From Candidatus Poribacteria bacterium (lineage in GTDB: Bacteria > Poribacteria > WGA-4E > GCA-2687025): DNA of 64,000 bases. A model generated the notes under the pieces. It saw only the letters and a list, made by a program, of their open reading frames with translations, searched no databases and had not been told where the DNA came from. The DNA is taken from the NCBI GenBank assembly GCA_963665845.2, contig OY762492.1, positions 2,528,001 through 2,592,000 on the forward strand. The letters run 5' to 3'. This document shows positions 1 through 64,000 of the stretch, piece after piece; the stretch's first letter is position 1; every line of letters starts with the position of its first letter. A program made the position numbers and the translations under genes.

Positions 1-326
1 CGGTCATCCAGTCGGAGCCGGAGCGGCGGGAACAGCTGTGGAGAAACACGAAGATCATGCTGGAGGGGTTCCGCGCCCTTGGGTTCAATGTCGGGGATTC
101 GGAAACGCCGATTGTGCCGGTCATCATCGGTGACGACCTGCAGACGTTTCTATTCTGGCGCGCCCTGCTGGACGCGGGCATTTTTGTGAACGCCGCGGTC
201 AGCCCCGCCGTCCCGCCGGGAACCGCCCGCCTGCGCACCAGTTACACCGCCTCCCACACCGAAAGCCAGCTCTCCTATGTGTTGGAAACGTTTGAAAAGA
301 TCGGGAAACAGCTAGGCGTTCTCTAA
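1..326 (+). CDS. 5'-partial PLP-dependent class I/II aminotransferase (AONS/KBL/serine palmitoyltransferase family), C-terminus only
   Basis: Frame is open from the window edge; contains SETPIVPVIIG and VSPAVPPGTARLR motifs typical of alpha-oxoamine synthases. Confidence 0.8.
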   Translation, partial: VIQSEPERREQLWRNTKIMLEGFRALGFNVGDSETPIVPVIIGDDLQTFLFWRALLDAGIFVNAAVSPAVPPGTARLRTSYTASHTESQLSYVLETFEKIGKQLGVL

Positions 327-352
327 CCCGCGCCGCGGAGGTTTTGGAATGA

Positions 353-526
353 TTGACCGCATGCTGAAAGCTGGGACAGCTGAACGAAATCTTTATTCAT
401 GGAAAAAGATGCCGCCAACCAGATCGTCATTCCCGCGTAAGCGGGAATCTAGAGGCGCCGCAAACGACGTCCGCCCTTGCATTAAGACGTCATGCCGACA
501 TGTTCCAATTAAAGACGTAAGGTCTG
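353..526. mobile_element. MITE-like element family A (degenerate copy)
   Basis: Ends ttgaccgcatgctgaaagctgggaca...tgttccaattaaagacgtaaggtctg resemble those of copies 27630-27798 and 52893-53062; internal ATTCCC-N8-GGGAAT. Confidence 0.65.
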
Positions 527-534
527 GAATAACG

Positions 535-1893
535 ATGCGGAGACTGCTTTTGACAACGGCTCTGGCGTTGGCGGCGCTTTGGACGGCGCCGTCCGCCCGC
601 GCGCAGCCAAGCTATCTGGACGATATCCTTCCGATACTGAAACGCAGCTGCCAAGGGTGCCACAACCCCGCCGAACCCGCCGGCGACTTGAGCGTCGTCA
701 GCCATGCCGACCTGCTCAAAGGGGGCAAATCCGGCTCCGCCGTCAAGCCCGGCAAACCGGACGAAAGCCTGCTCTATACGCTCGTCATCGGCGACGAACC
801 GGCGATGCCGATGGGCGGCGATCCGCTTCCCCCCGAAGAAACCGACCTGCTCAAGCGGTGGATACTGGACGGCGCCAAAGACGACTCCCCCCCGCCCGAA
901 GCGCAGCCCGCCCTTGCGCCGCCTGTTTACACCGCCGCTCCCGTCATCACGGCGCTTGCTTACGCGCCGGACGGAGAGACGATCGCCGTTTCAGGCTTTA
1001 GCGAGACGCTCATTCTTTCCGCTGACGGAACCGAACGGATCCGCCGCCTCGTCGGAGAGGCGCGCCGCATCGAGTCGATCGCCTACTCGGAGGAGGGGGA
1101 TATTCTGTGCGTCGGGGCGGGTTCGCCGGCGCAGTTTGGACAGGCGCAGCTGTGGGACCCGAAGACGGGGCGGCTCATCCGCGCCGTTAAATCCACCTAC
1201 GACACGATCTATTCCGCCGTTCTCTCGCCGGACGGAAAAAGCGTCGCGTTTGGATGCGCCGATAAAACGGCGCGCATCGTCTCCACTATCGACGGCGCGG
1301 AGCTGCTGAAATTTGAAAACCACAGCGACTGGGTCTTCGGCGCCATGTTCTCGCGGGACGGAACGCATCTGGTCACCGGCGGACGCGACGGCGCGCTCAA
1401 ACTGGTCAACGTCGAACTAGGGCAATTCATCGACGACATCAACGCAAGCAACAAAGGCTACGGCGGCATCAACGCCATCGCCCGCCATCCGGGCGCCGAT
1501 CAGGTCTTGAGCGGCGGAAGCGACCGGACGCCGCGCCTTTACAAGATCTACCGCGAACAGCGGCGCGACGTCGGCAACACCGACTTCAACCTTGTCCGCG
1601 CCTATGAAGCGCAGGCGGGTTCCATCAACGCGCTCGCGTTCGACAAGGAGGGCAAGATTTTTGCTGTCGGCTCCGCGGGGGGAGAGGTCCGCGTTTATGA
1701 AACGGCGTCTGGAAAACGCGCTGCGCAGTTTCAGGGCGACTCCGCCGCTGTCTTTGCGCTCGCCTTTCGTCCTGAAAGCGAGGAGCTGGCGGTCGGCGGT
1801 TTCGACGGACTCATCCGCGTCTTCAACCCGAATACAGGCGAGACGATACGCGAATTCAGCCCCTTCCCCATCGAAAACGAAGCCGAAAAATAA
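535..1893 (+). CDS. Secreted Planctomycete-type cytochrome c domain + WD40 repeat protein
   Basis: Signal peptide MRRLLLTTALALAALW..ARA, CxxCH (CQGCH), GKPDESLL..MP..WI..GA pattern, multiple WD40 repeats; start moved from 349 to ATG 535 because the upstream part is repeat-derived. Confidence 0.8.
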   Translation: MRRLLLTTALALAALWTAPSARAQPSYLDDILPILKRSCQGCHNPAEPAGDLSVVSHADLLKGGKSGSAVKPGKPDESLLYTLVIGDEPAMPMGGDPLPPEETDLLKRWILDGAKDDSPPPEAQPALAPPVYTAAPVITALAYAPDGETIAVSGFSETLILSADGTERIRRLVGEARRIESIAYSEEGDILCVGAGSPAQFGQAQLWDPKTGRLIRAVKSTYDTIYSAVLSPDGKSVAFGCADKTARIVSTIDGAELLKFENHSDWVFGAMFSRDGTHLVTGGRDGALKLVNVELGQFIDDINASNKGYGGINAIARHPGADQVLSGGSDRTPRLYKIYREQRRDVGNTDFNLVRAYEAQAGSINALAFDKEGKIFAVGSAGGEVRVYETASGKRAAQFQGDSAAVFALAFRPESEELAVGGFDGLIRVFNPNTGETIREFSPFPIENEAEK

Positions 1894-1911
1894 CCCGAAA
1901 GGAAGACACGC

Positions 1912-2586
1912 ATGCGCCATGAAATTCTGCATCGCCCCTCCTACGCGCTCGGCGTCATACAGCTCGAATCCGGCGAACGGATACAGGCGGAACCCGGCGC
2001 GATGGTCAGCATGTCGCCGACGATACATCTGGAAACCTCCACGCGCGGCGGCATCCTGCGAGGTCTCAAACGCTCCGTTCTAGGCGGCGAAAGCTTTTTT
2101 ATGAACACCTTCACCGCGGAAGCGCCCGGCGAAGTGACCGTCGCGCCCGCCCTGCCCGGCGACATTGAAGCGATACAGCTGGAGGGCGAGTCGATCATGG
2201 TTCAGTCCGGCTCCTTCCTGGCGGCGGATACCGGCATCGAGATCGATTCAAAGTGGGGCGGCGCGCGGACCTTCTTTTCAAAGGAGGGGCTGTTTCTTTT
2301 GAAATGCGAGGGGGCGGGATCGCTCTTCGTCTCCAGCTTCGGCGCGATTCATCTGAAGGAGCTGGCGGACGGCGAACGGTACACGGTCGACACGGGGCAT
2401 ATGGTCGCCTTCGACAGCTCGATTCAGTACTCGGTGGCGCGGTCGGGCGGATGGAAAACGACGCTGCTTTCAGGGGAAGGTCTTGTGTGCAAGTTGGTCG
2501 GTCCGGGGCGTTTTTATATGCAGACGCGCAGCGACGACGCTTTTGTCAGCTGGCTTTCGTCCAAGCTTCCCAGCCGCTCTAGCTAG
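1912..2586 (+). CDS. TIGR00266/AIM24 family protein
   Basis: AEPGAMVSMS, GGESFFMNTF, VDTGHMVAF, SGEGLV motifs. Confidence 0.88.
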   Translation: MRHEILHRPSYALGVIQLESGERIQAEPGAMVSMSPTIHLETSTRGGILRGLKRSVLGGESFFMNTFTAEAPGEVTVAPALPGDIEAIQLEGESIMVQSGSFLAADTGIEIDSKWGGARTFFSKEGLFLLKCEGAGSLFVSSFGAIHLKELADGERYTVDTGHMVAFDSSIQYSVARSGGWKTTLLSGEGLVCKLVGPGRFYMQTRSDDAFVSWLSSKLPSRSS

Positions 2587-3425
2587 TCCGCCCGCGGCTT
2601 CATTCCCGCCCTCGCCGGCGGAAAAGCCGCCGCGCCCCGCGCCAAACCCCTGCCCCCTTTTCAAGGGGGAAACAACCCGCGCGCCTTAAACCCCCCTAAC
2701 CCCCCTTTTCAAAGGGGGAACAGCCCGCGCCCCACTCCCTGTCATTCCCGCGTAAGCGGGAATCTTATCCTTCGTCTGAACTAGGATTTGCATGATTGAA
2801 AAGATTGCCAAGAGGCTTGCTGAAAACGATACGCCGCCCTTGACATGCCTGCGACCCCAAAACCCTTTCATCCTATAAATCCTGAAAATCTTAGTTCAAA
2901 AGCAAGCGCGCCGCGCCAAACCCCCCCTGCCCCCCTTTTCAAGGTGGAAACAGCGCGCGCCTTAAACCCCCCTAACCCCCTTATCAAGGGGGAACAGCCC
3001 GCGCCCCACTCCCTGTCATTCCCGCGTAAGCGGGAATCTTATCCGTCGTCTGAACTAGGATTTGCATGATTGAAAAGATTGCCAAGAGGATTGCTGAAAA
3101 CGATACGCCGCCCTTGACATGCCTGCGACCCCAAAATCTGACTTCATGCTTAGAGTAGGGAAAGTTCTGGTTGTGAACGCGGACGGTTTCGGGGTTGACT
3201 CTGGATTCCCGCTTGCGCGGGAATGACGAATTGTACTGCTGGACGTTTGGATGAACGCGGACGTTGTCGGGTTGACTCTGGATTCCCGCTTACGCGGGAA
3301 TGACGAATTGTACTGCTGGACGTTTGGATGAACGCGGACGTTGTCGGGTTGACTCTCCGACTCCCCCTTGAAAAGGGGGAGTCTAGTCGGCGCCCTCATA
3401 GCCTGCCCCTTTTCAAGGGGAATCG
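2587..3425. repeat. Compound intergenic repeat cluster
   Basis: Direct repeat with ~274 bp period (palindromes at 2741 and 3015), 77-78 bp tandem at 3175-3357, CCCCTT-N3-AAGGGG hairpins, four ATTCCC-N8-GGGAAT copies. Confidence 0.9.
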
Positions 3426-3518
3426 GACGCAGCAGGCGAGAAAATAATCGATAGCTGTATACCATCGTCAACAGCTATCGTTACGTCTGTAGTTAAAGCG
3501 AACCGAAAGGCGGCGACA

Positions 3519-4271
3519 ATGTCTTCCATCTCCCGCATTGCGGCGGCGCTCATGCCGCTCCTGACGATCATGGTTCTCGGCTGCGGCAAGCGGACCGAGA
3601 ACCCCGACGTCGTCCATATCGTAACCGACGCCACCTACCGCCCGTTCGAATACTTTAATGAGAATCGGGAGCTGGTGGGTTATGACATCGACCTTTTCCG
3701 CGCCATCGGCGAAGCCGCCGGTTTTGAAACGCGGTTTCAACATCAGACGTTTGAAGGCGGCTTGGCGGGTCTCCGCATCGGCAAGTTTGACGCCATGATC
3801 TCCGCGATGACGATCACCGAAGAACGCCAAAAGACGTTCCTGTTCAGCGACCCGTATTACGACGCCGGGCAGGTTGTGGCGGTGCGGGAAGACGAGGCGG
3901 AGATCGACTCGTTTGAAGACCTGGCGGGGCGGATCGTCGGCGCGGTGCGCGGCACCACGGGATATTACAAAGCGACCGAGATTCCAGACGCGGAAATTCT
4001 TGAATACGACACGATTGAGCTCGCGTTCACAGCGCTTCAGATCGGATCGGTTGATGCGGTCGTGAACGATGAGCCGACATCGAGAGCCATCTCCGCCAAA
4101 CGCGGAGGGTTCAAACTGGTCGGCGGTCCGTTGACAAAGGAGCAGTACGGGATCGTCATGATGAAAGACAGAGAGGCGTTGGCAGCGCGCATCAACGCCG
4201 CGTTGAAGCTGTTGAAAGAAAACGGAGAGCTGGATCGTCTTCATCAGAAATGGATCGCCGGCGGACCGTAA
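3519..4271 (+). CDS. Polar amino-acid ABC transporter substrate-binding lipoprotein (SBP family 3)
   Basis: Lipobox VLGC; ATYRPFEY, GYDIDL, MTITEER, FSDPY motifs. Confidence 0.9.
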   Translation: MSSISRIAAALMPLLTIMVLGCGKRTENPDVVHIVTDATYRPFEYFNENRELVGYDIDLFRAIGEAAGFETRFQHQTFEGGLAGLRIGKFDAMISAMTITEERQKTFLFSDPYYDAGQVVAVREDEAEIDSFEDLAGRIVGAVRGTTGYYKATEIPDAEILEYDTIELAFTALQIGSVDAVVNDEPTSRAISAKRGGFKLVGGPLTKEQYGIVMMKDREALAARINAALKLLKENGELDRLHQKWIAGGP

Positions 4272-4295
4272 CCTTAATGGAAAGAGCGCCGCTTC

Positions 4296-5117
4296 ATGTT
4301 AGACGCATACCTGATTCTACTGGGCGCGCTCATCGGAGCGTTCGGATCGGCGGTTGGAGCCGGCGGCGGATTTCTGGTCGTCCCTCTGCTGATGTACCTG
4401 TATCCGGACGATTCTATAGAGGTCGTCAACGCGATTGCGATCGCGATTGTCTTTTTAAGGTCGCTCTCGGCGGCGGCCGCCTTTGGACGGCAGAAGCGAA
4501 TCGACTACCGTTCCGGCTGGCTTTTTGCCGCGGCGACGGCTCCGTTTGCGGCGCTCGGTTCCTATGCGATACAATTTGTGGACGCGAGCCATTTTCGCCT
4601 GCTGCTTGGACTGGCGCTGCTCGGTCTGGCGGCGCAAACCTTCTTTGCAAAGTTGTCGAAGCCGAGGCGTAAAGAGACGCGCTATGCGAATATCCGCCGC
4701 GAGCTGATCGACGCGGAAGGGACGCGCTACCGGTACGCATACCGCTTGGACGCCGCGGTCGCCTCCAGCGCGGTCATCGGTTTCGCCGCCAACTTTTTTG
4801 CGGTCGGCGGCGGCGTTCTTCGCATGCCGGCTCTCGTTCAGTGGCTTCGTTTTCCGGCGCATATTGCGGTTGCGACGACGCAGTTTGCGCTGGTCTTTTC
4901 GTCGTTTGCGGGCGTCGCGGTTCATTTGAGCAGCGGGGCGCTGGTTCCGCATTTGACGCAGACCGTCTATCTCGCTCTCGGCGCGGTGGCGGGGGCGCAG
5001 TTTGGGGCATGGTTCGCCAAAAAATCGAAAGAGGTTGTCCTGATGCGCCTGCTGGTTGCGGCTCTCGTCATTATTGGCGTACAATTGATCATGGGAGGCT
5101 TGGAGCCGCCTCACTAA
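4296..5117 (+). CDS. Sulfite exporter TauE/SafE family membrane protein
   Basis: GAGGGFLVVP and VGGGVLRMP repeats, AVATT, multiple TM helices. Confidence 0.85.
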   Translation: MLDAYLILLGALIGAFGSAVGAGGGFLVVPLLMYLYPDDSIEVVNAIAIAIVFLRSLSAAAAFGRQKRIDYRSGWLFAAATAPFAALGSYAIQFVDASHFRLLLGLALLGLAAQTFFAKLSKPRRKETRYANIRRELIDAEGTRYRYAYRLDAAVASSAVIGFAANFFAVGGGVLRMPALVQWLRFPAHIAVATTQFALVFSSFAGVAVHLSSGALVPHLTQTVYLALGAVAGAQFGAWFAKKSKEVVLMRLLVAALVIIGVQLIMGGLEPPH

Positions 5118-5131
5118 AAAAACAAGAAAGC

Positions 5132-5281
5132 AGTCTCTATAGACGATGGTTTCGATTTTTAGAGTGCCGTTTAGAATGCGGAGGCTGTCTGAAAAAACTC
5201 TGGATTCCCGCTTACGCGGGAATGACGGTTTGGATCGGCGGGCCGTCGCACAAAATATGAACGTCATCGCCTGTAGAGACT
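5132..5281. mobile_element. MITE-like element family B
   Basis: Inverted ends agtctctatagacgatg / catcgcctgtagagact; internal ATTCCC-N8-GGGAAT. Confidence 0.7.
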
Positions 5282-5314
5282 TCCAACAAAAAGAAAACAA
5301 GGCTGGGATGGTCT

Positions 5315-7885
5315 ATGAAACCGTTGCGTTCCTTCCGAAGCGTTTCAAAGTTGCCCGCCCCGCTGGAGCCAATGAGCCGTCTGGCGCGCAATTTCTGGTG
5401 GCGCTGGAGCAGCTCAACGCGGGAGCTTTTTGAAGAGCTGGATCCTGAATTGTGGGAAAAACTGGACGGCAACCCGACCGCCGTTTTGCAGCGTCTCAGC
5501 GCGGAGCGGATGGCGGAGCTGGCGGCGGACGACGCGATCCTGTTCCGCCTTCAGCGCGAGCTGGAGGCGTTTGAGGCGTACTACGGGCGGACGCCGGCTT
5601 TTTTGGAGGAGCCGCTTCCGCTTGCCGCCTATTTCTGCGCCGAGTTCGCTCTGGCGGAGTTTTTCCGCATCTACTCCGGCGGGCTGGGCGTCCTGGCGGG
5701 CGATCATTTAAAAGCATGCAGCGATCTCGGCGCGCCGCTGGTCGGCGTCGGACTGTTTTATCACCGCGGCTACTTTCAACAGCGGCTCACCCCGGACGGA
5801 TGGCAGCTGGAGGCGTACCCGTATAACGACGCGACGCAGCTTCCGATGGAGGAGGCGGTCGATTCCAACGGCGATCCGATCCATATTAGCGTCCAGATTG
5901 ACGGCGAAACGGTCTGGGCGCGCATTTGGAATGTGGATGTCGGACGGACGCGGCTGCTTCTGCTCGATTCGAATATGCAGAGCAATTCGTCCAATTTCCG
6001 CGCCGTTACGGACAGGCTTTACGGCGGGGATGAGAAACGGCGCCTGGCGCAGGAGATCATGCTCGGCATCGGCGGGGCGCGCGCCCTGGAAGCGCTCGGC
6101 ATTCGCCCGGATGTTTTTCATATGAACGAGGGGCATGCGGCTCTCCTGTCCGTTGAGCGGCTGCGTCAGCTGACGGCGCAGGGGGCGTCTCTGCCGGAGG
6201 CGCTGGAACGGGTTCGAGCCGCGAATGTGTTCACAACGCACACGCCTGTTCCGGCGGGCAACCGCGCCTATCCGTCCGCGCTCATGGAAAGCCAACTCAG
6301 CCCGTATCTGAACGAGATCGGCGTCTCCTGGGAAGCGTTTCGGAAGCTGGGGCAATCGACCGACGACCCAGAGAAGTTTGGAATGACCGACCTGGCGCTG
6401 CGCATGTCCAGCTATGCGAACGGCGTGAGTCGGCTGCATGGCGACGTCTCGCGGAAGATGTGGAGCAGGCTATGGGGGACGCTGCCGGACGAGGAGACGC
6501 CGATTGACCATATCACCAACGGGGTTCATCTGCCGACATGGGTCTCTAAGGAGATGGGCGCGCTGTTCGACTCGCGCTTGGGGCCGCGCTGGCGGACGGA
6601 GCCGGCGCATGAGAAGGTGTGGGAAAATGTGGACTCGATTCGCGCGTCGGAGCTGTGGCGGGCGCATGAACGCTGCCGCGAGAGGTTGATCGAGTATGCG
6701 CGGGCGCAGCTTAAAATGCGTCTGCGGGAACGGCATGCGCGCCTTTCAGAGATCGAAGCGGCGAATGAAGCGCTGGACGCCGAAACGCTCACGATCGGGT
6801 TCGCGCGGCGCGCGGCGACGTACAAGCGGCTCTATCTGCTGCTTCAGGACGAGGCGCGTTTGACGGCTCTTTTGACGAACGCCGAACGCCCCGTTCAGCT
6901 GATCATCGCCGGCAAGTCGCACCCGGACGACGGCGGCGGCAAGGAGATCATTCAAAGCGTCGTTCAATTTTCACAAAGCCCAGAGATACTGGGGCGGGTC
7001 GTTTTTCTAGAGAATTACAACATGCGGCTCGGAGAACTGATGGTCGCGGGCGTCGATATCTGGCTCAACACGCCAAGGCGCCCCTATGAAGCGAGCGGAA
7101 CGAGCGGAATGAAAGCCGCCGCAAACGGCGTTCTGAACCTAAGCGTCCTAGACGGATGGTGGGCGGAAGCGTACGAAGAAGCGGCGGAAATGGGGCGGCA
7201 TCTGGCGGGATGGGCGATCGGCGACCCGAGCGCGGACAACCTATCGGACGAAGAGATCGACATCATGGACGCCAACCTTCTCTATGAGACGCTGGAGCGG
7301 GACGCGGTCCCCGTTTTTTACGACCGCGACGAGGCAAACATCCCGCGCGAATGGACGCGCCGAATGAAGCAGTCGATACAGACCTTCGCGCCCCGTTACA
7401 ACATGCGGCGCACGGTGAGAGATTATGTGGAAAAGGCGTACCGCCCCGCGGCGCGGCGCCGAGCGCGTTTAGAGGAAAACAACGCCGCCGCGGCGAAGGA
7501 GCTGGGCGAATGGAAACAGCGCGTCGCGGAGCGGTGGAGCCATGTGAAGCTCCTTCGAACGCAGATCGATGCGCCCGACCCGTTGACCGCAGGCGAGCCG
7601 GCGCCGGCGGAGGTGGAGATGGACCTTGGCGGGCTGCTTCCGTCCGACCTGCGCGTTCAGGCGGTCGCCGGGCGGTTGAGCTTGACCGACATCGCCGCGC
7701 CGATGAGCGAAATGGAGTATTTTGACCTGGAATACAAGCCGGAACGTTCATCGGGGCAAAACGCCGTGTTTGCGGGCGAGCTGCGCGTTTCGTTGAGCGG
7801 GCATGTCGGCGTCACGGCGCGCGCCCTGCCGACCCATCCAAACCTGATGAGCCATGTTGAAACGGGGCTTATTCTTTGGGCTTGA
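5315..7885 (+). CDS. glgP: Alpha-glucan (glycogen/maltodextrin) phosphorylase
   Basis: YSGGLGVLAGDH, HMNEGH, FTTHTP, EASGTSGMKA (PLP lysine) motifs. Confidence 0.95.
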   Translation: MKPLRSFRSVSKLPAPLEPMSRLARNFWWRWSSSTRELFEELDPELWEKLDGNPTAVLQRLSAERMAELAADDAILFRLQRELEAFEAYYGRTPAFLEEPLPLAAYFCAEFALAEFFRIYSGGLGVLAGDHLKACSDLGAPLVGVGLFYHRGYFQQRLTPDGWQLEAYPYNDATQLPMEEAVDSNGDPIHISVQIDGETVWARIWNVDVGRTRLLLLDSNMQSNSSNFRAVTDRLYGGDEKRRLAQEIMLGIGGARALEALGIRPDVFHMNEGHAALLSVERLRQLTAQGASLPEALERVRAANVFTTHTPVPAGNRAYPSALMESQLSPYLNEIGVSWEAFRKLGQSTDDPEKFGMTDLALRMSSYANGVSRLHGDVSRKMWSRLWGTLPDEETPIDHITNGVHLPTWVSKEMGALFDSRLGPRWRTEPAHEKVWENVDSIRASELWRAHERCRERLIEYARAQLKMRLRERHARLSEIEAANEALDAETLTIGFARRAATYKRLYLLLQDEARLTALLTNAERPVQLIIAGKSHPDDGGGKEIIQSVVQFSQSPEILGRVVFLENYNMRLGELMVAGVDIWLNTPRRPYEASGTSGMKAAANGVLNLSVLDGWWAEAYEEAAEMGRHLAGWAIGDPSADNLSDEEIDIMDANLLYETLERDAVPVFYDRDEANIPREWTRRMKQSIQTFAPRYNMRRTVRDYVEKAYRPAARRRARLEENNAAAAKELGEWKQRVAERWSHVKLLRTQIDAPDPLTAGEPAPAEVEMDLGGLLPSDLRVQAVAGRLSLTDIAAPMSEMEYFDLEYKPERSSGQNAVFAGELRVSLSGHVGVTARALPTHPNLMSHVETGLILWA

Positions 7886-8441
7886 GCCGCCGAACGGACG
7901 GCGGGTCTAACGTCTGAAACAGAATGTCGAGCGGCGGGCGGTCGTCTAGACGAAGCGAAATGCTGTCCTCCACCGCGGCGGTAGAGCCTGAGTAATCGTA
8001 GACGCGCAGCCGCGTCCGCGCGTTCGTCTTCCAAACGAGATCGTCCAGCTGAAACGCCTCATAAAAATCGTCCGATTCGCCGGGGGTGAGATGCGTCGGC
8101 AGGGCGTTCCGGACGAGGCTGGCGAAAATGTCCGCCTCCGGCGCCTGACAGAAGCGGAGCGGTTTCCACGCGCGTCTGTGCCGTATATCCGCTTCGATTT
8201 TGGAGACGGTCGCGTCGCGCTGTTCGCTTTCGTTGTAGACGCGCAGCGACAGGAAAACAAGCGTGCTGCCGCCGCGCGTCAAAAAGCTGTTCGTGCCGTC
8301 CTTGAGCAGTTCGACGCGCAGGGCGACCCTTTCGCGCCGCCCCCTTCGGTTGAAAAGCCTACCCTGCCAGAGGTCGAACGCCCACCGCCCAGCCGCCAGA
8401 ATCAGCGCGACTAGGCTTAAAATGAACGCCGCCAGCGCCAC
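7869..8441 (-). CDS. Hypothetical protein with N-terminal TM helix
   Basis: 190-aa ORF abutting the sulfatase stop; hydrophobic N-terminus. Confidence 0.6.
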   Translation of the reverse strand: MALAAFILSLVALILAAGRWAFDLWQGRLFNRRGRRERVALRVELLKDGTNSFLTRGGSTLVFLSLRVYNESEQRDATVSKIEADIRHRRAWKPLRFCQAPEADIFASLVRNALPTHLTPGESDDFYEAFQLDDLVWKTNARTRLRVYDYSGSTAAVEDSISLRLDDRPPLDILFQTLDPPSVRRLKPKE

Positions 8442-9811
8442 TAGAGTATCTGATTTCTCGGAACCGCCGTCTCCAGACTGCCGATTCTGCGCAGGGTGAT
8501 CTCCTGCTCTTCAGTCGGATCGGGCAGACCCGTCTCGCAGAGCCGCTGGTCGACGAACTCCCGCATCTCCGCCAGAAGCTGCGCGGCAATCTCCGGGCGC
8601 TCGTTGATCAGGTTGTTCAGTTCGCCGGGGTCCGCCTTCAGGTCGTACAGCTCGTTCTCGGACAGGTTATAGACTTCAGGCGTATGCCCCGTCTCTTCGA
8701 TGAATTTCCATCGGTCAGTGCGCCAACCGCGCTTGCGCATCCATGCGTTTTCGGTGATGTAGACGCCTTCATGGACGCCCTCATGGCTGCCGTTCTGGAT
8801 GATCGTTTTGAGCGAGCCGCCTTCCATCCGGGCGTCCGCGGCGGCGTTTTCAAGCCCGCAGAAATCCAGTATGGTCGGCGCGGCGTCTTTGAGCGTCACA
8901 AGCCCGTTCAGGCGCGCTTCGCTTGGGACGCAGCCCGGATGTTTGAAGATGAGCGGAACCCAGATGTTCGTCTCATACATTCCATGATGGTCGTACCAGA
9001 GCTTGTGTTCATCCAGCTCCTCGCCGTGGTCAGCCGTGACGACCAGCAGCGTGTTGTCGGTCAAGCCCGTTTCGTCCAGATATGCCCAGAGCCGCCCCAT
9101 GGTATCGTCCATGTAGGCGATTTCGGCGTCGTAAAGCGCGTTCACATAGTCTCGGTCCGTCCAGAGGCGCGCTTTGGAACGGTCGTCGGGGTCGTTTTCG
9201 TCCGGCTTGAACATCCAGTTCATGAAGTAGTATTTGAACGGCTCGCAGTCGTACACCTCGTCCATGGAGCGGTTGTCGGGGTCGCATTCGTCGCCGCTGT
9301 AAAACATGCGCTCCCACGGTTCCGGCGGCAGGTAGGGCGTGTGCGGATCCCAGTAATGCAGAAAGGCGAAGAACGGCTTGTCCTGACCGCGCGCGGCGTC
9401 CAGAACCTTCAAGGCGGTTTTGTTGACCGCTTCCGCCTTGCGCGCGCCTTTGTATTTCATCGTCCATGAGTAGCCTTCGTACAAATCAAAACCGCGCGAG
9501 AACCAGCGCCCAAGGTTGTCCGCCGCCACGGTGAAATAACCATGCTTCTGCATGATCTGCGCGAGCGTCGGTATGTTCTCGTCCAGGTTTTTCCGTCCGC
9601 CCTGCGCGATGATCTGATGCGTGAAAACATCTTTCCCTGTGAAAAGCGTCGTATGCGCAGGATGCGTCGGGATATGCGGCGAAATGCAGGTTTCAAACAG
9701 CGTTCCGCCCTCGGCGATGCGGTCAAGGTTGGGCGAGGTGCGCCTCTCATACCCGTAGCAGGAGAGGCTTTGCGCCCGCGTCGTGTCGAGCGAGATGAGT
9801 ATGACGTTCAT
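8441..9811 (-). CDS. Sulfatase-like hydrolase (alkaline phosphatase superfamily)
   Basis: NVILISLDT, PTHPAH..LFTG, HYWDPHTPY, ADHGE, ELYDL..DP.E..N; start set at ATG 9811. Confidence 0.88.
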   Translation of the reverse strand: MNVILISLDTTRAQSLSCYGYERRTSPNLDRIAEGGTLFETCISPHIPTHPAHTTLFTGKDVFTHQIIAQGGRKNLDENIPTLAQIMQKHGYFTVAADNLGRWFSRGFDLYEGYSWTMKYKGARKAEAVNKTALKVLDAARGQDKPFFAFLHYWDPHTPYLPPEPWERMFYSGDECDPDNRSMDEVYDCEPFKYYFMNWMFKPDENDPDDRSKARLWTDRDYVNALYDAEIAYMDDTMGRLWAYLDETGLTDNTLLVVTADHGEELDEHKLWYDHHGMYETNIWVPLIFKHPGCVPSEARLNGLVTLKDAAPTILDFCGLENAAADARMEGGSLKTIIQNGSHEGVHEGVYITENAWMRKRGWRTDRWKFIEETGHTPEVYNLSENELYDLKADPGELNNLINERPEIAAQLLAEMREFVDQRLCETGLPDPTEEQEITLRRIGSLETAVPRNQIL

Positions 9812-9830
9812 TCCGAGATTCCTTTGACGT

Positions 9831-10847
9831 TTATTCCCACGGATGGAGAATGATCTTGGCGCACTGCTTGGAGGCGGAGGTCTCAAACGCTTCCTGTATC
9901 TTGGTCATCGGAAAGCGGTGGCTGATCAGCAGCTCAATCAGATCGGAGCGCTGAACGATGCGCATGATGTCCTGTACGCCGCTCAAGTTGTAATGCCATG
10001 AACCCATGACGGTGAGGCCTTTTCGGATCAGGTCGGGGCTGGCGCGGAGAGAGAGCTGCGCGCCGGACTCTCCGACATAGGCGACTTTCCCGCGCCGGCG
10101 CGTCGCGTCGATGCCTAGACGCTCGGCGTTCACATTGCCGGAGCAGTCGAGCGCGTAGTCGACGCCGACGCCGTTTGTGAGTCCGCGTATCTGGTCGAGT
10201 ATGTCGTCGTTGCGCGGGTCGAGTACCGCTTCGGCGCCCATCTGGGCGGCGCGCGTTTGCCGCCACGGTTCCAGGTCAACGCCGATGACGCGCGCGTTCA
10301 GGAAACGGGCGTTCACAACGGCGCCGAGGCCGACCGGACCCAGTCCGGTGATCAAAACGGTGTCGTACGCCCTCACCCCCATTTTTTTGAATGCCTCGTA
10401 AGAGGGTCCGAGCGCGCAGACCGCCAGCGAACCGTAATCGTACGAAACGTCGTCGGGAATGGGGGACAGGAGCCAAGCGGGTTTTAAAAGGTACTGCGCG
10501 TAGGTGGCTTTTCCTTCAGGTCCGCCGGTGAACTGGTCGAAGTTGTGGCCGTTCTGGCAATGGATGAAGTCGCCCGTGACGCACAGCTGGCATCGTCCGC
10601 ATGGGTACTGCGGCTGAACGACGACGCGGTCGCCGACATTGACGCCGCACGGCTGCGCCACTTCGACCACTTCGCCCGCCGCCTCATGCCCCATATACTG
10701 CGCAGGGCGCCCCCCTAAGAAAGCGCCGTATTCGGTACACATGGGGGTGGAATGGATCTTGACAAGCGCCCAGTCCTTAACAGGCTTCGGATCTGGGACG
10801 TCAATCAGCCCCGCGTTGCGCGGTCCGAGTATCGCAACTTTTTTCAT
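9831..10847 (-). CDS. Zinc-binding alcohol dehydrogenase (MDR family)
   Basis: GHEAAGEV, C-x2-C-x2-C-x7-C structural Zn site, GLGPVG; RBS before ATG 10847. Confidence 0.92.
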   Translation of the reverse strand: MKKVAILGPRNAGLIDVPDPKPVKDWALVKIHSTPMCTEYGAFLGGRPAQYMGHEAAGEVVEVAQPCGVNVGDRVVVQPQYPCGRCQLCVTGDFIHCQNGHNFDQFTGGPEGKATYAQYLLKPAWLLSPIPDDVSYDYGSLAVCALGPSYEAFKKMGVRAYDTVLITGLGPVGLGAVVNARFLNARVIGVDLEPWRQTRAAQMGAEAVLDPRNDDILDQIRGLTNGVGVDYALDCSGNVNAERLGIDATRRRGKVAYVGESGAQLSLRASPDLIRKGLTVMGSWHYNLSGVQDIMRIVQRSDLIELLISHRFPMTKIQEAFETSASKQCAKIILHPWE

Positions 10848-10927
10848 TAGCGCCCTTTCCATGTTGATGCGGTCGCGTCGGCTGCAACGGCACTATAACA
10901 GAAAATGCGGGGCGGGGGAACTGGCGC
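10799..10927. repeat. 129-bp direct repeat copy 1 (dehydrogenase 5' end and upstream region)
   Basis: Matches 15971-16099 with one mismatch. Confidence 0.95.
10892..10900 (-). promoter_or_regulatory. Extended -10 promoter (TGnTATAGT) for the dehydrogenase-sulfatase operon
   Basis: Minus strand TGTTATAGT about 45 nt upstream of ATG; duplicated at 16064-16072. Confidence 0.5.
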
Positions 10928-11038
10928 GGTTTTGTTAAGCGGGGCGGGAATCTAGAAAAGGCGCGTTTCCTGCGCAGATAAGGCTGGAAAGGGAAGGCAT
11001 GCCCCCGCCGGCGCGAGGGCATGAACCTTCCCCGATTG

Positions 11039-12121
11039 TCATTCGCCGTCTTGCGAAGTTGGGCTATTCGGGCTGCTGTCCGCTTTTTTCACCGCTCCCC
11101 ACTGCGCTTTTTTTTTACCGGCTGGATCGACGGAGAGGAAGCGGCTTTTGCCCGCTAAAACCCAGGACCCGAACACGGCGTTCACGCCTTCGGGCGTAAC
11201 GCGAACGATCTCCTTCGTATCCACATTCACCCGCACCACGCGAAAGCCAAATTGTACGTTGTCCGGATTCGTTCCATATAAGAGCCACTTGCTGTCCGGA
11301 GACCAAGCCGTGAGTTCTATCCACCCCTTGACCGGTGTGATCAGCTCTATATTGGAACCGTCCGGATTCATGATAGAAATGCCGCCAAAACCTAGAAGCG
11401 CGATCTTTTTGCTGTCCGGAGACCACACAGGGGAAATTTCAGACGAATCGGGGGTGTTGGTGATGTTTCTCAGACCCGTTCCGTCCGCGTTCATGATGAA
11501 AATGTCGCGTTTGTGAGTGTGGTGGAACGGCTCCTTCACGTTCGTAGAGAATGCGATTTTTCCGTCCGGAGACACGGTTACCTGACTTTCCGACTTGCCC
11601 GCCGTGTTCGTGAGGTTAACCATCTTGCCTGTGGTGATGGTCAGCATATAAATCTCTCTGTGCGGACCATGAGGCGGCAGGAAGGCTCCCCCGACCGCGC
11701 AAACCATCTGCCTGCCCCCGGGCATCCATTGGCTGCTAAGTATTTCGAATTCGCGCCAAAAGTCGAAGCCCATTGTCTGGATGATCCTCTTGTCCATGTT
11801 TATTTCTTCCCCGGTTCTGAGGTTCAGAACATATTTTCCATAGAACTTATCCGGAACGCCGCCGGCGACAGAGACGTATTTGCCGTCCATGCTCCATATC
11901 GGAAGTCCGTATTCTCCCTTCAGCCAGAGCCGGTTGTTTTGACCGTCCCAGTCGATCAGGTACACGCCTCCTTCGGCTGTATAAGAAATGGTCGGCTTTT
12001 CCAGCTTCGTCACATCTTCGAGCGGTTCAAGATCGTTTCCGACAGCGGCGGCGGAGAGCAGAGCGAACAGACCCGCCGCTATGAAAACGGCGCAGCGTTT
12101 TGAAAATTGAGCGGTTGTCAT
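11039..12121 (-). CDS. Secreted TolB-like/PD40 beta-propeller protein, copy 1, with C-terminal VDPxGK..WG.VK motif
   Basis: Signal peptide; WSPD/SPDG repeats; IFIMNADGTGLRNIT. Confidence 0.85.
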   Translation of the reverse strand: MTTAQFSKRCAVFIAAGLFALLSAAAVGNDLEPLEDVTKLEKPTISYTAEGGVYLIDWDGQNNRLWLKGEYGLPIWSMDGKYVSVAGGVPDKFYGKYVLNLRTGEEINMDKRIIQTMGFDFWREFEILSSQWMPGGRQMVCAVGGAFLPPHGPHREIYMLTITTGKMVNLTNTAGKSESQVTVSPDGKIAFSTNVKEPFHHTHKRDIFIMNADGTGLRNITNTPDSSEISPVWSPDSKKIALLGFGGISIMNPDGSNIELITPVKGWIELTAWSPDSKWLLYGTNPDNVQFGFRVVRVNVDTKEIVRVTPEGVNAVFGSWVLAGKSRFLSVDPAGKKKAQWGAVKKADSSPNSPTSQDGE

Positions 12122-12217
12122 GCCGAGCTCCTTTCTGGGAGAGGCGCCGCGGACGCGAATATCCCCGTATGAGCGTACTGCCCTGCGCCCTTCAGCCGCA
12201 AAATCCCCGCCGGCGCG

Positions 12218-13300
12218 TCAGTCGCCGTCTTGCGAAGTTGGACTATTCGGGCTGCTGTCCGCTTCTTTCAACGCTCCCCATTCCGCTTTTTTTTTACCCG
12301 CAGGGTCAACGGAGAGGAAGCGGCTCTTGCCCGCTAAAACCCAGGACCCGAACACGGCGTTCACGCCTTCGGGCGTAACGCGAACGATCTCCTTCGTATC
12401 CACATTCACCCGCACCACGCGAAAGCCAAATTGTACGTTGTCCGGATTCGTTCCATATAAGAGCCACTTGCTGTCCGGAGACCAAGCCGTGAGTTCTATC
12501 CACCCCTTGACCGGTGTGATCAGCTCTATATTGGAACCGTCCGGATTCATGATAGAAATGCCGCCAAAACCTAGAAGCGCGATCTTTTTGCCGTCCGGAG
12601 ACCACACAGGGGAAATTTCAGACGAATCGGGGGTGTTGGTGATGTTTCTCAGACCCGTTCCGTCCGCGTTCATGATGAAAATGTCGCGTTTGTGAGTGTG
12701 GTGGAACGGCTCCTTCACGTTCGTAGAGAATGCGATTTTTCCGTCAGGAGACACGGTTATCTGACTCTCTGATTTGCCCGCTGTATTCGTGATGTTGACC
12801 ATCTTGCCTGTGGTGATGGTCAGCATATAAATCTCTCTGTGCGGACCATGAGGCGGCAGGAAGGCTCCCCCGACCGCGCAAACCATCTGCCTGCCCCCGG
12901 GCATCCATTGGCTGCTAAGTATTTCGAATTCGCGCCAAAAGTCGAAGCCCATTGTCTGGATGATCCTCTTGTCCATGTTTATTTCTTCCCCGGTTCTGAG
13001 GTTCAGAACGTAATCGCCGTAGAACTTGTCCGGGACGCCGCCGGCGACAGAGACGTATTTGCCGTCCATGCTCCATATCGGAAGTCCGTATTCTCCCTTC
13101 AGCCAGAGCCGGTTGTTTTGACCGTCCCAGTCGATCAGGTACACGCCTCCTTCGGCTGTATAAGAAATGGTCGGCTTTTCCAGCTTCGTCACATCTTCGA
13201 GCGGTTCAAGATCGTTTCCGACAGCGGCGGCGGAGAGCAGGGCGAACAGACCCGCCGCTATGAAAACGGCGCAGCGTTTTGAAAATTGAGCGGTTGTCAT
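12218..13300 (-). CDS. Secreted TolB-like/PD40 beta-propeller protein, copy 2
   Basis: Nearly identical to 11039-12121 at a 1179-bp period. Confidence 0.85.
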   Translation of the reverse strand: MTTAQFSKRCAVFIAAGLFALLSAAAVGNDLEPLEDVTKLEKPTISYTAEGGVYLIDWDGQNNRLWLKGEYGLPIWSMDGKYVSVAGGVPDKFYGDYVLNLRTGEEINMDKRIIQTMGFDFWREFEILSSQWMPGGRQMVCAVGGAFLPPHGPHREIYMLTITTGKMVNITNTAGKSESQITVSPDGKIAFSTNVKEPFHHTHKRDIFIMNADGTGLRNITNTPDSSEISPVWSPDGKKIALLGFGGISIMNPDGSNIELITPVKGWIELTAWSPDSKWLLYGTNPDNVQFGFRVVRVNVDTKEIVRVTPEGVNAVFGSWVLAGKSRFLSVDPAGKKKAEWGALKEADSSPNSPTSQDGD

Positions 13301-13396
13301 GCCGAGCTCCTTTCTGGGAGAGGCGCCGCGGACGCGAATATCCCCGTATGAGCGTACTGCCCTGCGCCCTTCAGCCGCAAAATCCCCGCCGGCGCG

Positions 13397-14497
13397 TCAT
13401 TCGCCGTCTTGCGAAGTTGGGCTATTCGGGCTGCTGTCCGCTTTTTTCACCGCTCCCCACTGCGCTTTTTTTTTAACCGCTGGATCGACGGAGAGGAAGC
13501 GGCTTTTGCCCGCCATGACCCAGCGCGGGTCGCGCCCCCCATTGACCGTCAGCTGAACAACCTCCTTCGTTTTCACATCAACTCGAAAGACATTCCAAAC
13601 CTCATTTGGCTTCCATTCGCCTGAAAAGTACACAAGCCACCGCCCGTCCGGCGACCAGCAGGGGGCATGATCCCAGTTCGGGCTGGTTGTCATCTGCTCT
13701 ATGTTGGATCCGTCCGCATCCATCACGAAGACGTTGAGATCGGGAAATTCGGTGCCGATGTGCGCCGTGAAGGCGATCTGTTTCCCGTCCGGCGACCATG
13801 CAGCTATCTGGGCGTAATTGGTCGCTCTTTGATGGGGAGGACGGGTGAGGCGGGTCAAGCCGCTTCCGTCCGCGTTGATCGTAAAAATATCCCGCGCGCC
13901 GGTACCTGGATTAGAGTCGAACACTATTATGTCCGCCGTCGGCGACCACGAGGGGGTTTGGCTGATATCTCGCGGCGCTTTTGTCAGATTCGTCAGCCGC
14001 CCCGACGAAATATGCATCTTATAAATATCGGAGTGTGATTTGCCGATCCCCCCAGGCAGCACATAGCCTGAAAAAGCGAGCCAACGGCCGTCGCTAGACC
14101 AGGAGGGGGAGATGAGGCTGTATTCGCCATCGAAACGCTTTGTTATGTTTTCGGATCGATTCGTGGACAGATCAAGCACAAAAGTTGCGTAATTCCATGT
14201 TTCGCGGTCAAAGGCGACGATGGCGGCGCGCTTGCCGTCCGGCGACCACTCAACGCCCCCAGGAAAGCGCGTTCGCCCCCTCTTGTCTTTTATCCAGAGT
14301 CGGTCGTTCTGTCCGTCCCAGTCAATGAGCCGCAACTCGTAATCCAACATAGAATTGTAAACAATCGTTGGTTTGTTAAGCCGCAGAACATTCTCTTTGG
14401 GCTTTGGCAGCTGCGTCTCGGCAGACATCTCGCAGTAGAAGACTGACAACAGCGCGACTGCCAGAACGGCCGTCTTGAAAGCGGCAGCGATTCGCAT
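13397..14497 (-). CDS. Secreted TolB-like/PD40 beta-propeller protein, copy 3 (divergent body)
   Basis: GAAAGGAG RBS before ATG 14497, signal peptide, WSPDG repeats, tail almost the same as copy 1. Confidence 0.85.
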   Translation of the reverse strand: MRIAAAFKTAVLAVALLSVFYCEMSAETQLPKPKENVLRLNKPTIVYNSMLDYELRLIDWDGQNDRLWIKDKRGRTRFPGGVEWSPDGKRAAIVAFDRETWNYATFVLDLSTNRSENITKRFDGEYSLISPSWSSDGRWLAFSGYVLPGGIGKSHSDIYKMHISSGRLTNLTKAPRDISQTPSWSPTADIIVFDSNPGTGARDIFTINADGSGLTRLTRPPHQRATNYAQIAAWSPDGKQIAFTAHIGTEFPDLNVFVMDADGSNIEQMTTSPNWDHAPCWSPDGRWLVYFSGEWKPNEVWNVFRVDVKTKEVVQLTVNGGRDPRWVMAGKSRFLSVDPAVKKKAQWGAVKKADSSPNSPTSQDGE

Positions 14498-14511
14498 TGC
14501 CAACTCCTTTC

Positions 14512-15864
14512 TCAATCTTTTGGAAGAGGAACGCCGTCAGAGCGGGGTACTGCGTTATCGTCCAATGTAGGTTCGTGCATCATGTAGCTGGGCGAAGGAA
14601 TGCTGGGAACGATAGGATAGCGAGGCCCGTCAAGATCGTCTAGATGCGGCAGCTGTATCTGAGCTCCGTTGTCATCATTTTGATTGTCCCAGCCGCTGTG
14701 AAGGTTGGTATATCCTTGGACGGCATAATAACGCCCATCAGTAAGCGTCTTCATGTGCGGTACTGGGAATGAGAAACTCGTTTTGAATGCAATTCTGTCG
14801 GGAATTGCGCGATCATACGTCACGCCAAAATTATTCCAGACCGCGCCCGGCGCATCAAACTTTTCGTACCAGGAGGCTCGTCCGCGCATCTCTGTAAGGA
14901 TTTTTCCTGGACGGTCGTTGTAGTACCAGACCGTGTGAGAAGTGACAAAAGTGTAATTGTCGCCGCTAGTCTGAGCAATGGAATCCAGCGACAGATCGAC
15001 ATACCACCAAAGAAGCCCAAGATCCTCATAGACGCGGACATCGCGCGTCCAGGAATCGGAGCTTGCGTCGCGCGGCATATCGTTCTCCTTGATGTTTCCC
15101 CATATTATGGGGACGTTTGCCTCTTCCGATGCAGGATCATTGAGAAAAACGGTCGCGCTGATCGTATGTATTTTGCCGCCGTCTTTGGGCGACCCGTCGC
15201 CCGACACAAATCGATGAGGAACGCGGCTCTCTGTTCCTCCGCTGGTATCCTCATCAATCAGCTCTTTCCCGTCATACCATCGGACCGTATGAAACGGAAT
15301 GTTTGTGGTGAGCGTCAGGTCAAATTCTTCACCTACCGCGAAGCTGGACTGAAACGGCATCGATTGGATCCGTATCGGTTTCCAGACGGTGATGGTTTTT
15401 TCGGCGGCATCCTCATTTCCGTTAGCATCCTTGACGACCGCTCTGACGGCGACGAGGTTTCCGTCTGTTGAGCCCATGTTGTCGTACGCGTAACTGAACA
15501 CGCTTGTTCTGGCTGTGTTGTTGTCTGTCCACTCATGACTGCCGGCTGTCCATGTGACGCTGACAAAGTCCACATTGGTGTCGATTCGCATGGAGTGCGA
15601 TTCCCCTTCGATGGCGTCGGATGTGCAGTGGTAGGGGCCGATAGAGGCGATCTCAATCGGCGGCGGCGGCAGAACTGGCGGAGCTGGCGGAGCTGGCGCA
15701 GCAGCGTTGGCTGGCGCGCCGACGAAGAAAGCGGATGTTGCCGCAGCGAGGAAGACCAAAGCGGCTTTCACCAGCCGACTGACGCGGGGAAGGGACACAG
15801 CGGACGAGTCATGACGGTCGGTTCGTCCAAGAAGCGCGGACATGAGGTTTCGTATGCGTTTCAC
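14512..15864 (-). CDS. Hypothetical exported protein with Pro-rich linker and beta-rich (Ig/PKD-like) repeats
   Basis: Hydrophobic segment plus APAPPAPPVLPPPP; internal similarity IDTNVDFVSVTW / LTTNIPFHTVRW. Confidence 0.65.
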   Translation of the reverse strand: MKRIRNLMSALLGRTDRHDSSAVSLPRVSRLVKAALVFLAAATSAFFVGAPANAAAPAPPAPPVLPPPPIEIASIGPYHCTSDAIEGESHSMRIDTNVDFVSVTWTAGSHEWTDNNTARTSVFSYAYDNMGSTDGNLVAVRAVVKDANGNEDAAEKTITVWKPIRIQSMPFQSSFAVGEEFDLTLTTNIPFHTVRWYDGKELIDEDTSGGTESRVPHRFVSGDGSPKDGGKIHTISATVFLNDPASEEANVPIIWGNIKENDMPRDASSDSWTRDVRVYEDLGLLWWYVDLSLDSIAQTSGDNYTFVTSHTVWYYNDRPGKILTEMRGRASWYEKFDAPGAVWNNFGVTYDRAIPDRIAFKTSFSFPVPHMKTLTDGRYYAVQGYTNLHSGWDNQNDDNGAQIQLPHLDDLDGPRYPIVPSIPSPSYMMHEPTLDDNAVPRSDGVPLPKD

Positions 15865-15931
15865 TTGATCGTTTCTAGACGGTTCATGCCGCCTGCATAC
15901 ACCTTACCATAAGTCGTTCGCCCGTGTTGCC

Positions 15932-16099
15932 GCCTTTTTGCCGATGCGCCAAAAAACGAACGCGCCGCCGCGTCAATCAGCCCCGCGTTGCGCGGTCCGA
16001 GTATCGCAACTTTTTTCATTAGCGCCCTTTCCATGTTGATGCGGTCGCGTCGGCTGCAACGGCACTATAACAGAAAAGGCGGGGCGGGGGAACTGGCGC
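15932..16099. repeat. Chimeric junction: copy of 18831-18878 fused to copy of 10799-10927
   Basis: Direct sequence identity to both loci, overlapping at TCAATC. Confidence 0.92.
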
Positions 16100-16277
16100 A
16101 AATCGGTTTATTCCGATGAAATTCTTTTGGACACGGGCGACTCGTTGCGCTATTATATACGTGTGAAACGACTAATTGCGCTGGAACTCGAGAAGCCGGT
16201 GATCCCGACAACTGGAGACTCAGCGGAATGCCAAACCGACAGCCCGTCCTTTTGGACGGAAACAGAAAGGAAAGCTG

Positions 16278-16757
16278 ATGGGACAGAAGGATTTCTACGA
16301 AGACCCTGTGGTTGATCTTCGCTGGCGCGAAGGGAAGGAGAGACTGATCGCTGCTGCTAAAGCGCTGCAGAAAGCGGCGGGCAGCATGTTTGCTCATGAC
16401 ATGCGTTGCGCACGGGAAGGCAAATTCTCGGTCTACGCATATAACAGGAAGGCATACGAAAAAACATGCCCCGAAGAGTTCGCTGAGTTCCTAGCGGCGT
16501 GCAAGGAAGAGGCTCCTGAGCTGGCTCACTACTACTCAGATGAGTTCCGCCAGCACTGGCGGAACAAGGCAAAGATTCGGAGCACGGATGCGGAACTGCG
16601 AGAGCAGAGCGTGGACGAGCCGGCATGGCAACTCTCTCTCGTCCTTGACGATGATCGTTTCTGGTACAAGCTTTACATCGAGGCGTGCAGGGATCGAGAC
16701 GAGGAAGCGTATCAGGAATGGTTTCAGCGCAACTGGTTACGTAATCTCCGCCCATAG
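16278..16757 (+). CDS. Hypothetical protein
   Basis: 159-aa ORF with GAAAGGA RBS; no recognised motif. Confidence 0.6.
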   Translation: MGQKDFYEDPVVDLRWREGKERLIAAAKALQKAAGSMFAHDMRCAREGKFSVYAYNRKAYEKTCPEEFAEFLAACKEEAPELAHYYSDEFRQHWRNKAKIRSTDAELREQSVDEPAWQLSLVLDDDRFWYKLYIEACRDRDEEAYQEWFQRNWLRNLRP

Positions 16758-16815
16758 AAATCAGAGACGCCTGATGGCATTGACCTTCTGAAAAGCAAGG
16801 GGTAATAGGATCGGC

Positions 16816-16849
16816 GCGCCCCGCTGGATCGCGCGTTACAGCGGGGTGC
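16816..16849. terminator. GC hairpin between convergent genes
   Basis: gcgccccgctg...cagcggggtgc; no clear U-tract. Confidence 0.3.
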
Positions 16850-16855
16850 AGACGC

Positions 16856-18283
16856 TCATTTCCGCGAAGATTCAAGCCGGGAGAGCAGATACTCTTGCGA
16901 GCGGTCGCCTTTGACCGAATTGCACGCCGCGCACAGCAGTTGCAGGTTCTCGTAGTGGTCGGAGCCGCCCTTGCTGCGCGGTACTTTATGATCGATGGTG
17001 AAATTCCTAAACGGAAACATGAATTTACAACCGCCGCAGCGACCCTCCTGCTCGCCGAACAGACGATGCTTATGCGTCCGATAATTCGGCAGCGCCCCCT
17101 GATCCGTCCGCTGCGGTATGTCCGTCCGGTGTATAAGTGGATGCTGCGAAAACAGCAGCGGGTTGTCCTGCTCTATGCGCGTCTTCACCAGCTCCGCCGC
17201 CTTCGCCGACAGGTCGATGCCCGCCCATTGACGACTCAGACGCTCCGCGGCGACGCACGCTGTCGCGCAACCGCAGAACGGATCAAGAACGAGGTCGCCC
17301 GCGTTGGACGACGCCCGAATGATGCGGTCTAGCAGCACCAACGGCTTCTGCGTCGGATATCCAACTTTCTCCTTTGATCTGGATTTCAAAGCCCCTATGT
17401 CGGCAATGATGTCCTGCGCAGCCATGCCCTTCATCTCATCAAGATACTGTTTAAAGCTGGGTACGGAGCCTCTCGGCGGCCAATAGATCCTGCCAATTTC
17501 ATCCAGGTACTCCAACGCTTCGATGGTCGATTCAGGAACATTCTCCGCCCCTGGAAAATTGCGTGGAATTGCCCAATGCCGCCCTTTTGAAGTGGGATCA
17601 TGACCGCGCCATGGTTGACCAGATTCGCCGTCTCGCGTTCCTGCGCCGGTCAGATCTCCCGTCTTGTACTTTCGTCCGTTGGCGTCTTCGCGTCGAAAAT
17701 TGTTTTTAATGTAGTCCTGATCATAAGGCTGATAAACGCGATTCCATCGGTATTTTTTGGATTTGGAATAAAACAGCAGAACATCATGAATGGGTCCAAA
17801 TCGGCGCGCTCCAGAATGCGCGCTGGTTCGTTTCCAAACAATTTCATTTCGAAAATTGTCCCGCCCAAAGACAGCGTCCATGATCAGTTTCAGATAATGG
17901 CTCGCCGTCGGGTCGCAGTGGAGATAGAGGCTGCCTGTGTCTTTCAGGATGCGCTTCATCTCGATCAGGCGAACCGCCATCATGATCGTGTAGGACTTCA
18001 TGCCGGATCCGTGCGCCGCGCCTGCCGCGTCGATGACGGCATACAAGGCAGGTTCGCGGTCGGCGATCTCGCCGTGCCATGCGAGGTCAATGTCGTCCAG
18101 CGTCCATGTATCTTTGAACGCGGCGCCTGCCGCTTCCGAGCCAACAGGCGCCGAGTATGTCCTGTTGGAGTTGAACGGCGGGTCTAGGTAGATCAGATCG
18201 ACGCAGTCGGAGTTCATGCCGCGCATGATGTCCAGGTTGTCGGCCGTCCACATGGTACGGTTGGCGAAGTTGGCGACGGTCAT
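16856..18283 (-). CDS. N6-A/N4-C DNA methyltransferase fused to C-terminal HNH endonuclease (paralog A)
   Basis: DLIYLDPPF (motif IV), GYPTQKP, VLDPFCGCAT (motif I), then CGGC..DHKVPRSKGG..NLQLLCAACN. Confidence 0.92.
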   Translation of the reverse strand: MTVANFANRTMWTADNLDIMRGMNSDCVDLIYLDPPFNSNRTYSAPVGSEAAGAAFKDTWTLDDIDLAWHGEIADREPALYAVIDAAGAAHGSGMKSYTIMMAVRLIEMKRILKDTGSLYLHCDPTASHYLKLIMDAVFGRDNFRNEIVWKRTSAHSGARRFGPIHDVLLFYSKSKKYRWNRVYQPYDQDYIKNNFRREDANGRKYKTGDLTGAGTRDGESGQPWRGHDPTSKGRHWAIPRNFPGAENVPESTIEALEYLDEIGRIYWPPRGSVPSFKQYLDEMKGMAAQDIIADIGALKSRSKEKVGYPTQKPLVLLDRIIRASSNAGDLVLDPFCGCATACVAAERLSRQWAGIDLSAKAAELVKTRIEQDNPLLFSQHPLIHRTDIPQRTDQGALPNYRTHKHRLFGEQEGRCGGCKFMFPFRNFTIDHKVPRSKGGSDHYENLQLLCAACNSVKGDRSQEYLLSRLESSRK

Positions 18284-18284
18284 T

Positions 18285-18656
18285 TTATTTGTCGATGATG
18301 AGCGATAACGCTTGAAAGATGACGCCGATTGCTGCTAGCGTTGCCGTTATGCACACCAATGCAATCCCAATGAGCCACCTGAAGTGGGCTGTAAACTTGT
18401 CATTTTGCTTATCAATACGATCGTGAAGTTTCCGCTCAAGCGCATCGCGTCGCTTGTGTTGTTCGTTATTGGCTCCGTCAAAGCGCTCTGTGAGTTCATC
18501 GAATCTCTTATAGGCGGCGCCTTGAAACTCCTCCACCCGTCCCATCCGTGCCTCAACGCCTTCGGCGGCGCTTCGAAACCCAGCATTCACTCTCTCATTG
18601 AGAGCTGCCAGTTGACGCTCAAGCGTGTCGACTCTTTCCCCGACCTTATCGTTCAT
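18285..18656 (-). CDS. Coiled-coil protein with C-terminal TM anchor (DUF1640/CCDC90-like architecture)
   Basis: Heptad-rich body, RWLIGIALVCITATLAAIGVIF tail; AGGAAGGA RBS before ATG 18656. Confidence 0.65.
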   Translation of the reverse strand: MNDKVGERVDTLERQLAALNERVNAGFRSAAEGVEARMGRVEEFQGAAYKRFDELTERFDGANNEQHKRRDALERKLHDRIDKQNDKFTAHFRWLIGIALVCITATLAAIGVIFQALSLIIDK

Positions 18657-18725
18657 GTTGCGCGTCCTTCCTGTTTGGATGCCCCTGATCATACAACAGA
18701 TTTCTGTTTCGTTCAAGGCATTCGT

Positions 18726-18840
18726 CTGACCTTACGTCTTTAGTTGGGACATTCCGTTCGGCGAGCGCGGATGTCATCTGCGGCGCCTCTGGATTCCCGC
18801 TTACGCGGGAATGACGGTCTGGTTAGCGGAGCCTTTTTTG
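18726..18840. mobile_element. MITE family A, truncated copy in reverse orientation
   Basis: Starts ctgaccttacgtctttagttgggacat; contains palindrome; second end missing. Confidence 0.6.
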
Positions 18841-18872
18841 CCGATGCGCCAAAAAACGAACGCGCCGCCGCC

Positions 18873-21800
18873 TCAATCCTCCGAGCGCGGCGGAAGCGTC
18901 GGCAGCGGAAGGCGCGGACGCCGCTGCAGCTCCGGCGCGCGCGGCGGGTTCTCCGCTATCAGCCCCAAAATGACCTCGATCCCCCGCTCCATCTGCGGAT
19001 CCCTCCCGGCAACATAATCATGCGGCGCATACGGAACCTCAATATCGGGGTCCGTCCCGTAGTTCTCCACGCCCCACTCCACATCCTCAAACCAGAACGA
19101 GTACTCCGGCTGCGTCGTATGTCCGCTGTCGACAAAGCGCGACTTCGGGCTGATGCCGATGACGCCGCCCCATGTGCGTACTCCGATGAGCGGTCCCAGC
19201 CCCATCAGCTTGAAGCAGTGCGAAAAGATGTCGCCGTCCGAGCCGGCGTTTTCGTCGGTCAACGCTGCCATCGGTCCCAGAACCGAGTCGCCGGGGTAGG
19301 GGCGCGCGACGCCGTACCGCGGCTGCGTATAGGCGATGCGTTTGCGCGCCAGCTTCTCCAGCAGCAGCTGCGACACATGCCCGCCGCGGTTATGCCGCAC
19401 ATCCACAATGAGCGCCGGGAAATCCAGCTCCGCCAAATAGGCGCGGTGAAACTCCGCATAGCCGCGCACGCCCATGTCCGGTATATGGACGTAGCCGACC
19501 TGTCCGTCGGTCCGCTCATGGACATACCGCCTGTTTTGGACGACCCATTCGCGGTAACGCGCGCCCGCTTCGGAACCGATCGGTTTCACGGCGACGGTTC
19601 GCTCGTTGCCGTCTTCGCCGCGGACGACCAGCTCCGTCTCCTGTCCGGCGAGGTTCACCAGCGCCTCGCTCGGCGACGACAGCTCCGCCGCCGGCAAGCC
19701 CGCGACCGACAGGATCACATCCCCCGGCTGAATGTTGACGCCCGCGCGGCTCAACGGCGAATCGGAGCCGTCGTTCCAGCAGTCCCCCTCCACGATGCGC
19801 CGCACGGCGAACCCGTTCTCCGCCCGTTCAAAGTCGGCGCCGAGAAAGCCTTGCCCGTAGTTCGGATGCGAACGGTAATCGCCGCCCATCTCATACGCAT
19901 GGGAGGTTCCCAGTTCGCCCTGCATCTCCCACATGAGATCGGCAAACTCGGTGCGCGTTCCGACCCGCTCCAGCATCGGCAGATACCGCTCATAGACGCG
20001 CTCCCAGTCGACGCCGGACATGTCGTCTGTCCAGAAATGGTCGCGCTGGAGCCGCCACGCCTCGCGGTACATCTGGCGCCATTCGTGCAGCGGAACGACG
20101 GAGGGTTTGACGCGGTTCAGGTCGATCCATCCGTCGCCGCGGTTTGTTCCGCCGCCGTCGCCCGGTTTGGCGCCCGCCTTGACGACGCGGATGCGGTTGC
20201 CGGCGCGGTAGGTGAGCGTCTTGCGGTCGCGCGTCAGGCTGAATCCGTCCAAGCCCTTCACCAGAACCTCTTTTTTCTGGTTTTTAAATTCGTATGAGTG
20301 CAACTCAACGCCGCCGCCGCTCCCCGGCGACGGGCGCGACAAAATGAGCGCTTTTCCTTCGATGCCGTCGATCTGCGAGTACACGCCCGCCGGGAACGGA
20401 AACGCGATCGCCCGCCGTTCAATGCCCTCAAAGTCGATCTCGATCCGTTTTTCCTTCTTCTCCTCTTTTTTCTTTTCCTCCTTCTGATCGGCGTCCTCGT
20501 CCGCTTTTTTGTCCGAGTCGCCGCCGTCTCCGTTTTCTTCAGCGGCGCCGTCCTTCTTTTCCGACTCGTTTTCCTTTCCGTCCTTCTCTTTTTTCTTGTC
20601 ATCTTTTTTGTCGAGCGGGCGCGGCTGCGGCACAAACGGATGCGCCTCGTCCGCCTTCAACGTCAGCAGATACGGACGCATCGACTGCAAAAAGGTCAAC
20701 CCGAAATGATGCTGATTGTAGACCGGGTTGAACTCCCGACTGGAGATGAAGTACAGATATTTGCCGTCAGGGTCCCAGCCGGGCGACCCGTCCCCGAACT
20801 CGCGGTGGGTGACGACGCGCGCCTCGCCTGTCTCGATGTTGACGATTTTGATGGAGGCGGTCTGGCGCGTCGCGGCGAACCCGTAGGCGATCCAGCGCCC
20901 GTCCGGCGACCATGCCGCGCCCCAAATGTTCATATAATCGCTCTTGTCGAGTATCTTCAGCGTCTTCTCTTCCAGGTCGATGAGAAGCAGCTCAAAGCGG
21001 TTGTTTGTCAGCAGGAGCTGGTCTTTTTTGGGCGACACTTCGAGGCGGTTCGGGCGTCCGATGTCCAGCCCGTCTAGGCGCACAGGTTCCGTTTTGCCGT
21101 CCGCGGCGTGTATTTCAACCGCCTCCTCGCCGCCCGCGTCCGAGAGGGCAACGATGCGCTTGCCGTCGTTCAGCCACTCTGCAAGTCGGCGCCGCGCCGC
21201 AAAGGGCGCGCTGTCCCGTTCGCCATGCTGCGCGACGGCGCCTTCCCAGTTCGCCATCGAAAACAGCTTTCCGCGCGCCGTCACAGCGACCGCATGCCCG
21301 TCCGGATGCAGCGCATGCCCATGCAGATACTGGGACGCGCTCACAAATTTGCGCTGCCGCTGTATGAACGGGCTTCGGTAGTCGATCTCGATTTGGCGGC
21401 TTTCGCCGTCGTCCAGGTCTAAAAAGAACAGATCGCCGCCGGCGTGGTACACGATGCGGTTTTCGTCATGGGACGCCGAGCGGGCGTAGTAGGTTTCATG
21501 GTCGGTGTGCCGGCGCAGGTCGTCGCCGTCCGGCAGGCAGGAGTAGATGTTGCCGAAACCTTCATGGTCGGCGATGAAATAGACGCGTCCATCGATCCAC
21601 ATCGGGGCGGCGTAGTTTGCGTCGACAGGGTTGAGCCGTTCAAAGAGGCCGTCTCCGTCCGCATCGATCCAGAGCTGTCCTGCTGTTCCGCCGCGGTAAC
21701 GCTTCCACCATGACGGGTCGCGTCCGGCGTGGCGTCCGAGTACGACCCGCCCGTCCGGTCCGTAGGCGATGCGGGCGGCGGGTCCGTAGGGCAGTTTTTG

Positions 21801-22172
21801 AGGCAGCCCGCCGTCCGGCGAGACGGTCCAAAGCTCTTGGACATGGGCGTAGGGTCCGTGGGCGTTGCTGGAATAGACGATGCCGCCTTCTGGACTCCAT
21901 GCGGCGGTCGCGGCGTTGCCTGCCTGATAGGTGAGCCGCTTCGCCTCTCCGCCGAGGGACGGCATGATATACACTTCGCTCGGTCCTTCTTCCCGCGCGA
22001 TGAACGCGGTTCGCGTTCCGTCCGGCGAGACGCGGGGCCATGAAACCGGCCCGAGGTTCGATGTCAAGCGGCGCGGAATTCCTCCGCCGACCGACACGAT
22101 CCATAAATCGTCTTCGCAAACAAAGGTGACATCGTCGCCAAACAGCGCGGGTGAGCGGTAATAACCTGCCAT
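18873..22172 (-). CDS. Tricorn-type S41 family protease
   Basis: Beta-propeller N-terminus (WWKRYRGGTAG), GELGTSHAY, PDZ, DVRHNRGG, GSDGD, GVRTWGG. Confidence 0.95.
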   Translation of the reverse strand: MAGYYRSPALFGDDVTFVCEDDLWIVSVGGGIPRRLTSNLGPVSWPRVSPDGTRTAFIAREEGPSEVYIMPSLGGEAKRLTYQAGNAATAAWSPEGGIVYSSNAHGPYAHVQELWTVSPDGGLPQKLPYGPAARIAYGPDGRVVLGRHAGRDPSWWKRYRGGTAGQLWIDADGDGLFERLNPVDANYAAPMWIDGRVYFIADHEGFGNIYSCLPDGDDLRRHTDHETYYARSASHDENRIVYHAGGDLFFLDLDDGESRQIEIDYRSPFIQRQRKFVSASQYLHGHALHPDGHAVAVTARGKLFSMANWEGAVAQHGERDSAPFAARRRLAEWLNDGKRIVALSDAGGEEAVEIHAADGKTEPVRLDGLDIGRPNRLEVSPKKDQLLLTNNRFELLLIDLEEKTLKILDKSDYMNIWGAAWSPDGRWIAYGFAATRQTASIKIVNIETGEARVVTHREFGDGSPGWDPDGKYLYFISSREFNPVYNQHHFGLTFLQSMRPYLLTLKADEAHPFVPQPRPLDKKDDKKKEKDGKENESEKKDGAAEENGDGGDSDKKADEDADQKEEKKKEEKKEKRIEIDFEGIERRAIAFPFPAGVYSQIDGIEGKALILSRPSPGSGGGVELHSYEFKNQKKEVLVKGLDGFSLTRDRKTLTYRAGNRIRVVKAGAKPGDGGGTNRGDGWIDLNRVKPSVVPLHEWRQMYREAWRLQRDHFWTDDMSGVDWERVYERYLPMLERVGTRTEFADLMWEMQGELGTSHAYEMGGDYRSHPNYGQGFLGADFERAENGFAVRRIVEGDCWNDGSDSPLSRAGVNIQPGDVILSVAGLPAAELSSPSEALVNLAGQETELVVRGEDGNERTVAVKPIGSEAGARYREWVVQNRRYVHERTDGQVGYVHIPDMGVRGYAEFHRAYLAELDFPALIVDVRHNRGGHVSQLLLEKLARKRIAYTQPRYGVARPYPGDSVLGPMAALTDENAGSDGDIFSHCFKLMGLGPLIGVRTWGGVIGISPKSRFVDSGHTTQPEYSFWFEDVEWGVENYGTDPDIEVPYAPHDYVAGRDPQMERGIEVILGLIAENPPRAPELQRRPRLPLPTLPPRSED

Positions 22173-22246
22173 GCAAACGGCTCCTTACGATTTGAAACAA
22201 CGTACTTTTTCTATCATACCCGAAAGCGCGCCCCATTGTAAGCGCG

Positions 22247-22840
22247 CCGACCTTAAGTCTTTGGTTGAAACATGCAGGCGGGCGGACGCGAGATGGAGGG
22301 CGGGATGGAGAGTCTTTGAACTAGGATGGAAGGATTGAAAAGATTGCCAAGAATATCGATCTTTTCTATCTTTTGAATCTTGGAAATCCTAGTTCAGACG
22401 ACGGCTAAGATTCCCGCCCGTTTTACCGCAGGGGCGGGAATGCATGTCCTCGCAGACGCGGGGAACCGCCGTTTTCACGGGGCAGGCTATGGAGGGCGCG
22501 GGTTTCCTAGACTCCCCTTGAAAAGGGGGGCTGGGGGGTTTTCCGCGGACGCGGGGAAGGTCTGGTCGGCGGCGCCTTTTCTCATAAATAAGGCGCCATG
22601 TCAGCGGGCAGTACCTACAGGCGATGATTTGACTTTAGAAGTCCGTTTTGGAATGCGGAGCTTGTCTGGAAAAAACTCTGGATTCCCGCTTACGCGGGAA
22701 TGACAGCCGCCCGATGACAACCGTAAGGCGCGGGTCTCTAGACTCCCCCCTTGAAAAGGGGGGCAGGGGGGGTTTTCCGTGGACGCGGGGAAGGTCTGGT
22801 TGACGGCGCCTTTTCTCATAAATAAGGCGCCATGTCAGCG
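22247..22840. repeat. Compound repeat cluster upstream of the tRNA operon
   Basis: Direct repeat ~22490-22606 / ~22727-22840, tgaactagga..tcctagttca inverted pair, family-B end at 22607-22627, palindromes. Confidence 0.85.
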
Positions 22841-22847
22841 ATTTTTC

Positions 22848-22876
22848 TTGACGCCTCGGTTTCTATCGGTTATAGT
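22848..22876 (+). promoter_or_regulatory. Sigma70-type promoter of the tRNA operon
   Basis: TTGACG-17 bp-TATAGT, 9 nt before tRNA-Thr. Confidence 0.8.
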
Positions 22877-22885
22877 ATCTTGTGC

Positions 22886-22960
22886 GCTGGCGTAGCTCAG
22901 AGGTAGAGCAGCTGATTTGTAATCAGCCGGTCGGAGGTTCAATTCCTCTCGCCAGCCCCA
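22886..22960 (+). tRNA. tRNA-Thr(TGT)
   Basis: GCTGGCG/CGCCAGC acceptor, anticodon loop TTTGTAA, GGTTCAA T-arm, CCA end. Confidence 0.96.
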
Positions 22961-22967
22961 CAGATGT

Positions 22968-23052
22968 GGGAGGATACTCAAGTGGTCAACGAGGGCAGAC
23001 TGTAAATCTGCTGGCGAAGCCTTCGGGGGTTCGAATCCTCCTCCTCCCACCA
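22968..23052 (+). tRNA. tRNA-Tyr(GTA)
   Basis: GGGAGGA/TCCTCCC acceptor, CTGTAAA loop, long variable arm, CCA end. Confidence 0.96.
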
Positions 23053-23058
23053 CCGCTT

Positions 23059-23133
23059 GCGGACATAGCTCAGTTGGTAGAGCCCCAGCCTTCCAAGCTG
23101 GTCGCAGGGGTTCGATTCCCCTTGTCCGCCCCA
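23059..23133 (+). tRNA. tRNA-Gly(TCC)
   Basis: GCGGACA/TGTCCGC acceptor, CTTCCAA loop, GGTTCGA, CCA end. Confidence 0.96.
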
Positions 23134-23241
23134 TGTTCTCGGCGCGCCGCGTCTTGCGTCCGCCGCCTCAATCCAGTATCCTATAAACGCTTTCTAACGT
23201 CGAAAGACGAATGTACGCAACGTAAACGGTAGGAGAGTTCA

Positions 23242-25707
23242 ATGGTTGGAGTCAACATCGGCGTCGGCGACCGCATCGTCGCCGCAGTCGCGCAGGAACC
23301 TTTTGTGAGCGGCGGAAACGATTTTTGCCGCCTGATACCGATATGCACGATGGAAGGGATACCGCTTTCCGCGGAGGAGTTTCCGAATAAGGGGCTTGTT
23401 TGGTGGCGCATCATGGAGTCGGACCGAGACCATGCGGTGCCGAAAAACCTTGTGTTAGTGGAGCTGGAGGAGGCGCCGGCGTATAGCGCGGTCGATCAGA
23501 ACAAAGATTTTTATCAGGCGCGTTCGATCTCGCGCTTGAAAGGCGTCAACGAAATCATCCGCGTCGATCAATACCGGCAGACGGCGGAATTGATACGGGC
23601 GGGCGTCGTGAGACTTCGCCGCCTCGTCCACGGCGCGGTCTATTTCTTGACAGGCGACGAGGTGAGCGGTCCATGGCGCGTCTCCCTGCGCGACGAATCG
23701 AGCGACCCGTATGTGTATGACGTCCAAGCGCTGCAGCAGGAGCGGGTCTGGAACTGGAACTGGAACGAATTCGTCTCGCTTGTGGACGTCATTCCGCGCG
23801 AGGTGCGGTTTGAAACGGACCGCCGATGGGGCGACTACGAGCTGGAGTCCTACACGCTTGTTTTTTACGACCATCTGAAAACCGCCTTTGAAAAGGCGGT
23901 CAACCTAGAAGCGTTGAGCGACCGCGACATCGTCTCTAGGGTCGCGCGCGCCTCGGTGACGCATGCCGAACGGAGAGAGCTGGAGCGGTTCTTTGAGAAC
24001 GCGCTGAAGGATATTGAGGAAGGCGATCTGGCGCGTTACCGCCCGCGCATAGAGACCTATCTGGCGCGCGTTCGCGGTTTTGAGCAGGAGCTGCGCCCGC
24101 TGTACGACTCCATTTTGACGCAGGAGCATATGAAAGCGGCGCTGGAGAAACGGCAGAGCGAACTCGCCGAAGAGTATGTGCGTCAGCGGACGGGCGAGCT
24201 GGAAGAGAAGGCGCGTCAGGAGATCGACGCGCTGCTGGCGGAGCGGGACGAGACGGCGCAGAAAATTGAGGCGTCCCGCGACGCTTTTGAGGAAGAGCGG
24301 CGGCGTCAGGAGGCGGAGCTGGAGAAGGAGCGGCGCAAGCATGAGCTGGAGATGGCGCGCAAACATGAGGCAGAGACGGCGCGGAGCCGCGAAACGATCG
24401 CCGCGCTGGAGAAAGCGGCTGACAACTTCAAGGAGAAGCGGGAAGAAATTCTTCAAAACATGATGAGTTTTCTGCCGTTGATTCAGGAGATGGGCGTCCC
24501 GTCGATTGCCGGCGCGCCGTCTGTGGCCGCTGTTCATCACCAGGAGCGCGCCCCGAAACGCTCCGTCTTCGAATTTCCGCCTTATGTGCTGGAAGGCGCG
24601 CCCGACAACCCGATGGAAGAGTCGCTCTTCATCGACACATGGCTGCAGAATGTGCGTGATTCCGGCTTCTCGTACGCCGATTCTGACCTGCTCAACTATC
24701 ATATTGCGATGAAGTCGGAGCGGTTCAACATACTGGCGGGACCGAGCGGCGTCGGCAAGTCGACCCTGCCGCGCCTATACAGCCTCGCGCTGCACGGGTA
24801 TGCCGGGTCGCAGTCGCCCGATCGATATCTGATGGTGCCGGTGCGCCCTGGATGGATGGACATGCGCGACCTTCTCGGATATTTCAACAGCCTTGAAGGC
24901 GTCTTTGAGCCGGCCCCGGCGCGCCTGTTTGAAACGCTCGTGTTCGCCTGCGAGGAGGAGCGGATGGGGCATTCCGGCGTCTATGTGATCAATCTGGACG
25001 AGATCAATCTGTCCTATGTTGAGCATTACTTTGCCGACTTTTTGAGCGCGCTTCAAAATCCGGAGGGGGCGCAGGGCGTCCGCTGCTTCAACCCCGACCT
25101 GTGCGCGGAGGGCGACCCGCTGCGTCCGTACGGCTACCTTTCCATCGCGCGCAGCGTGCGTTTCACCGGGACGGCGAATGTGGACGAAACGACCAAGCCG
25201 TTCAGCCCGCGCATGCTGGACCGGGTCAATGTGATCGAGATACAGCCGCCGGCAACGCCGATCTTCGCGGGGCAGGAGGCGGCGGCTCTCGGCTCCTCTT
25301 ATTTAGAACGAAAAAACGCCGCGCCCATTTCCGCCTCCGTGTACCGCAGCTGGACGAGAACGCGCCCGTCAGAAGAAACCATCAGCTTTGTGCGCCGTTC
25401 GATAGACCCGATTCAGAAGATACTTTACCAGTACGGATACCCGCTCAGCATGCGCGCCTTGAGCGGCATCGCGCGGTATGTGGCGAACAGCGCCAATCTG
25501 ATCTCGGAGCGGGAGGCGTTCGACCGGCAGATACTCCAGCGCGCCCTGCCGAAACTGCGCGGGCATACCGACCGGTTCCGACAGCTGCTGCAGGAGCTGC
25601 TGGGCGAGTTGCCGGAGGAGCTGTTCCCGCGCTCCCACAAGCGGCTGTCGCGCATGGTGGAGTCGGAATACGCGATGGACTTTTTCCACTGCATACAGGA
25701 AGCGTAA
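23242..25707 (+). CDS. McrB-family AAA+ NTPase with long coiled coil
   Basis: GPSGVGKS Walker A, VRPGW, INLDEINL Walker B, GTANVDETT (NxD), MLDR; E/R-rich coiled coil around aa 250-400. Confidence 0.88.
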   Translation: MVGVNIGVGDRIVAAVAQEPFVSGGNDFCRLIPICTMEGIPLSAEEFPNKGLVWWRIMESDRDHAVPKNLVLVELEEAPAYSAVDQNKDFYQARSISRLKGVNEIIRVDQYRQTAELIRAGVVRLRRLVHGAVYFLTGDEVSGPWRVSLRDESSDPYVYDVQALQQERVWNWNWNEFVSLVDVIPREVRFETDRRWGDYELESYTLVFYDHLKTAFEKAVNLEALSDRDIVSRVARASVTHAERRELERFFENALKDIEEGDLARYRPRIETYLARVRGFEQELRPLYDSILTQEHMKAALEKRQSELAEEYVRQRTGELEEKARQEIDALLAERDETAQKIEASRDAFEEERRRQEAELEKERRKHELEMARKHEAETARSRETIAALEKAADNFKEKREEILQNMMSFLPLIQEMGVPSIAGAPSVAAVHHQERAPKRSVFEFPPYVLEGAPDNPMEESLFIDTWLQNVRDSGFSYADSDLLNYHIAMKSERFNILAGPSGVGKSTLPRLYSLALHGYAGSQSPDRYLMVPVRPGWMDMRDLLGYFNSLEGVFEPAPARLFETLVFACEEERMGHSGVYVINLDEINLSYVEHYFADFLSALQNPEGAQGVRCFNPDLCAEGDPLRPYGYLSIARSVRFTGTANVDETTKPFSPRMLDRVNVIEIQPPATPIFAGQEAAALGSSYLERKNAAPISASVYRSWTRTRPSEETISFVRRSIDPIQKILYQYGYPLSMRALSGIARYVANSANLISEREAFDRQILQRALPKLRGHTDRFRQLLQELLGELPEELFPRSHKRLSRMVESEYAMDFFHCIQEA

Positions 25708-25709
25708 TC

Positions 25710-27542
25710 ATGGCGGAGGAACTGCTGCTTTACGTCGAGTCGGACGAGACGCCGTATCCGGGCGGGATGCCGCTCCGCTTTCCGTTTGAAAACGGCGCGA
25801 CCCGCCAGGCGCCGCACCCTGTTTATGAGCTGGACGACATCGAGGCGGTGGCGACGAACCCTGACCCTGGATCGCGTTACACGCTGCGGATCGGCGGCAT
25901 TGAGCATCCGCCGTCCTCGCTGTTGTCGGGGGGTCTGCGCTGGGGCGGTCAAAAGCTTCTCGCCAACTTTCGCGGCTGGGTTTCGGTACAGATCGCGCGC
26001 ATCGGCCCGGGCGGCGAAAGCTCCATGGTCATCGAGATCCTGTGCCGTCCGTCGAAGATCACTGAAGACCAGTACGAGGCGATGGTCATGGAGATTGAGG
26101 CGGCGTCCAAAGGTCTCATCCTGGATGTGATGGGCGCGCGGGCGGGCTTCGGCTGGAGCCAGCAAAATATGGCGACGCGGTTTCGCCATACCGAGGAGCA
26201 TGCCGAAATCGGAAACGCCCTAAACAGAATACGCGCCGAACTGGGCGGACTACAAAGCGGAGCGGCGCTGCAGTTAAAGGTGGACAGGGAGCGGGTCCAA
26301 AAATGGAGCTACAACGGACTTGACCACCGCTCGCTGAACGATCTGATCTCGACCGGCGTCGATCCGCGCGACCCGTCCAGCCGCCCCTTTTTATGCAGCG
26401 CTCCAGTCCGTTCCTTGACGGCGCAGACGCATGAGAACCAGCAGATCGGGCGGTTCTTGATGTGGCTGCGGCAGCGGCTTGGGTTCATCGCGCAGATGAT
26501 GGAGGCGCAGATGGCGCTGATCGATGAGGATCGCTGGTGGAAAGACCTGCCGCGTCCGGACGGGCCCTCCATCTGGGAGACGGAGGATGAGCCGCGCCGA
26601 CGCCGCCTTGAGCAGATTATTGAATCATGCAATGAGCATCGCCGCTCCATCTGGCGCGACATGCGCGAATACCCGTTTCTGCAGGCGGACGCCAAGCCGA
26701 TGGATCTGCGCCCGACAGCGCTGTTTCTGCGCCATCCTGTTTATTCGACGATCTACCGCGTCATGCTCTCGTTCATGCGGCAGCATGGGAACATCTTCGA
26801 CCGCGCCAATTTTGAGATGCAGGCGCGCGTCAAAGGCACCGACAAGCTGTACGAATATTGGACATATCTCAACATGCTGCGGTATTTGACGGAGCGGGGT
26901 CGGTTGAAAGTGGAGGAATACGGGTCGCTGTATGAGCGCTCGTCGCAGATTGGCGCCTACACGCTGCATATTGAGCGCTCGTCGGCGCTGTTTCGGCTGG
27001 ATGACACGCGGACGCTGCGCCTCTTATACACGCCGCTCATTTATCAACGGGAGGAGGCGGCGCGGCGCAGTCTCCCCTTCTACAAAGCCGGCGGCGGACT
27101 GCCGTATAGCCCCGACTTCATGATCGAGGTGCGCGAGGAGGGGCGGCTGAAGATGGGCGTCATTCTGGACGCGAAGTATATGCGCGATGTGTCCCGCGAA
27201 ATGGACGACCTGCGCAAATACTTGACCGCGATCCGCGACGCCGAAACGGGAGAGCCGTTCGCCCGTTCGCTCTGGCTGCTGTATGTTGGGAGCGAGGAGG
27301 CGGTCGGTCCGCCGTGCCGCGCCGAGATTCATACGAATCGCGCCGCGTTCATCCCGAACGACGCGGACTATGTGGAGACGCGCGGAGACGACTCGGTCGT
27401 CATTGGCGCGATGCGTTTTGCGCCGCGTCCGTGGGAGGGGCCGGACAGTTCGCTTGACCAGCTGGACGCGCTGTTCCGTCCGCTGCTGGAGAGCCTGGGC
27501 GTCTCATTCAGCCCAGAGTTTGAGGCTGCCGCTGTCGGGTAG
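25710..27542 (+). CDS. McrC-like DUF2357 + PD-(D/E)XK nuclease
   Basis: PSKI...YEAM, THENQ, HPVY, KLYEYW, PDF...ILDAKY; ATG 2 nt after the NTPase stop. Confidence 0.85.
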   Translation: MAEELLLYVESDETPYPGGMPLRFPFENGATRQAPHPVYELDDIEAVATNPDPGSRYTLRIGGIEHPPSSLLSGGLRWGGQKLLANFRGWVSVQIARIGPGGESSMVIEILCRPSKITEDQYEAMVMEIEAASKGLILDVMGARAGFGWSQQNMATRFRHTEEHAEIGNALNRIRAELGGLQSGAALQLKVDRERVQKWSYNGLDHRSLNDLISTGVDPRDPSSRPFLCSAPVRSLTAQTHENQQIGRFLMWLRQRLGFIAQMMEAQMALIDEDRWWKDLPRPDGPSIWETEDEPRRRRLEQIIESCNEHRRSIWRDMREYPFLQADAKPMDLRPTALFLRHPVYSTIYRVMLSFMRQHGNIFDRANFEMQARVKGTDKLYEYWTYLNMLRYLTERGRLKVEEYGSLYERSSQIGAYTLHIERSSALFRLDDTRTLRLLYTPLIYQREEAARRSLPFYKAGGGLPYSPDFMIEVREEGRLKMGVILDAKYMRDVSREMDDLRKYLTAIRDAETGEPFARSLWLLYVGSEEAVGPPCRAEIHTNRAAFIPNDADYVETRGDDSVVIGAMRFAPRPWEGPDSSLDQLDALFRPLLESLGVSFSPEFEAAAVG

Positions 27543-27629
27543 GCCATGTCCGTATAGTCCGTCCCGCGCATGAGGGGGTTTTCTAGACTCCCCCTTGAAA
27601 AGGCGTTTACGGGCGCGGCGTCCGATTCC

Positions 27630-27798
27630 CTGACCTCATGCTTAAAGTTGGGACATTTGAACCAACGATCGCTCTATTCATGGGAAAAAGGCGCCGCCAA
27701 CCAGACCGTCATTCCCGCGCAAGCGGGAATCCAGAGGCATCCTAGAAACCGTCCGCGTCCGCCCGCCCGACATGTCTCAACTTAAGACGTAAGGTCAG
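27630..27798. mobile_element. MITE-like element family A
   Basis: ~27-bp imperfect TIRs ctgacctcatgcttaaagttgggacat / atgtctcaacttaagacgtaaggtcag. Confidence 0.75.
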
Positions 27799-27808
27799 CA
27801 ACGCGCGA

Positions 27809-27838
27809 TTGCCCAATCCAGCAGGCTGGGTGTATAAT
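27809..27838 (+). promoter_or_regulatory. Putative sigma70 promoter
   Basis: TTGCCC-18 bp-TATAAT upstream of 27871. Confidence 0.5.
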
Positions 27839-27870
27839 AAAAGAACGTTTTTCTATGAAGGAGCGAGACG

Positions 27871-28674
27871 ATGAAACGATTTGGATTGTGCATAGCGGTC
27901 GCGCTGGCAATGGCGGCGTTGACGCCGGCGATGGCGCAGGATCAAGAGTACACTGTTCGGTATGCGTCCGATTTTCCGGACGATCCAGCCTCCGAGGCGA
28001 TTGTGTGGTCGCTTGTCGACTTTGTCGAGTTGGACAAGGGCGATTTTACGGAGCATGGCGGCGGTACACACAACGGAAACGACGATGCCAGCGGGCGATT
28101 TCTGTTTCTCTGGAACGAAGAGGGCCTCTTTTTCATGTCAGAGATTACAGACGATTCGCACTTGAACGCCAACGCAGGGGCCGGCATCTGGAACGGCGAC
28201 AGTACCCAGATCGCCATTGAGCCGACAGGCGATCGTCCGGGAGGCGGAGGCGGCGTCATGTACGAGTACAACTTCGGACTCGGCGCGCCCGATTCCGCGA
28301 CGCCCAGCTTCGCGCGCGCCCTTCGGCATGCCGATGGACCTGGGGCGTTCGACCCAGATCTGTTCGTGTACAAATTCGAGCGGATAGAGGAGCTGAAGCT
28401 GACCAAGTATCTGGTCTTCTTTCCTGCCAGCGAGATCGTCCCCGCCGAGCTGGAGGCAGATTCAACGATCGGACTGGGACTCATTGTGAACGACGGCGAC
28501 GACGAACCTGGACAAGCTGGACAGAAAGGATGGCTCGGATGGGGCGCCAACTCCATCGTCTTTGGAAAAGACGCGAGCCAGACCAACCTGCTCATACTTT
28601 CGGAGGAAGACCTCAGCGTTGATCCTGCCGGCAAGCTGGCAGCGTCCTGGGCGGACATCAAAACGAGCCGATAA
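27871..28674 (+). CDS. Secreted CBM9/DOMON-like sugar-binding protein with C-terminal VDPAGK..WA.IK motif
   Basis: Signal peptide AMA|QD; LWNEEGLF..EITDD, WNGDS.QI, GL.VNDGD...GW.GW. Confidence 0.78.
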   Translation: MKRFGLCIAVALAMAALTPAMAQDQEYTVRYASDFPDDPASEAIVWSLVDFVELDKGDFTEHGGGTHNGNDDASGRFLFLWNEEGLFFMSEITDDSHLNANAGAGIWNGDSTQIAIEPTGDRPGGGGGVMYEYNFGLGAPDSATPSFARALRHADGPGAFDPDLFVYKFERIEELKLTKYLVFFPASEIVPAELEADSTIGLGLIVNDGDDEPGQAGQKGWLGWGANSIVFGKDASQTNLLILSEEDLSVDPAGKLAASWADIKTSR

Positions 28675-28830
28675 ACAACGGAGGAACGCTGCAAGAAACA
28701 AACAGCGCCGCGTCATGCTTGAATGCGCATGCCGCGGCGCTGGATCGGCGGGCCGCCGCGCAAAATGAACGTCATCGAATTGAGCAGTCTAGGCGTATCA
28801 CATAGGAGAATGTTTTCTATGAAGGGCGAG

Positions 28831-29627
28831 ATGAAACGATCTGGATTGCGCATAGCGGCGGCGATGTCGATGGCGGCGTTCATGACAGCGGCGACGGCGC
28901 AGGATCAAGAGTACATTGTTCGGTATGCGCCAGAGGCGGCGCTTCCTGACGATCCTGCCTCCCTGTGGTCGATTGTCGATTTTGTCGAGTTGGACAAGGA
29001 CGATTTTACGGCGGCGGCATACACAACGGAAACGAGGACGCCAGCGGACGATTTCTGCTTCTTTGGAACGAAGAAGGCATCATCCTGATGATCGAAGTGA
29101 CAGACGATTCGCACCTGAACAACAACACTGGAGACGACATCTGGGTTGGCGACAGCGTCCAGGCCGCCATTGAACCGACAGGCGAGCGTCCGCCGGGCGG
29201 AGACGGCGTCATGTACGAATTCAACTTTGGACTCGGCGCTCCCAATTCCTCGACGCCCAGTTTCGCGCGCGAACTGCGGCATTTCAAAGGACCTGCAGAG
29301 TTCCACCCTGAAACAGTTTTTTACGAATTCGAGCGGGTGGAGAAGCATAAGCTGACCAAGTATCTGGTCTTCTTTCCTGCCAAACAGATCGCGCCCGCCG
29401 AGATGAAGGCGGATACAACGATGGGGCTGGGACTCATCGTGAACGACGGCGACGACGAACCTGGACAAGACGGACAAAAAGGATGGCTCGGATGGGGCGC
29501 CAACTCCATCGTCTTTGGAAAAGACGCGAGCCAAACCAACCTGCTCATACTTTCGCAAGCCGCCCTAAGCGTCGATCCAGCCGGCAAGCTGGCAGCGTCC
29601 TGGGCGGACATCAAAACAAGCCGATAA
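28831..29627 (+). pseudogene. Frameshifted paralog of the CBM9-like protein
   Basis: N-terminus in frame of ORF 28723, remainder in frame of ORF 28965; 7 nt (ggagcat) missing near 29009 relative to 27871-28674. Confidence 0.8.
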
Positions 29628-29663
29628 ACAACGGCGCAACACTACAAGAAAGGATCGGATCAT

Positions 29664-30449
29664 ATGAAACGAACAGCGATGGCGGCGGCATGCGCATTTG
29701 CGCTTGCCGGAGCGGCATTTGCCCAAGACCAGGAGTACTCCGCCTACCACACAGGCGGCTCCGCGCCGACAATCGACGCCAACTTGAACGACTGGAGCGG
29801 CGTCCCTGAAGGCGTCGCGCTCGCCGACTTTAGGGAGCATGGCGGCGGCAAATGGAACGGCGAAGACGACGCCAGCGGAACCTTCTGGCTCCTCTGGAAC
29901 GAAAACGGACTCTACTTCGCCGCGGACATCACGGACGACTCGCATCTGAACACAGGCGTCGGCGGCGGCATCTGGAACGGCGACGGAGCGCAGGTCGCCA
30001 TCGACCCGACGGGAGAACGCGCCGGCGGAGGCAATATGTACGAGTTCAACTTCGGTCTCGGCGGCCCCAACTCCGACAGCCCGCAATTCAGCCGGGCGCT
30101 CAAATTTGCGACGGGACCTGCGGAGGTGGGCGTCACGGCGGACGATTACGCGATTGCGCGCATCGAAGGGGAAAAACGGACGCTCTATGAAGCGTTCTTC
30201 CCGGCGGCTGCGATTCCGCCCACGGCTCTAGAAGCGGGCGGCTCCATCGGCTTCGGAATGATTGTGAACGACGGGGACGATGAGCCTGGTCAACAAGGGC
30301 AGAAAGGGTGGCTCGGATGGGGCGCGAACGCGATCGTCTTCGGCAAAGACACCGCGCAGATGAATGTCGTCAACTTCGTCGGAACGCCCGCGTCGGTTGA
30401 TCCGTCGGGCAAGATGGCGTCCTCATGGGGAACGCTCAAAACCCGCTAA
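29664..30449 (+). CDS. Secreted CBM9/DOMON-like sugar-binding protein with C-terminal VDPSGK..WG.LK motif
   Basis: Signal peptide AFA|QD; APTIDANLNDW, LWNENGLYFAADITDD. Confidence 0.8.
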   Translation: MKRTAMAAACAFALAGAAFAQDQEYSAYHTGGSAPTIDANLNDWSGVPEGVALADFREHGGGKWNGEDDASGTFWLLWNENGLYFAADITDDSHLNTGVGGGIWNGDGAQVAIDPTGERAGGGNMYEFNFGLGGPNSDSPQFSRALKFATGPAEVGVTADDYAIARIEGEKRTLYEAFFPAAAIPPTALEAGGSIGFGMIVNDGDDEPGQQGQKGWLGWGANAIVFGKDTAQMNVVNFVGTPASVDPSGKMASSWGTLKTR

Positions 30450-30574
30450 GATTCCCGTTTTCACGGGAATGACGAGAGGTGAACGGAAGATTCCCGTTTT
30501 CACGGGAATGACGAAAAGGTGAACGGAAGATTCCCGTTTTCACGGGAATGACGAAAAGGTGAACGGGAATGACG
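30449..30574. repeat. Tandem array of 39-40 bp units carrying ATTCCCGTTTTCACGGGAAT
   Basis: Palindromes at 30451, 30490, 30530 with near-identical linkers. Confidence 0.92.
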
Positions 30575-30611
30575 AAAAGGGCGGTACCCATCATGGGTAC
30601 CGCCCTTTTTT
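30575..30611. terminator. Bidirectional intrinsic terminator
   Basis: AAAAGGGCGGTACCCA-TCA-TGGGTACCGCCCTTTTTT between convergent genes. Confidence 0.85.
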
Positions 30612-30784
30612 ATGGAGGCTCCGCGTCCGATTCCCCCTTGAAAAGGGGGCTAGGGGGGTTTAAAGAACGGGCGCGGCGGCTGCGATGCCTTTTTATAAAG
30701 GCGCCGCAGAAGACGTCTGCGTTCGCATGCCGACATATCCCAACTTAAGACGCGAGGTCAGATTTTATGGAGGAGCCGTTCCGC

Positions 30785-31774
30785 CTATCTCTTTAAGCCC
30801 GCCCAGACGACAGGCAACTTCCCTCCGCTTGCGACATTCATCGGCGGCTCTTCCGGGTCGTCGCCTTCGAAGGTTGTCGGCGGGGCGTAGGCGAAGGTGT
30901 GCATGAAATGGTTGCCCTGTATGTCCAGAATCTGAGCCACTAGGCTGTTGTCCCCGGCGAGCCAGGCGGTTCGGGTCTGGATCACCGCCGCGTCGCGCGC
31001 GCCCTGAATGGTCGTGTCCCAGCCGACGACGCCCACATCGGAGAGCCGCATCAGGTGCGCTTGATGCAGCCCGATGTCGGAGCCGGCGTTGATGGTGAAC
31101 TGCGCATACTTCTTGCCGTCCAGTTTGACGCCTTTCATATCAACCCCGAACACATCCGGCACATCGTTGATGCGGTGAACGTCGTTGAAGTAATGATGCT
31201 TGTCGAGCCAGCGGCATTCAAAATCGTTGAATTCGTCGTCGCCGGCGCCCATGATCGCCTTCGGATTTGTCAGGTCATGGTAGAGGCCGAACGCGTGGCC
31301 GAGTTCGTGGGCGGTGAGGGAGACATGATCGGGGCAATTGCTATGCTCGGCGATCAGCGCCGTCCCGCCGTTTGCCCAGCCGAAGATGGGAAAGCCTGTC
31401 CCGCAGGGCCAGCCCTCCACAAATTCGGCGCCGGCGAGAAAGATCGCATAGACGTTGTTCTGGTTGCGGAACCGCTGCGGCAGCTCCTGCTCAATCTTGT
31501 TGTAGGTGTCGTGCAGGTAATGGTTGAGCGCATGCTTGCCGCGGAGGATGTGGATCGCCGGGTCGAGGCGGAAGGTTTTCTCGCCGAAGCCGTGCCGATC
31601 CATTTCGGACTGGTACAGCTCCTGCGCGCCTTCGATGAGCCGTTTCACCTTCGCGGTGTTTTCCGCCACATTGGTCGGCTTGAAATAGATCGCCTTGACC
31701 TGAAACGGCAGCTGGGCGGAAGCGCCGGCGGTCGTCAGCAGGGCGGACGCCATCAGAACGAGCAGTTTTTTCAA
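30785..31774 (-). CDS. Secreted metzincin-type zinc metallopeptidase with C-terminal VASGGK..WA.LK motif
   Basis: Signal peptide ASA|Q; HELGHAFGLYH followed by Met-turn AIMG. Confidence 0.82.
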   Translation of the reverse strand: MKKLLVLMASALLTTAGASAQLPFQVKAIYFKPTNVAENTAKVKRLIEGAQELYQSEMDRHGFGEKTFRLDPAIHILRGKHALNHYLHDTYNKIEQELPQRFRNQNNVYAIFLAGAEFVEGWPCGTGFPIFGWANGGTALIAEHSNCPDHVSLTAHELGHAFGLYHDLTNPKAIMGAGDDEFNDFECRWLDKHHYFNDVHRINDVPDVFGVDMKGVKLDGKKYAQFTINAGSDIGLHQAHLMRLSDVGVVGWDTTIQGARDAAVIQTRTAWLAGDNSLVAQILDIQGNHFMHTFAYAPPTTFEGDDPEEPPMNVASGGKLPVVWAGLKR

Positions 31775-31979
31775 ATCGTCTCCTCAACAAAAGGTGTTTG
31801 ACATGTCATGGGGCGGATGCGCCTAAAGCGCAAGGGTATAATGCGACTGCAGACATCCTCTGATGCGCTTAAGATTCCCGCTTACGCGGGAATGACGGAA
31901 ACGGCGCGCGAGTGACCCCGTTTTCACGAGGGCAGGCTATGAGGGCGCGGGAATACGGCATCAACAGCAACGCGCTCCT

Positions 31980-33116
31980 TTATATATAGTCGGTGGAGCC
32001 GTCAGGGCGCAGCCGGCATGTGCGCTGCCAGTGGATATAGCGGTCGCTGCGGATGGCGTCTTCGTTCACCTCCACGCCGAACCCTGGGCGGTCGCGCAGC
32101 TCCAGAAAGCCGTCCACGGGGTCATACGGATCGTCCAGCCAATGGTTTCTGCCAGGCAGGCTGCAGTATTCCAGTATTTTGAAGTTGGGCGTCGCGGCGG
32201 CGAAATGCACATTCACGGCGGTGGCGAGCGGTCCCATCGGGTTGTGCGGCGCGACAGTCACATAATGCGCCTCGGCGATGGCGGCGATCTTGCGCATCTC
32301 AAGCAGCCCGCCGACGGAGCAGATGTCCGGCTGAATGATGTCGGCGCCTTGCTGCGCGAGCAGGTCTAAAAACTCAAAGCGGGTGTAAAGGCATTCGCCC
32401 GTCGCAAGCGGAACCTGCATCTGCGCGCGCAGACGCCCCCAGGCGGGGCGGTGTTCAGGGCGCAGCGGCTCCTCATAGAAGTACGGGTCGTACGGCGCGA
32501 GCGCGTTGGCGAGCTGGAGCGCCCGGATCGGCTCAAAGATTTTGGCGTGCGGGTCGAACGCGAATTCCCATTCGTCAGGGCATTCGTTTCGCAGCTGTTC
32601 AAAGAATTGCGCGCCCGCTTTGCACATCAGCCCCCATCTTGCCGATTCGGTCGGCAGTTTGTAGGGGCTGGTTTTGAAGGCGGTAAAGCCCCACTCTTCG
32701 TTCCGCTGTTTTGCTTGATCGGCGGCTTCTTTGCCGTCGCGCCCGCGGATGTGGCAGTATATCCAGACGCGGTCACGCGCCGCGCCGCCGAGCAGCATAT
32801 AGACCGGCAGGTTCGCCGCCTTGCCGCTGATGTCCCAGAAGGCGTGATCGACAGCGGAGATGGCCGCCAACGCGACGCCCCCCTGCGGAAACCGAAACTG
32901 CTGAAATAGTTTCAGCATCAGAAACTCAATGCGGCGCGGGTCCTCCCCCTTGATCATCTCAAAGATGTAGTCGACGATCGGTTCGATGGCGCGTTCGGGT
33001 CCGTGGCAGTACGCCTCGCCCCATCCGTAGATGCCCTCGTCCGTTTCGACCTTGACGAGCGCGCGGGGGCGCCCTCCTTCGTGGGTGAGGTAGGTTTTCA
33101 TGGCGGTGATTTTCAT
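31980..33116 (-). CDS. Mandelate racemase/enolase-superfamily acid-sugar dehydratase (galactonate dehydratase-like)
   Basis: TDEGIYGWGE, WDISGK, EEP, ATGE, IIQPD, APHNP. Confidence 0.9.
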   Translation of the reverse strand: MKITAMKTYLTHEGGRPRALVKVETDEGIYGWGEAYCHGPERAIEPIVDYIFEMIKGEDPRRIEFLMLKLFQQFRFPQGGVALAAISAVDHAFWDISGKAANLPVYMLLGGAARDRVWIYCHIRGRDGKEAADQAKQRNEEWGFTAFKTSPYKLPTESARWGLMCKAGAQFFEQLRNECPDEWEFAFDPHAKIFEPIRALQLANALAPYDPYFYEEPLRPEHRPAWGRLRAQMQVPLATGECLYTRFEFLDLLAQQGADIIQPDICSVGGLLEMRKIAAIAEAHYVTVAPHNPMGPLATAVNVHFAAATPNFKILEYCSLPGRNHWLDDPYDPVDGFLELRDRPGFGVEVNEDAIRSDRYIHWQRTCRLRPDGSTDYI

Positions 33117-34438
33117 GTCCGCCTCTCCTCTTGTGTCGGCTCCGCATACGCCTTCAAAGGGCGCATATGGCGCAGATCCACCGACGCCTGCACGGAGACG
33201 CCTGTTTCATGATGCTCAACCTGATGGACGCTGCCGACCTCGTGCAGGTAGGAGAGCAGTTTGCCCTGCTCATGCGTCAGCTCAATGCGGTAGTTCTGGA
33301 TGTTCGGCGCGGCAACCTCGCCGATGCGCTCCTTGAGCCGATCTAGACCCTCGCCTGTCAGCGCCGAAACGGGGACCGCGTCCGGATGCGCAGCCATCGC
33401 TTCCTGCAGCGGTTCCTCGTCTTGCAGGGCGTCTATTTTGTTAAAAAGAATGATTGTCGGTCTGTCCAACGCTCCGATTTCCTTTAGAACGATGTTGACC
33501 GCCTCAATCTGTTGAAGCGGAAATGCGCAGGCGATGTCGACCACATGGAGCAGCAGGTCCGCTTCGCTCGTCTCCTCCAGCGTCGCGCGGAAGGAGGTCA
33601 CCAGCTTATGCGGCAGCCGGCGGATAAATCCGACCGTGTCGGTCAACAGAGCGTCCGAGCCTATCGGCAGCTCAAGGCGGCGCGTCGTCGTATCGAGCGT
33701 CTTGAACAGCTTGTCCTCCGCGGCGGCATGCGTCTCTCCGGTGAGCGCGTTCAACAGCGACGACTTCCCCGCGTTCGTGTACCCGACAAGCGAGGCGGTG
33801 AACTGATCGGCGCGCCCCGCCCGCGACACGCGCCGTTGACGCGACACTTTCGCGAGCTCTCTTCGCAGCTGCCGGATGCGGCGTTGGATAAGCCGTCTGT
33901 CCATGGCGAGCTGCGTTTCGCCGGGACCGCGCGTTCCCGCCCCGCCGCCGACGCCCGATCCGCCGCCGACGCGCGACAAATGCGTCCACGCCCGCCGCAA
34001 ACGAGACGAGTCATGTTCCAGCTGCGCCATCTCCACCTGCAGCGCCGCCTCTTTCGTCTGGGCGCGCTGGGCGAAGATGTCTAGGATGATGTCGGTGCGG
34101 TCGATGACCGGCGTTTCAAGTATCTCTTCAAGGTTGCGCAGTTGGCCGGGCGAGAGGTCGCCGTCAAACAGAAAAACGTCCGCCTTGACCTCCTCGTTGA
34201 GCGTTTTGAGCTCTTCCGCCTTGCCTTTGCCAATGAGCGTCGCCGCGTCGGGAGCGTTCCGCGTTTGCATGGCGCGGCACACGACCTCAATGCCGGCGGT
34301 GTCGGCGAGCGCCGCCATCTCTTCAAGCGACTCGGCGCCGTCATAGTCGCCGAAACGCGCGTCCTTCCATTCGACGCCGATGAGAATGGCGCGTTCCTGT
34401 TTTTCTAAACGCTCGCGCCAGTTGAATAATTCTCTCAT
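33113..34438 (-). CDS. hflX: GTPase HflX
   Basis: ILDIFAQRA, GPGETQL, GYTNAGKS, DTVGFI, NKID. Confidence 0.95.
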   Translation of the reverse strand: MRELFNWRERLEKQERAILIGVEWKDARFGDYDGAESLEEMAALADTAGIEVVCRAMQTRNAPDAATLIGKGKAEELKTLNEEVKADVFLFDGDLSPGQLRNLEEILETPVIDRTDIILDIFAQRAQTKEAALQVEMAQLEHDSSRLRRAWTHLSRVGGGSGVGGGAGTRGPGETQLAMDRRLIQRRIRQLRRELAKVSRQRRVSRAGRADQFTASLVGYTNAGKSSLLNALTGETHAAAEDKLFKTLDTTTRRLELPIGSDALLTDTVGFIRRLPHKLVTSFRATLEETSEADLLLHVVDIACAFPLQQIEAVNIVLKEIGALDRPTIILFNKIDALQDEEPLQEAMAAHPDAVPVSALTGEGLDRLKERIGEVAAPNIQNYRIELTHEQGKLLSYLHEVGSVHQVEHHETGVSVQASVDLRHMRPLKAYAEPTQEERRT

Positions 34439-34583
34439 ACGCTTCTCCAAATAACGGCTCGCTTCCGATACGTCTGTATATTTTACAGCATACGCCGCTT
34501 TTCGGCAAGCTGCCGACGCGCTGGATTTTTCCTGCGCATTGCATTATATTGGATGCGTCAGCGAAACGGTCAAGGGGGCGGGC

Positions 34584-35954
34584 GTGAATCAGCATCAGCC
34601 AAACTGGACAAACCGAACCATGTGGACAGGCGACAACCTGGACATCATGCGCGGCATGAACTCCGACAGCGTCGACCTGATCTACTTAGACCCGCCGTTT
34701 AATTCGAATCAAAATTATTCGGCGCCGATCGGATCGGAAGCGGCGGGCGCGGCGTTCAAAGACACATGGACTCTGGACGATGTGGACCTCGCTTGGCATG
34801 GCGAGATTGCCGACCGAGAGCCTGCCCTGTACGCTGTGATCGAAGCGGCGGGCGCCGCGCACGGCAAAGGCATGAAGTCCTACGCGGTCATGATGGCGGT
34901 TCGTTTGCTGGAGATGAAGCGCGTCTTGAAGGATACGGGCAGCATTTACCTGCATTGCGATTCGACCGCGTCTCATTATCTGAAGCTGATCATGGACGCT
35001 GTTTTTGGGAGAGTGAATTTTCAAAACGAAATTATATGGAAACGGAACCCGTCACATCCAGATTCAAAAATATTTGGGAAAATCTCTGATACGATTCTTT
35101 TTTACGGTCAAAAAATCCATAAGGATGCAGTACGGATTCCTTTAGACAGCGGCGCCATTCAATCGCATTACAGGCATGAAGATTCTGCCGGCCGCTATAG
35201 ACCTGAAAACTTAAAGGCCGGCGGCTTACAGGGGGGCGGATATCTGTATGACTTCTATGGGCATCCAGGTCCCTGGCGCTGTCCAGAGTCGACCATGAAG
35301 CGGTGGGAATCTGAAGGGCGCATTCATTTTCCAAAAAAGAAAGGCGGCGCGCCTCAAAGAAAGCGGTATCTTCATGAACACCCTGGGACGGTTCCAACGA
35401 ATATATGGACAGACATTAAAAGAGCGCGCGGAAATGAGCGCACAGGCTATCCAACGCAGAAGCCGATCGCGCTGCTTGACCGCATCATCAAGGCGTCCTC
35501 CAACGAGGGCGATACGGTTCTGGATCCGTTCTGCGGCTGCGCGACGGCATGCGTCGCCGCCGAACGTTTGAACCGCCGATGGGCGGGAATCGACCTGTCG
35601 CCGAAGGCGGCGCAGCTGGTCAAGATACGCATTGAAAAGGACAATCCGCTTCTGTTTTCGCAGCGTCCAATGGCGCATCGAACCGATATACCGAACCGTA
35701 CCGATCTCGGCAAGCTGCCGAATTACCGGACGCATAAGCATACGTTGTTTGGAAAGCAGGAGGGCGATTGCGCGGGCTGTCAAATCGCGTTTCCGTTCAG
35801 GAACTTCACCATCGATCATATCGTCCCGCGCAGCAAGGGCGGGTCGGATCATCTCGACAACCTGCAGCTGCTGTGCGGCGCATGCAACTCAACGAAGGGG
35901 AACCGCGATCAGGCGTATCTGTTGGCGCAACTGAAACGCAACGGCATTCTTTGA
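34584..35954 (+). CDS. N6-A/N4-C DNA methyltransferase fused to C-terminal HNH endonuclease (paralog B)
   Basis: DLIYLDPPF, GYPTQKP, VLDPFCGCAT, CAGC..DHIVPRSKGG..NLQLLCGACN; GTG 34584 chosen as start by alignment with paralog A. Confidence 0.92.
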   Translation: MNQHQPNWTNRTMWTGDNLDIMRGMNSDSVDLIYLDPPFNSNQNYSAPIGSEAAGAAFKDTWTLDDVDLAWHGEIADREPALYAVIEAAGAAHGKGMKSYAVMMAVRLLEMKRVLKDTGSIYLHCDSTASHYLKLIMDAVFGRVNFQNEIIWKRNPSHPDSKIFGKISDTILFYGQKIHKDAVRIPLDSGAIQSHYRHEDSAGRYRPENLKAGGLQGGGYLYDFYGHPGPWRCPESTMKRWESEGRIHFPKKKGGAPQRKRYLHEHPGTVPTNIWTDIKRARGNERTGYPTQKPIALLDRIIKASSNEGDTVLDPFCGCATACVAAERLNRRWAGIDLSPKAAQLVKIRIEKDNPLLFSQRPMAHRTDIPNRTDLGKLPNYRTHKHTLFGKQEGDCAGCQIAFPFRNFTIDHIVPRSKGGSDHLDNLQLLCGACNSTKGNRDQAYLLAQLKRNGIL

Positions 35955-35959
35955 CGGAT

Positions 35960-36218
35960 AGTCTCTACAGGCGATGACGACAAAAATCCCGTTTGAGTTG
36001 TGCTAATCGTGATTCCGCGCACGGAACTAAAACCCCCCCAGCCCCCCTTTTCAAGGGGGGAGTCCAGAAACCGCGCCCCAACCGCTGTTATTGGGCTATT
36101 CGTTCCCCGCTTCCGCGAGGACATGCATTCCCGCGTAAGCGGGAATCCAGAGTTTTCCCAGACAGCCTCCGCATTCCAAAACGACTCTCTAAAATCAAGA
36201 TCATCGCCTATAGAGACT
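35960..36218. mobile_element. MITE-like element family B
   Basis: TIRs agtctctacaggcgatga / tcatcgcctatagagact. Confidence 0.72.
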
Positions 36219-36481
36219 GCCCTTTGACGCGGGGAGAGCGCCGCAGAAACCCCCCTGCCCTCACAACGGGGAGAGTGAAGCCCCTGAAAATGGGGTTTAA
36301 ATCGCTTAGCGCCGCTTCTGGATTCCCGCTGGCGCGGAAATGACAAGGAGGGGTCGCGGAATGACTGCATGGATCGGCGGGCGCGTCAACTAAAAGCGCG
36401 CGGCGGGAGCGAACCTTGCGCTCCAACGCAAAACAGCGTATGCTTTAGGCGCGTTAGGTGGATTCACGATGGGAGAAAGCG

Positions 36482-38032
36482 ATGCGTTCCGCGCCGTTGA
36501 CCGACAAGGCGCTCATTTTGCGCGCGGGCGACGATGTCGCTGTCGCGCGGGAGTGGATACCCGCCGGCGCGGCGCTGTCGCGCGGCGGAGACATTTTACA
36601 GACCGCCGAGCCGATTCGACCCGGACATAAACTCGCCCTGAAAGCGATACCGAAGGACGCCCCTGTCCGCAAATACGGACATGTGATCGGGTTCGCGTCC
36701 CAAGAGATCGCGCCCGGCGCGCATGTGCATACTCACAACCTAGAGGCGCGCGACTTCGACCGCGACTACCGCTTCGGCGAGGACGCGGTCCCGCTGGAGC
36801 CTTACCCTCCCAGCAAGGCGCGAACCTTTGACGGCTATCTCCGCTCGGACGGGCGCGTCGGAACGCGCAACTACATCGCTGTCATCTCCACCGTGAACTG
36901 CTCCGCCAGCGTCTCTCATTATGTGTCGCGCGAGTTTTCAGACGAGCGGTTGAGCGAATATCCGAATGTGGACGGGCTGCTGCCGTTGACGCACAAAGGC
37001 GGCTGCGGCGGCGTCTTGGGAGGCGCGGACTACATCCAGCTGCAGCGCACGCTCGCCGGCATGGCGACCCACCCGAACGTATACGGGTATATCCTGATGG
37101 GCTTGGGCTGCGAAGTGAATCAGATGGCGGATCTGGCGGCGAACGAGGGCTTGTTGACGATAGACGGCATGGGCGCCCCGCCGAAGATGATCTCCATTCA
37201 GGCGGAAGGCGGCATCCAAAAGGCGGTTGAGGCGGGCTGCGCCGCGGTGGAAGAGATGCTGCCGCATGCGGACGCTTGCCGACGGACGCCGCAGCCGCTC
37301 TCCAAGCTGATTGTCGGGGCGGAGTGCGGCGGTTCCGACGCGCATTCCGGCGTCACGGCGAACCCGGCGGTCGGCTGCTTCGGCGACGAGCTGGCGCGGC
37401 ATGGCGGAACGCACTGCATCGGCGAGACGCCGGAGATGTACGGCGCTGAACATCTGCTGACGGCGCGCGCGTCCAGCGAACAGGTCGGCAGGCGGCTGGT
37501 GGAGCGCATCCGCTGGTGGGAAAAGCACGCCGCCGCGCATGGCGCCAAGATCGACAACAACCCGACGCCCGGCAACAAGGAGGGCGGCTTGACGACGATC
37601 TATGAAAAGTCGCTCGGCGCGATTGCGAAGGGCGGTTCGTCGCCGCTGCGCGCTGTTTACGGGTACGCCGAGCGGATTACGGAGAGCGGCTTTGTGGCGA
37701 TGGACACCCCTGGCTACGATCCGGTGTCGGTGACCGGCATGGCGGCGGGCGGCGCGACGGTCATTCTGTTCACCACAGGGCGCGGGAGCGTCTTCGGGTT
37801 CAAGCCCTCCCCCTCCATTAAGATTGCGACGAATTCGCGCCTGTTTCATCATATGCCGGACGATATGGACATCAACGCCGGCGCGGTTTTAGAGGGCAAA
37901 ACGGTGGATGAGGTCGGTCAAGAAATTTTTGAGGCGGTCGTCGAGACAGCCTCCGGCAAAAAAACGAAGAGCGAACTGGCAGGCGTCGGCGAATTGGAGT
38001 TCAACCCATGGACGCTGGGTCCGATTTTGTAG
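36482..38032 (+). CDS. uxaA: UxaA/GarD family altronate/galactarate dehydratase with SAF domain
   Basis: GHKLA..VRKYG, GRVGTRN, GLGCE, CGGSD, NPTPGNKEGGL, FTTGRG; exact substrate uncertain. Confidence 0.85.
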   Translation: MRSAPLTDKALILRAGDDVAVAREWIPAGAALSRGGDILQTAEPIRPGHKLALKAIPKDAPVRKYGHVIGFASQEIAPGAHVHTHNLEARDFDRDYRFGEDAVPLEPYPPSKARTFDGYLRSDGRVGTRNYIAVISTVNCSASVSHYVSREFSDERLSEYPNVDGLLPLTHKGGCGGVLGGADYIQLQRTLAGMATHPNVYGYILMGLGCEVNQMADLAANEGLLTIDGMGAPPKMISIQAEGGIQKAVEAGCAAVEEMLPHADACRRTPQPLSKLIVGAECGGSDAHSGVTANPAVGCFGDELARHGGTHCIGETPEMYGAEHLLTARASSEQVGRRLVERIRWWEKHAAAHGAKIDNNPTPGNKEGGLTTIYEKSLGAIAKGGSSPLRAVYGYAERITESGFVAMDTPGYDPVSVTGMAAGGATVILFTTGRGSVFGFKPSPSIKIATNSRLFHHMPDDMDINAGAVLEGKTVDEVGQEIFEAVVETASGKKTKSELAGVGELEFNPWTLGPIL

Positions 38033-38104
38033 CCTCCGCGGCGCATGGGGCGCATCATTGAGTCGCGGTTGAGCCGCTTTAAACAAAAGAAAGGGAACGG
38101 ACAA

Positions 38105-39115
38105 ATGAGCTATTTGACAGACGAACGGGTCGCCATTTTAGGAGCCGCCGGCGCGATCGGTTCCAATCTGGCGCAGGCGGTGTTGGCGGCGGGCGTATCC
38201 AGCCGAGTCGTCATGTTCGACCCGTTTGAGTCAGGTTTGCATGGCGCCGCCGAGGAGATGAACCATTGCGGTTTTCCTGGGGCTGAAGTCTCCTGGACGA
38301 TCGATCTGGGCGAGGCTCTGGAGAGCGCCTCCTATGTGATCACATCGGGCGGGGCGCCGCGCAAAGAAGGCATGACGCGCGAAGACCTGCGCAGAGACAA
38401 CTGCGCCATTGCGAAGGAGCTGGGCGAAACGATACGCAAACGCGCCCCGCATCTGAAATTCCTGATTGTCATCTTCAACCCGGCGGACATCACCGGCTTG
38501 ACGGCTCTTGTGCATTCGGGCTTGGACCCGAAGCGGGTGTCCACGCTGGCGGCGCTCGATTCGACGCGCCTTCAGACCGCCCTCGCGCAGCGGTTCGGCG
38601 TCCGCCAGGACCTGGTGACCGGCTGCCGAACGTACGGCGGACACGGCGAAAAGATGGCGGTCTTCAAAGACGGCATCCGCATCGACGGCAAGCCCTTGAC
38701 AAGCTACTTGAGCGAGGGGTGGCTGTCGCAGGCGGATTGGGAGGAGATACAGACACATGTGCGCGGCGGCGGCGCGCGGGTCATTCAGCTGCGCGGGCGC
38801 AGTTCGTTTCAATCGCCCTCCCATTTGAGCGTTCAGATGCTGCGGTCGGTTCTCGGCGGGGGCGAGTTTCCATGGCCGAGCGGCGCCTACATCCGCGCGG
38901 AGGGAGACGCCTCCGAATGGGGCGGCGTCATGATGGCGGCGGACACGACGCTCGGCGCGGACGGCGTTACGGCGCGCCTGCCGGACGGATCGGAGGAGGA
39001 CATGGCGGCGTTGAAGGAGTCGCATGCGCATCTGGCGGCGCTGCGCGATCAGACCATTGCGGACGGGCTGCTTCCTCCCCTGAACGAATGGAAGCGGATC
39101 AATCCGCATTTGTGA
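38105..39115 (+). CDS. mdh: Malate dehydrogenase (LDH/MDH family)
   Basis: GAAGAIG, GAPRKEGMTREDL, NPAD, LDSTRL, GGHGE. Confidence 0.9.
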   Translation: MSYLTDERVAILGAAGAIGSNLAQAVLAAGVSSRVVMFDPFESGLHGAAEEMNHCGFPGAEVSWTIDLGEALESASYVITSGGAPRKEGMTREDLRRDNCAIAKELGETIRKRAPHLKFLIVIFNPADITGLTALVHSGLDPKRVSTLAALDSTRLQTALAQRFGVRQDLVTGCRTYGGHGEKMAVFKDGIRIDGKPLTSYLSEGWLSQADWEEIQTHVRGGGARVIQLRGRSSFQSPSHLSVQMLRSVLGGGEFPWPSGAYIRAEGDASEWGGVMMAADTTLGADGVTARLPDGSEEDMAALKESHAHLAALRDQTIADGLLPPLNEWKRINPHL

Positions 39116-39159
39116 TGAAGCGGGGTCGGCGGAGATGAAGCGGAAATCTTAGAGTACCC

Positions 39160-39990
39160 TTGCCGTCCAAACGAGAGGATAGCGTTATGTCGTCGGATTT
39201 GTTGATATGGGTCATCGGTTTAGACCATACGCAGACCGATCTGAAAAAGGCGCAGAACGCGCTGGCTGAAGCGGCTCCTGAAGAGTGGGCGGAGTATCAG
39301 CGGTCGCGCGCGTTGTATGAGGCGGCGCGGAAGCTTGTGGTGCGCAATTCGGCGATGAAGGAGGCGGAGGCGGAGCTGAAAATGGCCGCCGCCTTCCAAT
39401 GGAAGACGTACCGAAAAGCGCAGGACGCATTCAGCAAGGCGGTTGATGCGCATATCAAGTCCAAAAACGCTGTCAAGCGGGAAGCGCCGGACCAATACGC
39501 GGCGATCAAGGCGCTGTTCAAAGACGGCTCGCTTTTTGAAGGCGGGCTTGAACAACGTTACAACGAAGCGCGCGAGGCGCTGCAAGCGGCCGTTTCTCCC
39601 GATAAATGGGAACGGTACGAACACACTTCCAATGAGATGATCAATAAAGGCGAGGATCTGGTCAAAGCGGAAGAGGCGCTGCGCAACAACGCCCCCATGG
39701 AAATAGAAGTGTACCATGAGGCGGTGGAGGCGGTCGTTGACGCGCGCCGATTTCGACGCGCGCCGACCGAATGGGCGTTGTTCTACGCGGCGGAGGAGGC
39801 GCTCATCTTGGCGGCGCCGGAGGAATGGAGCGCCTATGAACACGCGCTGGATGAAGAGGAGCTGGACGCGGCGCAGTACGCGCTCTCAAAAGCGGCGCCG
39901 GACGAATGGACGGCGTACCAAACCGCGGAGGAGACGCTGGGCGAGGCGATGGGGCGGAAACGTCAACGCATACAGTATATGGACATTTAA
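39160..39990 (+). CDS. Hypothetical alpha-helical repeat protein
   Basis: Recurrent AAPEEW..Y units; start may be ATG 39187. Confidence 0.7.
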   Translation: MPSKREDSVMSSDLLIWVIGLDHTQTDLKKAQNALAEAAPEEWAEYQRSRALYEAARKLVVRNSAMKEAEAELKMAAAFQWKTYRKAQDAFSKAVDAHIKSKNAVKREAPDQYAAIKALFKDGSLFEGGLEQRYNEAREALQAAVSPDKWERYEHTSNEMINKGEDLVKAEEALRNNAPMEIEVYHEAVEAVVDARRFRRAPTEWALFYAAEEALILAAPEEWSAYEHALDEEELDAAQYALSKAAPDEWTAYQTAEETLGEAMGRKRQRIQYMDI

Positions 39991-40034
39991 ACGGAACAAA
40001 TCGCTTGTCAACACACCGAAAAGGATAAAGCCGT

Positions 40035-41039
40035 ATGGCAGATACGATACGAGTCGGGTTCATCGGAACGGGCGGCAACGCGCGCGGACACATCAGCCGC
40101 CTCGCAGGGATGAAGGGCGTTCAGGTTGCCGCGTTTGCCGACCCAAGCGGCGGCGCGCTCAAAGCGGCGCAGGAGCGCGTCAAAACGAAGGTCCCCGTCT
40201 TCAGCGACTACGTCGAAATGCTTGACAACACCGAGATGGACGCCGCTGTCATCTCCACGCCGCACACGCTGCATTTTGAGCAGGTCATGGCATGCCTCGA
40301 CCGCGGGCTGCATGTGCAGGTGGAGAAGCCGATGACCTGCACAAGCGCCCACGCGCGGGAAGTCATCCGCAAGCAGAAGGAGACCGGCAAGACGCTGCTG
40401 ATCGGATACCAGCGGCATTACGATCGGCGGTTCCGCTGGGCGCGTCAACAGATCGCCGAGGGCGCCATCGGGCGCGTCACGCTGACGCATGTCTATCAAG
40501 GGCAGAACTGGCTGCGCAATCAGCAGGGAAGATGGCGGCTTGACCCCGCCCTAAGCGGCGGCGGACAGCTGAACGATTCGGGCAGCCATGTGGTCGACAT
40601 ACTGCTCTGGATGACCGACCTGGAGGCGGAGGAGGCGTTTGCGTATGTTGACAATCGAGGGGCTGAAGTGGATGTCAACAGCGCCGTAACGGTGCGCTTC
40701 ACGAACGGCGCCGTCGGCACGATCACCATCGTCGGCGACGAGGTCGCGGGCGGCATGTGGGAAGACATCACCATCGCCGGCGACAAGGGGATCATCTGGA
40801 TACGGCAGGGCGGGCAGCTGTTCTTTGCGAACGAGTCGCGGCGCCGTCCGACCGAGGTGACCGATTTCAGCGGGATCGAATCGTTCCCCGGCAGCAAAGA
40901 CGGCAACTTCATCGACGCGATACGCGGCGAGGCGGAGAATCAGGTCCCGGCAATCTGCGGCTTGCGCGTCATTGAGTTGACGGAGGCGGTCTGGCGCTCG
41001 GCGGCGTCCGGTCTGCCGCAGAAAGTGGAGAAGTCTTAA
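40035..41039 (+). CDS. Gfo/Idh/MocA oxidoreductase
   Basis: GFIGTG, TPHTLH, EKP, GGGQLNDSGSH. Confidence 0.92.
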   Translation: MADTIRVGFIGTGGNARGHISRLAGMKGVQVAAFADPSGGALKAAQERVKTKVPVFSDYVEMLDNTEMDAAVISTPHTLHFEQVMACLDRGLHVQVEKPMTCTSAHAREVIRKQKETGKTLLIGYQRHYDRRFRWARQQIAEGAIGRVTLTHVYQGQNWLRNQQGRWRLDPALSGGGQLNDSGSHVVDILLWMTDLEAEEAFAYVDNRGAEVDVNSAVTVRFTNGAVGTITIVGDEVAGGMWEDITIAGDKGIIWIRQGGQLFFANESRRRPTEVTDFSGIESFPGSKDGNFIDAIRGEAENQVPAICGLRVIELTEAVWRSAASGLPQKVEKS

Positions 41040-41041
41040 AG

Positions 41042-41710
41042 GTGAAAAAGAAAGAGTCGCCGGGCGACCTGCTTCGCCGGCGCATTGCGCGCCTGGGGGT
41101 CGGCTCGTTGACGGTGGAGGAGCTGTTCGGGCTGACGCTGGGCGGGTCGGAGAAGAACATGGACGCGGCGCGGCTGCTGCTGCGCCGTTTTGACGGAAAC
41201 CTGGCGCGGATGGCGGGCGAGTCGTCCCAGACGCTCGCGCTCACCCCTGGGATGAGTCTACGGGACGGCTGCCATGCGGCGGCGGCTCTTGAGCTGGCGC
41301 GCCGCTGGGCGGCTTTTTTGCCGAGTCAGAAGATGAAGTTTCAGGGGCCGGAGCATGTCGCCAACTTTTTGCGCCCGTCGCTGCGAGGCGCGCAGCAGGA
41401 AATGCTGTGGGCGATGTGCCTCGACACCAAGAATGTGATCACGCACTGGAAGATGCTGACCGTCGGGACGCTGAACGCGAGCCTGATTCATCCGCGCGAG
41501 GTGTACCGCTACGCGATTGAAAACGCCTCGGCGGGAGTCATCCTGGCGCACAACCACCCCTCCGGCGACCCGACGCCCAGCCCCGAAGACATCAACGTGA
41601 CGAAGCGCATCGCGCAGGCGGGCAAACTGCTGGACATCCCGCTGCTTGACCATGTGATTGTGGCGGACAACAGCTTCCGCAGCTTGAAGGAGGACGGACA
41701 TCTGCGCTAA
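41042..41710 (+). CDS. radC: RadC/JAB-domain protein
   Basis: GTLNASLIHPREV, AHNHPSGDPTPSPED, LLDHVI. Confidence 0.92.
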   Translation: MKKKESPGDLLRRRIARLGVGSLTVEELFGLTLGGSEKNMDAARLLLRRFDGNLARMAGESSQTLALTPGMSLRDGCHAAAALELARRWAAFLPSQKMKFQGPEHVANFLRPSLRGAQQEMLWAMCLDTKNVITHWKMLTVGTLNASLIHPREVYRYAIENASAGVILAHNHPSGDPTPSPEDINVTKRIAQAGKLLDIPLLDHVIVADNSFRSLKEDGHLR

Positions 41711-41821
41711 AAGCGGGCGCCGCAGCAAGCTGATTGGGGCGGCGCTGACGAAGGCGCGCGGAGGTCGCTGTTTGGAGAGGGCGGGTTTCGGTCGCGCAAG
41801 CGGTATCGGTAAAGAATGCGT

Positions 41822-41935
41822 ATGAAGCGTCCAAAGATCGTCACCATCGGCGTTTACGGTTTTGATGAGGCTGGTTTTTTTGAGGCGCTGCGCTCCGCGG
41901 AGGTGGATGTTTCTGCGACATTCGCGCTAGGCGCG
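41822..41935 (+). pseudogene. DUF488-like gene remnant
   Basis: MKRPKIVTIGVYG..F...L....VDV then a one-base shift gives FCDIRARR; similarity is lost afterwards. Confidence 0.5.
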
Positions 41936-42047
41936 ACTGCTGCCGCGGTCGTGACGGTTTTCATACCCGTTATCCGTTTCTTGCTCAGCTTGGGGTCTTA
42001 TGCTCTGGGGCATTGATGCCCCGTATGCGAATGTCGAAGGATCGGTT

Positions 42048-42641
42048 TCACGGGGTCGGGTCATTGTATTGCTTGATCTTGCAGATTTCTGTTGTCTCTA
42101 TGGAGGGGCCGCAGAGTACCAACGTAGGTTCTCCTTCTTCGAATATTATCCGCAGACTGACCTCCTCTCCTCTTATCGGCCCGAGAATGAGACGGCTCGT
42201 TTTCACAGCTTCTGCATTGAGTCTTCTATGTACGGTGGCTTTTGACGCTGTGATTTCGAATGCTGTGATTACGCCTTGTGCTTGTCCTCCACCGCCATGA
42301 ACACTATGCAACTCGAACGCGCAAATCTTTTCTGCGCGAACTTCCTTTGCTTCCAAGATTGTCTCAGCAATCTTAGCCTGTTTTTTCTGCGCCTTCTTCC
42401 CAGCCTTGTTCTGTTTCACGGCGTCACGTTTTCTCCGACGCCTTTCTGTGTAGCTCATCCAGGCGTTTTTGCCCCAGTCTCTCCAGTGCAAGATACCGTA
42501 GTGTACCGAAAGCATTGCGAACTGTGATGTCAGCACCCAGAACACGGGTGCGTCGAGTTTTCCGGCCTCGGCGTCTGATGTCAACGCGAGAATCAAAATT
42601 AACGCAACCATCAACGCGAAGATTGGTATGAGTTTCTTCAT
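42048..42641 (-). CDS. Hypothetical protein with signal peptide/TM segments
   Basis: GAAAGGAG RBS, MKKLIPIFALMVALILILAL..AEA; lower GC. Confidence 0.65.
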   Translation of the reverse strand: MKKLIPIFALMVALILILALTSDAEAGKLDAPVFWVLTSQFAMLSVHYGILHWRDWGKNAWMSYTERRRRKRDAVKQNKAGKKAQKKQAKIAETILEAKEVRAEKICAFELHSVHGGGGQAQGVITAFEITASKATVHRRLNAEAVKTSRLILGPIRGEEVSLRIIFEEGEPTLVLCGPSIETTEICKIKQYNDPTP

Positions 42642-42691
42642 CGTTGCTCCTTTCTAAGAGCGTCTTGCATAAAAGCGCGCCGAAGCCCGCC

Positions 42692-43186
42692 CTACCTGAA
42701 AAGTCCCCTGAACAACCTTCTGAATATGGCTGCCCATGTCTTAGTGGGTCTGCTTCGAGGACGGGGGCGGTCGGAGGCTGGCTGCAGTCCGTACTGTTCT
42801 AACTGTTCCTGCAAATCTTTTTCAGAGAGCCGATGTCTCTTGGCGTGAACATATCGCCACACGATTTGATCCCAGAAGACTTCTTTCGTCATATGGGCGA
42901 CGTTGATGCTATCTGGATGGTTGGCGCAGGCGGCTTCTACCAGAGCGAAGTGGGCTTTCCAACAAACCCCAATGGCGTCCTCGTAATCGCGTAGCCAAGG
43001 ATATTGGCCGAACACGACTTCATCGAACACCTCCAGCTCTTCCGGCGCAGCCATTTCCAACCGCAATCTGGTGACTCGTTCATCTCTCTGTTCCAGCATT
43101 TGCGTACCTAGTTGGCGAAGCCTCTCTATCCTCCTCCATAAAGCAGCCTCATCTTGCCCGCTAAATGCGGCTTCTTGTTTCTTCAT
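42692..43186 (-). CDS. Hypothetical protein
   Basis: GAAAGGAG RBS before ATG 43186; lower GC. Confidence 0.6.
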   Translation of the reverse strand: MKKQEAAFSGQDEAALWRRIERLRQLGTQMLEQRDERVTRLRLEMAAPEELEVFDEVVFGQYPWLRDYEDAIGVCWKAHFALVEAACANHPDSINVAHMTKEVFWDQIVWRYVHAKRHRLSEKDLQEQLEQYGLQPASDRPRPRSRPTKTWAAIFRRLFRGLFR

Positions 43187-43452
43187 TGTTGCTCCTTTCA
43201 CAGAGTTTCGACTGGCGTTGCTACGCCGAGTTTCTTGATGATGGCGTCCGGCGCGTCCGTCAGTTCTCAGATATTGTTCGGTCTCGGCAGACCGTTCTTC
43301 GTTGCATTCGAAATTGGACTCCAGCCCCTGATGATTCTGAATCGCCTTCAGGCATCCCAGATGCGGATTGCGAAGATACTCTGTCTACTTTCTCCAATGA
43401 CCAAATGGATTATGGCGCAAACGGGGGGGTTGGTCAAGGCAAATGCGAAGTC

Positions 43453-43671
43453 GGCTGTCTCTACAGGCGATGACTTGACTTTAGAAGTCCGTTTTGGAAT
43501 GCGGAGCCTGTCTGGAAAAAGCTCTGGATTCCCGCTTACGCGGGAATGACAGCCGCCCGACGACAGCGGTAAGGCGTGGGTTTCTAGACTCCCCTTGAAA
43601 AGGGGAGGCTGGGGGGTTTTCGCTGCGCCCTCAAACAGGATTTTCGTACATCATCGCCTATAGAGACTGCC
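43453..43671. mobile_element. MITE-like element family B
   Basis: TIRs ggctgtctctacaggcgatga / tcatcgcctatagagactgcc. Confidence 0.75.
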
Positions 43672-43756
43672 GGACGAGCCGCCCAGTTTGAACTTCATCG
43701 GCAAATGCGCTATCATACCTCTTTAACAAAGCATGATGGACGGAGCGGAAAGCGTT

Positions 43757-44023
43757 TTGCCAAAATACATCTCGGCGCATGTGATCGCATGCATGCCGCA
43801 TCAACGGCTTCAAAAACTGCTGCGCGAAATACAGGCGGAAAAGGGCGATGTCCGCAACCTAAAAGCGTACTGCGACACGCTCCAAGGGCGCATGGTGTGC
43901 GAGTTTGAAGCGCCGGACGGCGCCGTTCTCGCCGAGTGGCTCAAGGCGCGCAAAATCGCGTACCAGTGGATCTTCCGCATCGAATTTTTTGCCGAAAACG
44001 GCGAGGTGGAACGGTATGCGTAA
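43757..44023 (+). CDS. Small DUF4242-like protein
   Basis: PKY...H, GRMVCEFEAPD pattern; TTG start inferred. Confidence 0.5.
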   Translation: MPKYISAHVIACMPHQRLQKLLREIQAEKGDVRNLKAYCDTLQGRMVCEFEAPDGAVLAEWLKARKIAYQWIFRIEFFAENGEVERYA

Positions 44024-44155
44024 ATGGCGGCTCTTGGCGGCTCTCTGGATCGCGGCGCTTGCGGCTGTCCTGCTGTTCGACTGGGGCGCGCGGCAGGTCT
44101 CGCTCATTTCGTTTGACGAGTCGACTTCCCCCTCCGCGGAGGCGGTTGAATAGCG

Positions 44156-44854
44156 ATGCGGCAGTTGGCGGCGGCGGTCGCGCCGTCTGCGGGCAAAGGC
44201 TCGCGCATGGGCGCGTCCGTCAAAAAAACCTACATCGAAATCATGGGGCGCCCGCTTGCCGCGCACACGCTGGAAGCGTTAGCCGCCTCTCCCCTGCTTG
44301 GCGAGATCGTCTGGGTCGCCGCCGAGGAGGATGCGGAACGCTGCAGCGCCCTGCTGGATGAATGGGGTTTTGACGGCAGATTCAAGGTTGCCGCCGGCGG
44401 CGCCTCCCGTCAAGAGTCGGTGTACCGCGGCTTGCTGGCGCTGACAAGCGAAGCGCCGTATGTGTTGATTCATGACGGAGCGCGCCCGTGCGTCTCGGCG
44501 GAGACGATCCAGCGCGTTCTTGAGGCGGCGGCTGAACATGGCGCGGCGCTCGCGGCGGTTCCCGTCAAAGACGCGCTCTGGAGCGCCGACGCGGACGGGC
44601 GTATCGGCGCTTCCGTCGCGCGCGAAGGGCTGTGGCGCGCGCAGACGCCGCAAGCGTTCCAGCGCGATCTGATTCTCAAAGCGCATGAAGCGGCGCGGCG
44701 GGACGGCTTTGAGGCGTCCGACGACGCGGCGCTCGCCCTGCGCGTCGGCGTTCCGCCCAAGATCGTCCTCGGCGATGAGCGGAACGTCAAAGCGACGGCG
44801 CCGGACGACCTGGCGCTGATTGAGCGCATTTTGTCGGCGCGGAAAGGCGGTTGA
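44156..44854 (+). CDS. ispD: 2-C-methyl-D-erythritol 4-phosphate cytidylyltransferase
   Basis: AGKGSRMG, GGASRQESV, IHDGARP, QTPQAF. Confidence 0.95.
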   Translation: MRQLAAAVAPSAGKGSRMGASVKKTYIEIMGRPLAAHTLEALAASPLLGEIVWVAAEEDAERCSALLDEWGFDGRFKVAAGGASRQESVYRGLLALTSEAPYVLIHDGARPCVSAETIQRVLEAAAEHGAALAAVPVKDALWSADADGRIGASVAREGLWRAQTPQAFQRDLILKAHEAARRDGFEASDDAALALRVGVPPKIVLGDERNVKATAPDDLALIERILSARKGG

Positions 44855-44856
44855 AA

Positions 44857-45408
44857 ATGGACATCCGCGTCGGCGTCGGCTGGGACATTCACCGCTTGGA
44901 GCGCGGGCTGCCGCTTGTTCTGGGCGGGGTGACGATTCCGCACACGCATGGGCTGCGCGGACATTCAGACGCGGACGCGCTGACGCATGCGGCGGTGGAC
45001 GCGCTGCTGGGGGCGGCGTCGCTGGGCGACATCGGGACGCTTTTTCCAGACACCGACCCCGCATACGAAGGCGCGGACAGCCTTGAGCTGCTGAAAGAAG
45101 CGGCGCGGCGCGTCCGCAAGCGGTTTGCGATCCTGCATATCGACTCGACGGTGAAGGCGCAGAAGCCGATTCTCCGTCCGTATATACCCGAAATGCGAAA
45201 GCGAATGGCGGAAGCGGCAGGCATCGAAATCGAACGCATGAGCGTCAAAGCGAAGACAGGCGAACGGGTCGGGCCGGTCGGGCGGGGCGAGGCGATTGAG
45301 GCGGAAGCGGCGGCGACGTTGCGCCTGATAGAAAACGCGCCGCCAGCATCCAACGACAGCCCGCCCCCTGCGTCATTCCCGCATCCTCCTCCTGTCATTC
45401 CCGCGTAA
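44857..45408 (+). CDS. ispF: 2-C-methyl-D-erythritol 2,4-cyclodiphosphate synthase
   Basis: G.G.DIH, GHSDAD, GDIG..FPD, VKAKT.E. Confidence 0.95.
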   Translation: MDIRVGVGWDIHRLERGLPLVLGGVTIPHTHGLRGHSDADALTHAAVDALLGAASLGDIGTLFPDTDPAYEGADSLELLKEAARRVRKRFAILHIDSTVKAQKPILRPYIPEMRKRMAEAAGIEIERMSVKAKTGERVGPVGRGEAIEAEAAATLRLIENAPPASNDSPPPASFPHPPPVIPA

Positions 45409-45626
45409 GCGGGAATCTTAAAACTTAGAAAGGAGACCAGCGAACATGGGCATTCGGCTTTACAACACAATAACGCGCAGCCTTATACGTCATTTTCGCA
45501 TCCTCCTCGTTCCCCGCTTCCGCGAGGACATGCATTCCCGTATCCTCCTCCTGTCATTCCCGCGTAAGCGGGAATCTTAAACTTAGAAAGGAGACCAGCG
45601 AACATGGGCATTCGGCTTTACAACAC
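45383..45626. repeat. Direct duplication of palindrome + cysS RBS + first codons
   Basis: 45383-45468 matches 45542-45626. Confidence 0.9.
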
Positions 45627-47226
45627 CATGACGCGGCGCGTGGAACCGTTTGAGCCGCTAAAAGAAGGGGAGGTCTCCATCTACTGCTGCGGTCCGACCG
45701 TGTACGATCTGATTGGCATTCACAACGCGCGCACGTTCGTATCGTTCGATCTGGCGCGGCGGTATCTGGAATACCGCGGCTATCGTGTTTCGTATGTGCA
45801 GAACATCACCGACATTGACGACAAGATCATCGCGCGGGCGAATGAACGCGGCGCCGATCCGCTGGAATGGGCGGGAAAATATGCGCAGGCGTATCAGGAC
45901 GATATGAACGCGCTGGGCGTCAAACCGCCGAACGAGCAGCCCCGCGCGATGGAAACGCTGGAGGAAATGATCGACATGATCAAGGCGCTGGAGAAGATGG
46001 GCGCGGCGTATGCAACCTCGTCGGGCGTCTATTTTTCGATTGCGTCATTTGAGCGGTACGGCTGCCTGTCGCGGCGCAACCTGGACGAACTGCGGACAGG
46101 CGCGCGGGTCGATGTGGACGAAGAAAAACGCGATCCGCGCGACTTCGCCCTATGGAAACGCGCCAAACCAGGCGAACCGGAATGGGACAGCCCATGGGGA
46201 AAGGGGCGCCCTGGATGGCATATCGAATGCTCGGCGATGGCGCGCAAACATCTCGGCAACACGGTCGACATCCATGCCGCCGGCGAAGACCTGATCTTCC
46301 CGCACCATGAAAACGAAATCGCCCAAAGCGAAAAAGCGAACGGAGAGCCGCTCGCCCGCTACTGGATGCACGGAGCGCTCATGCGCGTCGGCGGACAGCG
46401 CATGGGCAAGTCGCTCGGCAACTTCATTCCCGCCAGGGAGGCGCTGGAGCGGTATCCCGTCGCGGCGCTGCGCCTGTTTTACGCCTCGACGCACTACCGC
46501 AAGCCGCTCGATTTCACCGAAGAGGCGATTGAGCGGCAGATCGCGCCGATGCGCCGGCTGAACCGATGCATCGACGCGCTGGAGGCGGCGGCCGAGGCGG
46601 CGCCGTCAAACGGACCGACCCGCTCCGAAGCGGCGGACGCCTTCCATGCGGCGCTGCGCAAAACCGAGGCGGCGTTCATCGAGACGGTGGACGAGGACTT
46701 CAACTTCCCCGGCGGCTTGGGCGTTCTGTTTGAATTTGCGCGGACGGCGAACCGCTTTCTGGCGGAGGGCGGCGCCGATGAGCCGGGCGCGCTGCAGGTT
46801 CTGGACGACGCGCAGCGGTGGATGAACGGGGCGGCGGGCGGACTGCTCGGCGTCAGGGAAAGCGGCGCAAAGGATACGGGCGAAACGGACGCGCGGCTCA
46901 AAAACGCGCTCCAAGCGGCGCTGAACTGGCGCGCGAAAGCGAGAGAACAACGCGACTGGTCAACCGCGGACGCGATACGCGACGGCTTAGCGGAACGCGG
47001 CGTGTCGGTGACCGACGCCAAAGAGGGCGCGTCCTGGGAGCTGTTGGAAGGCGCGGACGCCAACGCCGCCGCCGAACGCGCCGTTCAGCTGCTGGCGGAG
47101 CTGCGCGCCGACGCGCGGGCGCGAAAAGATTGGGCGGCGGCTGACGCGATACGCGGCGCGCTTTCAAAGGCGGGCGTTTCATTGACCGACAAGCCCGCCG
47201 GCGGGACGGAATGGAGCTGGGAATAG
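45604..47226 (+). CDS. cysS: Cysteine--tRNA ligase
   Basis: [41 protein letters not shown]; follows ispDF. Confidence 0.95.
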
Positions 47227-47274
47227 CGCGGCGGGTCATTCGTTATTTGACCGTAAAATGTCCGCGCCGGGCGT

Positions 47275-47441
47275 CGTCATTCCCGCGCAAGCGGGAATCC
47301 AGAGTCCAACAGACGGCGTTCACAGCCGCATGCCGACACGTCCCAACGAAACCTTTAAATCGTCATTCCCGCGCAAGCGGGAATCCAGAGTCCAGCAGAC
47401 GGCGTTCACAGCCGCATGCCGACACGTCCCAACGAAACCTT
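47275..47441. repeat. 86-bp tandem repeat containing the ATTCCC-N8-GGGAAT palindrome
   Basis: 47275-47355 matches 47361-47441. Confidence 0.9.
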
Positions 47442-47670
47442 AAAGTAAGAGCTAAAGAATCTTTTGAACGGACACGGACGGAGCGGCGAAGGCTCCGCAA
47501 AAGCGCTGAAACGCGCGCCAACGCCATGAAAACGCCGAGAAAGGAGCGGACGACGGAAGCAGGCGTAAAGCCTGGACAAGGGTACCAACTTCCTTGTCTA
47601 TGGGGCGGTAACCATCGTCCATCGCCTCGGCGTTGTTATATCATGCAGTACAGAACGCCCCGATATCCAA

Positions 47671-48651
47671 TTAAAGCAGGCGCGCCGCGTCCTTCGCAAA
47701 GTAGGTGATGATCATATCGGCGCCCGCCCGCGCGATGCTTGTCAGCGACTCCAGCGCCGCCGCCTGTTCATCCAGCCAGCCCAGACGCGCCGCCGCCTTG
47801 ATCATCGCATATTCGCCGCTCACCTGATACGCCGCAATCGGCGTGTCAAACCGACCGCGCGCCGCCCGTATCACATCCAGATACGGCATCGCCGGCTTCA
47901 CCATCGCAATGTCCGCGCCCTCCTGTATGTCCAGCTCGATCTCGCGCAGCGCCTCCCGAACGTTCGGCGGGTCCATCTGATAAGAGCGTCGGTCGCCGAA
48001 CTGCGGCGCCGAGTCGGCCGCCTCGCGGAACGGGCCGTAAAACGCGGAGGCATATTTTGCCGCATAGGACATGATCGGAATATGAGAGCGCCCCGCCGCG
48101 TCCAGAGCCGAGCGGATCGCGCCGACCCGCCCGTCCATCATATCGGAAGGGGCGACCATATCCGCGCCCGCCTGCGCATGCGACAGGGCGGTCTCGGCGA
48201 GAAGCGCGGCGGTCGGGTCGTTCTCCACAACGCCATGCGCATTCAACTTGCCGCAATGCCCATGATCCGTATAGGCGCACAGGCAGACGTCCGCAATGAG
48301 CAGGAGCGAGGGGCATGCGCTTTTCAACGCGCGGAGCGCTTCTTGGACGGCGCCGTGCGGGTCGCGCGACTCGGAGCCGACAGCGTCTTTGCGCGCCGGG
48401 ACGCCGAACAGCAGCGCCGCCGGTATGCCGAGAGAAACCAGCTCGGACGCCTCCTCAACGAGAAGGTCGGGGCTGAGCTGCGCGCAGCCGGGCATCGACT
48501 CGATGGGTCTCCGGACGCCCTCGCCATGAACGGCGAAAAGCGGGTAGATGAACCGATCGGGCGACAGGCGCGTTTCCCGGATCAGACGCCGATGAGCGTC
48601 CGAAGCGCGCATACGGCGCATGCGGAGAGGCAGGTTCAATGCGTGTTTCAT
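47671..48651 (-). CDS. hemB: Porphobilinogen synthase
   Basis: [43 protein letters not shown]. Confidence 0.97.
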
Positions 48652-48698
48652 ACGACGCATTATGCCAGCGTTTGGGAAGGCGCGTCAAGAGGGCGGAG

Positions 48699-48912
48699 CC
48701 GACCCCATGCGTAAAGTTGGGAAAGTTGGACGCGCAAAACCTTTCTTCATGGGAAAAATGTCCCGCCAACCAGACCGTCATTCCCGCGCCCCTCTCCTCG
48801 TCATTCCCGCGCCCCTCTCCTCGTCATTCCCGCGTAAGCGGGAATCTTAAGGCATCGCAACCGCCGCGCCCGTTCTTTAAACCCCCCTAGCCCCCTTTCA
48901 AGGGGGGAATCG
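48699..48912. repeat. Family-A end, partial palindrome tandem and CCCCTT/AAGGGG hairpin
   Basis: cgtcattcccgcg three times at a ~22-bp period. Confidence 0.75.
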
Positions 48913-48949
48913 TACGGGGCGCGTCAAGCGGGCGGAGCCGCCAAGCCCG

Positions 48950-50440
48950 TCAATCGATACCGATCGCGCTAAGGTCGATATCGGTCATGCTATGGTCGAT
49001 ATCGATCTCGCCAAGGTCAAGCTCATACACCTTCAGATTCGGGTCGTTCTCACGCCCCCACATATGCTCACGCTCGAATTCAGTGAACGGTTTGAAACCG
49101 ACCTCCAATGCCCTTTGAATCTCTTCAAGCTCGCTCCGCAGCGACTCCGTATCGCTTTCGGACGACGCGCCGCTCAGACGCGCTTGTAAATCTGCCTGCT
49201 TTTGCAGCAGCGTCTCCTTGAACTGAAGTTGCTCTTCTGAATATACGCGCCGCTTGCGGAATTTGATGATGTATTTTTCATGCGGAAGCATCCTGATGAC
49301 CTGGCCGTTTGGCAAGGTCCTCTTTTGATGCGGCATCTCGTCTGGATCCAGCCTGCCCGACCGCACCAGTAAAACCGCTGGATGAAAATCGTACCAAGCA
49401 GGATATCGCGGATCGTAGCTGGAATTAGCCCCCTGTTGATGATAGTACTTTTTCAGCGCTTCCCACACATAAGCGTATTCTGGGTCGTGTTCAATCTTAG
49501 CTTTCATCGCGTCGGTGGCTTTGTTCATTGCCTCTTGCTTCGGCAGTATCTGAATCAGCGCGTCGTATTCGACGCCTGTGATACGGGCGCATTCGCCCAT
49601 CGCGTCGTCCCAAGACAGCAGCTCCACAGGAGGCTTGGAGCTTTTGACTTCGGGTGTTTCGCTTGTCGAAGGATTGGCAGCGCCGGACGCTTCCTCTTCC
49701 ACCTCTGGGATGAATCGAGGCGTCTGATCTTCAGGTCTGAGCGGCGAATCGTCCAGCCTAGGCGACTGGGCAGCGTCGGGCGCGCTTCTTTCGTCCGCTG
49801 GTTCGCGTCCGCTCAATAGCATCCACAGCGCGGCAGCGGCCGCCAATGCAACCGCGGTTCCGACAATTTTTGTAGTGTTCGACACGAGCAAAACTCCTCC
49901 CCAAGCCGCGCGTTTGAAGCCTCCAAACACGAAGACCAGCGCGGCGCCTATCGATTTGAATATCTTGCGAAGACGTTTTTTGGCGCGGTGAATTCGCAGC
50001 GCGACCGCCGAATAGGACAACCCATGCCGTGCCTGCAGTTCAGCGTAGGAGGCGTCCTCCATATACCGGGCGCGCAGCAGCTCTCGATCCGAGCGGCTCA
50101 ACGACTCCATCGCTTGATGAAGGCGCCGATTCCGCTCCGCCTCTTCGACGGCGTCATGCGGCGTTCTCCAGTCGATCAGTTCGGGAATATCCTCCATCGG
50201 CTCTTCCCGCTTTTTTCGATTCCATTCCCGCGCCAGGTTGCGCGCAATGGCGGCGATCCATCGGTCAAACTTCTCCGCGTCGCGCAGCTGATGCTGTTTG
50301 GAATAGGCGCGCAGCAGCGTTTCTTGAACGAAATCGTCCAGATCGGCGCGGTTGCGCAGCTTCCGCTGTCCGATGCGCCGGATATTCTCCATCTGGCTCA
50401 AGGCGGCGTCGTCGAAGTTGAACCGATCGGATAAGCTCAT
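48950..50440 (-). CDS. ECF sigma-70 factor fused to TM segment and large C-terminal extension
   Basis: DDFVQETLLRAY..F.RW...IARN (region 2), SY.E....GLS...V..RIHRAKKRLRK (region 4), then hydrophobic helix. Confidence 0.85.
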   Translation of the reverse strand: MSLSDRFNFDDAALSQMENIRRIGQRKLRNRADLDDFVQETLLRAYSKQHQLRDAEKFDRWIAAIARNLAREWNRKKREEPMEDIPELIDWRTPHDAVEEAERNRRLHQAMESLSRSDRELLRARYMEDASYAELQARHGLSYSAVALRIHRAKKRLRKIFKSIGAALVFVFGGFKRAAWGGVLLVSNTTKIVGTAVALAAAAALWMLLSGREPADERSAPDAAQSPRLDDSPLRPEDQTPRFIPEVEEEASGAANPSTSETPEVKSSKPPVELLSWDDAMGECARITGVEYDALIQILPKQEAMNKATDAMKAKIEHDPEYAYVWEALKKYYHQQGANSSYDPRYPAWYDFHPAVLLVRSGRLDPDEMPHQKRTLPNGQVIRMLPHEKYIIKFRKRRVYSEEQLQFKETLLQKQADLQARLSGASSESDTESLRSELEEIQRALEVGFKPFTEFEREHMWGRENDPNLKVYELDLGEIDIDHSMTDIDLSAIGID

Positions 50441-50524
50441 AAAACGTCCTCCCTACCCTAATTGATGAATGGGGGCGGTTTATTTTACATCTTTTTGCGT
50501 TTTATGTGCGTTCTAGGGCGCGGC

Positions 50525-50915
50525 GGCTTTCTAGACTTCCCCCTTGAAAGGGGGGCTGGGGGGGTTTCCGCGGACGCGGCGGCTTTCTGGACTCCCCCCT
50601 TGAAAAGGGGGGTTTTTGCGGACGCGGCGGCTTTCTGGACTCCCCCTTGAAAAGGGGGGCTGGGGGGGTTTCCGCGGACGCGGACAGCGCGCGCGGCGGC
50701 TAAGATTCCCGCTTACGCGGGAATGACGATCCGGGGAAACGGCGCGGATGGGAGACGCAAAGCGTTGGGGGTTGCCTCTGGATTCCCGCACGTTTTACCG
50801 CAAGGGCGGGAATGCATGCCCTCGCGGAAGCGGGGGACGGCCTGGTTGGCAACGCTTTTTCCCATGAATAAAGCGATCGTCGGTTCAAATGTCCCAACTA
50901 AAGGCGTTAGGTCAG
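50525..50915. repeat. Compound repeat cluster
   Basis: Three CCCCCTTGAAAAGGGGG hairpins, two palindromes, family-A end at 50890-50915. Confidence 0.85.
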
Positions 50916-50973
50916 AGCCTAGCGGTTGACAAAAAAACGCGCCCCCGCCCAAAAGCGCGGCTATTATAAAGAC

Positions 50974-51687
50974 ATGCTGCGTCGACTTTCACAACTCGCG
51001 TTCAGCTTCGCCGGCATCAACGCCGCGGGTCTTGCCGCCTTCACTGTTCTTGTCTGGCGGCTCGCCGAAAAAGGTTTTGAGCTGATACAGCTGACCTATA
51101 TCACCATCCTTGCGAACGTGTATATCTGCGTCGTGCCGCATGAGCCGCTGCTGCTTTACTACGGCAGTAAAGATATGTGTGGTTTCTTGAGCGCCTCCAT
51201 CGTTTCCGCCTACGGCGCCTTCGCCGCCGGCGTCATCGATTACGAAACGCTGCGCCCCTTTTTTAGACATGACCGCGTGCGGAAGCTGTACGCCGACCGC
51301 CGCTCCTATCAAATCGGCGTGCGCTGGTTTTACAAAATGCCGTTCCTGGTCATGTTTCTCGCCGCCTTGACGCCCGCGCCGTTGTTTCCGTTTAAGTTCA
51401 TGGCGTTCTCGTCCGGCTACGGCAAATACCGGTATCTCGCCGCCATCACGCTGGGGCGGTTCCCGCGCTATCTGCTTTATACATGGGTTGCTGCTCAGTG
51501 GAACATCCCGAACTGGGCGATTGTTGCGCTCGTTCTGTTGACGGCGGCGGTCGCGGGGTGGGGGTTCCTGCGGGCGAAGTGGAAAAGCCGCCGTTCAGAC
51601 CAAGCGCAGGAGGAACCGTATGAAAAAACGCCCGACGAAAACGCGCCGCTTCAATCGCGCCAAAAACAGGACTCCGCCGGCGCCTGA
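50974..51687 (+). CDS. DedA/YqaA (VTT/SNARE-associated) family membrane protein
   Basis: VPHEPLL, ALTPAP.FPF, GRFPRY; several TM helices. Confidence 0.7.
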   Translation: MLRRLSQLAFSFAGINAAGLAAFTVLVWRLAEKGFELIQLTYITILANVYICVVPHEPLLLYYGSKDMCGFLSASIVSAYGAFAAGVIDYETLRPFFRHDRVRKLYADRRSYQIGVRWFYKMPFLVMFLAALTPAPLFPFKFMAFSSGYGKYRYLAAITLGRFPRYLLYTWVAAQWNIPNWAIVALVLLTAAVAGWGFLRAKWKSRRSDQAQEEPYEKTPDENAPLQSRQKQDSAGA

Positions 51688-52835
51688 TACGCCACATCCA
51701 GCTCCGGCGTCTCCAGTTTCTCCTGTCCCCGATGCAGCGACTCCACCCCAAAATACACCTGCCCCGTCGTCAACAGCGTCCGCTCCACCGGATAGGTTGG
51801 GCTGCCCGTCAGAAACATCTTTTCAAGGTTGTCGCACAGCGGGCTGAAGAAGCTGGCTAGGGTGGTGTGTCGAGGCGGCATCGGCAGATACATCTGCGTC
51901 GACTGAATGGAGCCGTCCCCCATGCGCGCCGCGAAGTTGAAGTCCAGGAGAAAGCCGTTCAGCAGGATCATCGTCGTTTTCAACCCGTCCCGATGCTCCA
52001 TCAGATAGGCGGTCGGATCTGGGCAGACCTCCTGAATGCGGTCGTTTTGGAAGTCGATGTCGGAGCTGTCGCCTCGGCGGGGCTGGCGGGTGAAGCTGCG
52101 GGCGACGGCGGCGGTCAACAGCTCTTCATCGAACGCGCCGTCCTCCATCGCTTTCCAGACCGCTTCGCCGCGCAGCGCGTGAAGCGACTTGAGTCCGACC
52201 TCGCCGTCTCCGCGCCGCTCCACCATGCATTGCGCCGTTTCCAGCCCGTGAAAGTCGTAGCTGTCGACGCCGCCGTAGCAGGCGCAGATCGCTTCGCGTA
52301 TCTCGACGCCGAGCGGAAACTCCAGCGCCGGCAGCCGCCAGGTCACCGGCAGCGACGACCCCGCCATGAACGCGAATCCAAGCTCGCGCGAGATGTCGAC
52401 CATCTCAACCGCCTGATTCCAGTCGTACGAGAGATGCTTGTCGTTGAAAACGGGAACCGCCCTGCCGCTGTCTCTAAATACCTCAACCATCTCCATAAAA
52501 AATTCGTAGCGCGGGTAGAGATGCTGCCCCTTGTCGTTGCGTTCGTATTGCCCGTGTTCGCCGATGATGAGAACGCCGTCGACGGCAAGCGTTTCGCCGC
52601 CCAGCGTCAGCGCTTCGGCGATGGTCGGGTAGATGGGGACGCCGAAACGCTCGGAGCGGTCTTGGCTCAAGTCGCGCTCATCCGTCTGGTCAACATACAT
52701 GGACGCGATCTGAACGTCAGGGGTGTGATGCCGCCCCTGCCATCCGTAGCCTTCTAGGAATCGGTCGACAATATGCTGCGCGTGGGAGTATTTGTGGTAG
52801 ATCGTGTTGAGAGCGGCGATTTTTTTCGGGGGCAT
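51651..52835 (-). CDS. Conserved hypothetical Rossmann-fold oxidoreductase-like protein
   Basis: LAVDGVLIIGEHG.Y, PVFNDKHL, MAGSSLP, YDFHGLE; start ATG 52835 after AGGAG. Confidence 0.75.
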   Translation of the reverse strand: MPPKKIAALNTIYHKYSHAQHIVDRFLEGYGWQGRHHTPDVQIASMYVDQTDERDLSQDRSERFGVPIYPTIAEALTLGGETLAVDGVLIIGEHGQYERNDKGQHLYPRYEFFMEMVEVFRDSGRAVPVFNDKHLSYDWNQAVEMVDISRELGFAFMAGSSLPVTWRLPALEFPLGVEIREAICACYGGVDSYDFHGLETAQCMVERRGDGEVGLKSLHALRGEAVWKAMEDGAFDEELLTAAVARSFTRQPRRGDSSDIDFQNDRIQEVCPDPTAYLMEHRDGLKTTMILLNGFLLDFNFAARMGDGSIQSTQMYLPMPPRHTTLASFFSPLCDNLEKMFLTGSPTYPVERTLLTTGQVYFGVESLHRGQEKLETPELDVAYQAPAESCFWRD

Positions 52836-52892
52836 GTCTCGTCTCCTTTTGACCACGTTAGCATAGGCGGCGGAGCGGTTCAAGCCTGCCGT

Positions 52893-53062
52893 CTGACCCC
52901 ATGACGAAAAAGTTGGGACATTTGAACCAACGATCGCTCTATTCATGGGAAAAAGGCGCCGCCAACCAAACGGTCATTCCCGCGCAAGCGGGAATCCAGA
53001 GGCGCCGCAGAAACCGTCCGCGTTCGCCAAGCGGAATGTCCCAACTAAAGACGTAAGGTCAG
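52893..53062. mobile_element. MITE-like element family A
   Basis: TIRs ctgaccccatgacgaaaaagttgggacat / atgtcccaactaaagacgtaaggtcag. Confidence 0.75.
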
Positions 53063-53070
53063 AATCTCGC

Positions 53071-53099
53071 TTTACAATCCAAGGCGCAGGGGCTATACT
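53071..53099 (+). promoter_or_regulatory. Sigma70-type promoter, probably giving a leaderless mRNA
   Basis: TTTACA-17 bp-TATACT, ATG 53106 seven nt downstream, no RBS. Confidence 0.55.
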
Positions 53100-53105
53100 A
53101 TGGGC

Positions 53106-53642
53106 ATGAAAGATACGCAGGATCAGCTCATCGACAACCAAGCCAAAATCATGCTGCGGCAGGATGAGTCCGCTGAAACGCTAAAACGGCTTGTCAATAT
53201 AGAGTCACGGGATCACGTCCTAAACTTAAAATTCAAGCTTGGTTTTCTTTTGGTTCTGTTTTTCATCGACAGAATGGACATACGCAAATTCAAACTTATG
53301 TGGAGCTGCATTACGCCGTACCGCGAAGTATTTCTGGATAAAATTTATGCCGCCAAAGATGATGGAACGCTCACTTTGGAACAAACCAGGCGGATTCTAG
53401 CGGTTGATCTGGTTGCGGTCGGCAAGCAAATTGGCGCCAAGAGCGACACATGGATCGCCGTCGAAGCGTCCAGCGTCATTGAGAAAAACGACATAGACCG
53501 CGTAAAAGAATCGGCAAACCTTCTGAGCCTTGTTTATGAAGCCGACTCTATCGCCGCCGCTGTAGGTTACGAGATCCCCGACCAGACGCGCCGATACGCC
53601 GAAGCGTCTGACGTAGAGATCATCCTTCTTCAATCGTCGTAA
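53106..53642 (+). CDS. Hypothetical protein with possible PD-(D/E)XK-like fold
   Basis: DLV...IAVEAS..I...DIDR pattern; lower GC. Confidence 0.6.
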   Translation: MKDTQDQLIDNQAKIMLRQDESAETLKRLVNIESRDHVLNLKFKLGFLLVLFFIDRMDIRKFKLMWSCITPYREVFLDKIYAAKDDGTLTLEQTRRILAVDLVAVGKQIGAKSDTWIAVEASSVIEKNDIDRVKESANLLSLVYEADSIAAAVGYEIPDQTRRYAEASDVEIILLQSS

Positions 53643-53863
53643 ACCGCCCGAACTCGATCCTCCGCCGCCGCGTCCAGCGACGTCACGGCGACATGAAAAA
53701 AATCTGCCTCCAGCTCTATCGAAATCGTCAAGGAGCGCAAACCCGCCTCAAAAAGGGCGTCCTCCACCAAACGCCCCACCGCGCGGGCGCGCAAACCTTC
53801 ATGCCGCGCCCCTGGCGCAAAGCGCGGGTCTAGCCGCTCCGTCTCATTCTTCCGCATCGTCCA
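53630..53863 (-). CDS. Small hypothetical protein (start uncertain)
   Basis: 3' part of ORF 53630-53950 overlapping the TPR gene stop. Confidence 0.35.
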   Translation of the reverse strand, partial: WTMRKNETERLDPRFAPGARHEGLRARAVGRLVEDALFEAGLRSLTISIELEADFFHVAVTSLDAAAEDRVRAVYDD

Positions 53864-54656
53864 TCTCCTCAAACAGCTCCGAGCCGCGCAATATATCTTC
53901 CCGCGACAACACATCCATCGGGCCGGTCGTCTGATTCGCCAGCTCGTCAAACGCGGGATTTCCTCTCAACGGGGCTAAATTCTCATCTTCCGCCGCCGTC
54001 CGCCCCCAGCCCGTATTCAGCTCCGCCGCCGCGAGCGCATACTTCAGCCCTTTCTCCAGATCGCCCGCTTTAACCGCAATCACGGCGAGGCAGTAGCTCG
54101 GCGCCGGCCAGTCGGGGCGCGCTTTCGCCGCCGCTTCAAAATGCGGACGCGCCGCCTCATACTGCTCCCTCCCAAAATACAGCTGCGCCAGGTCAAAATG
54201 CGCCTCCACATAATCGGGTTTCAGCGCAATCGCGCGAAGCCAGGACGCCGCCGCTTCGTCCGCGCGGTTCGGCGGCCCGTCCATATACGCGCAGCCCATG
54301 TTGTAGTGGATGAAAGCGTCCTCAGGGTCTAAATCAAGAGCGGCGCGGTAGGCGCGCTCCATCTCCTCCGCGTCGCCCGCCTCGCGCGCGTGGAATGCCT
54401 GCCATAGATGCGTCTGGAGCAGTCTGTGCCGCGCCTCCTCGTCCGCATCGTCCTTTTTCAAAAGCCGTTTGTAGATCTCCTGCGCCGCCTCATACCGCTC
54501 CATAAAAGAATGTATTCGCGCGAGCAGATGCAGGGCGTCTAGATCGTCAGGCTTCCGCTCCAGTCGCTCCTCCACAATCGCTTTCGCCCCCTCTAGGTCG
54601 TCCGCTTCAAGCGCCTTGGCCGCCCTTGAAAGCCATCGCGTTCTCAACAAGTTCAT
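53844..54656 (-). CDS. Tetratricopeptide repeat protein
   Basis: ALDLDPEDA..HYNMG, AIALKPDYVEAHFDLA repeats. Confidence 0.88.
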   Translation of the reverse strand: MNLLRTRWLSRAAKALEADDLEGAKAIVEERLERKPDDLDALHLLARIHSFMERYEAAQEIYKRLLKKDDADEEARHRLLQTHLWQAFHAREAGDAEEMERAYRAALDLDPEDAFIHYNMGCAYMDGPPNRADEAAASWLRAIALKPDYVEAHFDLAQLYFGREQYEAARPHFEAAAKARPDWPAPSYCLAVIAVKAGDLEKGLKYALAAAELNTGWGRTAAEDENLAPLRGNPAFDELANQTTGPMDVLSREDILRGSELFEEMDDAEE

Positions 54657-56122
54657 GCTTCCTCCTCCAGCGCTTCCATGAGTCGCCCGCGCCGCGCATA
54701 CAGCCGCTCATACGCCTCGACCGAGTCGCGTTTCGGCTCAAACAGCTTCGTCGGCGTTTTCAGGCGTTTCCATGCTTCTTCGGTTGAATCGACCGCGCCG
54801 ACGCCGACCATCGCCAGCGCCGCCGCGCCCAGCGCCGTCACCTCCGCCGCGCCTGACAGCTCCACCGGCATGTTCAACACATCCGCCAAGATTTGTCCGA
54901 ACAGCTCATTTTTGGCAAACCCGCCGCCGACCAGCAGCGACGACGCCTCGGCGCCCATCGCTTCTTTGGAGTCGCGCGTCTGAAAGGCGAGACCCTCCAG
55001 AACCGCCCTGACAGCGTTTCCAGGCTCCATTCCATCCGCCCAGCCGAGAACGGCGCTGGGAACCTGCGGGTTGGGTCCTGTGCCGGCGACAAAGGTCGGG
55101 TTGATGAGGACGCCGCCGCTTCCCGGCTCCGCCTCCGCCGCGAGCGCGGACGCCTCCGCCGCAGACGACCCCGGCAGCCACATCCGCCGCACAAGGTCGA
55201 ACGCCAGCCCGCCAATCATATGCCCCTGTATGTTGAAACCGCCCAGGACGCCCTCGTTTTGAGGGTTGCGCTGCCACAGGATATTGCGCCGCCGCTGCGC
55301 TGACGACACGGACGCCTCGTCCCTAGAGCCGACCAGAATGCTCCATGTGCCGGTCGAATACAGCAGGCTTTCCCGCAGATCTCGGCATGCGCCGGCGACC
55401 GCTACCGCCGTGTCATGCCCGCCCGCGCATACGGGGATGCCCGCCGGCAATCCAGAGATCGTTGACGCCTCCTGGCGAACCTCCCCCGCAATACCGCTCG
55501 GACAGCCAACCTGTTTCGGAAATTTATTGGGAACATCGAACGCCTCAAACAGCCGCTCCGCCCAGGCGTTTCGTTCAAGGTCGTACAGCATGCTGGTGGT
55601 CGCCATCGTCTGCTCGGCGGCGCGTTCGCCGGTCAGCCGCTCAACAAACAGCTGCGGCATCATCAAGAAAGCGTCCGCCTCCTCCAAAACTTCCGGGCGC
55701 CGCTCGCGCAGCCAGCGCAAGCTAAACGCCGTATTAAAATAGAACGGCGGCGCGCCCGTCTGTTCATAAACCGCGTCCAGATCCATGCGCTCTTCCGCCC
55801 ACTCCAGCTGCTCCTGCGTTCGCTGGCACTTCCACGAGATGACGGGATAGATCAGCTCCCCGCGCGCGTCTACAGCCCCCCAGCAGACGCCGAAGGTTGT
55901 GATGTTCACCGCGCGCGGCTCCGCTTCATGCTCGCTCAACAGCTCGCGCGTCAGCTCGCAAAAATGAACCCAAAAACGCTCCACCGGCCATATAAGCCCG
56001 TCTTCAGTTTGCGCCGCGTCGGTCGGCCGCGACTTCGACCCTAAAACGCGCCCGTCCAACGCGACCAGCAGAACCGAAGCGTTTGTCGCTCCGCAGTCCC
56101 ATACCACGATGCCTTCCTGCAT
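54653..56122 (-). CDS. FGGY carbohydrate kinase (L-fuculokinase-like)
   Basis: DCGATN, YPVISWKC.RT, GGHDT, STGTW, VGGG. Confidence 0.88.
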   Translation of the reverse strand: MQEGIVVWDCGATNASVLLVALDGRVLGSKSRPTDAAQTEDGLIWPVERFWVHFCELTRELLSEHEAEPRAVNITTFGVCWGAVDARGELIYPVISWKCQRTQEQLEWAEERMDLDAVYEQTGAPPFYFNTAFSLRWLRERRPEVLEEADAFLMMPQLFVERLTGERAAEQTMATTSMLYDLERNAWAERLFEAFDVPNKFPKQVGCPSGIAGEVRQEASTISGLPAGIPVCAGGHDTAVAVAGACRDLRESLLYSTGTWSILVGSRDEASVSSAQRRRNILWQRNPQNEGVLGGFNIQGHMIGGLAFDLVRRMWLPGSSAAEASALAAEAEPGSGGVLINPTFVAGTGPNPQVPSAVLGWADGMEPGNAVRAVLEGLAFQTRDSKEAMGAEASSLLVGGGFAKNELFGQILADVLNMPVELSGAAEVTALGAAALAMVGVGAVDSTEEAWKRLKTPTKLFEPKRDSVEAYERLYARRGRLMEALEEEA

Positions 56123-56176
56123 GCGCTCCGCCTTTCCATGCTTGAACGCCGTTTAGCCCGCTCCGTTCGTCTTATC

Positions 56177-59100
56177 TCACCGCAGCGCGACGATGATGAC
56201 CGCCGCCGCGGCCGCCGTTGTGATCGCAAAGCGCAGCAGATTCGCCGCGTTCGCAAATCCGCTCGACACCTTCTCCGACACAACGCGCGTCGGAACGATG
56301 ATCGTATCTCCCGGCGACAGGCTCTTTAACTGATCCGACCGCGTGAAACTGCCGTTCACATGCGCCACATAAATCCGCTCCATGTCGGCGTCCGCGGAGG
56401 CGCCGCCGGCGACTTCGATGTAGTCGTTCACGCTCAACCCTTTCACGTATACGGTGGCGATATTCGCCGGCACCGCGCCCGTAACGGCGATGACATTGCG
56501 CAGCTTCGGCACATGAATCACATCGTTCGGCTCCAGCAGCAGATCGCGCTCTCCGCCCGGACGACTCAACGCTTCCGGCAGGTTGATCACAATCCGTCCG
56601 ATCGGAAACATCTGCTCAATTTCACGCGCGGGAGTCACCAAACTAACGGACGGCGTCCAATCGGACGCGCCGGCGCCTTCCAGTATCGGAGCCGCCCCGC
56701 CGCCCAGAACGCCCGCCGACGCCGACGCAATATCGGTCAACGAATCATCGATGCCCTGCGGCTGAATTCCCGCCTCATACTGCGCCTTCGCCGCCTGACG
56801 CAGATACTCCTGATTCGACAACAGCTTCTGAACCTCCCACACCGTTTCAATCGATTCGCGCTGCGCCTCGTCCAAAAGATGCTCCGGACGGCGGCTCATA
56901 GACGCCCCCTCCAGATACGCCGACTCGGTCGTTCCGCCCGCCCGTTTGACGATGTCGCTCAACCGATCGTCCCCCTCCAGAACATACGAGCCGGGAAACG
57001 CCACCTCGCCTGTTACCTTCACCGAACGCGGGACCTCCTGAAACGTCCCGCTCTTGCGCACCGCCGCCACATCCCCCGGCTCCAACACAAGATTATGCGC
57101 GGGATCGCCCGCCATCGCCGCCTCAAGATCGACCCGCACAATCGGCGACCCTTTCTCCTGGCGCGCATGGGCGATCTCAACCGTCTTGCCGTAACCCGGC
57201 GTCAAACCGCCCGCCAGCATGATCAGGTCTCGAAGCGTCATACCTTCAAAATACGGGTAGGTATCCGGACGCTGAACGGCGCCGTACAGCTGCGTCGTTT
57301 TTTCTGGGCTAAAGACCGCCTCGCGCATTGTCCAGACGCGCACCGCGTCGCCGGGGCGCAGCTCCAGGTCGGCTTCGGCGTCCCCAGCGAGCGCCTTTTC
57401 CAGATCGATGGGAACGGCGATGCGGTTTTCATAATCGTCCAGATACCGGTACAGATCGGCGCGTTTGAGATAGGCGTTCGGCATGACCCCGCCCGCCTGA
57501 AACAGCAGCATGGAGACGCGCATGCCGTCCTGTATCGGATAGCTTCCGCCGCGCTGGACAGCTCCAACCGCCTGCGCCTCGCTGGGCGGGCGCCATTTCG
57601 TTTCTCCATAACCGTAAACGATGATCTCGTCCTCCGGCATGAGCGTTATGTCCGCCTCCCCGCCGACCGACAGCGCGCCTTCCAGGTCGATGACCAGCGC
57701 CGATTCGACGCGCGCATGGCTCGGCGCCTTCCGCAGAAGCAGCGCCGTCGGTTCGCGTTCCGCTTTGGCGCCGCCGGCGCGCATCAGGGCGTCGCTGACG
57801 CGCATATTTTGGGTGAAAGGCACCCACCCCGGCGACTGAACCGCGCCCGTAACCTTCACCGACTGCGGCGGTTCCCAGACCGCCTCGTCATAACGCAGAA
57901 TCAACAGCGCGTCGCCGTCCCGCAGGATCGGATCGTTTTTGTCCAGCTGAAGCAGGTTCACCGGCTCGCTGAACGCCAGCCGATTCTGAATGTCGGCGCG
58001 CAGAAGCAGGGCGCGCTCCCGGTAAGCGTCCGGCGCCGGACCGCCCGCCGTCCGCAGCAGGTCCGAGACGCGCATGCCGTCCGCGCGCGTGTAATTCCCT
58101 GGACGCTTCACCGCGCCCTGCGCCGCGATGGTTCGCGCAGGGGCGTCCATCGCGTCCGTCTCCGCATAGACGGTCAGCCTGTCGAACGGCTCAAGCGGAA
58201 TGTCCGCGTCCGCGCCGCCCGACAAAGCGTCTTCAGGGTTGACGGGAAGGAGCGTCAAGGTGAGTCCGTCCGCGTTTCGACGGAACAGATCGGCGCGCGC
58301 CCGGTAAGCCCCCTCCCGCAAACCGCGCGCCGCCTTGATCAAATCCGAGACGCGCATGCCCTCCTTCAGCTCATACTGCCCCGGGCGCTTCAGGTAGCCG
58401 GACGCCTGAACCGTGTTGACAGGCTCCGACAGCAGCGGGTGGATCATAATATGGTCGCCGTCCTGAAGCGGCGGGAGATTGGACATGCCGCCCGTCACAT
58501 CTAGGTTGAGAAGTATGCGTTCCGCGCCGCCCCGCGCCGAGTCGACCTGAACGCTTTTCGCAAACCCGCTTGGGCGAATGCCGCCCGCCATTTCAAACAG
58601 CTGCGCGTAATGCTCCCCCTCCTTCAGCTCGTAGATGCCGGGGCGCCCCACCTCGCCCTGTATGGACGCTTGCCGTCCGACCGGCGCAAAATAGATCAGG
58701 TCGCCGTCGCGCAGCGGCTGCTCCTGATCCGCCTTGCCATGCAGCAGAAAGTCGTACATATCGATCTCTATCGTCTGCGCGCCGCGCTTCAAGAAGATTT
58801 TGCGCATGGAGCCGAGATCGTTCGGACCGCCGCAGATTCGAAGCAGGTTAAAAAGAGACGCCGCCGAGCTCAACGCATACGACCCCGGCAAATACGCATG
58901 CCCCGCCACCGCCGCCTGCACCGTTTCAAGCGACTCGAAGGTGACGAACAGCTTCGTGTCGGAGTAGGTTTCGCGCGCCGTCAATTCGCGCAGCATCTGC
59001 TCCACCTCGCCGAGCGTCTTGCCGACCACAACGAGCCGTCCGTGCGGCGGCGCGTTCACTTCCCCCTCCGGCGACACCGCAAGGCGCATCCGCTGCGGCT

Positions 59101-60490
59101 CCAGATTGCCCGCCGCCGACCACCAAACCGCGCGGAGAACATCCCCCGGCGACACGATGCGCCGCTGCGGGATATTCAAAAGCGCGTTCGAGTCGAGCTG
59201 GTCAAGCGGGCCGATATAGCCTGTCACCGCATTTCGAAGAAGCGTTTCAGGTACAAGCGCCGGCTGCGGAGTCGGCTGAGTCGGTTGAGTCGGCGGAACA
59301 GCGCCGGTTCCTGAAGGCGCCGTCCCTGGCGTCGGGGCGGGGGCGGGAGCCGTTCCCTGCGCCGCTTCCAGTTCCAGCATTTTGATTCGGCGCGCCGTCT
59401 GTCGAATGCGTTCGCGCCCCGCTTCAAAAAACTCGTCCCCAAACCGCCGCAGCGTCAGGCGCGATTCGTTCATCATCTCCATGCGCGCTTCCCGCCGGGC
59501 GCGCGCGCGCATCGCTTGATCGGCGTTCGCCGGCTGTTCAGCGCGCATCGTCGGAACGATGAGTATGTCGCCCGGCTCCAGCGTTTCAGGGTTGCGCTCC
59601 AGCGTTCCGTCGCGCCGGGCGGCGTAAACCCGTTCGATCTCTCCGTTTTCGGTCGCTCCGCCTGCGAGGCGGATGTAATCTTCCGCCGTCAGCTCCGGCT
59701 GAAAACCAAACGCCCCCGGCCGCTGCACGGCGCCCGTTACCAGTATGCGCTGCGGCGCGCCGCTCCTCTCCGACGGCTCGGCAAAGGGGCGAAGCTTCGG
59801 CGGCGGCGCCTGACCCTCCTCAAGCGGCTTGAACTGCGCCAGTACCGCGTCCCCCGGCAAAATCTGCGAGACCCGCTCGGCTCGAAGCAGTTGTCCGTTT
59901 GGACGAAGAATCCATAGCCCGCCAATGTCCGCCTCGGCTGAAAGACCGCCCGCCGCGTTCAGATAGTCGCGCAGCGTCCATCTCGGCTTATGATGAACCC
60001 GTATCGGGCTGTTCACCGCCCCGGTGATTCGCACCCGCCGCTCGTCCATTGATTGCGGCAGCGCAAGGCGCGGTCCCCCCGCCGTCTCCTCTTCAGGCAG
60101 CGGCGACAGCTCCGATTCCAACGTTGACAGTTCCAAGATGCGTTCCCCGCCCGAAAGCGGCAACCCAGGCGTCAACGGCAGGATCGTTCCCTCCAGCGTC
60201 GCTATGCGCACATTGTCTTGGACAATTTCAGACGGCTCCGCGCCGGCGAAAAACAGGTAGTCCAGCGGCGTCAATTGCTCCTCAAAACGGAACCGCCTGC
60301 CGCGCTCCGCGCCCTTGACCCAGACAAACACATACGGGCGGAGCGCCTCAAGAGACTCGGCGGACGCCTCCGCAATTTGCGGGCTTGCCAGCGCTTCGAG
60401 CGGCGTCTGGTCTTCAACGCCGTTCTCCTCCGCCGCGCAGAACGCCGCCGCCAACATCACACATACAGACGATATGAACCGCCGCCTCAA
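56177..60490 (-). CDS. Polysaccharide export protein with many SLBB domains
   Basis: Signal peptide; repeated V.GAV..PG.Y....GMRVSDL...AGG units; Poly_export-like PGDVL segment; C-terminal hydrophobic helix. Confidence 0.88.
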   Translation of the reverse strand: MRRRFISSVCVMLAAAFCAAEENGVEDQTPLEALASPQIAEASAESLEALRPYVFVWVKGAERGRRFRFEEQLTPLDYLFFAGAEPSEIVQDNVRIATLEGTILPLTPGLPLSGGERILELSTLESELSPLPEEETAGGPRLALPQSMDERRVRITGAVNSPIRVHHKPRWTLRDYLNAAGGLSAEADIGGLWILRPNGQLLRAERVSQILPGDAVLAQFKPLEEGQAPPPKLRPFAEPSERSGAPQRILVTGAVQRPGAFGFQPELTAEDYIRLAGGATENGEIERVYAARRDGTLERNPETLEPGDILIVPTMRAEQPANADQAMRARARREARMEMMNESRLTLRRFGDEFFEAGRERIRQTARRIKMLELEAAQGTAPAPAPTPGTAPSGTGAVPPTQPTQPTPQPALVPETLLRNAVTGYIGPLDQLDSNALLNIPQRRIVSPGDVLRAVWWSAAGNLEPQRMRLAVSPEGEVNAPPHGRLVVVGKTLGEVEQMLRELTARETYSDTKLFVTFESLETVQAAVAGHAYLPGSYALSSAASLFNLLRICGGPNDLGSMRKIFLKRGAQTIEIDMYDFLLHGKADQEQPLRDGDLIYFAPVGRQASIQGEVGRPGIYELKEGEHYAQLFEMAGGIRPSGFAKSVQVDSARGGAERILLNLDVTGGMSNLPPLQDGDHIMIHPLLSEPVNTVQASGYLKRPGQYELKEGMRVSDLIKAARGLREGAYRARADLFRRNADGLTLTLLPVNPEDALSGGADADIPLEPFDRLTVYAETDAMDAPARTIAAQGAVKRPGNYTRADGMRVSDLLRTAGGPAPDAYRERALLLRADIQNRLAFSEPVNLLQLDKNDPILRDGDALLILRYDEAVWEPPQSVKVTGAVQSPGWVPFTQNMRVSDALMRAGGAKAEREPTALLLRKAPSHARVESALVIDLEGALSVGGEADITLMPEDEIIVYGYGETKWRPPSEAQAVGAVQRGGSYPIQDGMRVSMLLFQAGGVMPNAYLKRADLYRYLDDYENRIAVPIDLEKALAGDAEADLELRPGDAVRVWTMREAVFSPEKTTQLYGAVQRPDTYPYFEGMTLRDLIMLAGGLTPGYGKTVEIAHARQEKGSPIVRVDLEAAMAGDPAHNLVLEPGDVAAVRKSGTFQEVPRSVKVTGEVAFPGSYVLEGDDRLSDIVKRAGGTTESAYLEGASMSRRPEHLLDEAQRESIETVWEVQKLLSNQEYLRQAAKAQYEAGIQPQGIDDSLTDIASASAGVLGGGAAPILEGAGASDWTPSVSLVTPAREIEQMFPIGRIVINLPEALSRPGGERDLLLEPNDVIHVPKLRNVIAVTGAVPANIATVYVKGLSVNDYIEVAGGASADADMERIYVAHVNGSFTRSDQLKSLSPGDTIIVPTRVVSEKVSSGFANAANLLRFAITTAAAAAVIIVALR

Positions 60491-60628
60491 TAGACACGCT
60501 CCCGGAAATCACAATATATGCCCTATCATAAGCGCAACGGGGGCAGTATGCAACCCGCCGTCCTGAACGGCAGTACGCCCATACGATGATCTTCATTTTT
60601 TAACCCTAAAGCGTCCGCGCCGCCCGTC

Positions 60629-60689
60629 GTCATTCCCGTGAAAACGGGAATCTTAGGCGTCGCAGACGCCGTCCATATGGCGTCTGCGA
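60629..60689. repeat. ATTCCC-N8-GGGAAT palindrome plus second hairpin
   Basis: gtcattcccgtgaaaacgggaatc; tcgcagacgcc...ggcgtctgcga. Confidence 0.75.
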
Positions 60690-60799
60690 TCAACATCATC
60701 GCATGAGCGTACTATCTCCTGAACGGCAGCCCTGCGCGCTTGCCCCGTCCGCTTTTTTTTGAGACAATCTCCCGCGTCAACGCCCGGAGGAAACGCCCC

Positions 60800-61816
60800 A
60801 TGAACGCCCTAGAGATACAGTTTGCGGAGCCGTATCAAGCGGAGCTGCGCGAGATAACGCTCCCTGCGCCGGCGCCGACCGAGGTACTCATCCGCGCCTT
60901 ATACAGCGGCGTCAGCTCCGGCACCGAGCTTGCCGTCTATACCGGCATTCATCAGTGGCTCAAAGACCCCGATTATCCGGAGTGGCGCTTTCCGTTCCGC
61001 GCGGGATACAGCGCATACGGCGTCGTTGAGGCGGTCGGCGCGGAGGTGTCGCGCGCGTCGCCGGGCGATTTGGCCGCCTATGCGGGCAGGCATGCTTCTT
61101 TCGGCGTCTATCCGGAGGAGGCGGTCTGGCGCGATCCATACGGCGCGCCCCCGGCGGCTGCCGCCCTCGGATGCGTCGCGCGGTATGGATGGGGGGCTGC
61201 CGCCCGCGTCGGCGCCGTCATGGGAAAAAGCGTCTTTGTGATGGGACTCGGCGCGGTGGGGCAATTCGCGGCGCGTTCGTTCGCCGCGGCGGGAGCCTAT
61301 CCGGTCGTCGGATTGGACCCGTTTGAAAACAGGCGCAAGGCGGCTCTCCAGGGCGGCGCGTCCGCCGCCCTGGACCCGACCGCGGACGAGTTTGAGGCGC
61401 AGGCGTCCGCGCTGCTGGGCGAGGCGCGCGCCGATCTGGTCGCGGACGCGACCGGCTCACCCCAACTGACGATGAAAGCCGCCGCGCTCACCAAAGACGG
61501 CGGAACATGCGTCGTCGTCGGCTCGCCGCGCGGACTTGCGGACGGCGTCAACTTCTACCCCGACCTGCACCGCCGATGGATCGAAATGGTCGGCGCGCAC
61601 GGCGACTTTCTATGGTCGCCGACCGCCGCCGCCCTCGGATGGAACGTCGACAAGGCGATGGACTGGATACTGGCGCACATGGCGAACGGACGGCTCAACG
61701 CGGACGGGCTGCCGTCCCGCATCGCCGACCCGCGCGTCGCCCAGGATGTGTATGAACAGCTGCTCAACCGAAAGGGAGAAGCGGTCTGCGTTTCCTTCGA
61801 CTGGTCGCGCGTTTGA
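60800..61816 (+). CDS. MDR-family (zinc-binding ADH-like) dehydrogenase
   Basis: SGVSSGTE, FPFRAGYS, GLGAVGQ, DATG. Confidence 0.85.
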   Translation: MNALEIQFAEPYQAELREITLPAPAPTEVLIRALYSGVSSGTELAVYTGIHQWLKDPDYPEWRFPFRAGYSAYGVVEAVGAEVSRASPGDLAAYAGRHASFGVYPEEAVWRDPYGAPPAAAALGCVARYGWGAAARVGAVMGKSVFVMGLGAVGQFAARSFAAAGAYPVVGLDPFENRRKAALQGGASAALDPTADEFEAQASALLGEARADLVADATGSPQLTMKAAALTKDGGTCVVVGSPRGLADGVNFYPDLHRRWIEMVGAHGDFLWSPTAAALGWNVDKAMDWILAHMANGRLNADGLPSRIADPRVAQDVYEQLLNRKGEAVCVSFDWSRV

Positions 61817-64000
61817 AGCGGCTGTGCGCTGTCGCCGTTTTATGGACGGCGGCGCTTTCCGCCGGCGCGTTCGCGTTGATTCAGAACGGCGCTCCCGCCG
61901 TATCGATCAGCGTCGGACCTGACGCTTCAGCCCCAGAACAGAGCGGCTCCTACGCCTTACACAGCTTCTTTCTCAAAGCGACGGGTCAGGCGGTCATCGC
62001 TGAAACGGCAACTTCAAGCGAAGCGCGGCATGGCATAATCGCTGTCGGAACGCCTGAAACGCATCCGCTCATCGCCCGTCTTGTCGAGGAAGGCAAATTA
62101 ACCTTAAAACAACAAAACGGAGACGGGCTGGGCGAAGGCTATCTGCTCCGCGTTATGAACGAGAACGGGGCGGAATGGATCGCCGCGGCGGGTGAAACTC
62201 CCCGCGGAGCGTTTTACGCCGCCGGCAGGCTTGTTGAACTCGCCCTGGAACGCGCGCTCGGCGTTTCTCCCGTAGACCAAGACTTTCCGGTACTGCGCAT
62301 CGACAACCTAGAGATCGATCTGGACGAGGAGCGTTCCGTTCCGTTTTATCCGATACGCATGACGCTGGAAAACGAAAGCCCCGGCTGGCTTGGCAAGATG
62401 CGGGTCAACATGAGCGGCGCGGAGGGCGTTTGGACAGGCACCGGCATTGACGACGGCATCGGCGCCGCCGCGCAGTACGTGCTGGCGTTTGAGAGTTATC
62501 AGGACAAGCCGCGGGCGAGGCGCGAAACCGATATTTTATCGCTGCGCCGGCGTTTCTGGGAGATGAAGCGGCGCGGCGCGCAGCCGTTTCTTTTTATGTA
62601 TTTAACGGGCGAGCCGACCAAAGCGCTCATACGCGCCCGACCGGACATGCTCGGTCCGAGCGTCCCGTACCCAGCGTCTCGAAACGGCGTCGATTACCGC
62701 CCGTTCTGCTGGTCAAACCCGGATACGCTCGCCTTTTTTGCGGAGCTGTCGCGCGAAATCGCCTTGACCTATCCGAACCTCGCAGGCTTTCATCTGCGCG
62801 CATGGGGGCGCGAAACGCGCGCATGCGAATGCGACGAATGCGGCGGCATCGGCGAACGGGCGCAGGAATTGCTCTGGAACGTTCTGGAAACGGTCATCGC
62901 CGCGGCAAAATCGGCGCGTCCTGATATGCGCTTTCTCGTGTCGGGGTACAACCGCTCCTGGCTCAAAGACCCTGACGGGAAGCGGCTGCGCAGGCTCCCG
63001 CCGGGAACCGTCCTGCTGCAGAAATGGGGCGCCGACGGAGAGCCGACCGCCGACCCCGGCATCGACCCGGCGCTGCTCCAGCGGATCGACGCGGCGGGGC
63101 ATCGGCTCGTTGTCCTGTCGCATGATGTGGAGGAGACGCAGCCGCTCTGGATGCTTGAAGCGGAGCTGTTTGCGCGGGGCGTCCTGCTTTACGCTGAAAA
63201 CCCGACCCTGCGCGGGCTGGGCGGCTTCACGCTTCAAGGGCAAACCGGCGCCCTGCGCCTAGACAAGCGGCTCTCGGCGCGCATGAACTGGCAGCCCTCG
63301 CTCAAAGCGCTGACGCTCATCGACAACATCTTGGCGATACGGTACGGGCGGGAGGCGGGCGCGCATCTGGCGGCGGCTCTGCGCGGAAACGCGCGCGCTT
63401 TGTCCGACTTTTTTTTAGATTACGCCGGCATTTTGACCGCGACGGGCGGCTATCGGCGCGGCTCCAAATGGTTTGCGACCCGCATGTGGGACCTGTTCGG
63501 CGAACCGGCGTTGACCGACATATTGAACCTGCCGGACGCGGAGGCGGCGGAGTATGCGGCGCGCCGCCTCGGCCAACTGCGCGCTTTACAGGACCCGGCG
63601 GCGCAGGCGGCGCGGCGCGCGGCGTTGACAGCGGCGGCAGCAGACGCGCAGCTGGAGGATGCGGTTCGGTTGATGGAGGCATGGGCGTCCTATTTTGCGT
63701 GCAGAGAGGCGCTGGCGCAGGCGGCGCGCGTCGGCTTTCAACCCAAAACAGACGAGCCGCTTCTCATGAAACGCATAGCGGAGGCGGAGCGGCTGCTGGA
63801 GCGGACGCGCGTCCTGCTGGACGCGGTGCAGGTCTACACGCCGCTGATTCACATCAGCGCGGACGGAACGAAGCGGGAACTGCTCTCGCGCATTGAGGCG
63901 GAGCAGTCCTATCTGGCGCGGTTCGACGCCCGAACGTTGATACGGCCGACAGACCCAGGGGAGGAGCCGTTTCTCGGCGCGTTTGAGTTGACCGACGCGC
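61813..64000 (+). CDS. 3'-partial secreted glycoside-hydrolase-like protein (GH20/GH67-type N-terminal domain, DUF4838-like)
   Basis: Absent from the ORF track, consistent with running off the edge; my translation gives TTG-MKRLCAVAVLWTAALSAGAFA, EGYLL...AGETPRGAFYA, FCWSNP, CECDEC. Confidence 0.7.
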   Translation, partial: MKRLCAVAVLWTAALSAGAFALIQNGAPAVSISVGPDASAPEQSGSYALHSFFLKATGQAVIAETATSSEARHGIIAVGTPETHPLIARLVEEGKLTLKQQNGDGLGEGYLLRVMNENGAEWIAAAGETPRGAFYAAGRLVELALERALGVSPVDQDFPVLRIDNLEIDLDEERSVPFYPIRMTLENESPGWLGKMRVNMSGAEGVWTGTGIDDGIGAAAQYVLAFESYQDKPRARRETDILSLRRRFWEMKRRGAQPFLFMYLTGEPTKALIRARPDMLGPSVPYPASRNGVDYRPFCWSNPDTLAFFAELSREIALTYPNLAGFHLRAWGRETRACECDECGGIGERAQELLWNVLETVIAAAKSARPDMRFLVSGYNRSWLKDPDGKRLRRLPPGTVLLQKWGADGEPTADPGIDPALLQRIDAAGHRLVVLSHDVEETQPLWMLEAELFARGVLLYAENPTLRGLGGFTLQGQTGALRLDKRLSARMNWQPSLKALTLIDNILAIRYGREAGAHLAAALRGNARALSDFFLDYAGILTATGGYRRGSKWFATRMWDLFGEPALTDILNLPDAEAAEYAARRLGQLRALQDPAAQAARRAALTAAAADAQLEDAVRLMEAWASYFACREALAQAARVGFQPKTDEPLLMKRIAEAERLLERTRVLLDAVQVYTPLIHISADGTKRELLSRIEAEQSYLARFDARTLIRPTDPGEEPFLGAFELTDA

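What the first reader, a model, noticed from the sequence alone, without database searches (positions are those of the whole stretch)
11039..31774. Shared C-terminal tag on seven secreted proteins from three unrelated families: candidate protein-sorting or secretion signal
Seen: tails VDPAGK-KKAQ-WGAVK (~11083-11135), VDPAGK-KKAE-WGALK (~12262-12314), VDPAVK-KKAQ-WGAVK (~13441-13493), VDPAGK-LAAS-WADIK (~28612-28674 and ~29565-29627), VDPSGK-MASS-WGTLK (~30390-30449) and VASGGK-LPVV-WAGLK (~30785-30840). The spacing V-x4-K-x4-W-(G/A)-x-(L/I/V)-K is the same in all seven. Carriers are beta-propellers, CBM9-like proteins and a metzincin peptidase, all with N-terminal signal peptides. I saw it on none of the cytoplasmic enzymes here. 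It has no TM helix, so it is unlike LPXTG or PEP-CTERM, and it is far shorter than a T9SS CTD. Inference: a short amphipathic signal for outer-membrane export, surface attachment or compartment targeting, read by machinery not in this window. I recall similar tails in Poribacteria proteins but know no characterised mechanism.
Basis: partly seen in the sequence, partly recalled or inferred. Interest (0 to 1): 0.88.

Follow-up and report, generated by a model that had tools for sequence, protein, structure and literature searches.

The report
Stripped-down surface-address tag of Poribacteria
About 120 small proteins of this Poribacteria genome that are predicted to be exported, seven of them in this window, end in the same 17-residue tag; it matches no family model searched here and likely works as a stripped-down address label for the cell's type IX-like secretion and surface-attachment machinery.

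Summary
The seven tails are real. The genome is Poribacteria. It has 118 strong copies of a 17-residue tag, [LT]-S-V-[DENS]-P-x-G-K-x4-W-[GA]-x-[LIV]-K, all within 26 residues of a stop; shuffles give none. Carriers span 23 sequence clusters, have no membrane helix, and 114 of 120 have a predicted signal peptide. The tag is unfolded in a model and has no Pfam or NCBIfam model. It occurred in 61 of 61 phylum genomes.

In 30 of those 61, the tag also sits directly before a type IX (T9SS) C-terminal domain. Its start fits the PorU cleavage consensus. A shorter cousin in FCB bacteria takes the CTD's place behind the same Fn3-like domain. SprA-, PorV- and PorU-like genes co-occur.

Best reading (about 0.5): a CTD-less T9SS-linked sorting and processing signal. 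No GldM, GldN or PorZ was found, and a type II secretion operon is a live rival.

Corrections: the seven tails come from three families, and one carrier is frameshifted. This scan has found the tag and its cousin before on other DNA.

The parts
11039..12121 (-). PD40/TolB-like beta-propeller protein, 360 aa, predicted signal peptide; tagged
11087..11137 (-). 17-aa tag LSVDPAGKKKAQWGAVK, then a 15-aa acidic extension
12218..13300 (-). Tandem duplicate of the same propeller gene (97.5% DNA identity); tagged
12266..12316 (-). 17-aa tag LSVDPAGKKKAEWGALK, then a 15-aa acidic extension
13397..14515 (-). Third propeller paralogue (likely start at the ATG near 14497); tagged
13445..13495 (-). 17-aa tag LSVDPAVKKKAQWGAVK, then a 15-aa acidic extension
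27871..28674 (+). CBM9-like protein, 267 aa, predicted signal peptide; tagged
   Evidence: PF06452 over cut-off
28612..28662 (+). 17-aa tag LSVDPAGKLAASWADIK, then TSR-stop
28831..29627 (+). CBM9-like paralogue broken by a 7-bp deletion near 29009; signal peptide and tag lie in different frames
29565..29615 (+). 17-aa tag LSVDPAGKLAASWADIK, then TSR-stop (in the broken gene)
29664..30449 (+). CBM9-like protein, 261 aa; its model has a folded body and an unstructured tail
30390..30440 (+). 17-aa tag ASVDPSGKMASSWGTLK, then TR-stop
30785..31774 (-). Metzincin-type peptidase (HELGHAFGLYH in the sequence), 329 aa, predicted signal peptide; tagged
   Evidence: PF13582 just over cut-off
30791..30841 (-). 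Divergent 17-aa tag MNVASGGKLPVVWAGLK, then R-stop; lowest of the 118 strong hits (30.9 bits)

Best explanation
The 17-residue tail is a portable tag on small proteins predicted to be Sec-exported, and it likely acts as a CTD-less sorting and processing signal for Poribacteria's type IX-like system (SprA translocon, PorV-family shuttles, PorU-like sortases).

Shown by calls: the tag is terminal, portable, phylum-wide, unfolded in a model, and occupies the passenger/CTD junction.

Inferred steps: (1) Sec exports the protein to the periplasm. (2) The W-[GA]-x-[LIV]-K half, probably a short helix when bound, is recognised by one of the 10-25 PorV-family barrels per genome, in place of the Ig-like CTD. 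(3) A PorU-like C25 enzyme cuts at (L/T)|S-V and links or releases the lectin-like passenger at the cell surface.

My odds: a protein-read address tag about 0.9; reader in the SprA/PorV/PorU system about 0.5; actual cleavage at the S-V site about 0.4.
For: Position in cis: the full tag lies directly before N[FY]PNP of a CTD at 39 places in 30 of 61 phylum genomes (4 of 14 genera); the reversed-pattern control gave 0. I translated 34 of the 39, mostly WD40 or FG-GAP/ASPIC passengers. In this genome, a 1459-aa subtilase (C1:2751708-2755970) has a tag-like VKPAGDQDLLTQWGKVK right before its CTD. W[GAS]x[ILVT][KR] lies shortly upstream of PNP in 16 of 60 CTD-like proteins (two paralogue groups and two singletons), against 70 of 33,953 background windows.

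Cleavage-site fit: the PorU consensus is X/(GSA)(VLI), for example T/SIAD and D/SVED (PMC4560394, passages). 109 of 118 tags and 17 of 22 families fit it at their start; the background dipeptide rate is 5.5%.

Domain swap: in 5 of 5 Ignavibacteria/Calditrichia genomes one small Fn3-like protein ends in the cousin tag. In 9 of 11 fetched paralogue loci the same domain is followed directly by a CTD, three of them through a T-S-V-[KD] junction (16 of 36 matches were fetched). In this genome one passenger domain (77-82% identity) occurs both with the tag and on 1504- and 1604-aa CTD proteins, and a 60% identical LamG paralogue with a lipobox lacks the tag.

Machinery here: SprA-like 2198 aa (TIGR04189 181.8 bits, cut-off 200), two PorU-like proteins (NF033707 320 bits, cut-off 420), five PorV_fam proteins over cut-off. 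Across 40 tag- or cousin-bearing genomes: SprA_N 38 of 40 and C25 40 of 40, with 0 of 14 controls. PorV_fam 29 of 29. GspD over cut-off in 13 of 14 Poribacteria but 0 of 26 cousin-bearing genomes.

Protein-level selection: between families, shared residues use the same codon at the rate expected from codon usage (0.333 against 0.339).
Against: No reader is shown. A tag in cis with a CTD means the tag is not simply an alternative export signal; it may be the processing or targeting part only.

The cousin was never found before a CTD: 0 of 26 genomes and 0 of 121 in the Krumholzibacteriia genome's phylum. The cis form is concentrated in two genera.

The shortest known T9SS signals are 40-55 aa beta-strand units (PMC11969387, passages), unlike this Pro/Gly-rich peptide. 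Several homologues keep only the W-x-x-L-K half and lose S-V. Leu is the commonest residue before the proposed cut, whereas the P. gingivalis sites that I saw have T, D, E, N or S there.

The system is atypical. GldM and GldN were not found in 5 genomes, though no control rang either. Full-length PorZ was found in only 1 of 5 genomes, not Poribacteria. SprA and PorU score below their equivalog cut-offs.

Co-occurrence is confounded by shared ancestry. A type II secretion operon is present, and 39 of 40 genomes have some secretin-domain match.
Confidence: 0.5

Rival explanations
1. The tag is a non-covalent docking peptide (dockerin-like in role, not in sequence). It would bind a scaffold or carrier in the periplasm or on the surface and gather many small lectin-like modules, with export by another route or by hitch-hiking on a CTD-bearing protein.
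For: Invariant V, K, W and K in an otherwise unfolded tail. It is kept in cis beside a CTD, as an attachment module would be. W-half remnants persist without S-V. A lipidated paralogue lacks it. The single-copy Fn3-tag protein of Ignavibacteria looks more like an adaptor than a cargo.
Against: It does not by itself explain the fit to the PorU site at the tag's start (109 of 118) or the CTD-for-tag swap behind one domain. The tag did not pack on the CTD in the cis model (residues 38-68 pLDDT under 50), although that model rests on 34 sequences. No scaffold was identified.
Confidence: 0.27
2. The tag is a recognition signal for the type II secretion system, which would export the small folded carriers while the T9SS-like system handles large CTD cargo.
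For: A T2SS operon at C1:2726181-2737814 with GspD and GspG over cut-off. GspD over cut-off in 13 of 14 Poribacteria. Size split in this genome: carriers at most 464 aa, CTD-like proteins median 889 aa.
Against: GspD is over cut-off in 0 of 26 cousin-bearing genomes. It does not explain the tag in front of CTDs. Linear T2SS signals are not established (recalled). An earlier scan note reports the tail on giant proteins in another genome (e1-6824143, not checked here).
Confidence: 0.1
3. The tag is an amphipathic peptide that binds outer-membrane lipid or LPS directly, with no protein reader.
For: Hydrophobic residues at i, i+4, i+7 (L/A, W, L) followed by basic residues in non-propeller carriers. 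No TM helix.
Against: Near-invariant S-V-x-P-x-G-K identities and fixed spacing exceed what lipid binding needs. The 42 propeller carriers have K-K at those positions and an acidic extension (mean net charge -3.5).
Confidence: 0.07
4. The tag is a functionless remnant of CTD truncation or of recent DNA copying.
For: It does sit at the pre-CTD junction, and some copies are decaying.
Against: It is conserved across 61 of 61 genomes and 14 genera and on 23 clusters. Synonymous sites are randomised between families. The tag columns are invariant within one family whose members are 33-70% identical to the window protein.
Confidence: 0.02

Closest known systems
T9SS type A C-terminal domain (TIGR04183, PF18962, FlgD_ig-like PF13860) with its PorU cleavage site
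   Same: C-terminal, on Sec-exported unrelated passengers, portable. The tag's start fits X/(GSA)(VLI). The tag occupies the junction before such CTDs. The same genome has 62 CTD-like proteins.
   Different: 17 aa against about 70-100 aa. No Ig beta-sandwich and no terminal beta-strand motifs. Unfolded in models. No terminal carrier also has a CTD.
Short CTDs of Prevotella intermedia (PMC11969387; abstract, introduction and passages seen)
   Same: Shows that T9SS signals can shrink and still be cleaved and glycosylated, and are predicted to bind PorV.
   Different: Those are 40-55 aa three-stranded units that keep motifs B, D and E. The tag is a third of that length and does not show them.
Type B CTD / PorP-SprF shuttle pairs (PMC12618676; abstract and outline seen)
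   Same: Precedent for a second signal class read by dedicated barrel shuttles, and for separable secretion and targeting signals. Several PorV-like genes here directly follow CTD genes.
   Different: Type B CTDs are folded domains. No barrel gene travels with the tagged genes, and the PorP family model matched only below cut-off.
PEP-CTERM, GlyGly-CTERM and LPXTG sorting signals (features recalled)
   Same: Short portable C-terminal tag on many unrelated exported proteins.
   Different: No transmembrane helix (0 of 120; highest mean hydropathy of a tag 0.72) and no NCBIfam match.
Poribacterial TIGR04183 proteins (Kamke 2014, PMC3909097; passages seen)
   Same: Same phylum; reports CTD-like domains and calls the secretion route unresolved.
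   Different: That paper found no Por structural genes, and the passages I saw do not mention a short tag. SprA-, PorV- and PorU-like genes are found here.

Membership tests
T9SS type A CTD | Match to TIGR04183, PF18962 or PF13860 | tested here: not met
   0 of 33 tag sequences match; the seven window carriers do not match
T9SS type A CTD | Folded Ig-like beta-sandwich of 40 aa or more at the C-terminus | tested here: not met
   Tail is coil, pLDDT under 50 from residue 249 of 261
T9SS type A CTD | N-terminal Sec signal peptide on the carrier | tested here: met
   114 of 120 by my own heuristic, not SignalP; background 575 of 2148
T9SS type A CTD | Cleavage-site motif X/(GSA)(VLI) in a flexible linker | tested here: met
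   109 of 118 tags, 17 of 22 families; sequence fit only
T9SS type A CTD | Cleavage and C-terminal conjugation by PorU | not testable with these tools
   Needs proteomics
T9SS type A CTD | Binding to a PorV shuttle | not tested
Canonical T9SS (host machinery) | SprA/Sov translocon | tested here: inconclusive
   2198-aa protein, PF14349 over cut-off, TIGR04189 E 1.3e-53 but 181.8 bits against cut-off 200; one match in 14 of 14 Poribacteria
Canonical T9SS (host machinery) | PorV-family shuttle | tested here: met
   Five over the NF033709 cut-off; none over the PorV equivalog NF033710
Canonical T9SS (host machinery) | PorU sortase (C25 with CTD) | tested here: inconclusive
   Two C25 proteins with CTD and a His-Gly motif, NF033707 320 bits against cut-off 420; catalytic Cys not located
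Canonical T9SS (host machinery) | GldM/PorM motor and GldN/PorN ring | tested here: inconclusive
   None over cut-off in 5 genomes, but no control genome rang; GldK and GldL not searched
Canonical T9SS (host machinery) | PorZ | tested here: not met
   Only partial matches in 3 Poribacteria genomes (CTD part only in this one); full-length in Rosettibacter
PEP-CTERM / GlyGly-CTERM / LPXTG | Motif, then transmembrane helix, then basic cluster | tested here: not met
   0 of 120 carriers have a TM helix beyond residue 45; no model match
Type II secretion cargo | GspD/GspG system in the genome | tested here: met
Type II secretion cargo | Export depends on GspD | not testable with these tools
   Needs genetics

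The most novel reading that the evidence does not exclude
A third class of type IX signal: a 10-17-residue peptide, with no folded CTD, that is enough for export through SprA and for sortase processing. It would be read by a dedicated PorV-family shuttle in a motor-less, PorZ-less version of the system shared by Poribacteria, Krumholzibacteria, Eisenbacteria and their kin, and expanded from one ancestral Fn3-tag protein (still single-copy in cultured Ignavibacteria) to about a hundred lectin-like proteins per genome.
Probability: 0.33. Interest if true: 0.87.

Novelty: new variant of a known kind. Interest (0 to 1): 0.72.

Why it matters
The tag marks about 4% of called genes in this genome (120 of 3133) and tens to about a hundred proteins in nearly every Poribacteria genome searched (range 10-116). 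It gives a direct handle on the exported lectin-like repertoire of a dominant uncultured sponge symbiont whose secretion route was called unresolved (PMC3909097). If the T9SS reading holds, it breaks the rule that T9SS cargo needs a folded CTD and offers a very small secretion and display tag. It also extends a T9SS-like system well beyond Bacteroidota. The single-copy cousin in cultured Melioribacter roseus and Rosettibacter primus makes the question testable at the bench.

Tried and rejected
Database identity: no NCBIfam or Pfam model for 33 tag sequences (two unrelated weak Pfam hits, E 0.11 and 0.2), and no PDB sequence match.

Literature: searches listed no paper describing the tag. I saw listings and abstract openings only, apart from passages of PMC3909097, PMC11969387, PMC4560394 and PMC11285876 and the abstract of PMC12618676. 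Subscription papers are not covered; a Poribacteria pangenome paper that I recall (Podell 2019) did not appear and was not read. No supplements were read, and supplementary domain tables could bear on the novelty claim.

Complex prediction of the tag with the conserved stand-alone PorV-like protein (C1:3740912-3741817) was not available, so binding is untested.

Cis packing of the tag on the CTD: not seen in the model. Foldseek on that model returned FlgD, PorZ and PorU as expected for the CTD part.

The top multi-stretch hits of the 1.84-billion-protein search (P0045, P0046, P0048, P0103) are false positives: internal repeats with different spacing. The other 146 of 150 listed hits are terminal.

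The PorV tree was discarded because several loci gave the wrong ORF; only its BLAST result (a 35-41% identical orthogroup) was used.

Linkage to machinery: one carrier lies about 1 kb from sprA, but with 75 carrier loci that is within chance.

Atlas search of the single-copy cousin protein gave only unnamed Ignavibacteriota clusters and a weak lead (0.82, PF18962 in 11% of members). No orthologue of that protein was found in this genome.

Expression: one RNA run has a contig of a relative over 29517-30274; contigs do not show transcription.
Full report
Observation. The seven tails are in the sequence at the stated places with the stated spacing. They belong to three PD40/TolB-like propellers, three CBM9-like proteins and one metzincin-type peptidase. 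They are fewer independent events than seven: two propellers are a 97.5% identical tandem duplicate, and two CBM9-like genes have identical tags. One CBM9-like gene (28831-29627) carries a 7-bp deletion that separates its signal peptide from its tag. Contigs from three runs of one study agree with the assembly there.

Genome-wide test. The window lies in a 3.98-Mb genome. Homologues of its proteins are named Candidatus Poribacteria. A strict regex found 99 matches in 76,112 six-frame ORFs, all within 26 aa of a stop. An iterated PSSM converged on 118 hits of 30 bits or more, all terminal, with an empty gap from 18 to 30 bits and no shuffled hit at 12 bits or more. With two weaker hits, the 120 carriers fall into 23 single-linkage clusters once the tail is removed. 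Some singletons are fragments or distant members of larger families, so there are fewer folds than clusters. Pfam on 21 carrier ORFs gave LamG, 3-keto-disaccharide-hydrolase-like, CBM4/9, CBM9, NPCBM, SnoaL-like, PKD, AhpC/TSA and DUF4960 matches; 8 of the 21 had none. My own signal-peptide heuristic (not SignalP) called 114 of 120 carriers, against 575 of 2148 other soluble ORFs; 0 of 120 have an internal TM helix. Between families, shared tag residues use the same codon no more often than codon usage predicts (0.333 against 0.339), so the tag is kept at the protein level. An AlphaFold2 model of the 261-aa CBM9-like carrier (pTM 0.78) has a folded body and a coil tail with pLDDT under 50 from residue 249, although V245, K250, W255 and K259 are invariant in its 40-sequence alignment.

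Distribution. A search of 1.84 billion representatives gave 194 hits at E 0.001 or less; 146 of the 150 listed are terminal and four are false positives. A shorter cousin, whose core I recalled from memory and then tested, ends about 1200 stored stretches in the GTDB collection by the tool's estimate. The 80 titles shown of 125 loci include Krumholzibacteria, Eisenbacteria, Latescibacterota, Zixibacteria, Calditrichia, Marinimicrobia, Ignavibacteria, Gemmatimonadota, Rhodothermales and Bacteroidia, one Lentisphaeria label and many unnamed bacteria. Positions that the pattern did not fix show a [VTL]-[PSA]-[VT]-E-like start, weaker than but parallel to [LT]-S-V-[DE]. Of 26 such genomes, 15 hold 7-41 copies, 10 hold one and one was missed by the second pattern. 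That the cousin is the same signal is an inference. It is helped by two proteins in this genome whose ends resemble it: TTTWGGVKTLY-stop and TQWGKVKALESF before a CTD.

Link to type IX secretion. First, the full tag occurs directly before the N[FY]PNP start of a CTD at 39 places in 30 of 61 genomes, in 4 of 14 genera, and the reversed control gave 0. The 34 that I translated are mostly WD40 and FG-GAP/ASPIC proteins. In this genome a subtilase has the same layout with a two-residue insertion, and 16 of 60 CTD-like proteins keep the W half before PNP. Second, the tag's start fits the published PorU consensus X/(GSA)(VLI) (PMC4560394) in 109 of 118 copies and 17 of 22 families, against a 5.5% background. 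Third, signals swap behind one domain. An Fn3-like domain ends in the cousin tag in a single-copy protein in 5 of 5 Ignavibacteria/Calditrichia genomes, and is followed directly by a CTD in 9 of 11 fetched paralogue loci. In this genome one passenger domain occurs with the tag and with CTDs, and a lipoprotein paralogue lacks the tag. Fourth, the machinery is present: an SprA-like 2198-aa protein, two PorU-like C25 proteins with CTDs and 12-13 PorV-family matches. Kamke 2014 had reported no Por structural genes in single-cell genomes (PMC3909097). SprA_N and C25 occur in 38 and 40 of 40 tag- or cousin-bearing genomes and in 0 of 14 controls.

Results against that reading. The cis arrangement shows that tag and CTD can coexist, so the tag need not be the export signal. 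It was not found for the cousin (0 of 26 and 0 of 121 genomes). The tag did not pack on the CTD in a model. Known minimal T9SS signals are 40-55 aa beta units (PMC11969387). Half-tags without S-V exist. GldM, GldN and full-length PorZ were not found in Poribacteria, the first two without a positive control, and SprA and PorU fall below their equivalog cut-offs. All carrier lineages are related, so co-occurrence is weak evidence. A T2SS operon is present here, and GspD is over cut-off in 13 of 14 Poribacteria but in 0 of 26 cousin-bearing genomes; 39 of 40 have some secretin match.

Mechanism. Shown: a terminal, portable, unfolded, phylum-wide tag that occupies the passenger/CTD junction. Inferred: Sec export, recognition of the W-[GA]-x-[LIV]-K half by a PorV-family shuttle, passage through SprA, and cleavage or transpeptidation at (L/T)|S-V by a PorU-like enzyme. 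I put this at about 0.5, a docking peptide at 0.27, a T2SS signal at 0.1, a lipid-binding anchor at 0.07 and a relic at 0.02. Specialised shuttles and separable secretion and targeting signals have precedent in Flavobacterium (PMC12618676, abstract).

Membership and novelty. The tag is not a T9SS CTD: model match and fold were tested and not met. It is not PEP-CTERM- or LPXTG-like, because it has no TM helix. It most likely works like the processing and targeting part of a T9SS signal. The paper searches listed no description of it, within a library that lacks most subscription journals. Earlier unchecked notes of this scan report the same tag in at least eight other windows and the cousin in at least six. 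They agree in outline and are not counted as support. I rate it a new variant of a known kind, interest 0.72.

Noticed in passing
window 28831-29627 (+): CBM9-like tagged gene broken by a 7-bp deletion near 29009; contigs of three runs agree, so it is probably a real pseudogene.
   Followed up: yes
window 11039-13396 (-): Recent 1179-bp tandem duplication of a propeller gene, 97.5% identical; part of a 42-member propeller family with acidic extensions after the tag.
   Followed up: partly
window 30450-30780: Intergenic high-copy repeat with a palindromic core; contig depth in the thousands against about 25 for the flanks.
   Followed up: no
window 14512-15864 (-): 450-aa protein with a hydrophobic N-terminal stretch next to the propellers; no Pfam or NCBIfam match and no tag.
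   Followed up: no
G000 C1:2940672-2942888 (-), L207: PorV-family barrel fused to an FtsN/RlpA-like (SPOR-type) C-terminal domain, which could tether a shuttle to peptidoglycan.
   Followed up: no
G000 C1:935094-941690, 1293086-1299277, 1858861-1865773: SprA-like translocon, two PorU-like sortases and a PorU-PorV gene pair in a phylum reported to lack Por structural genes; no GldM, GldN or PorZ found.
   Followed up: partly
G000 C1:3638941, 829876, 2324636, 1864781: Four PorV-like genes lie just downstream of giant proteins with atypical CTDs, which suggests dedicated cargo-shuttle pairs.
   Followed up: no
L107, L104 and 18 similar loci: Conserved single-copy protein of about 140 aa (signal peptide, Fn3-like domain, cousin tag), often upstream of a maf-like gene (name recalled from sequence) in Ignavibacteria including cultured species. 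A second single-copy family ends the same way in Zixibacteria (L057, L061, L106).
   Followed up: partly
G000 C1:3047083 (-), 270 aa: LamG lipoprotein 60% identical to a tagged LamG protein but without the tag.
   Followed up: partly
G000 C1:1396774-1397878, L046: The tag-bearing C-terminal end of a gene is duplicated as a stand-alone fragment of about 60 codons just upstream.
   Followed up: no
window 61813 to the end (+): An 821-aa ORF starting here ends, beyond the window, in a CTD-like domain.
   Followed up: no
window 16856-18283 (-): Methyltransferase-like protein with a C-terminal HNH-like motif (read from the sequence, not scanned); similar genes recur elsewhere in the genome.
   Followed up: no
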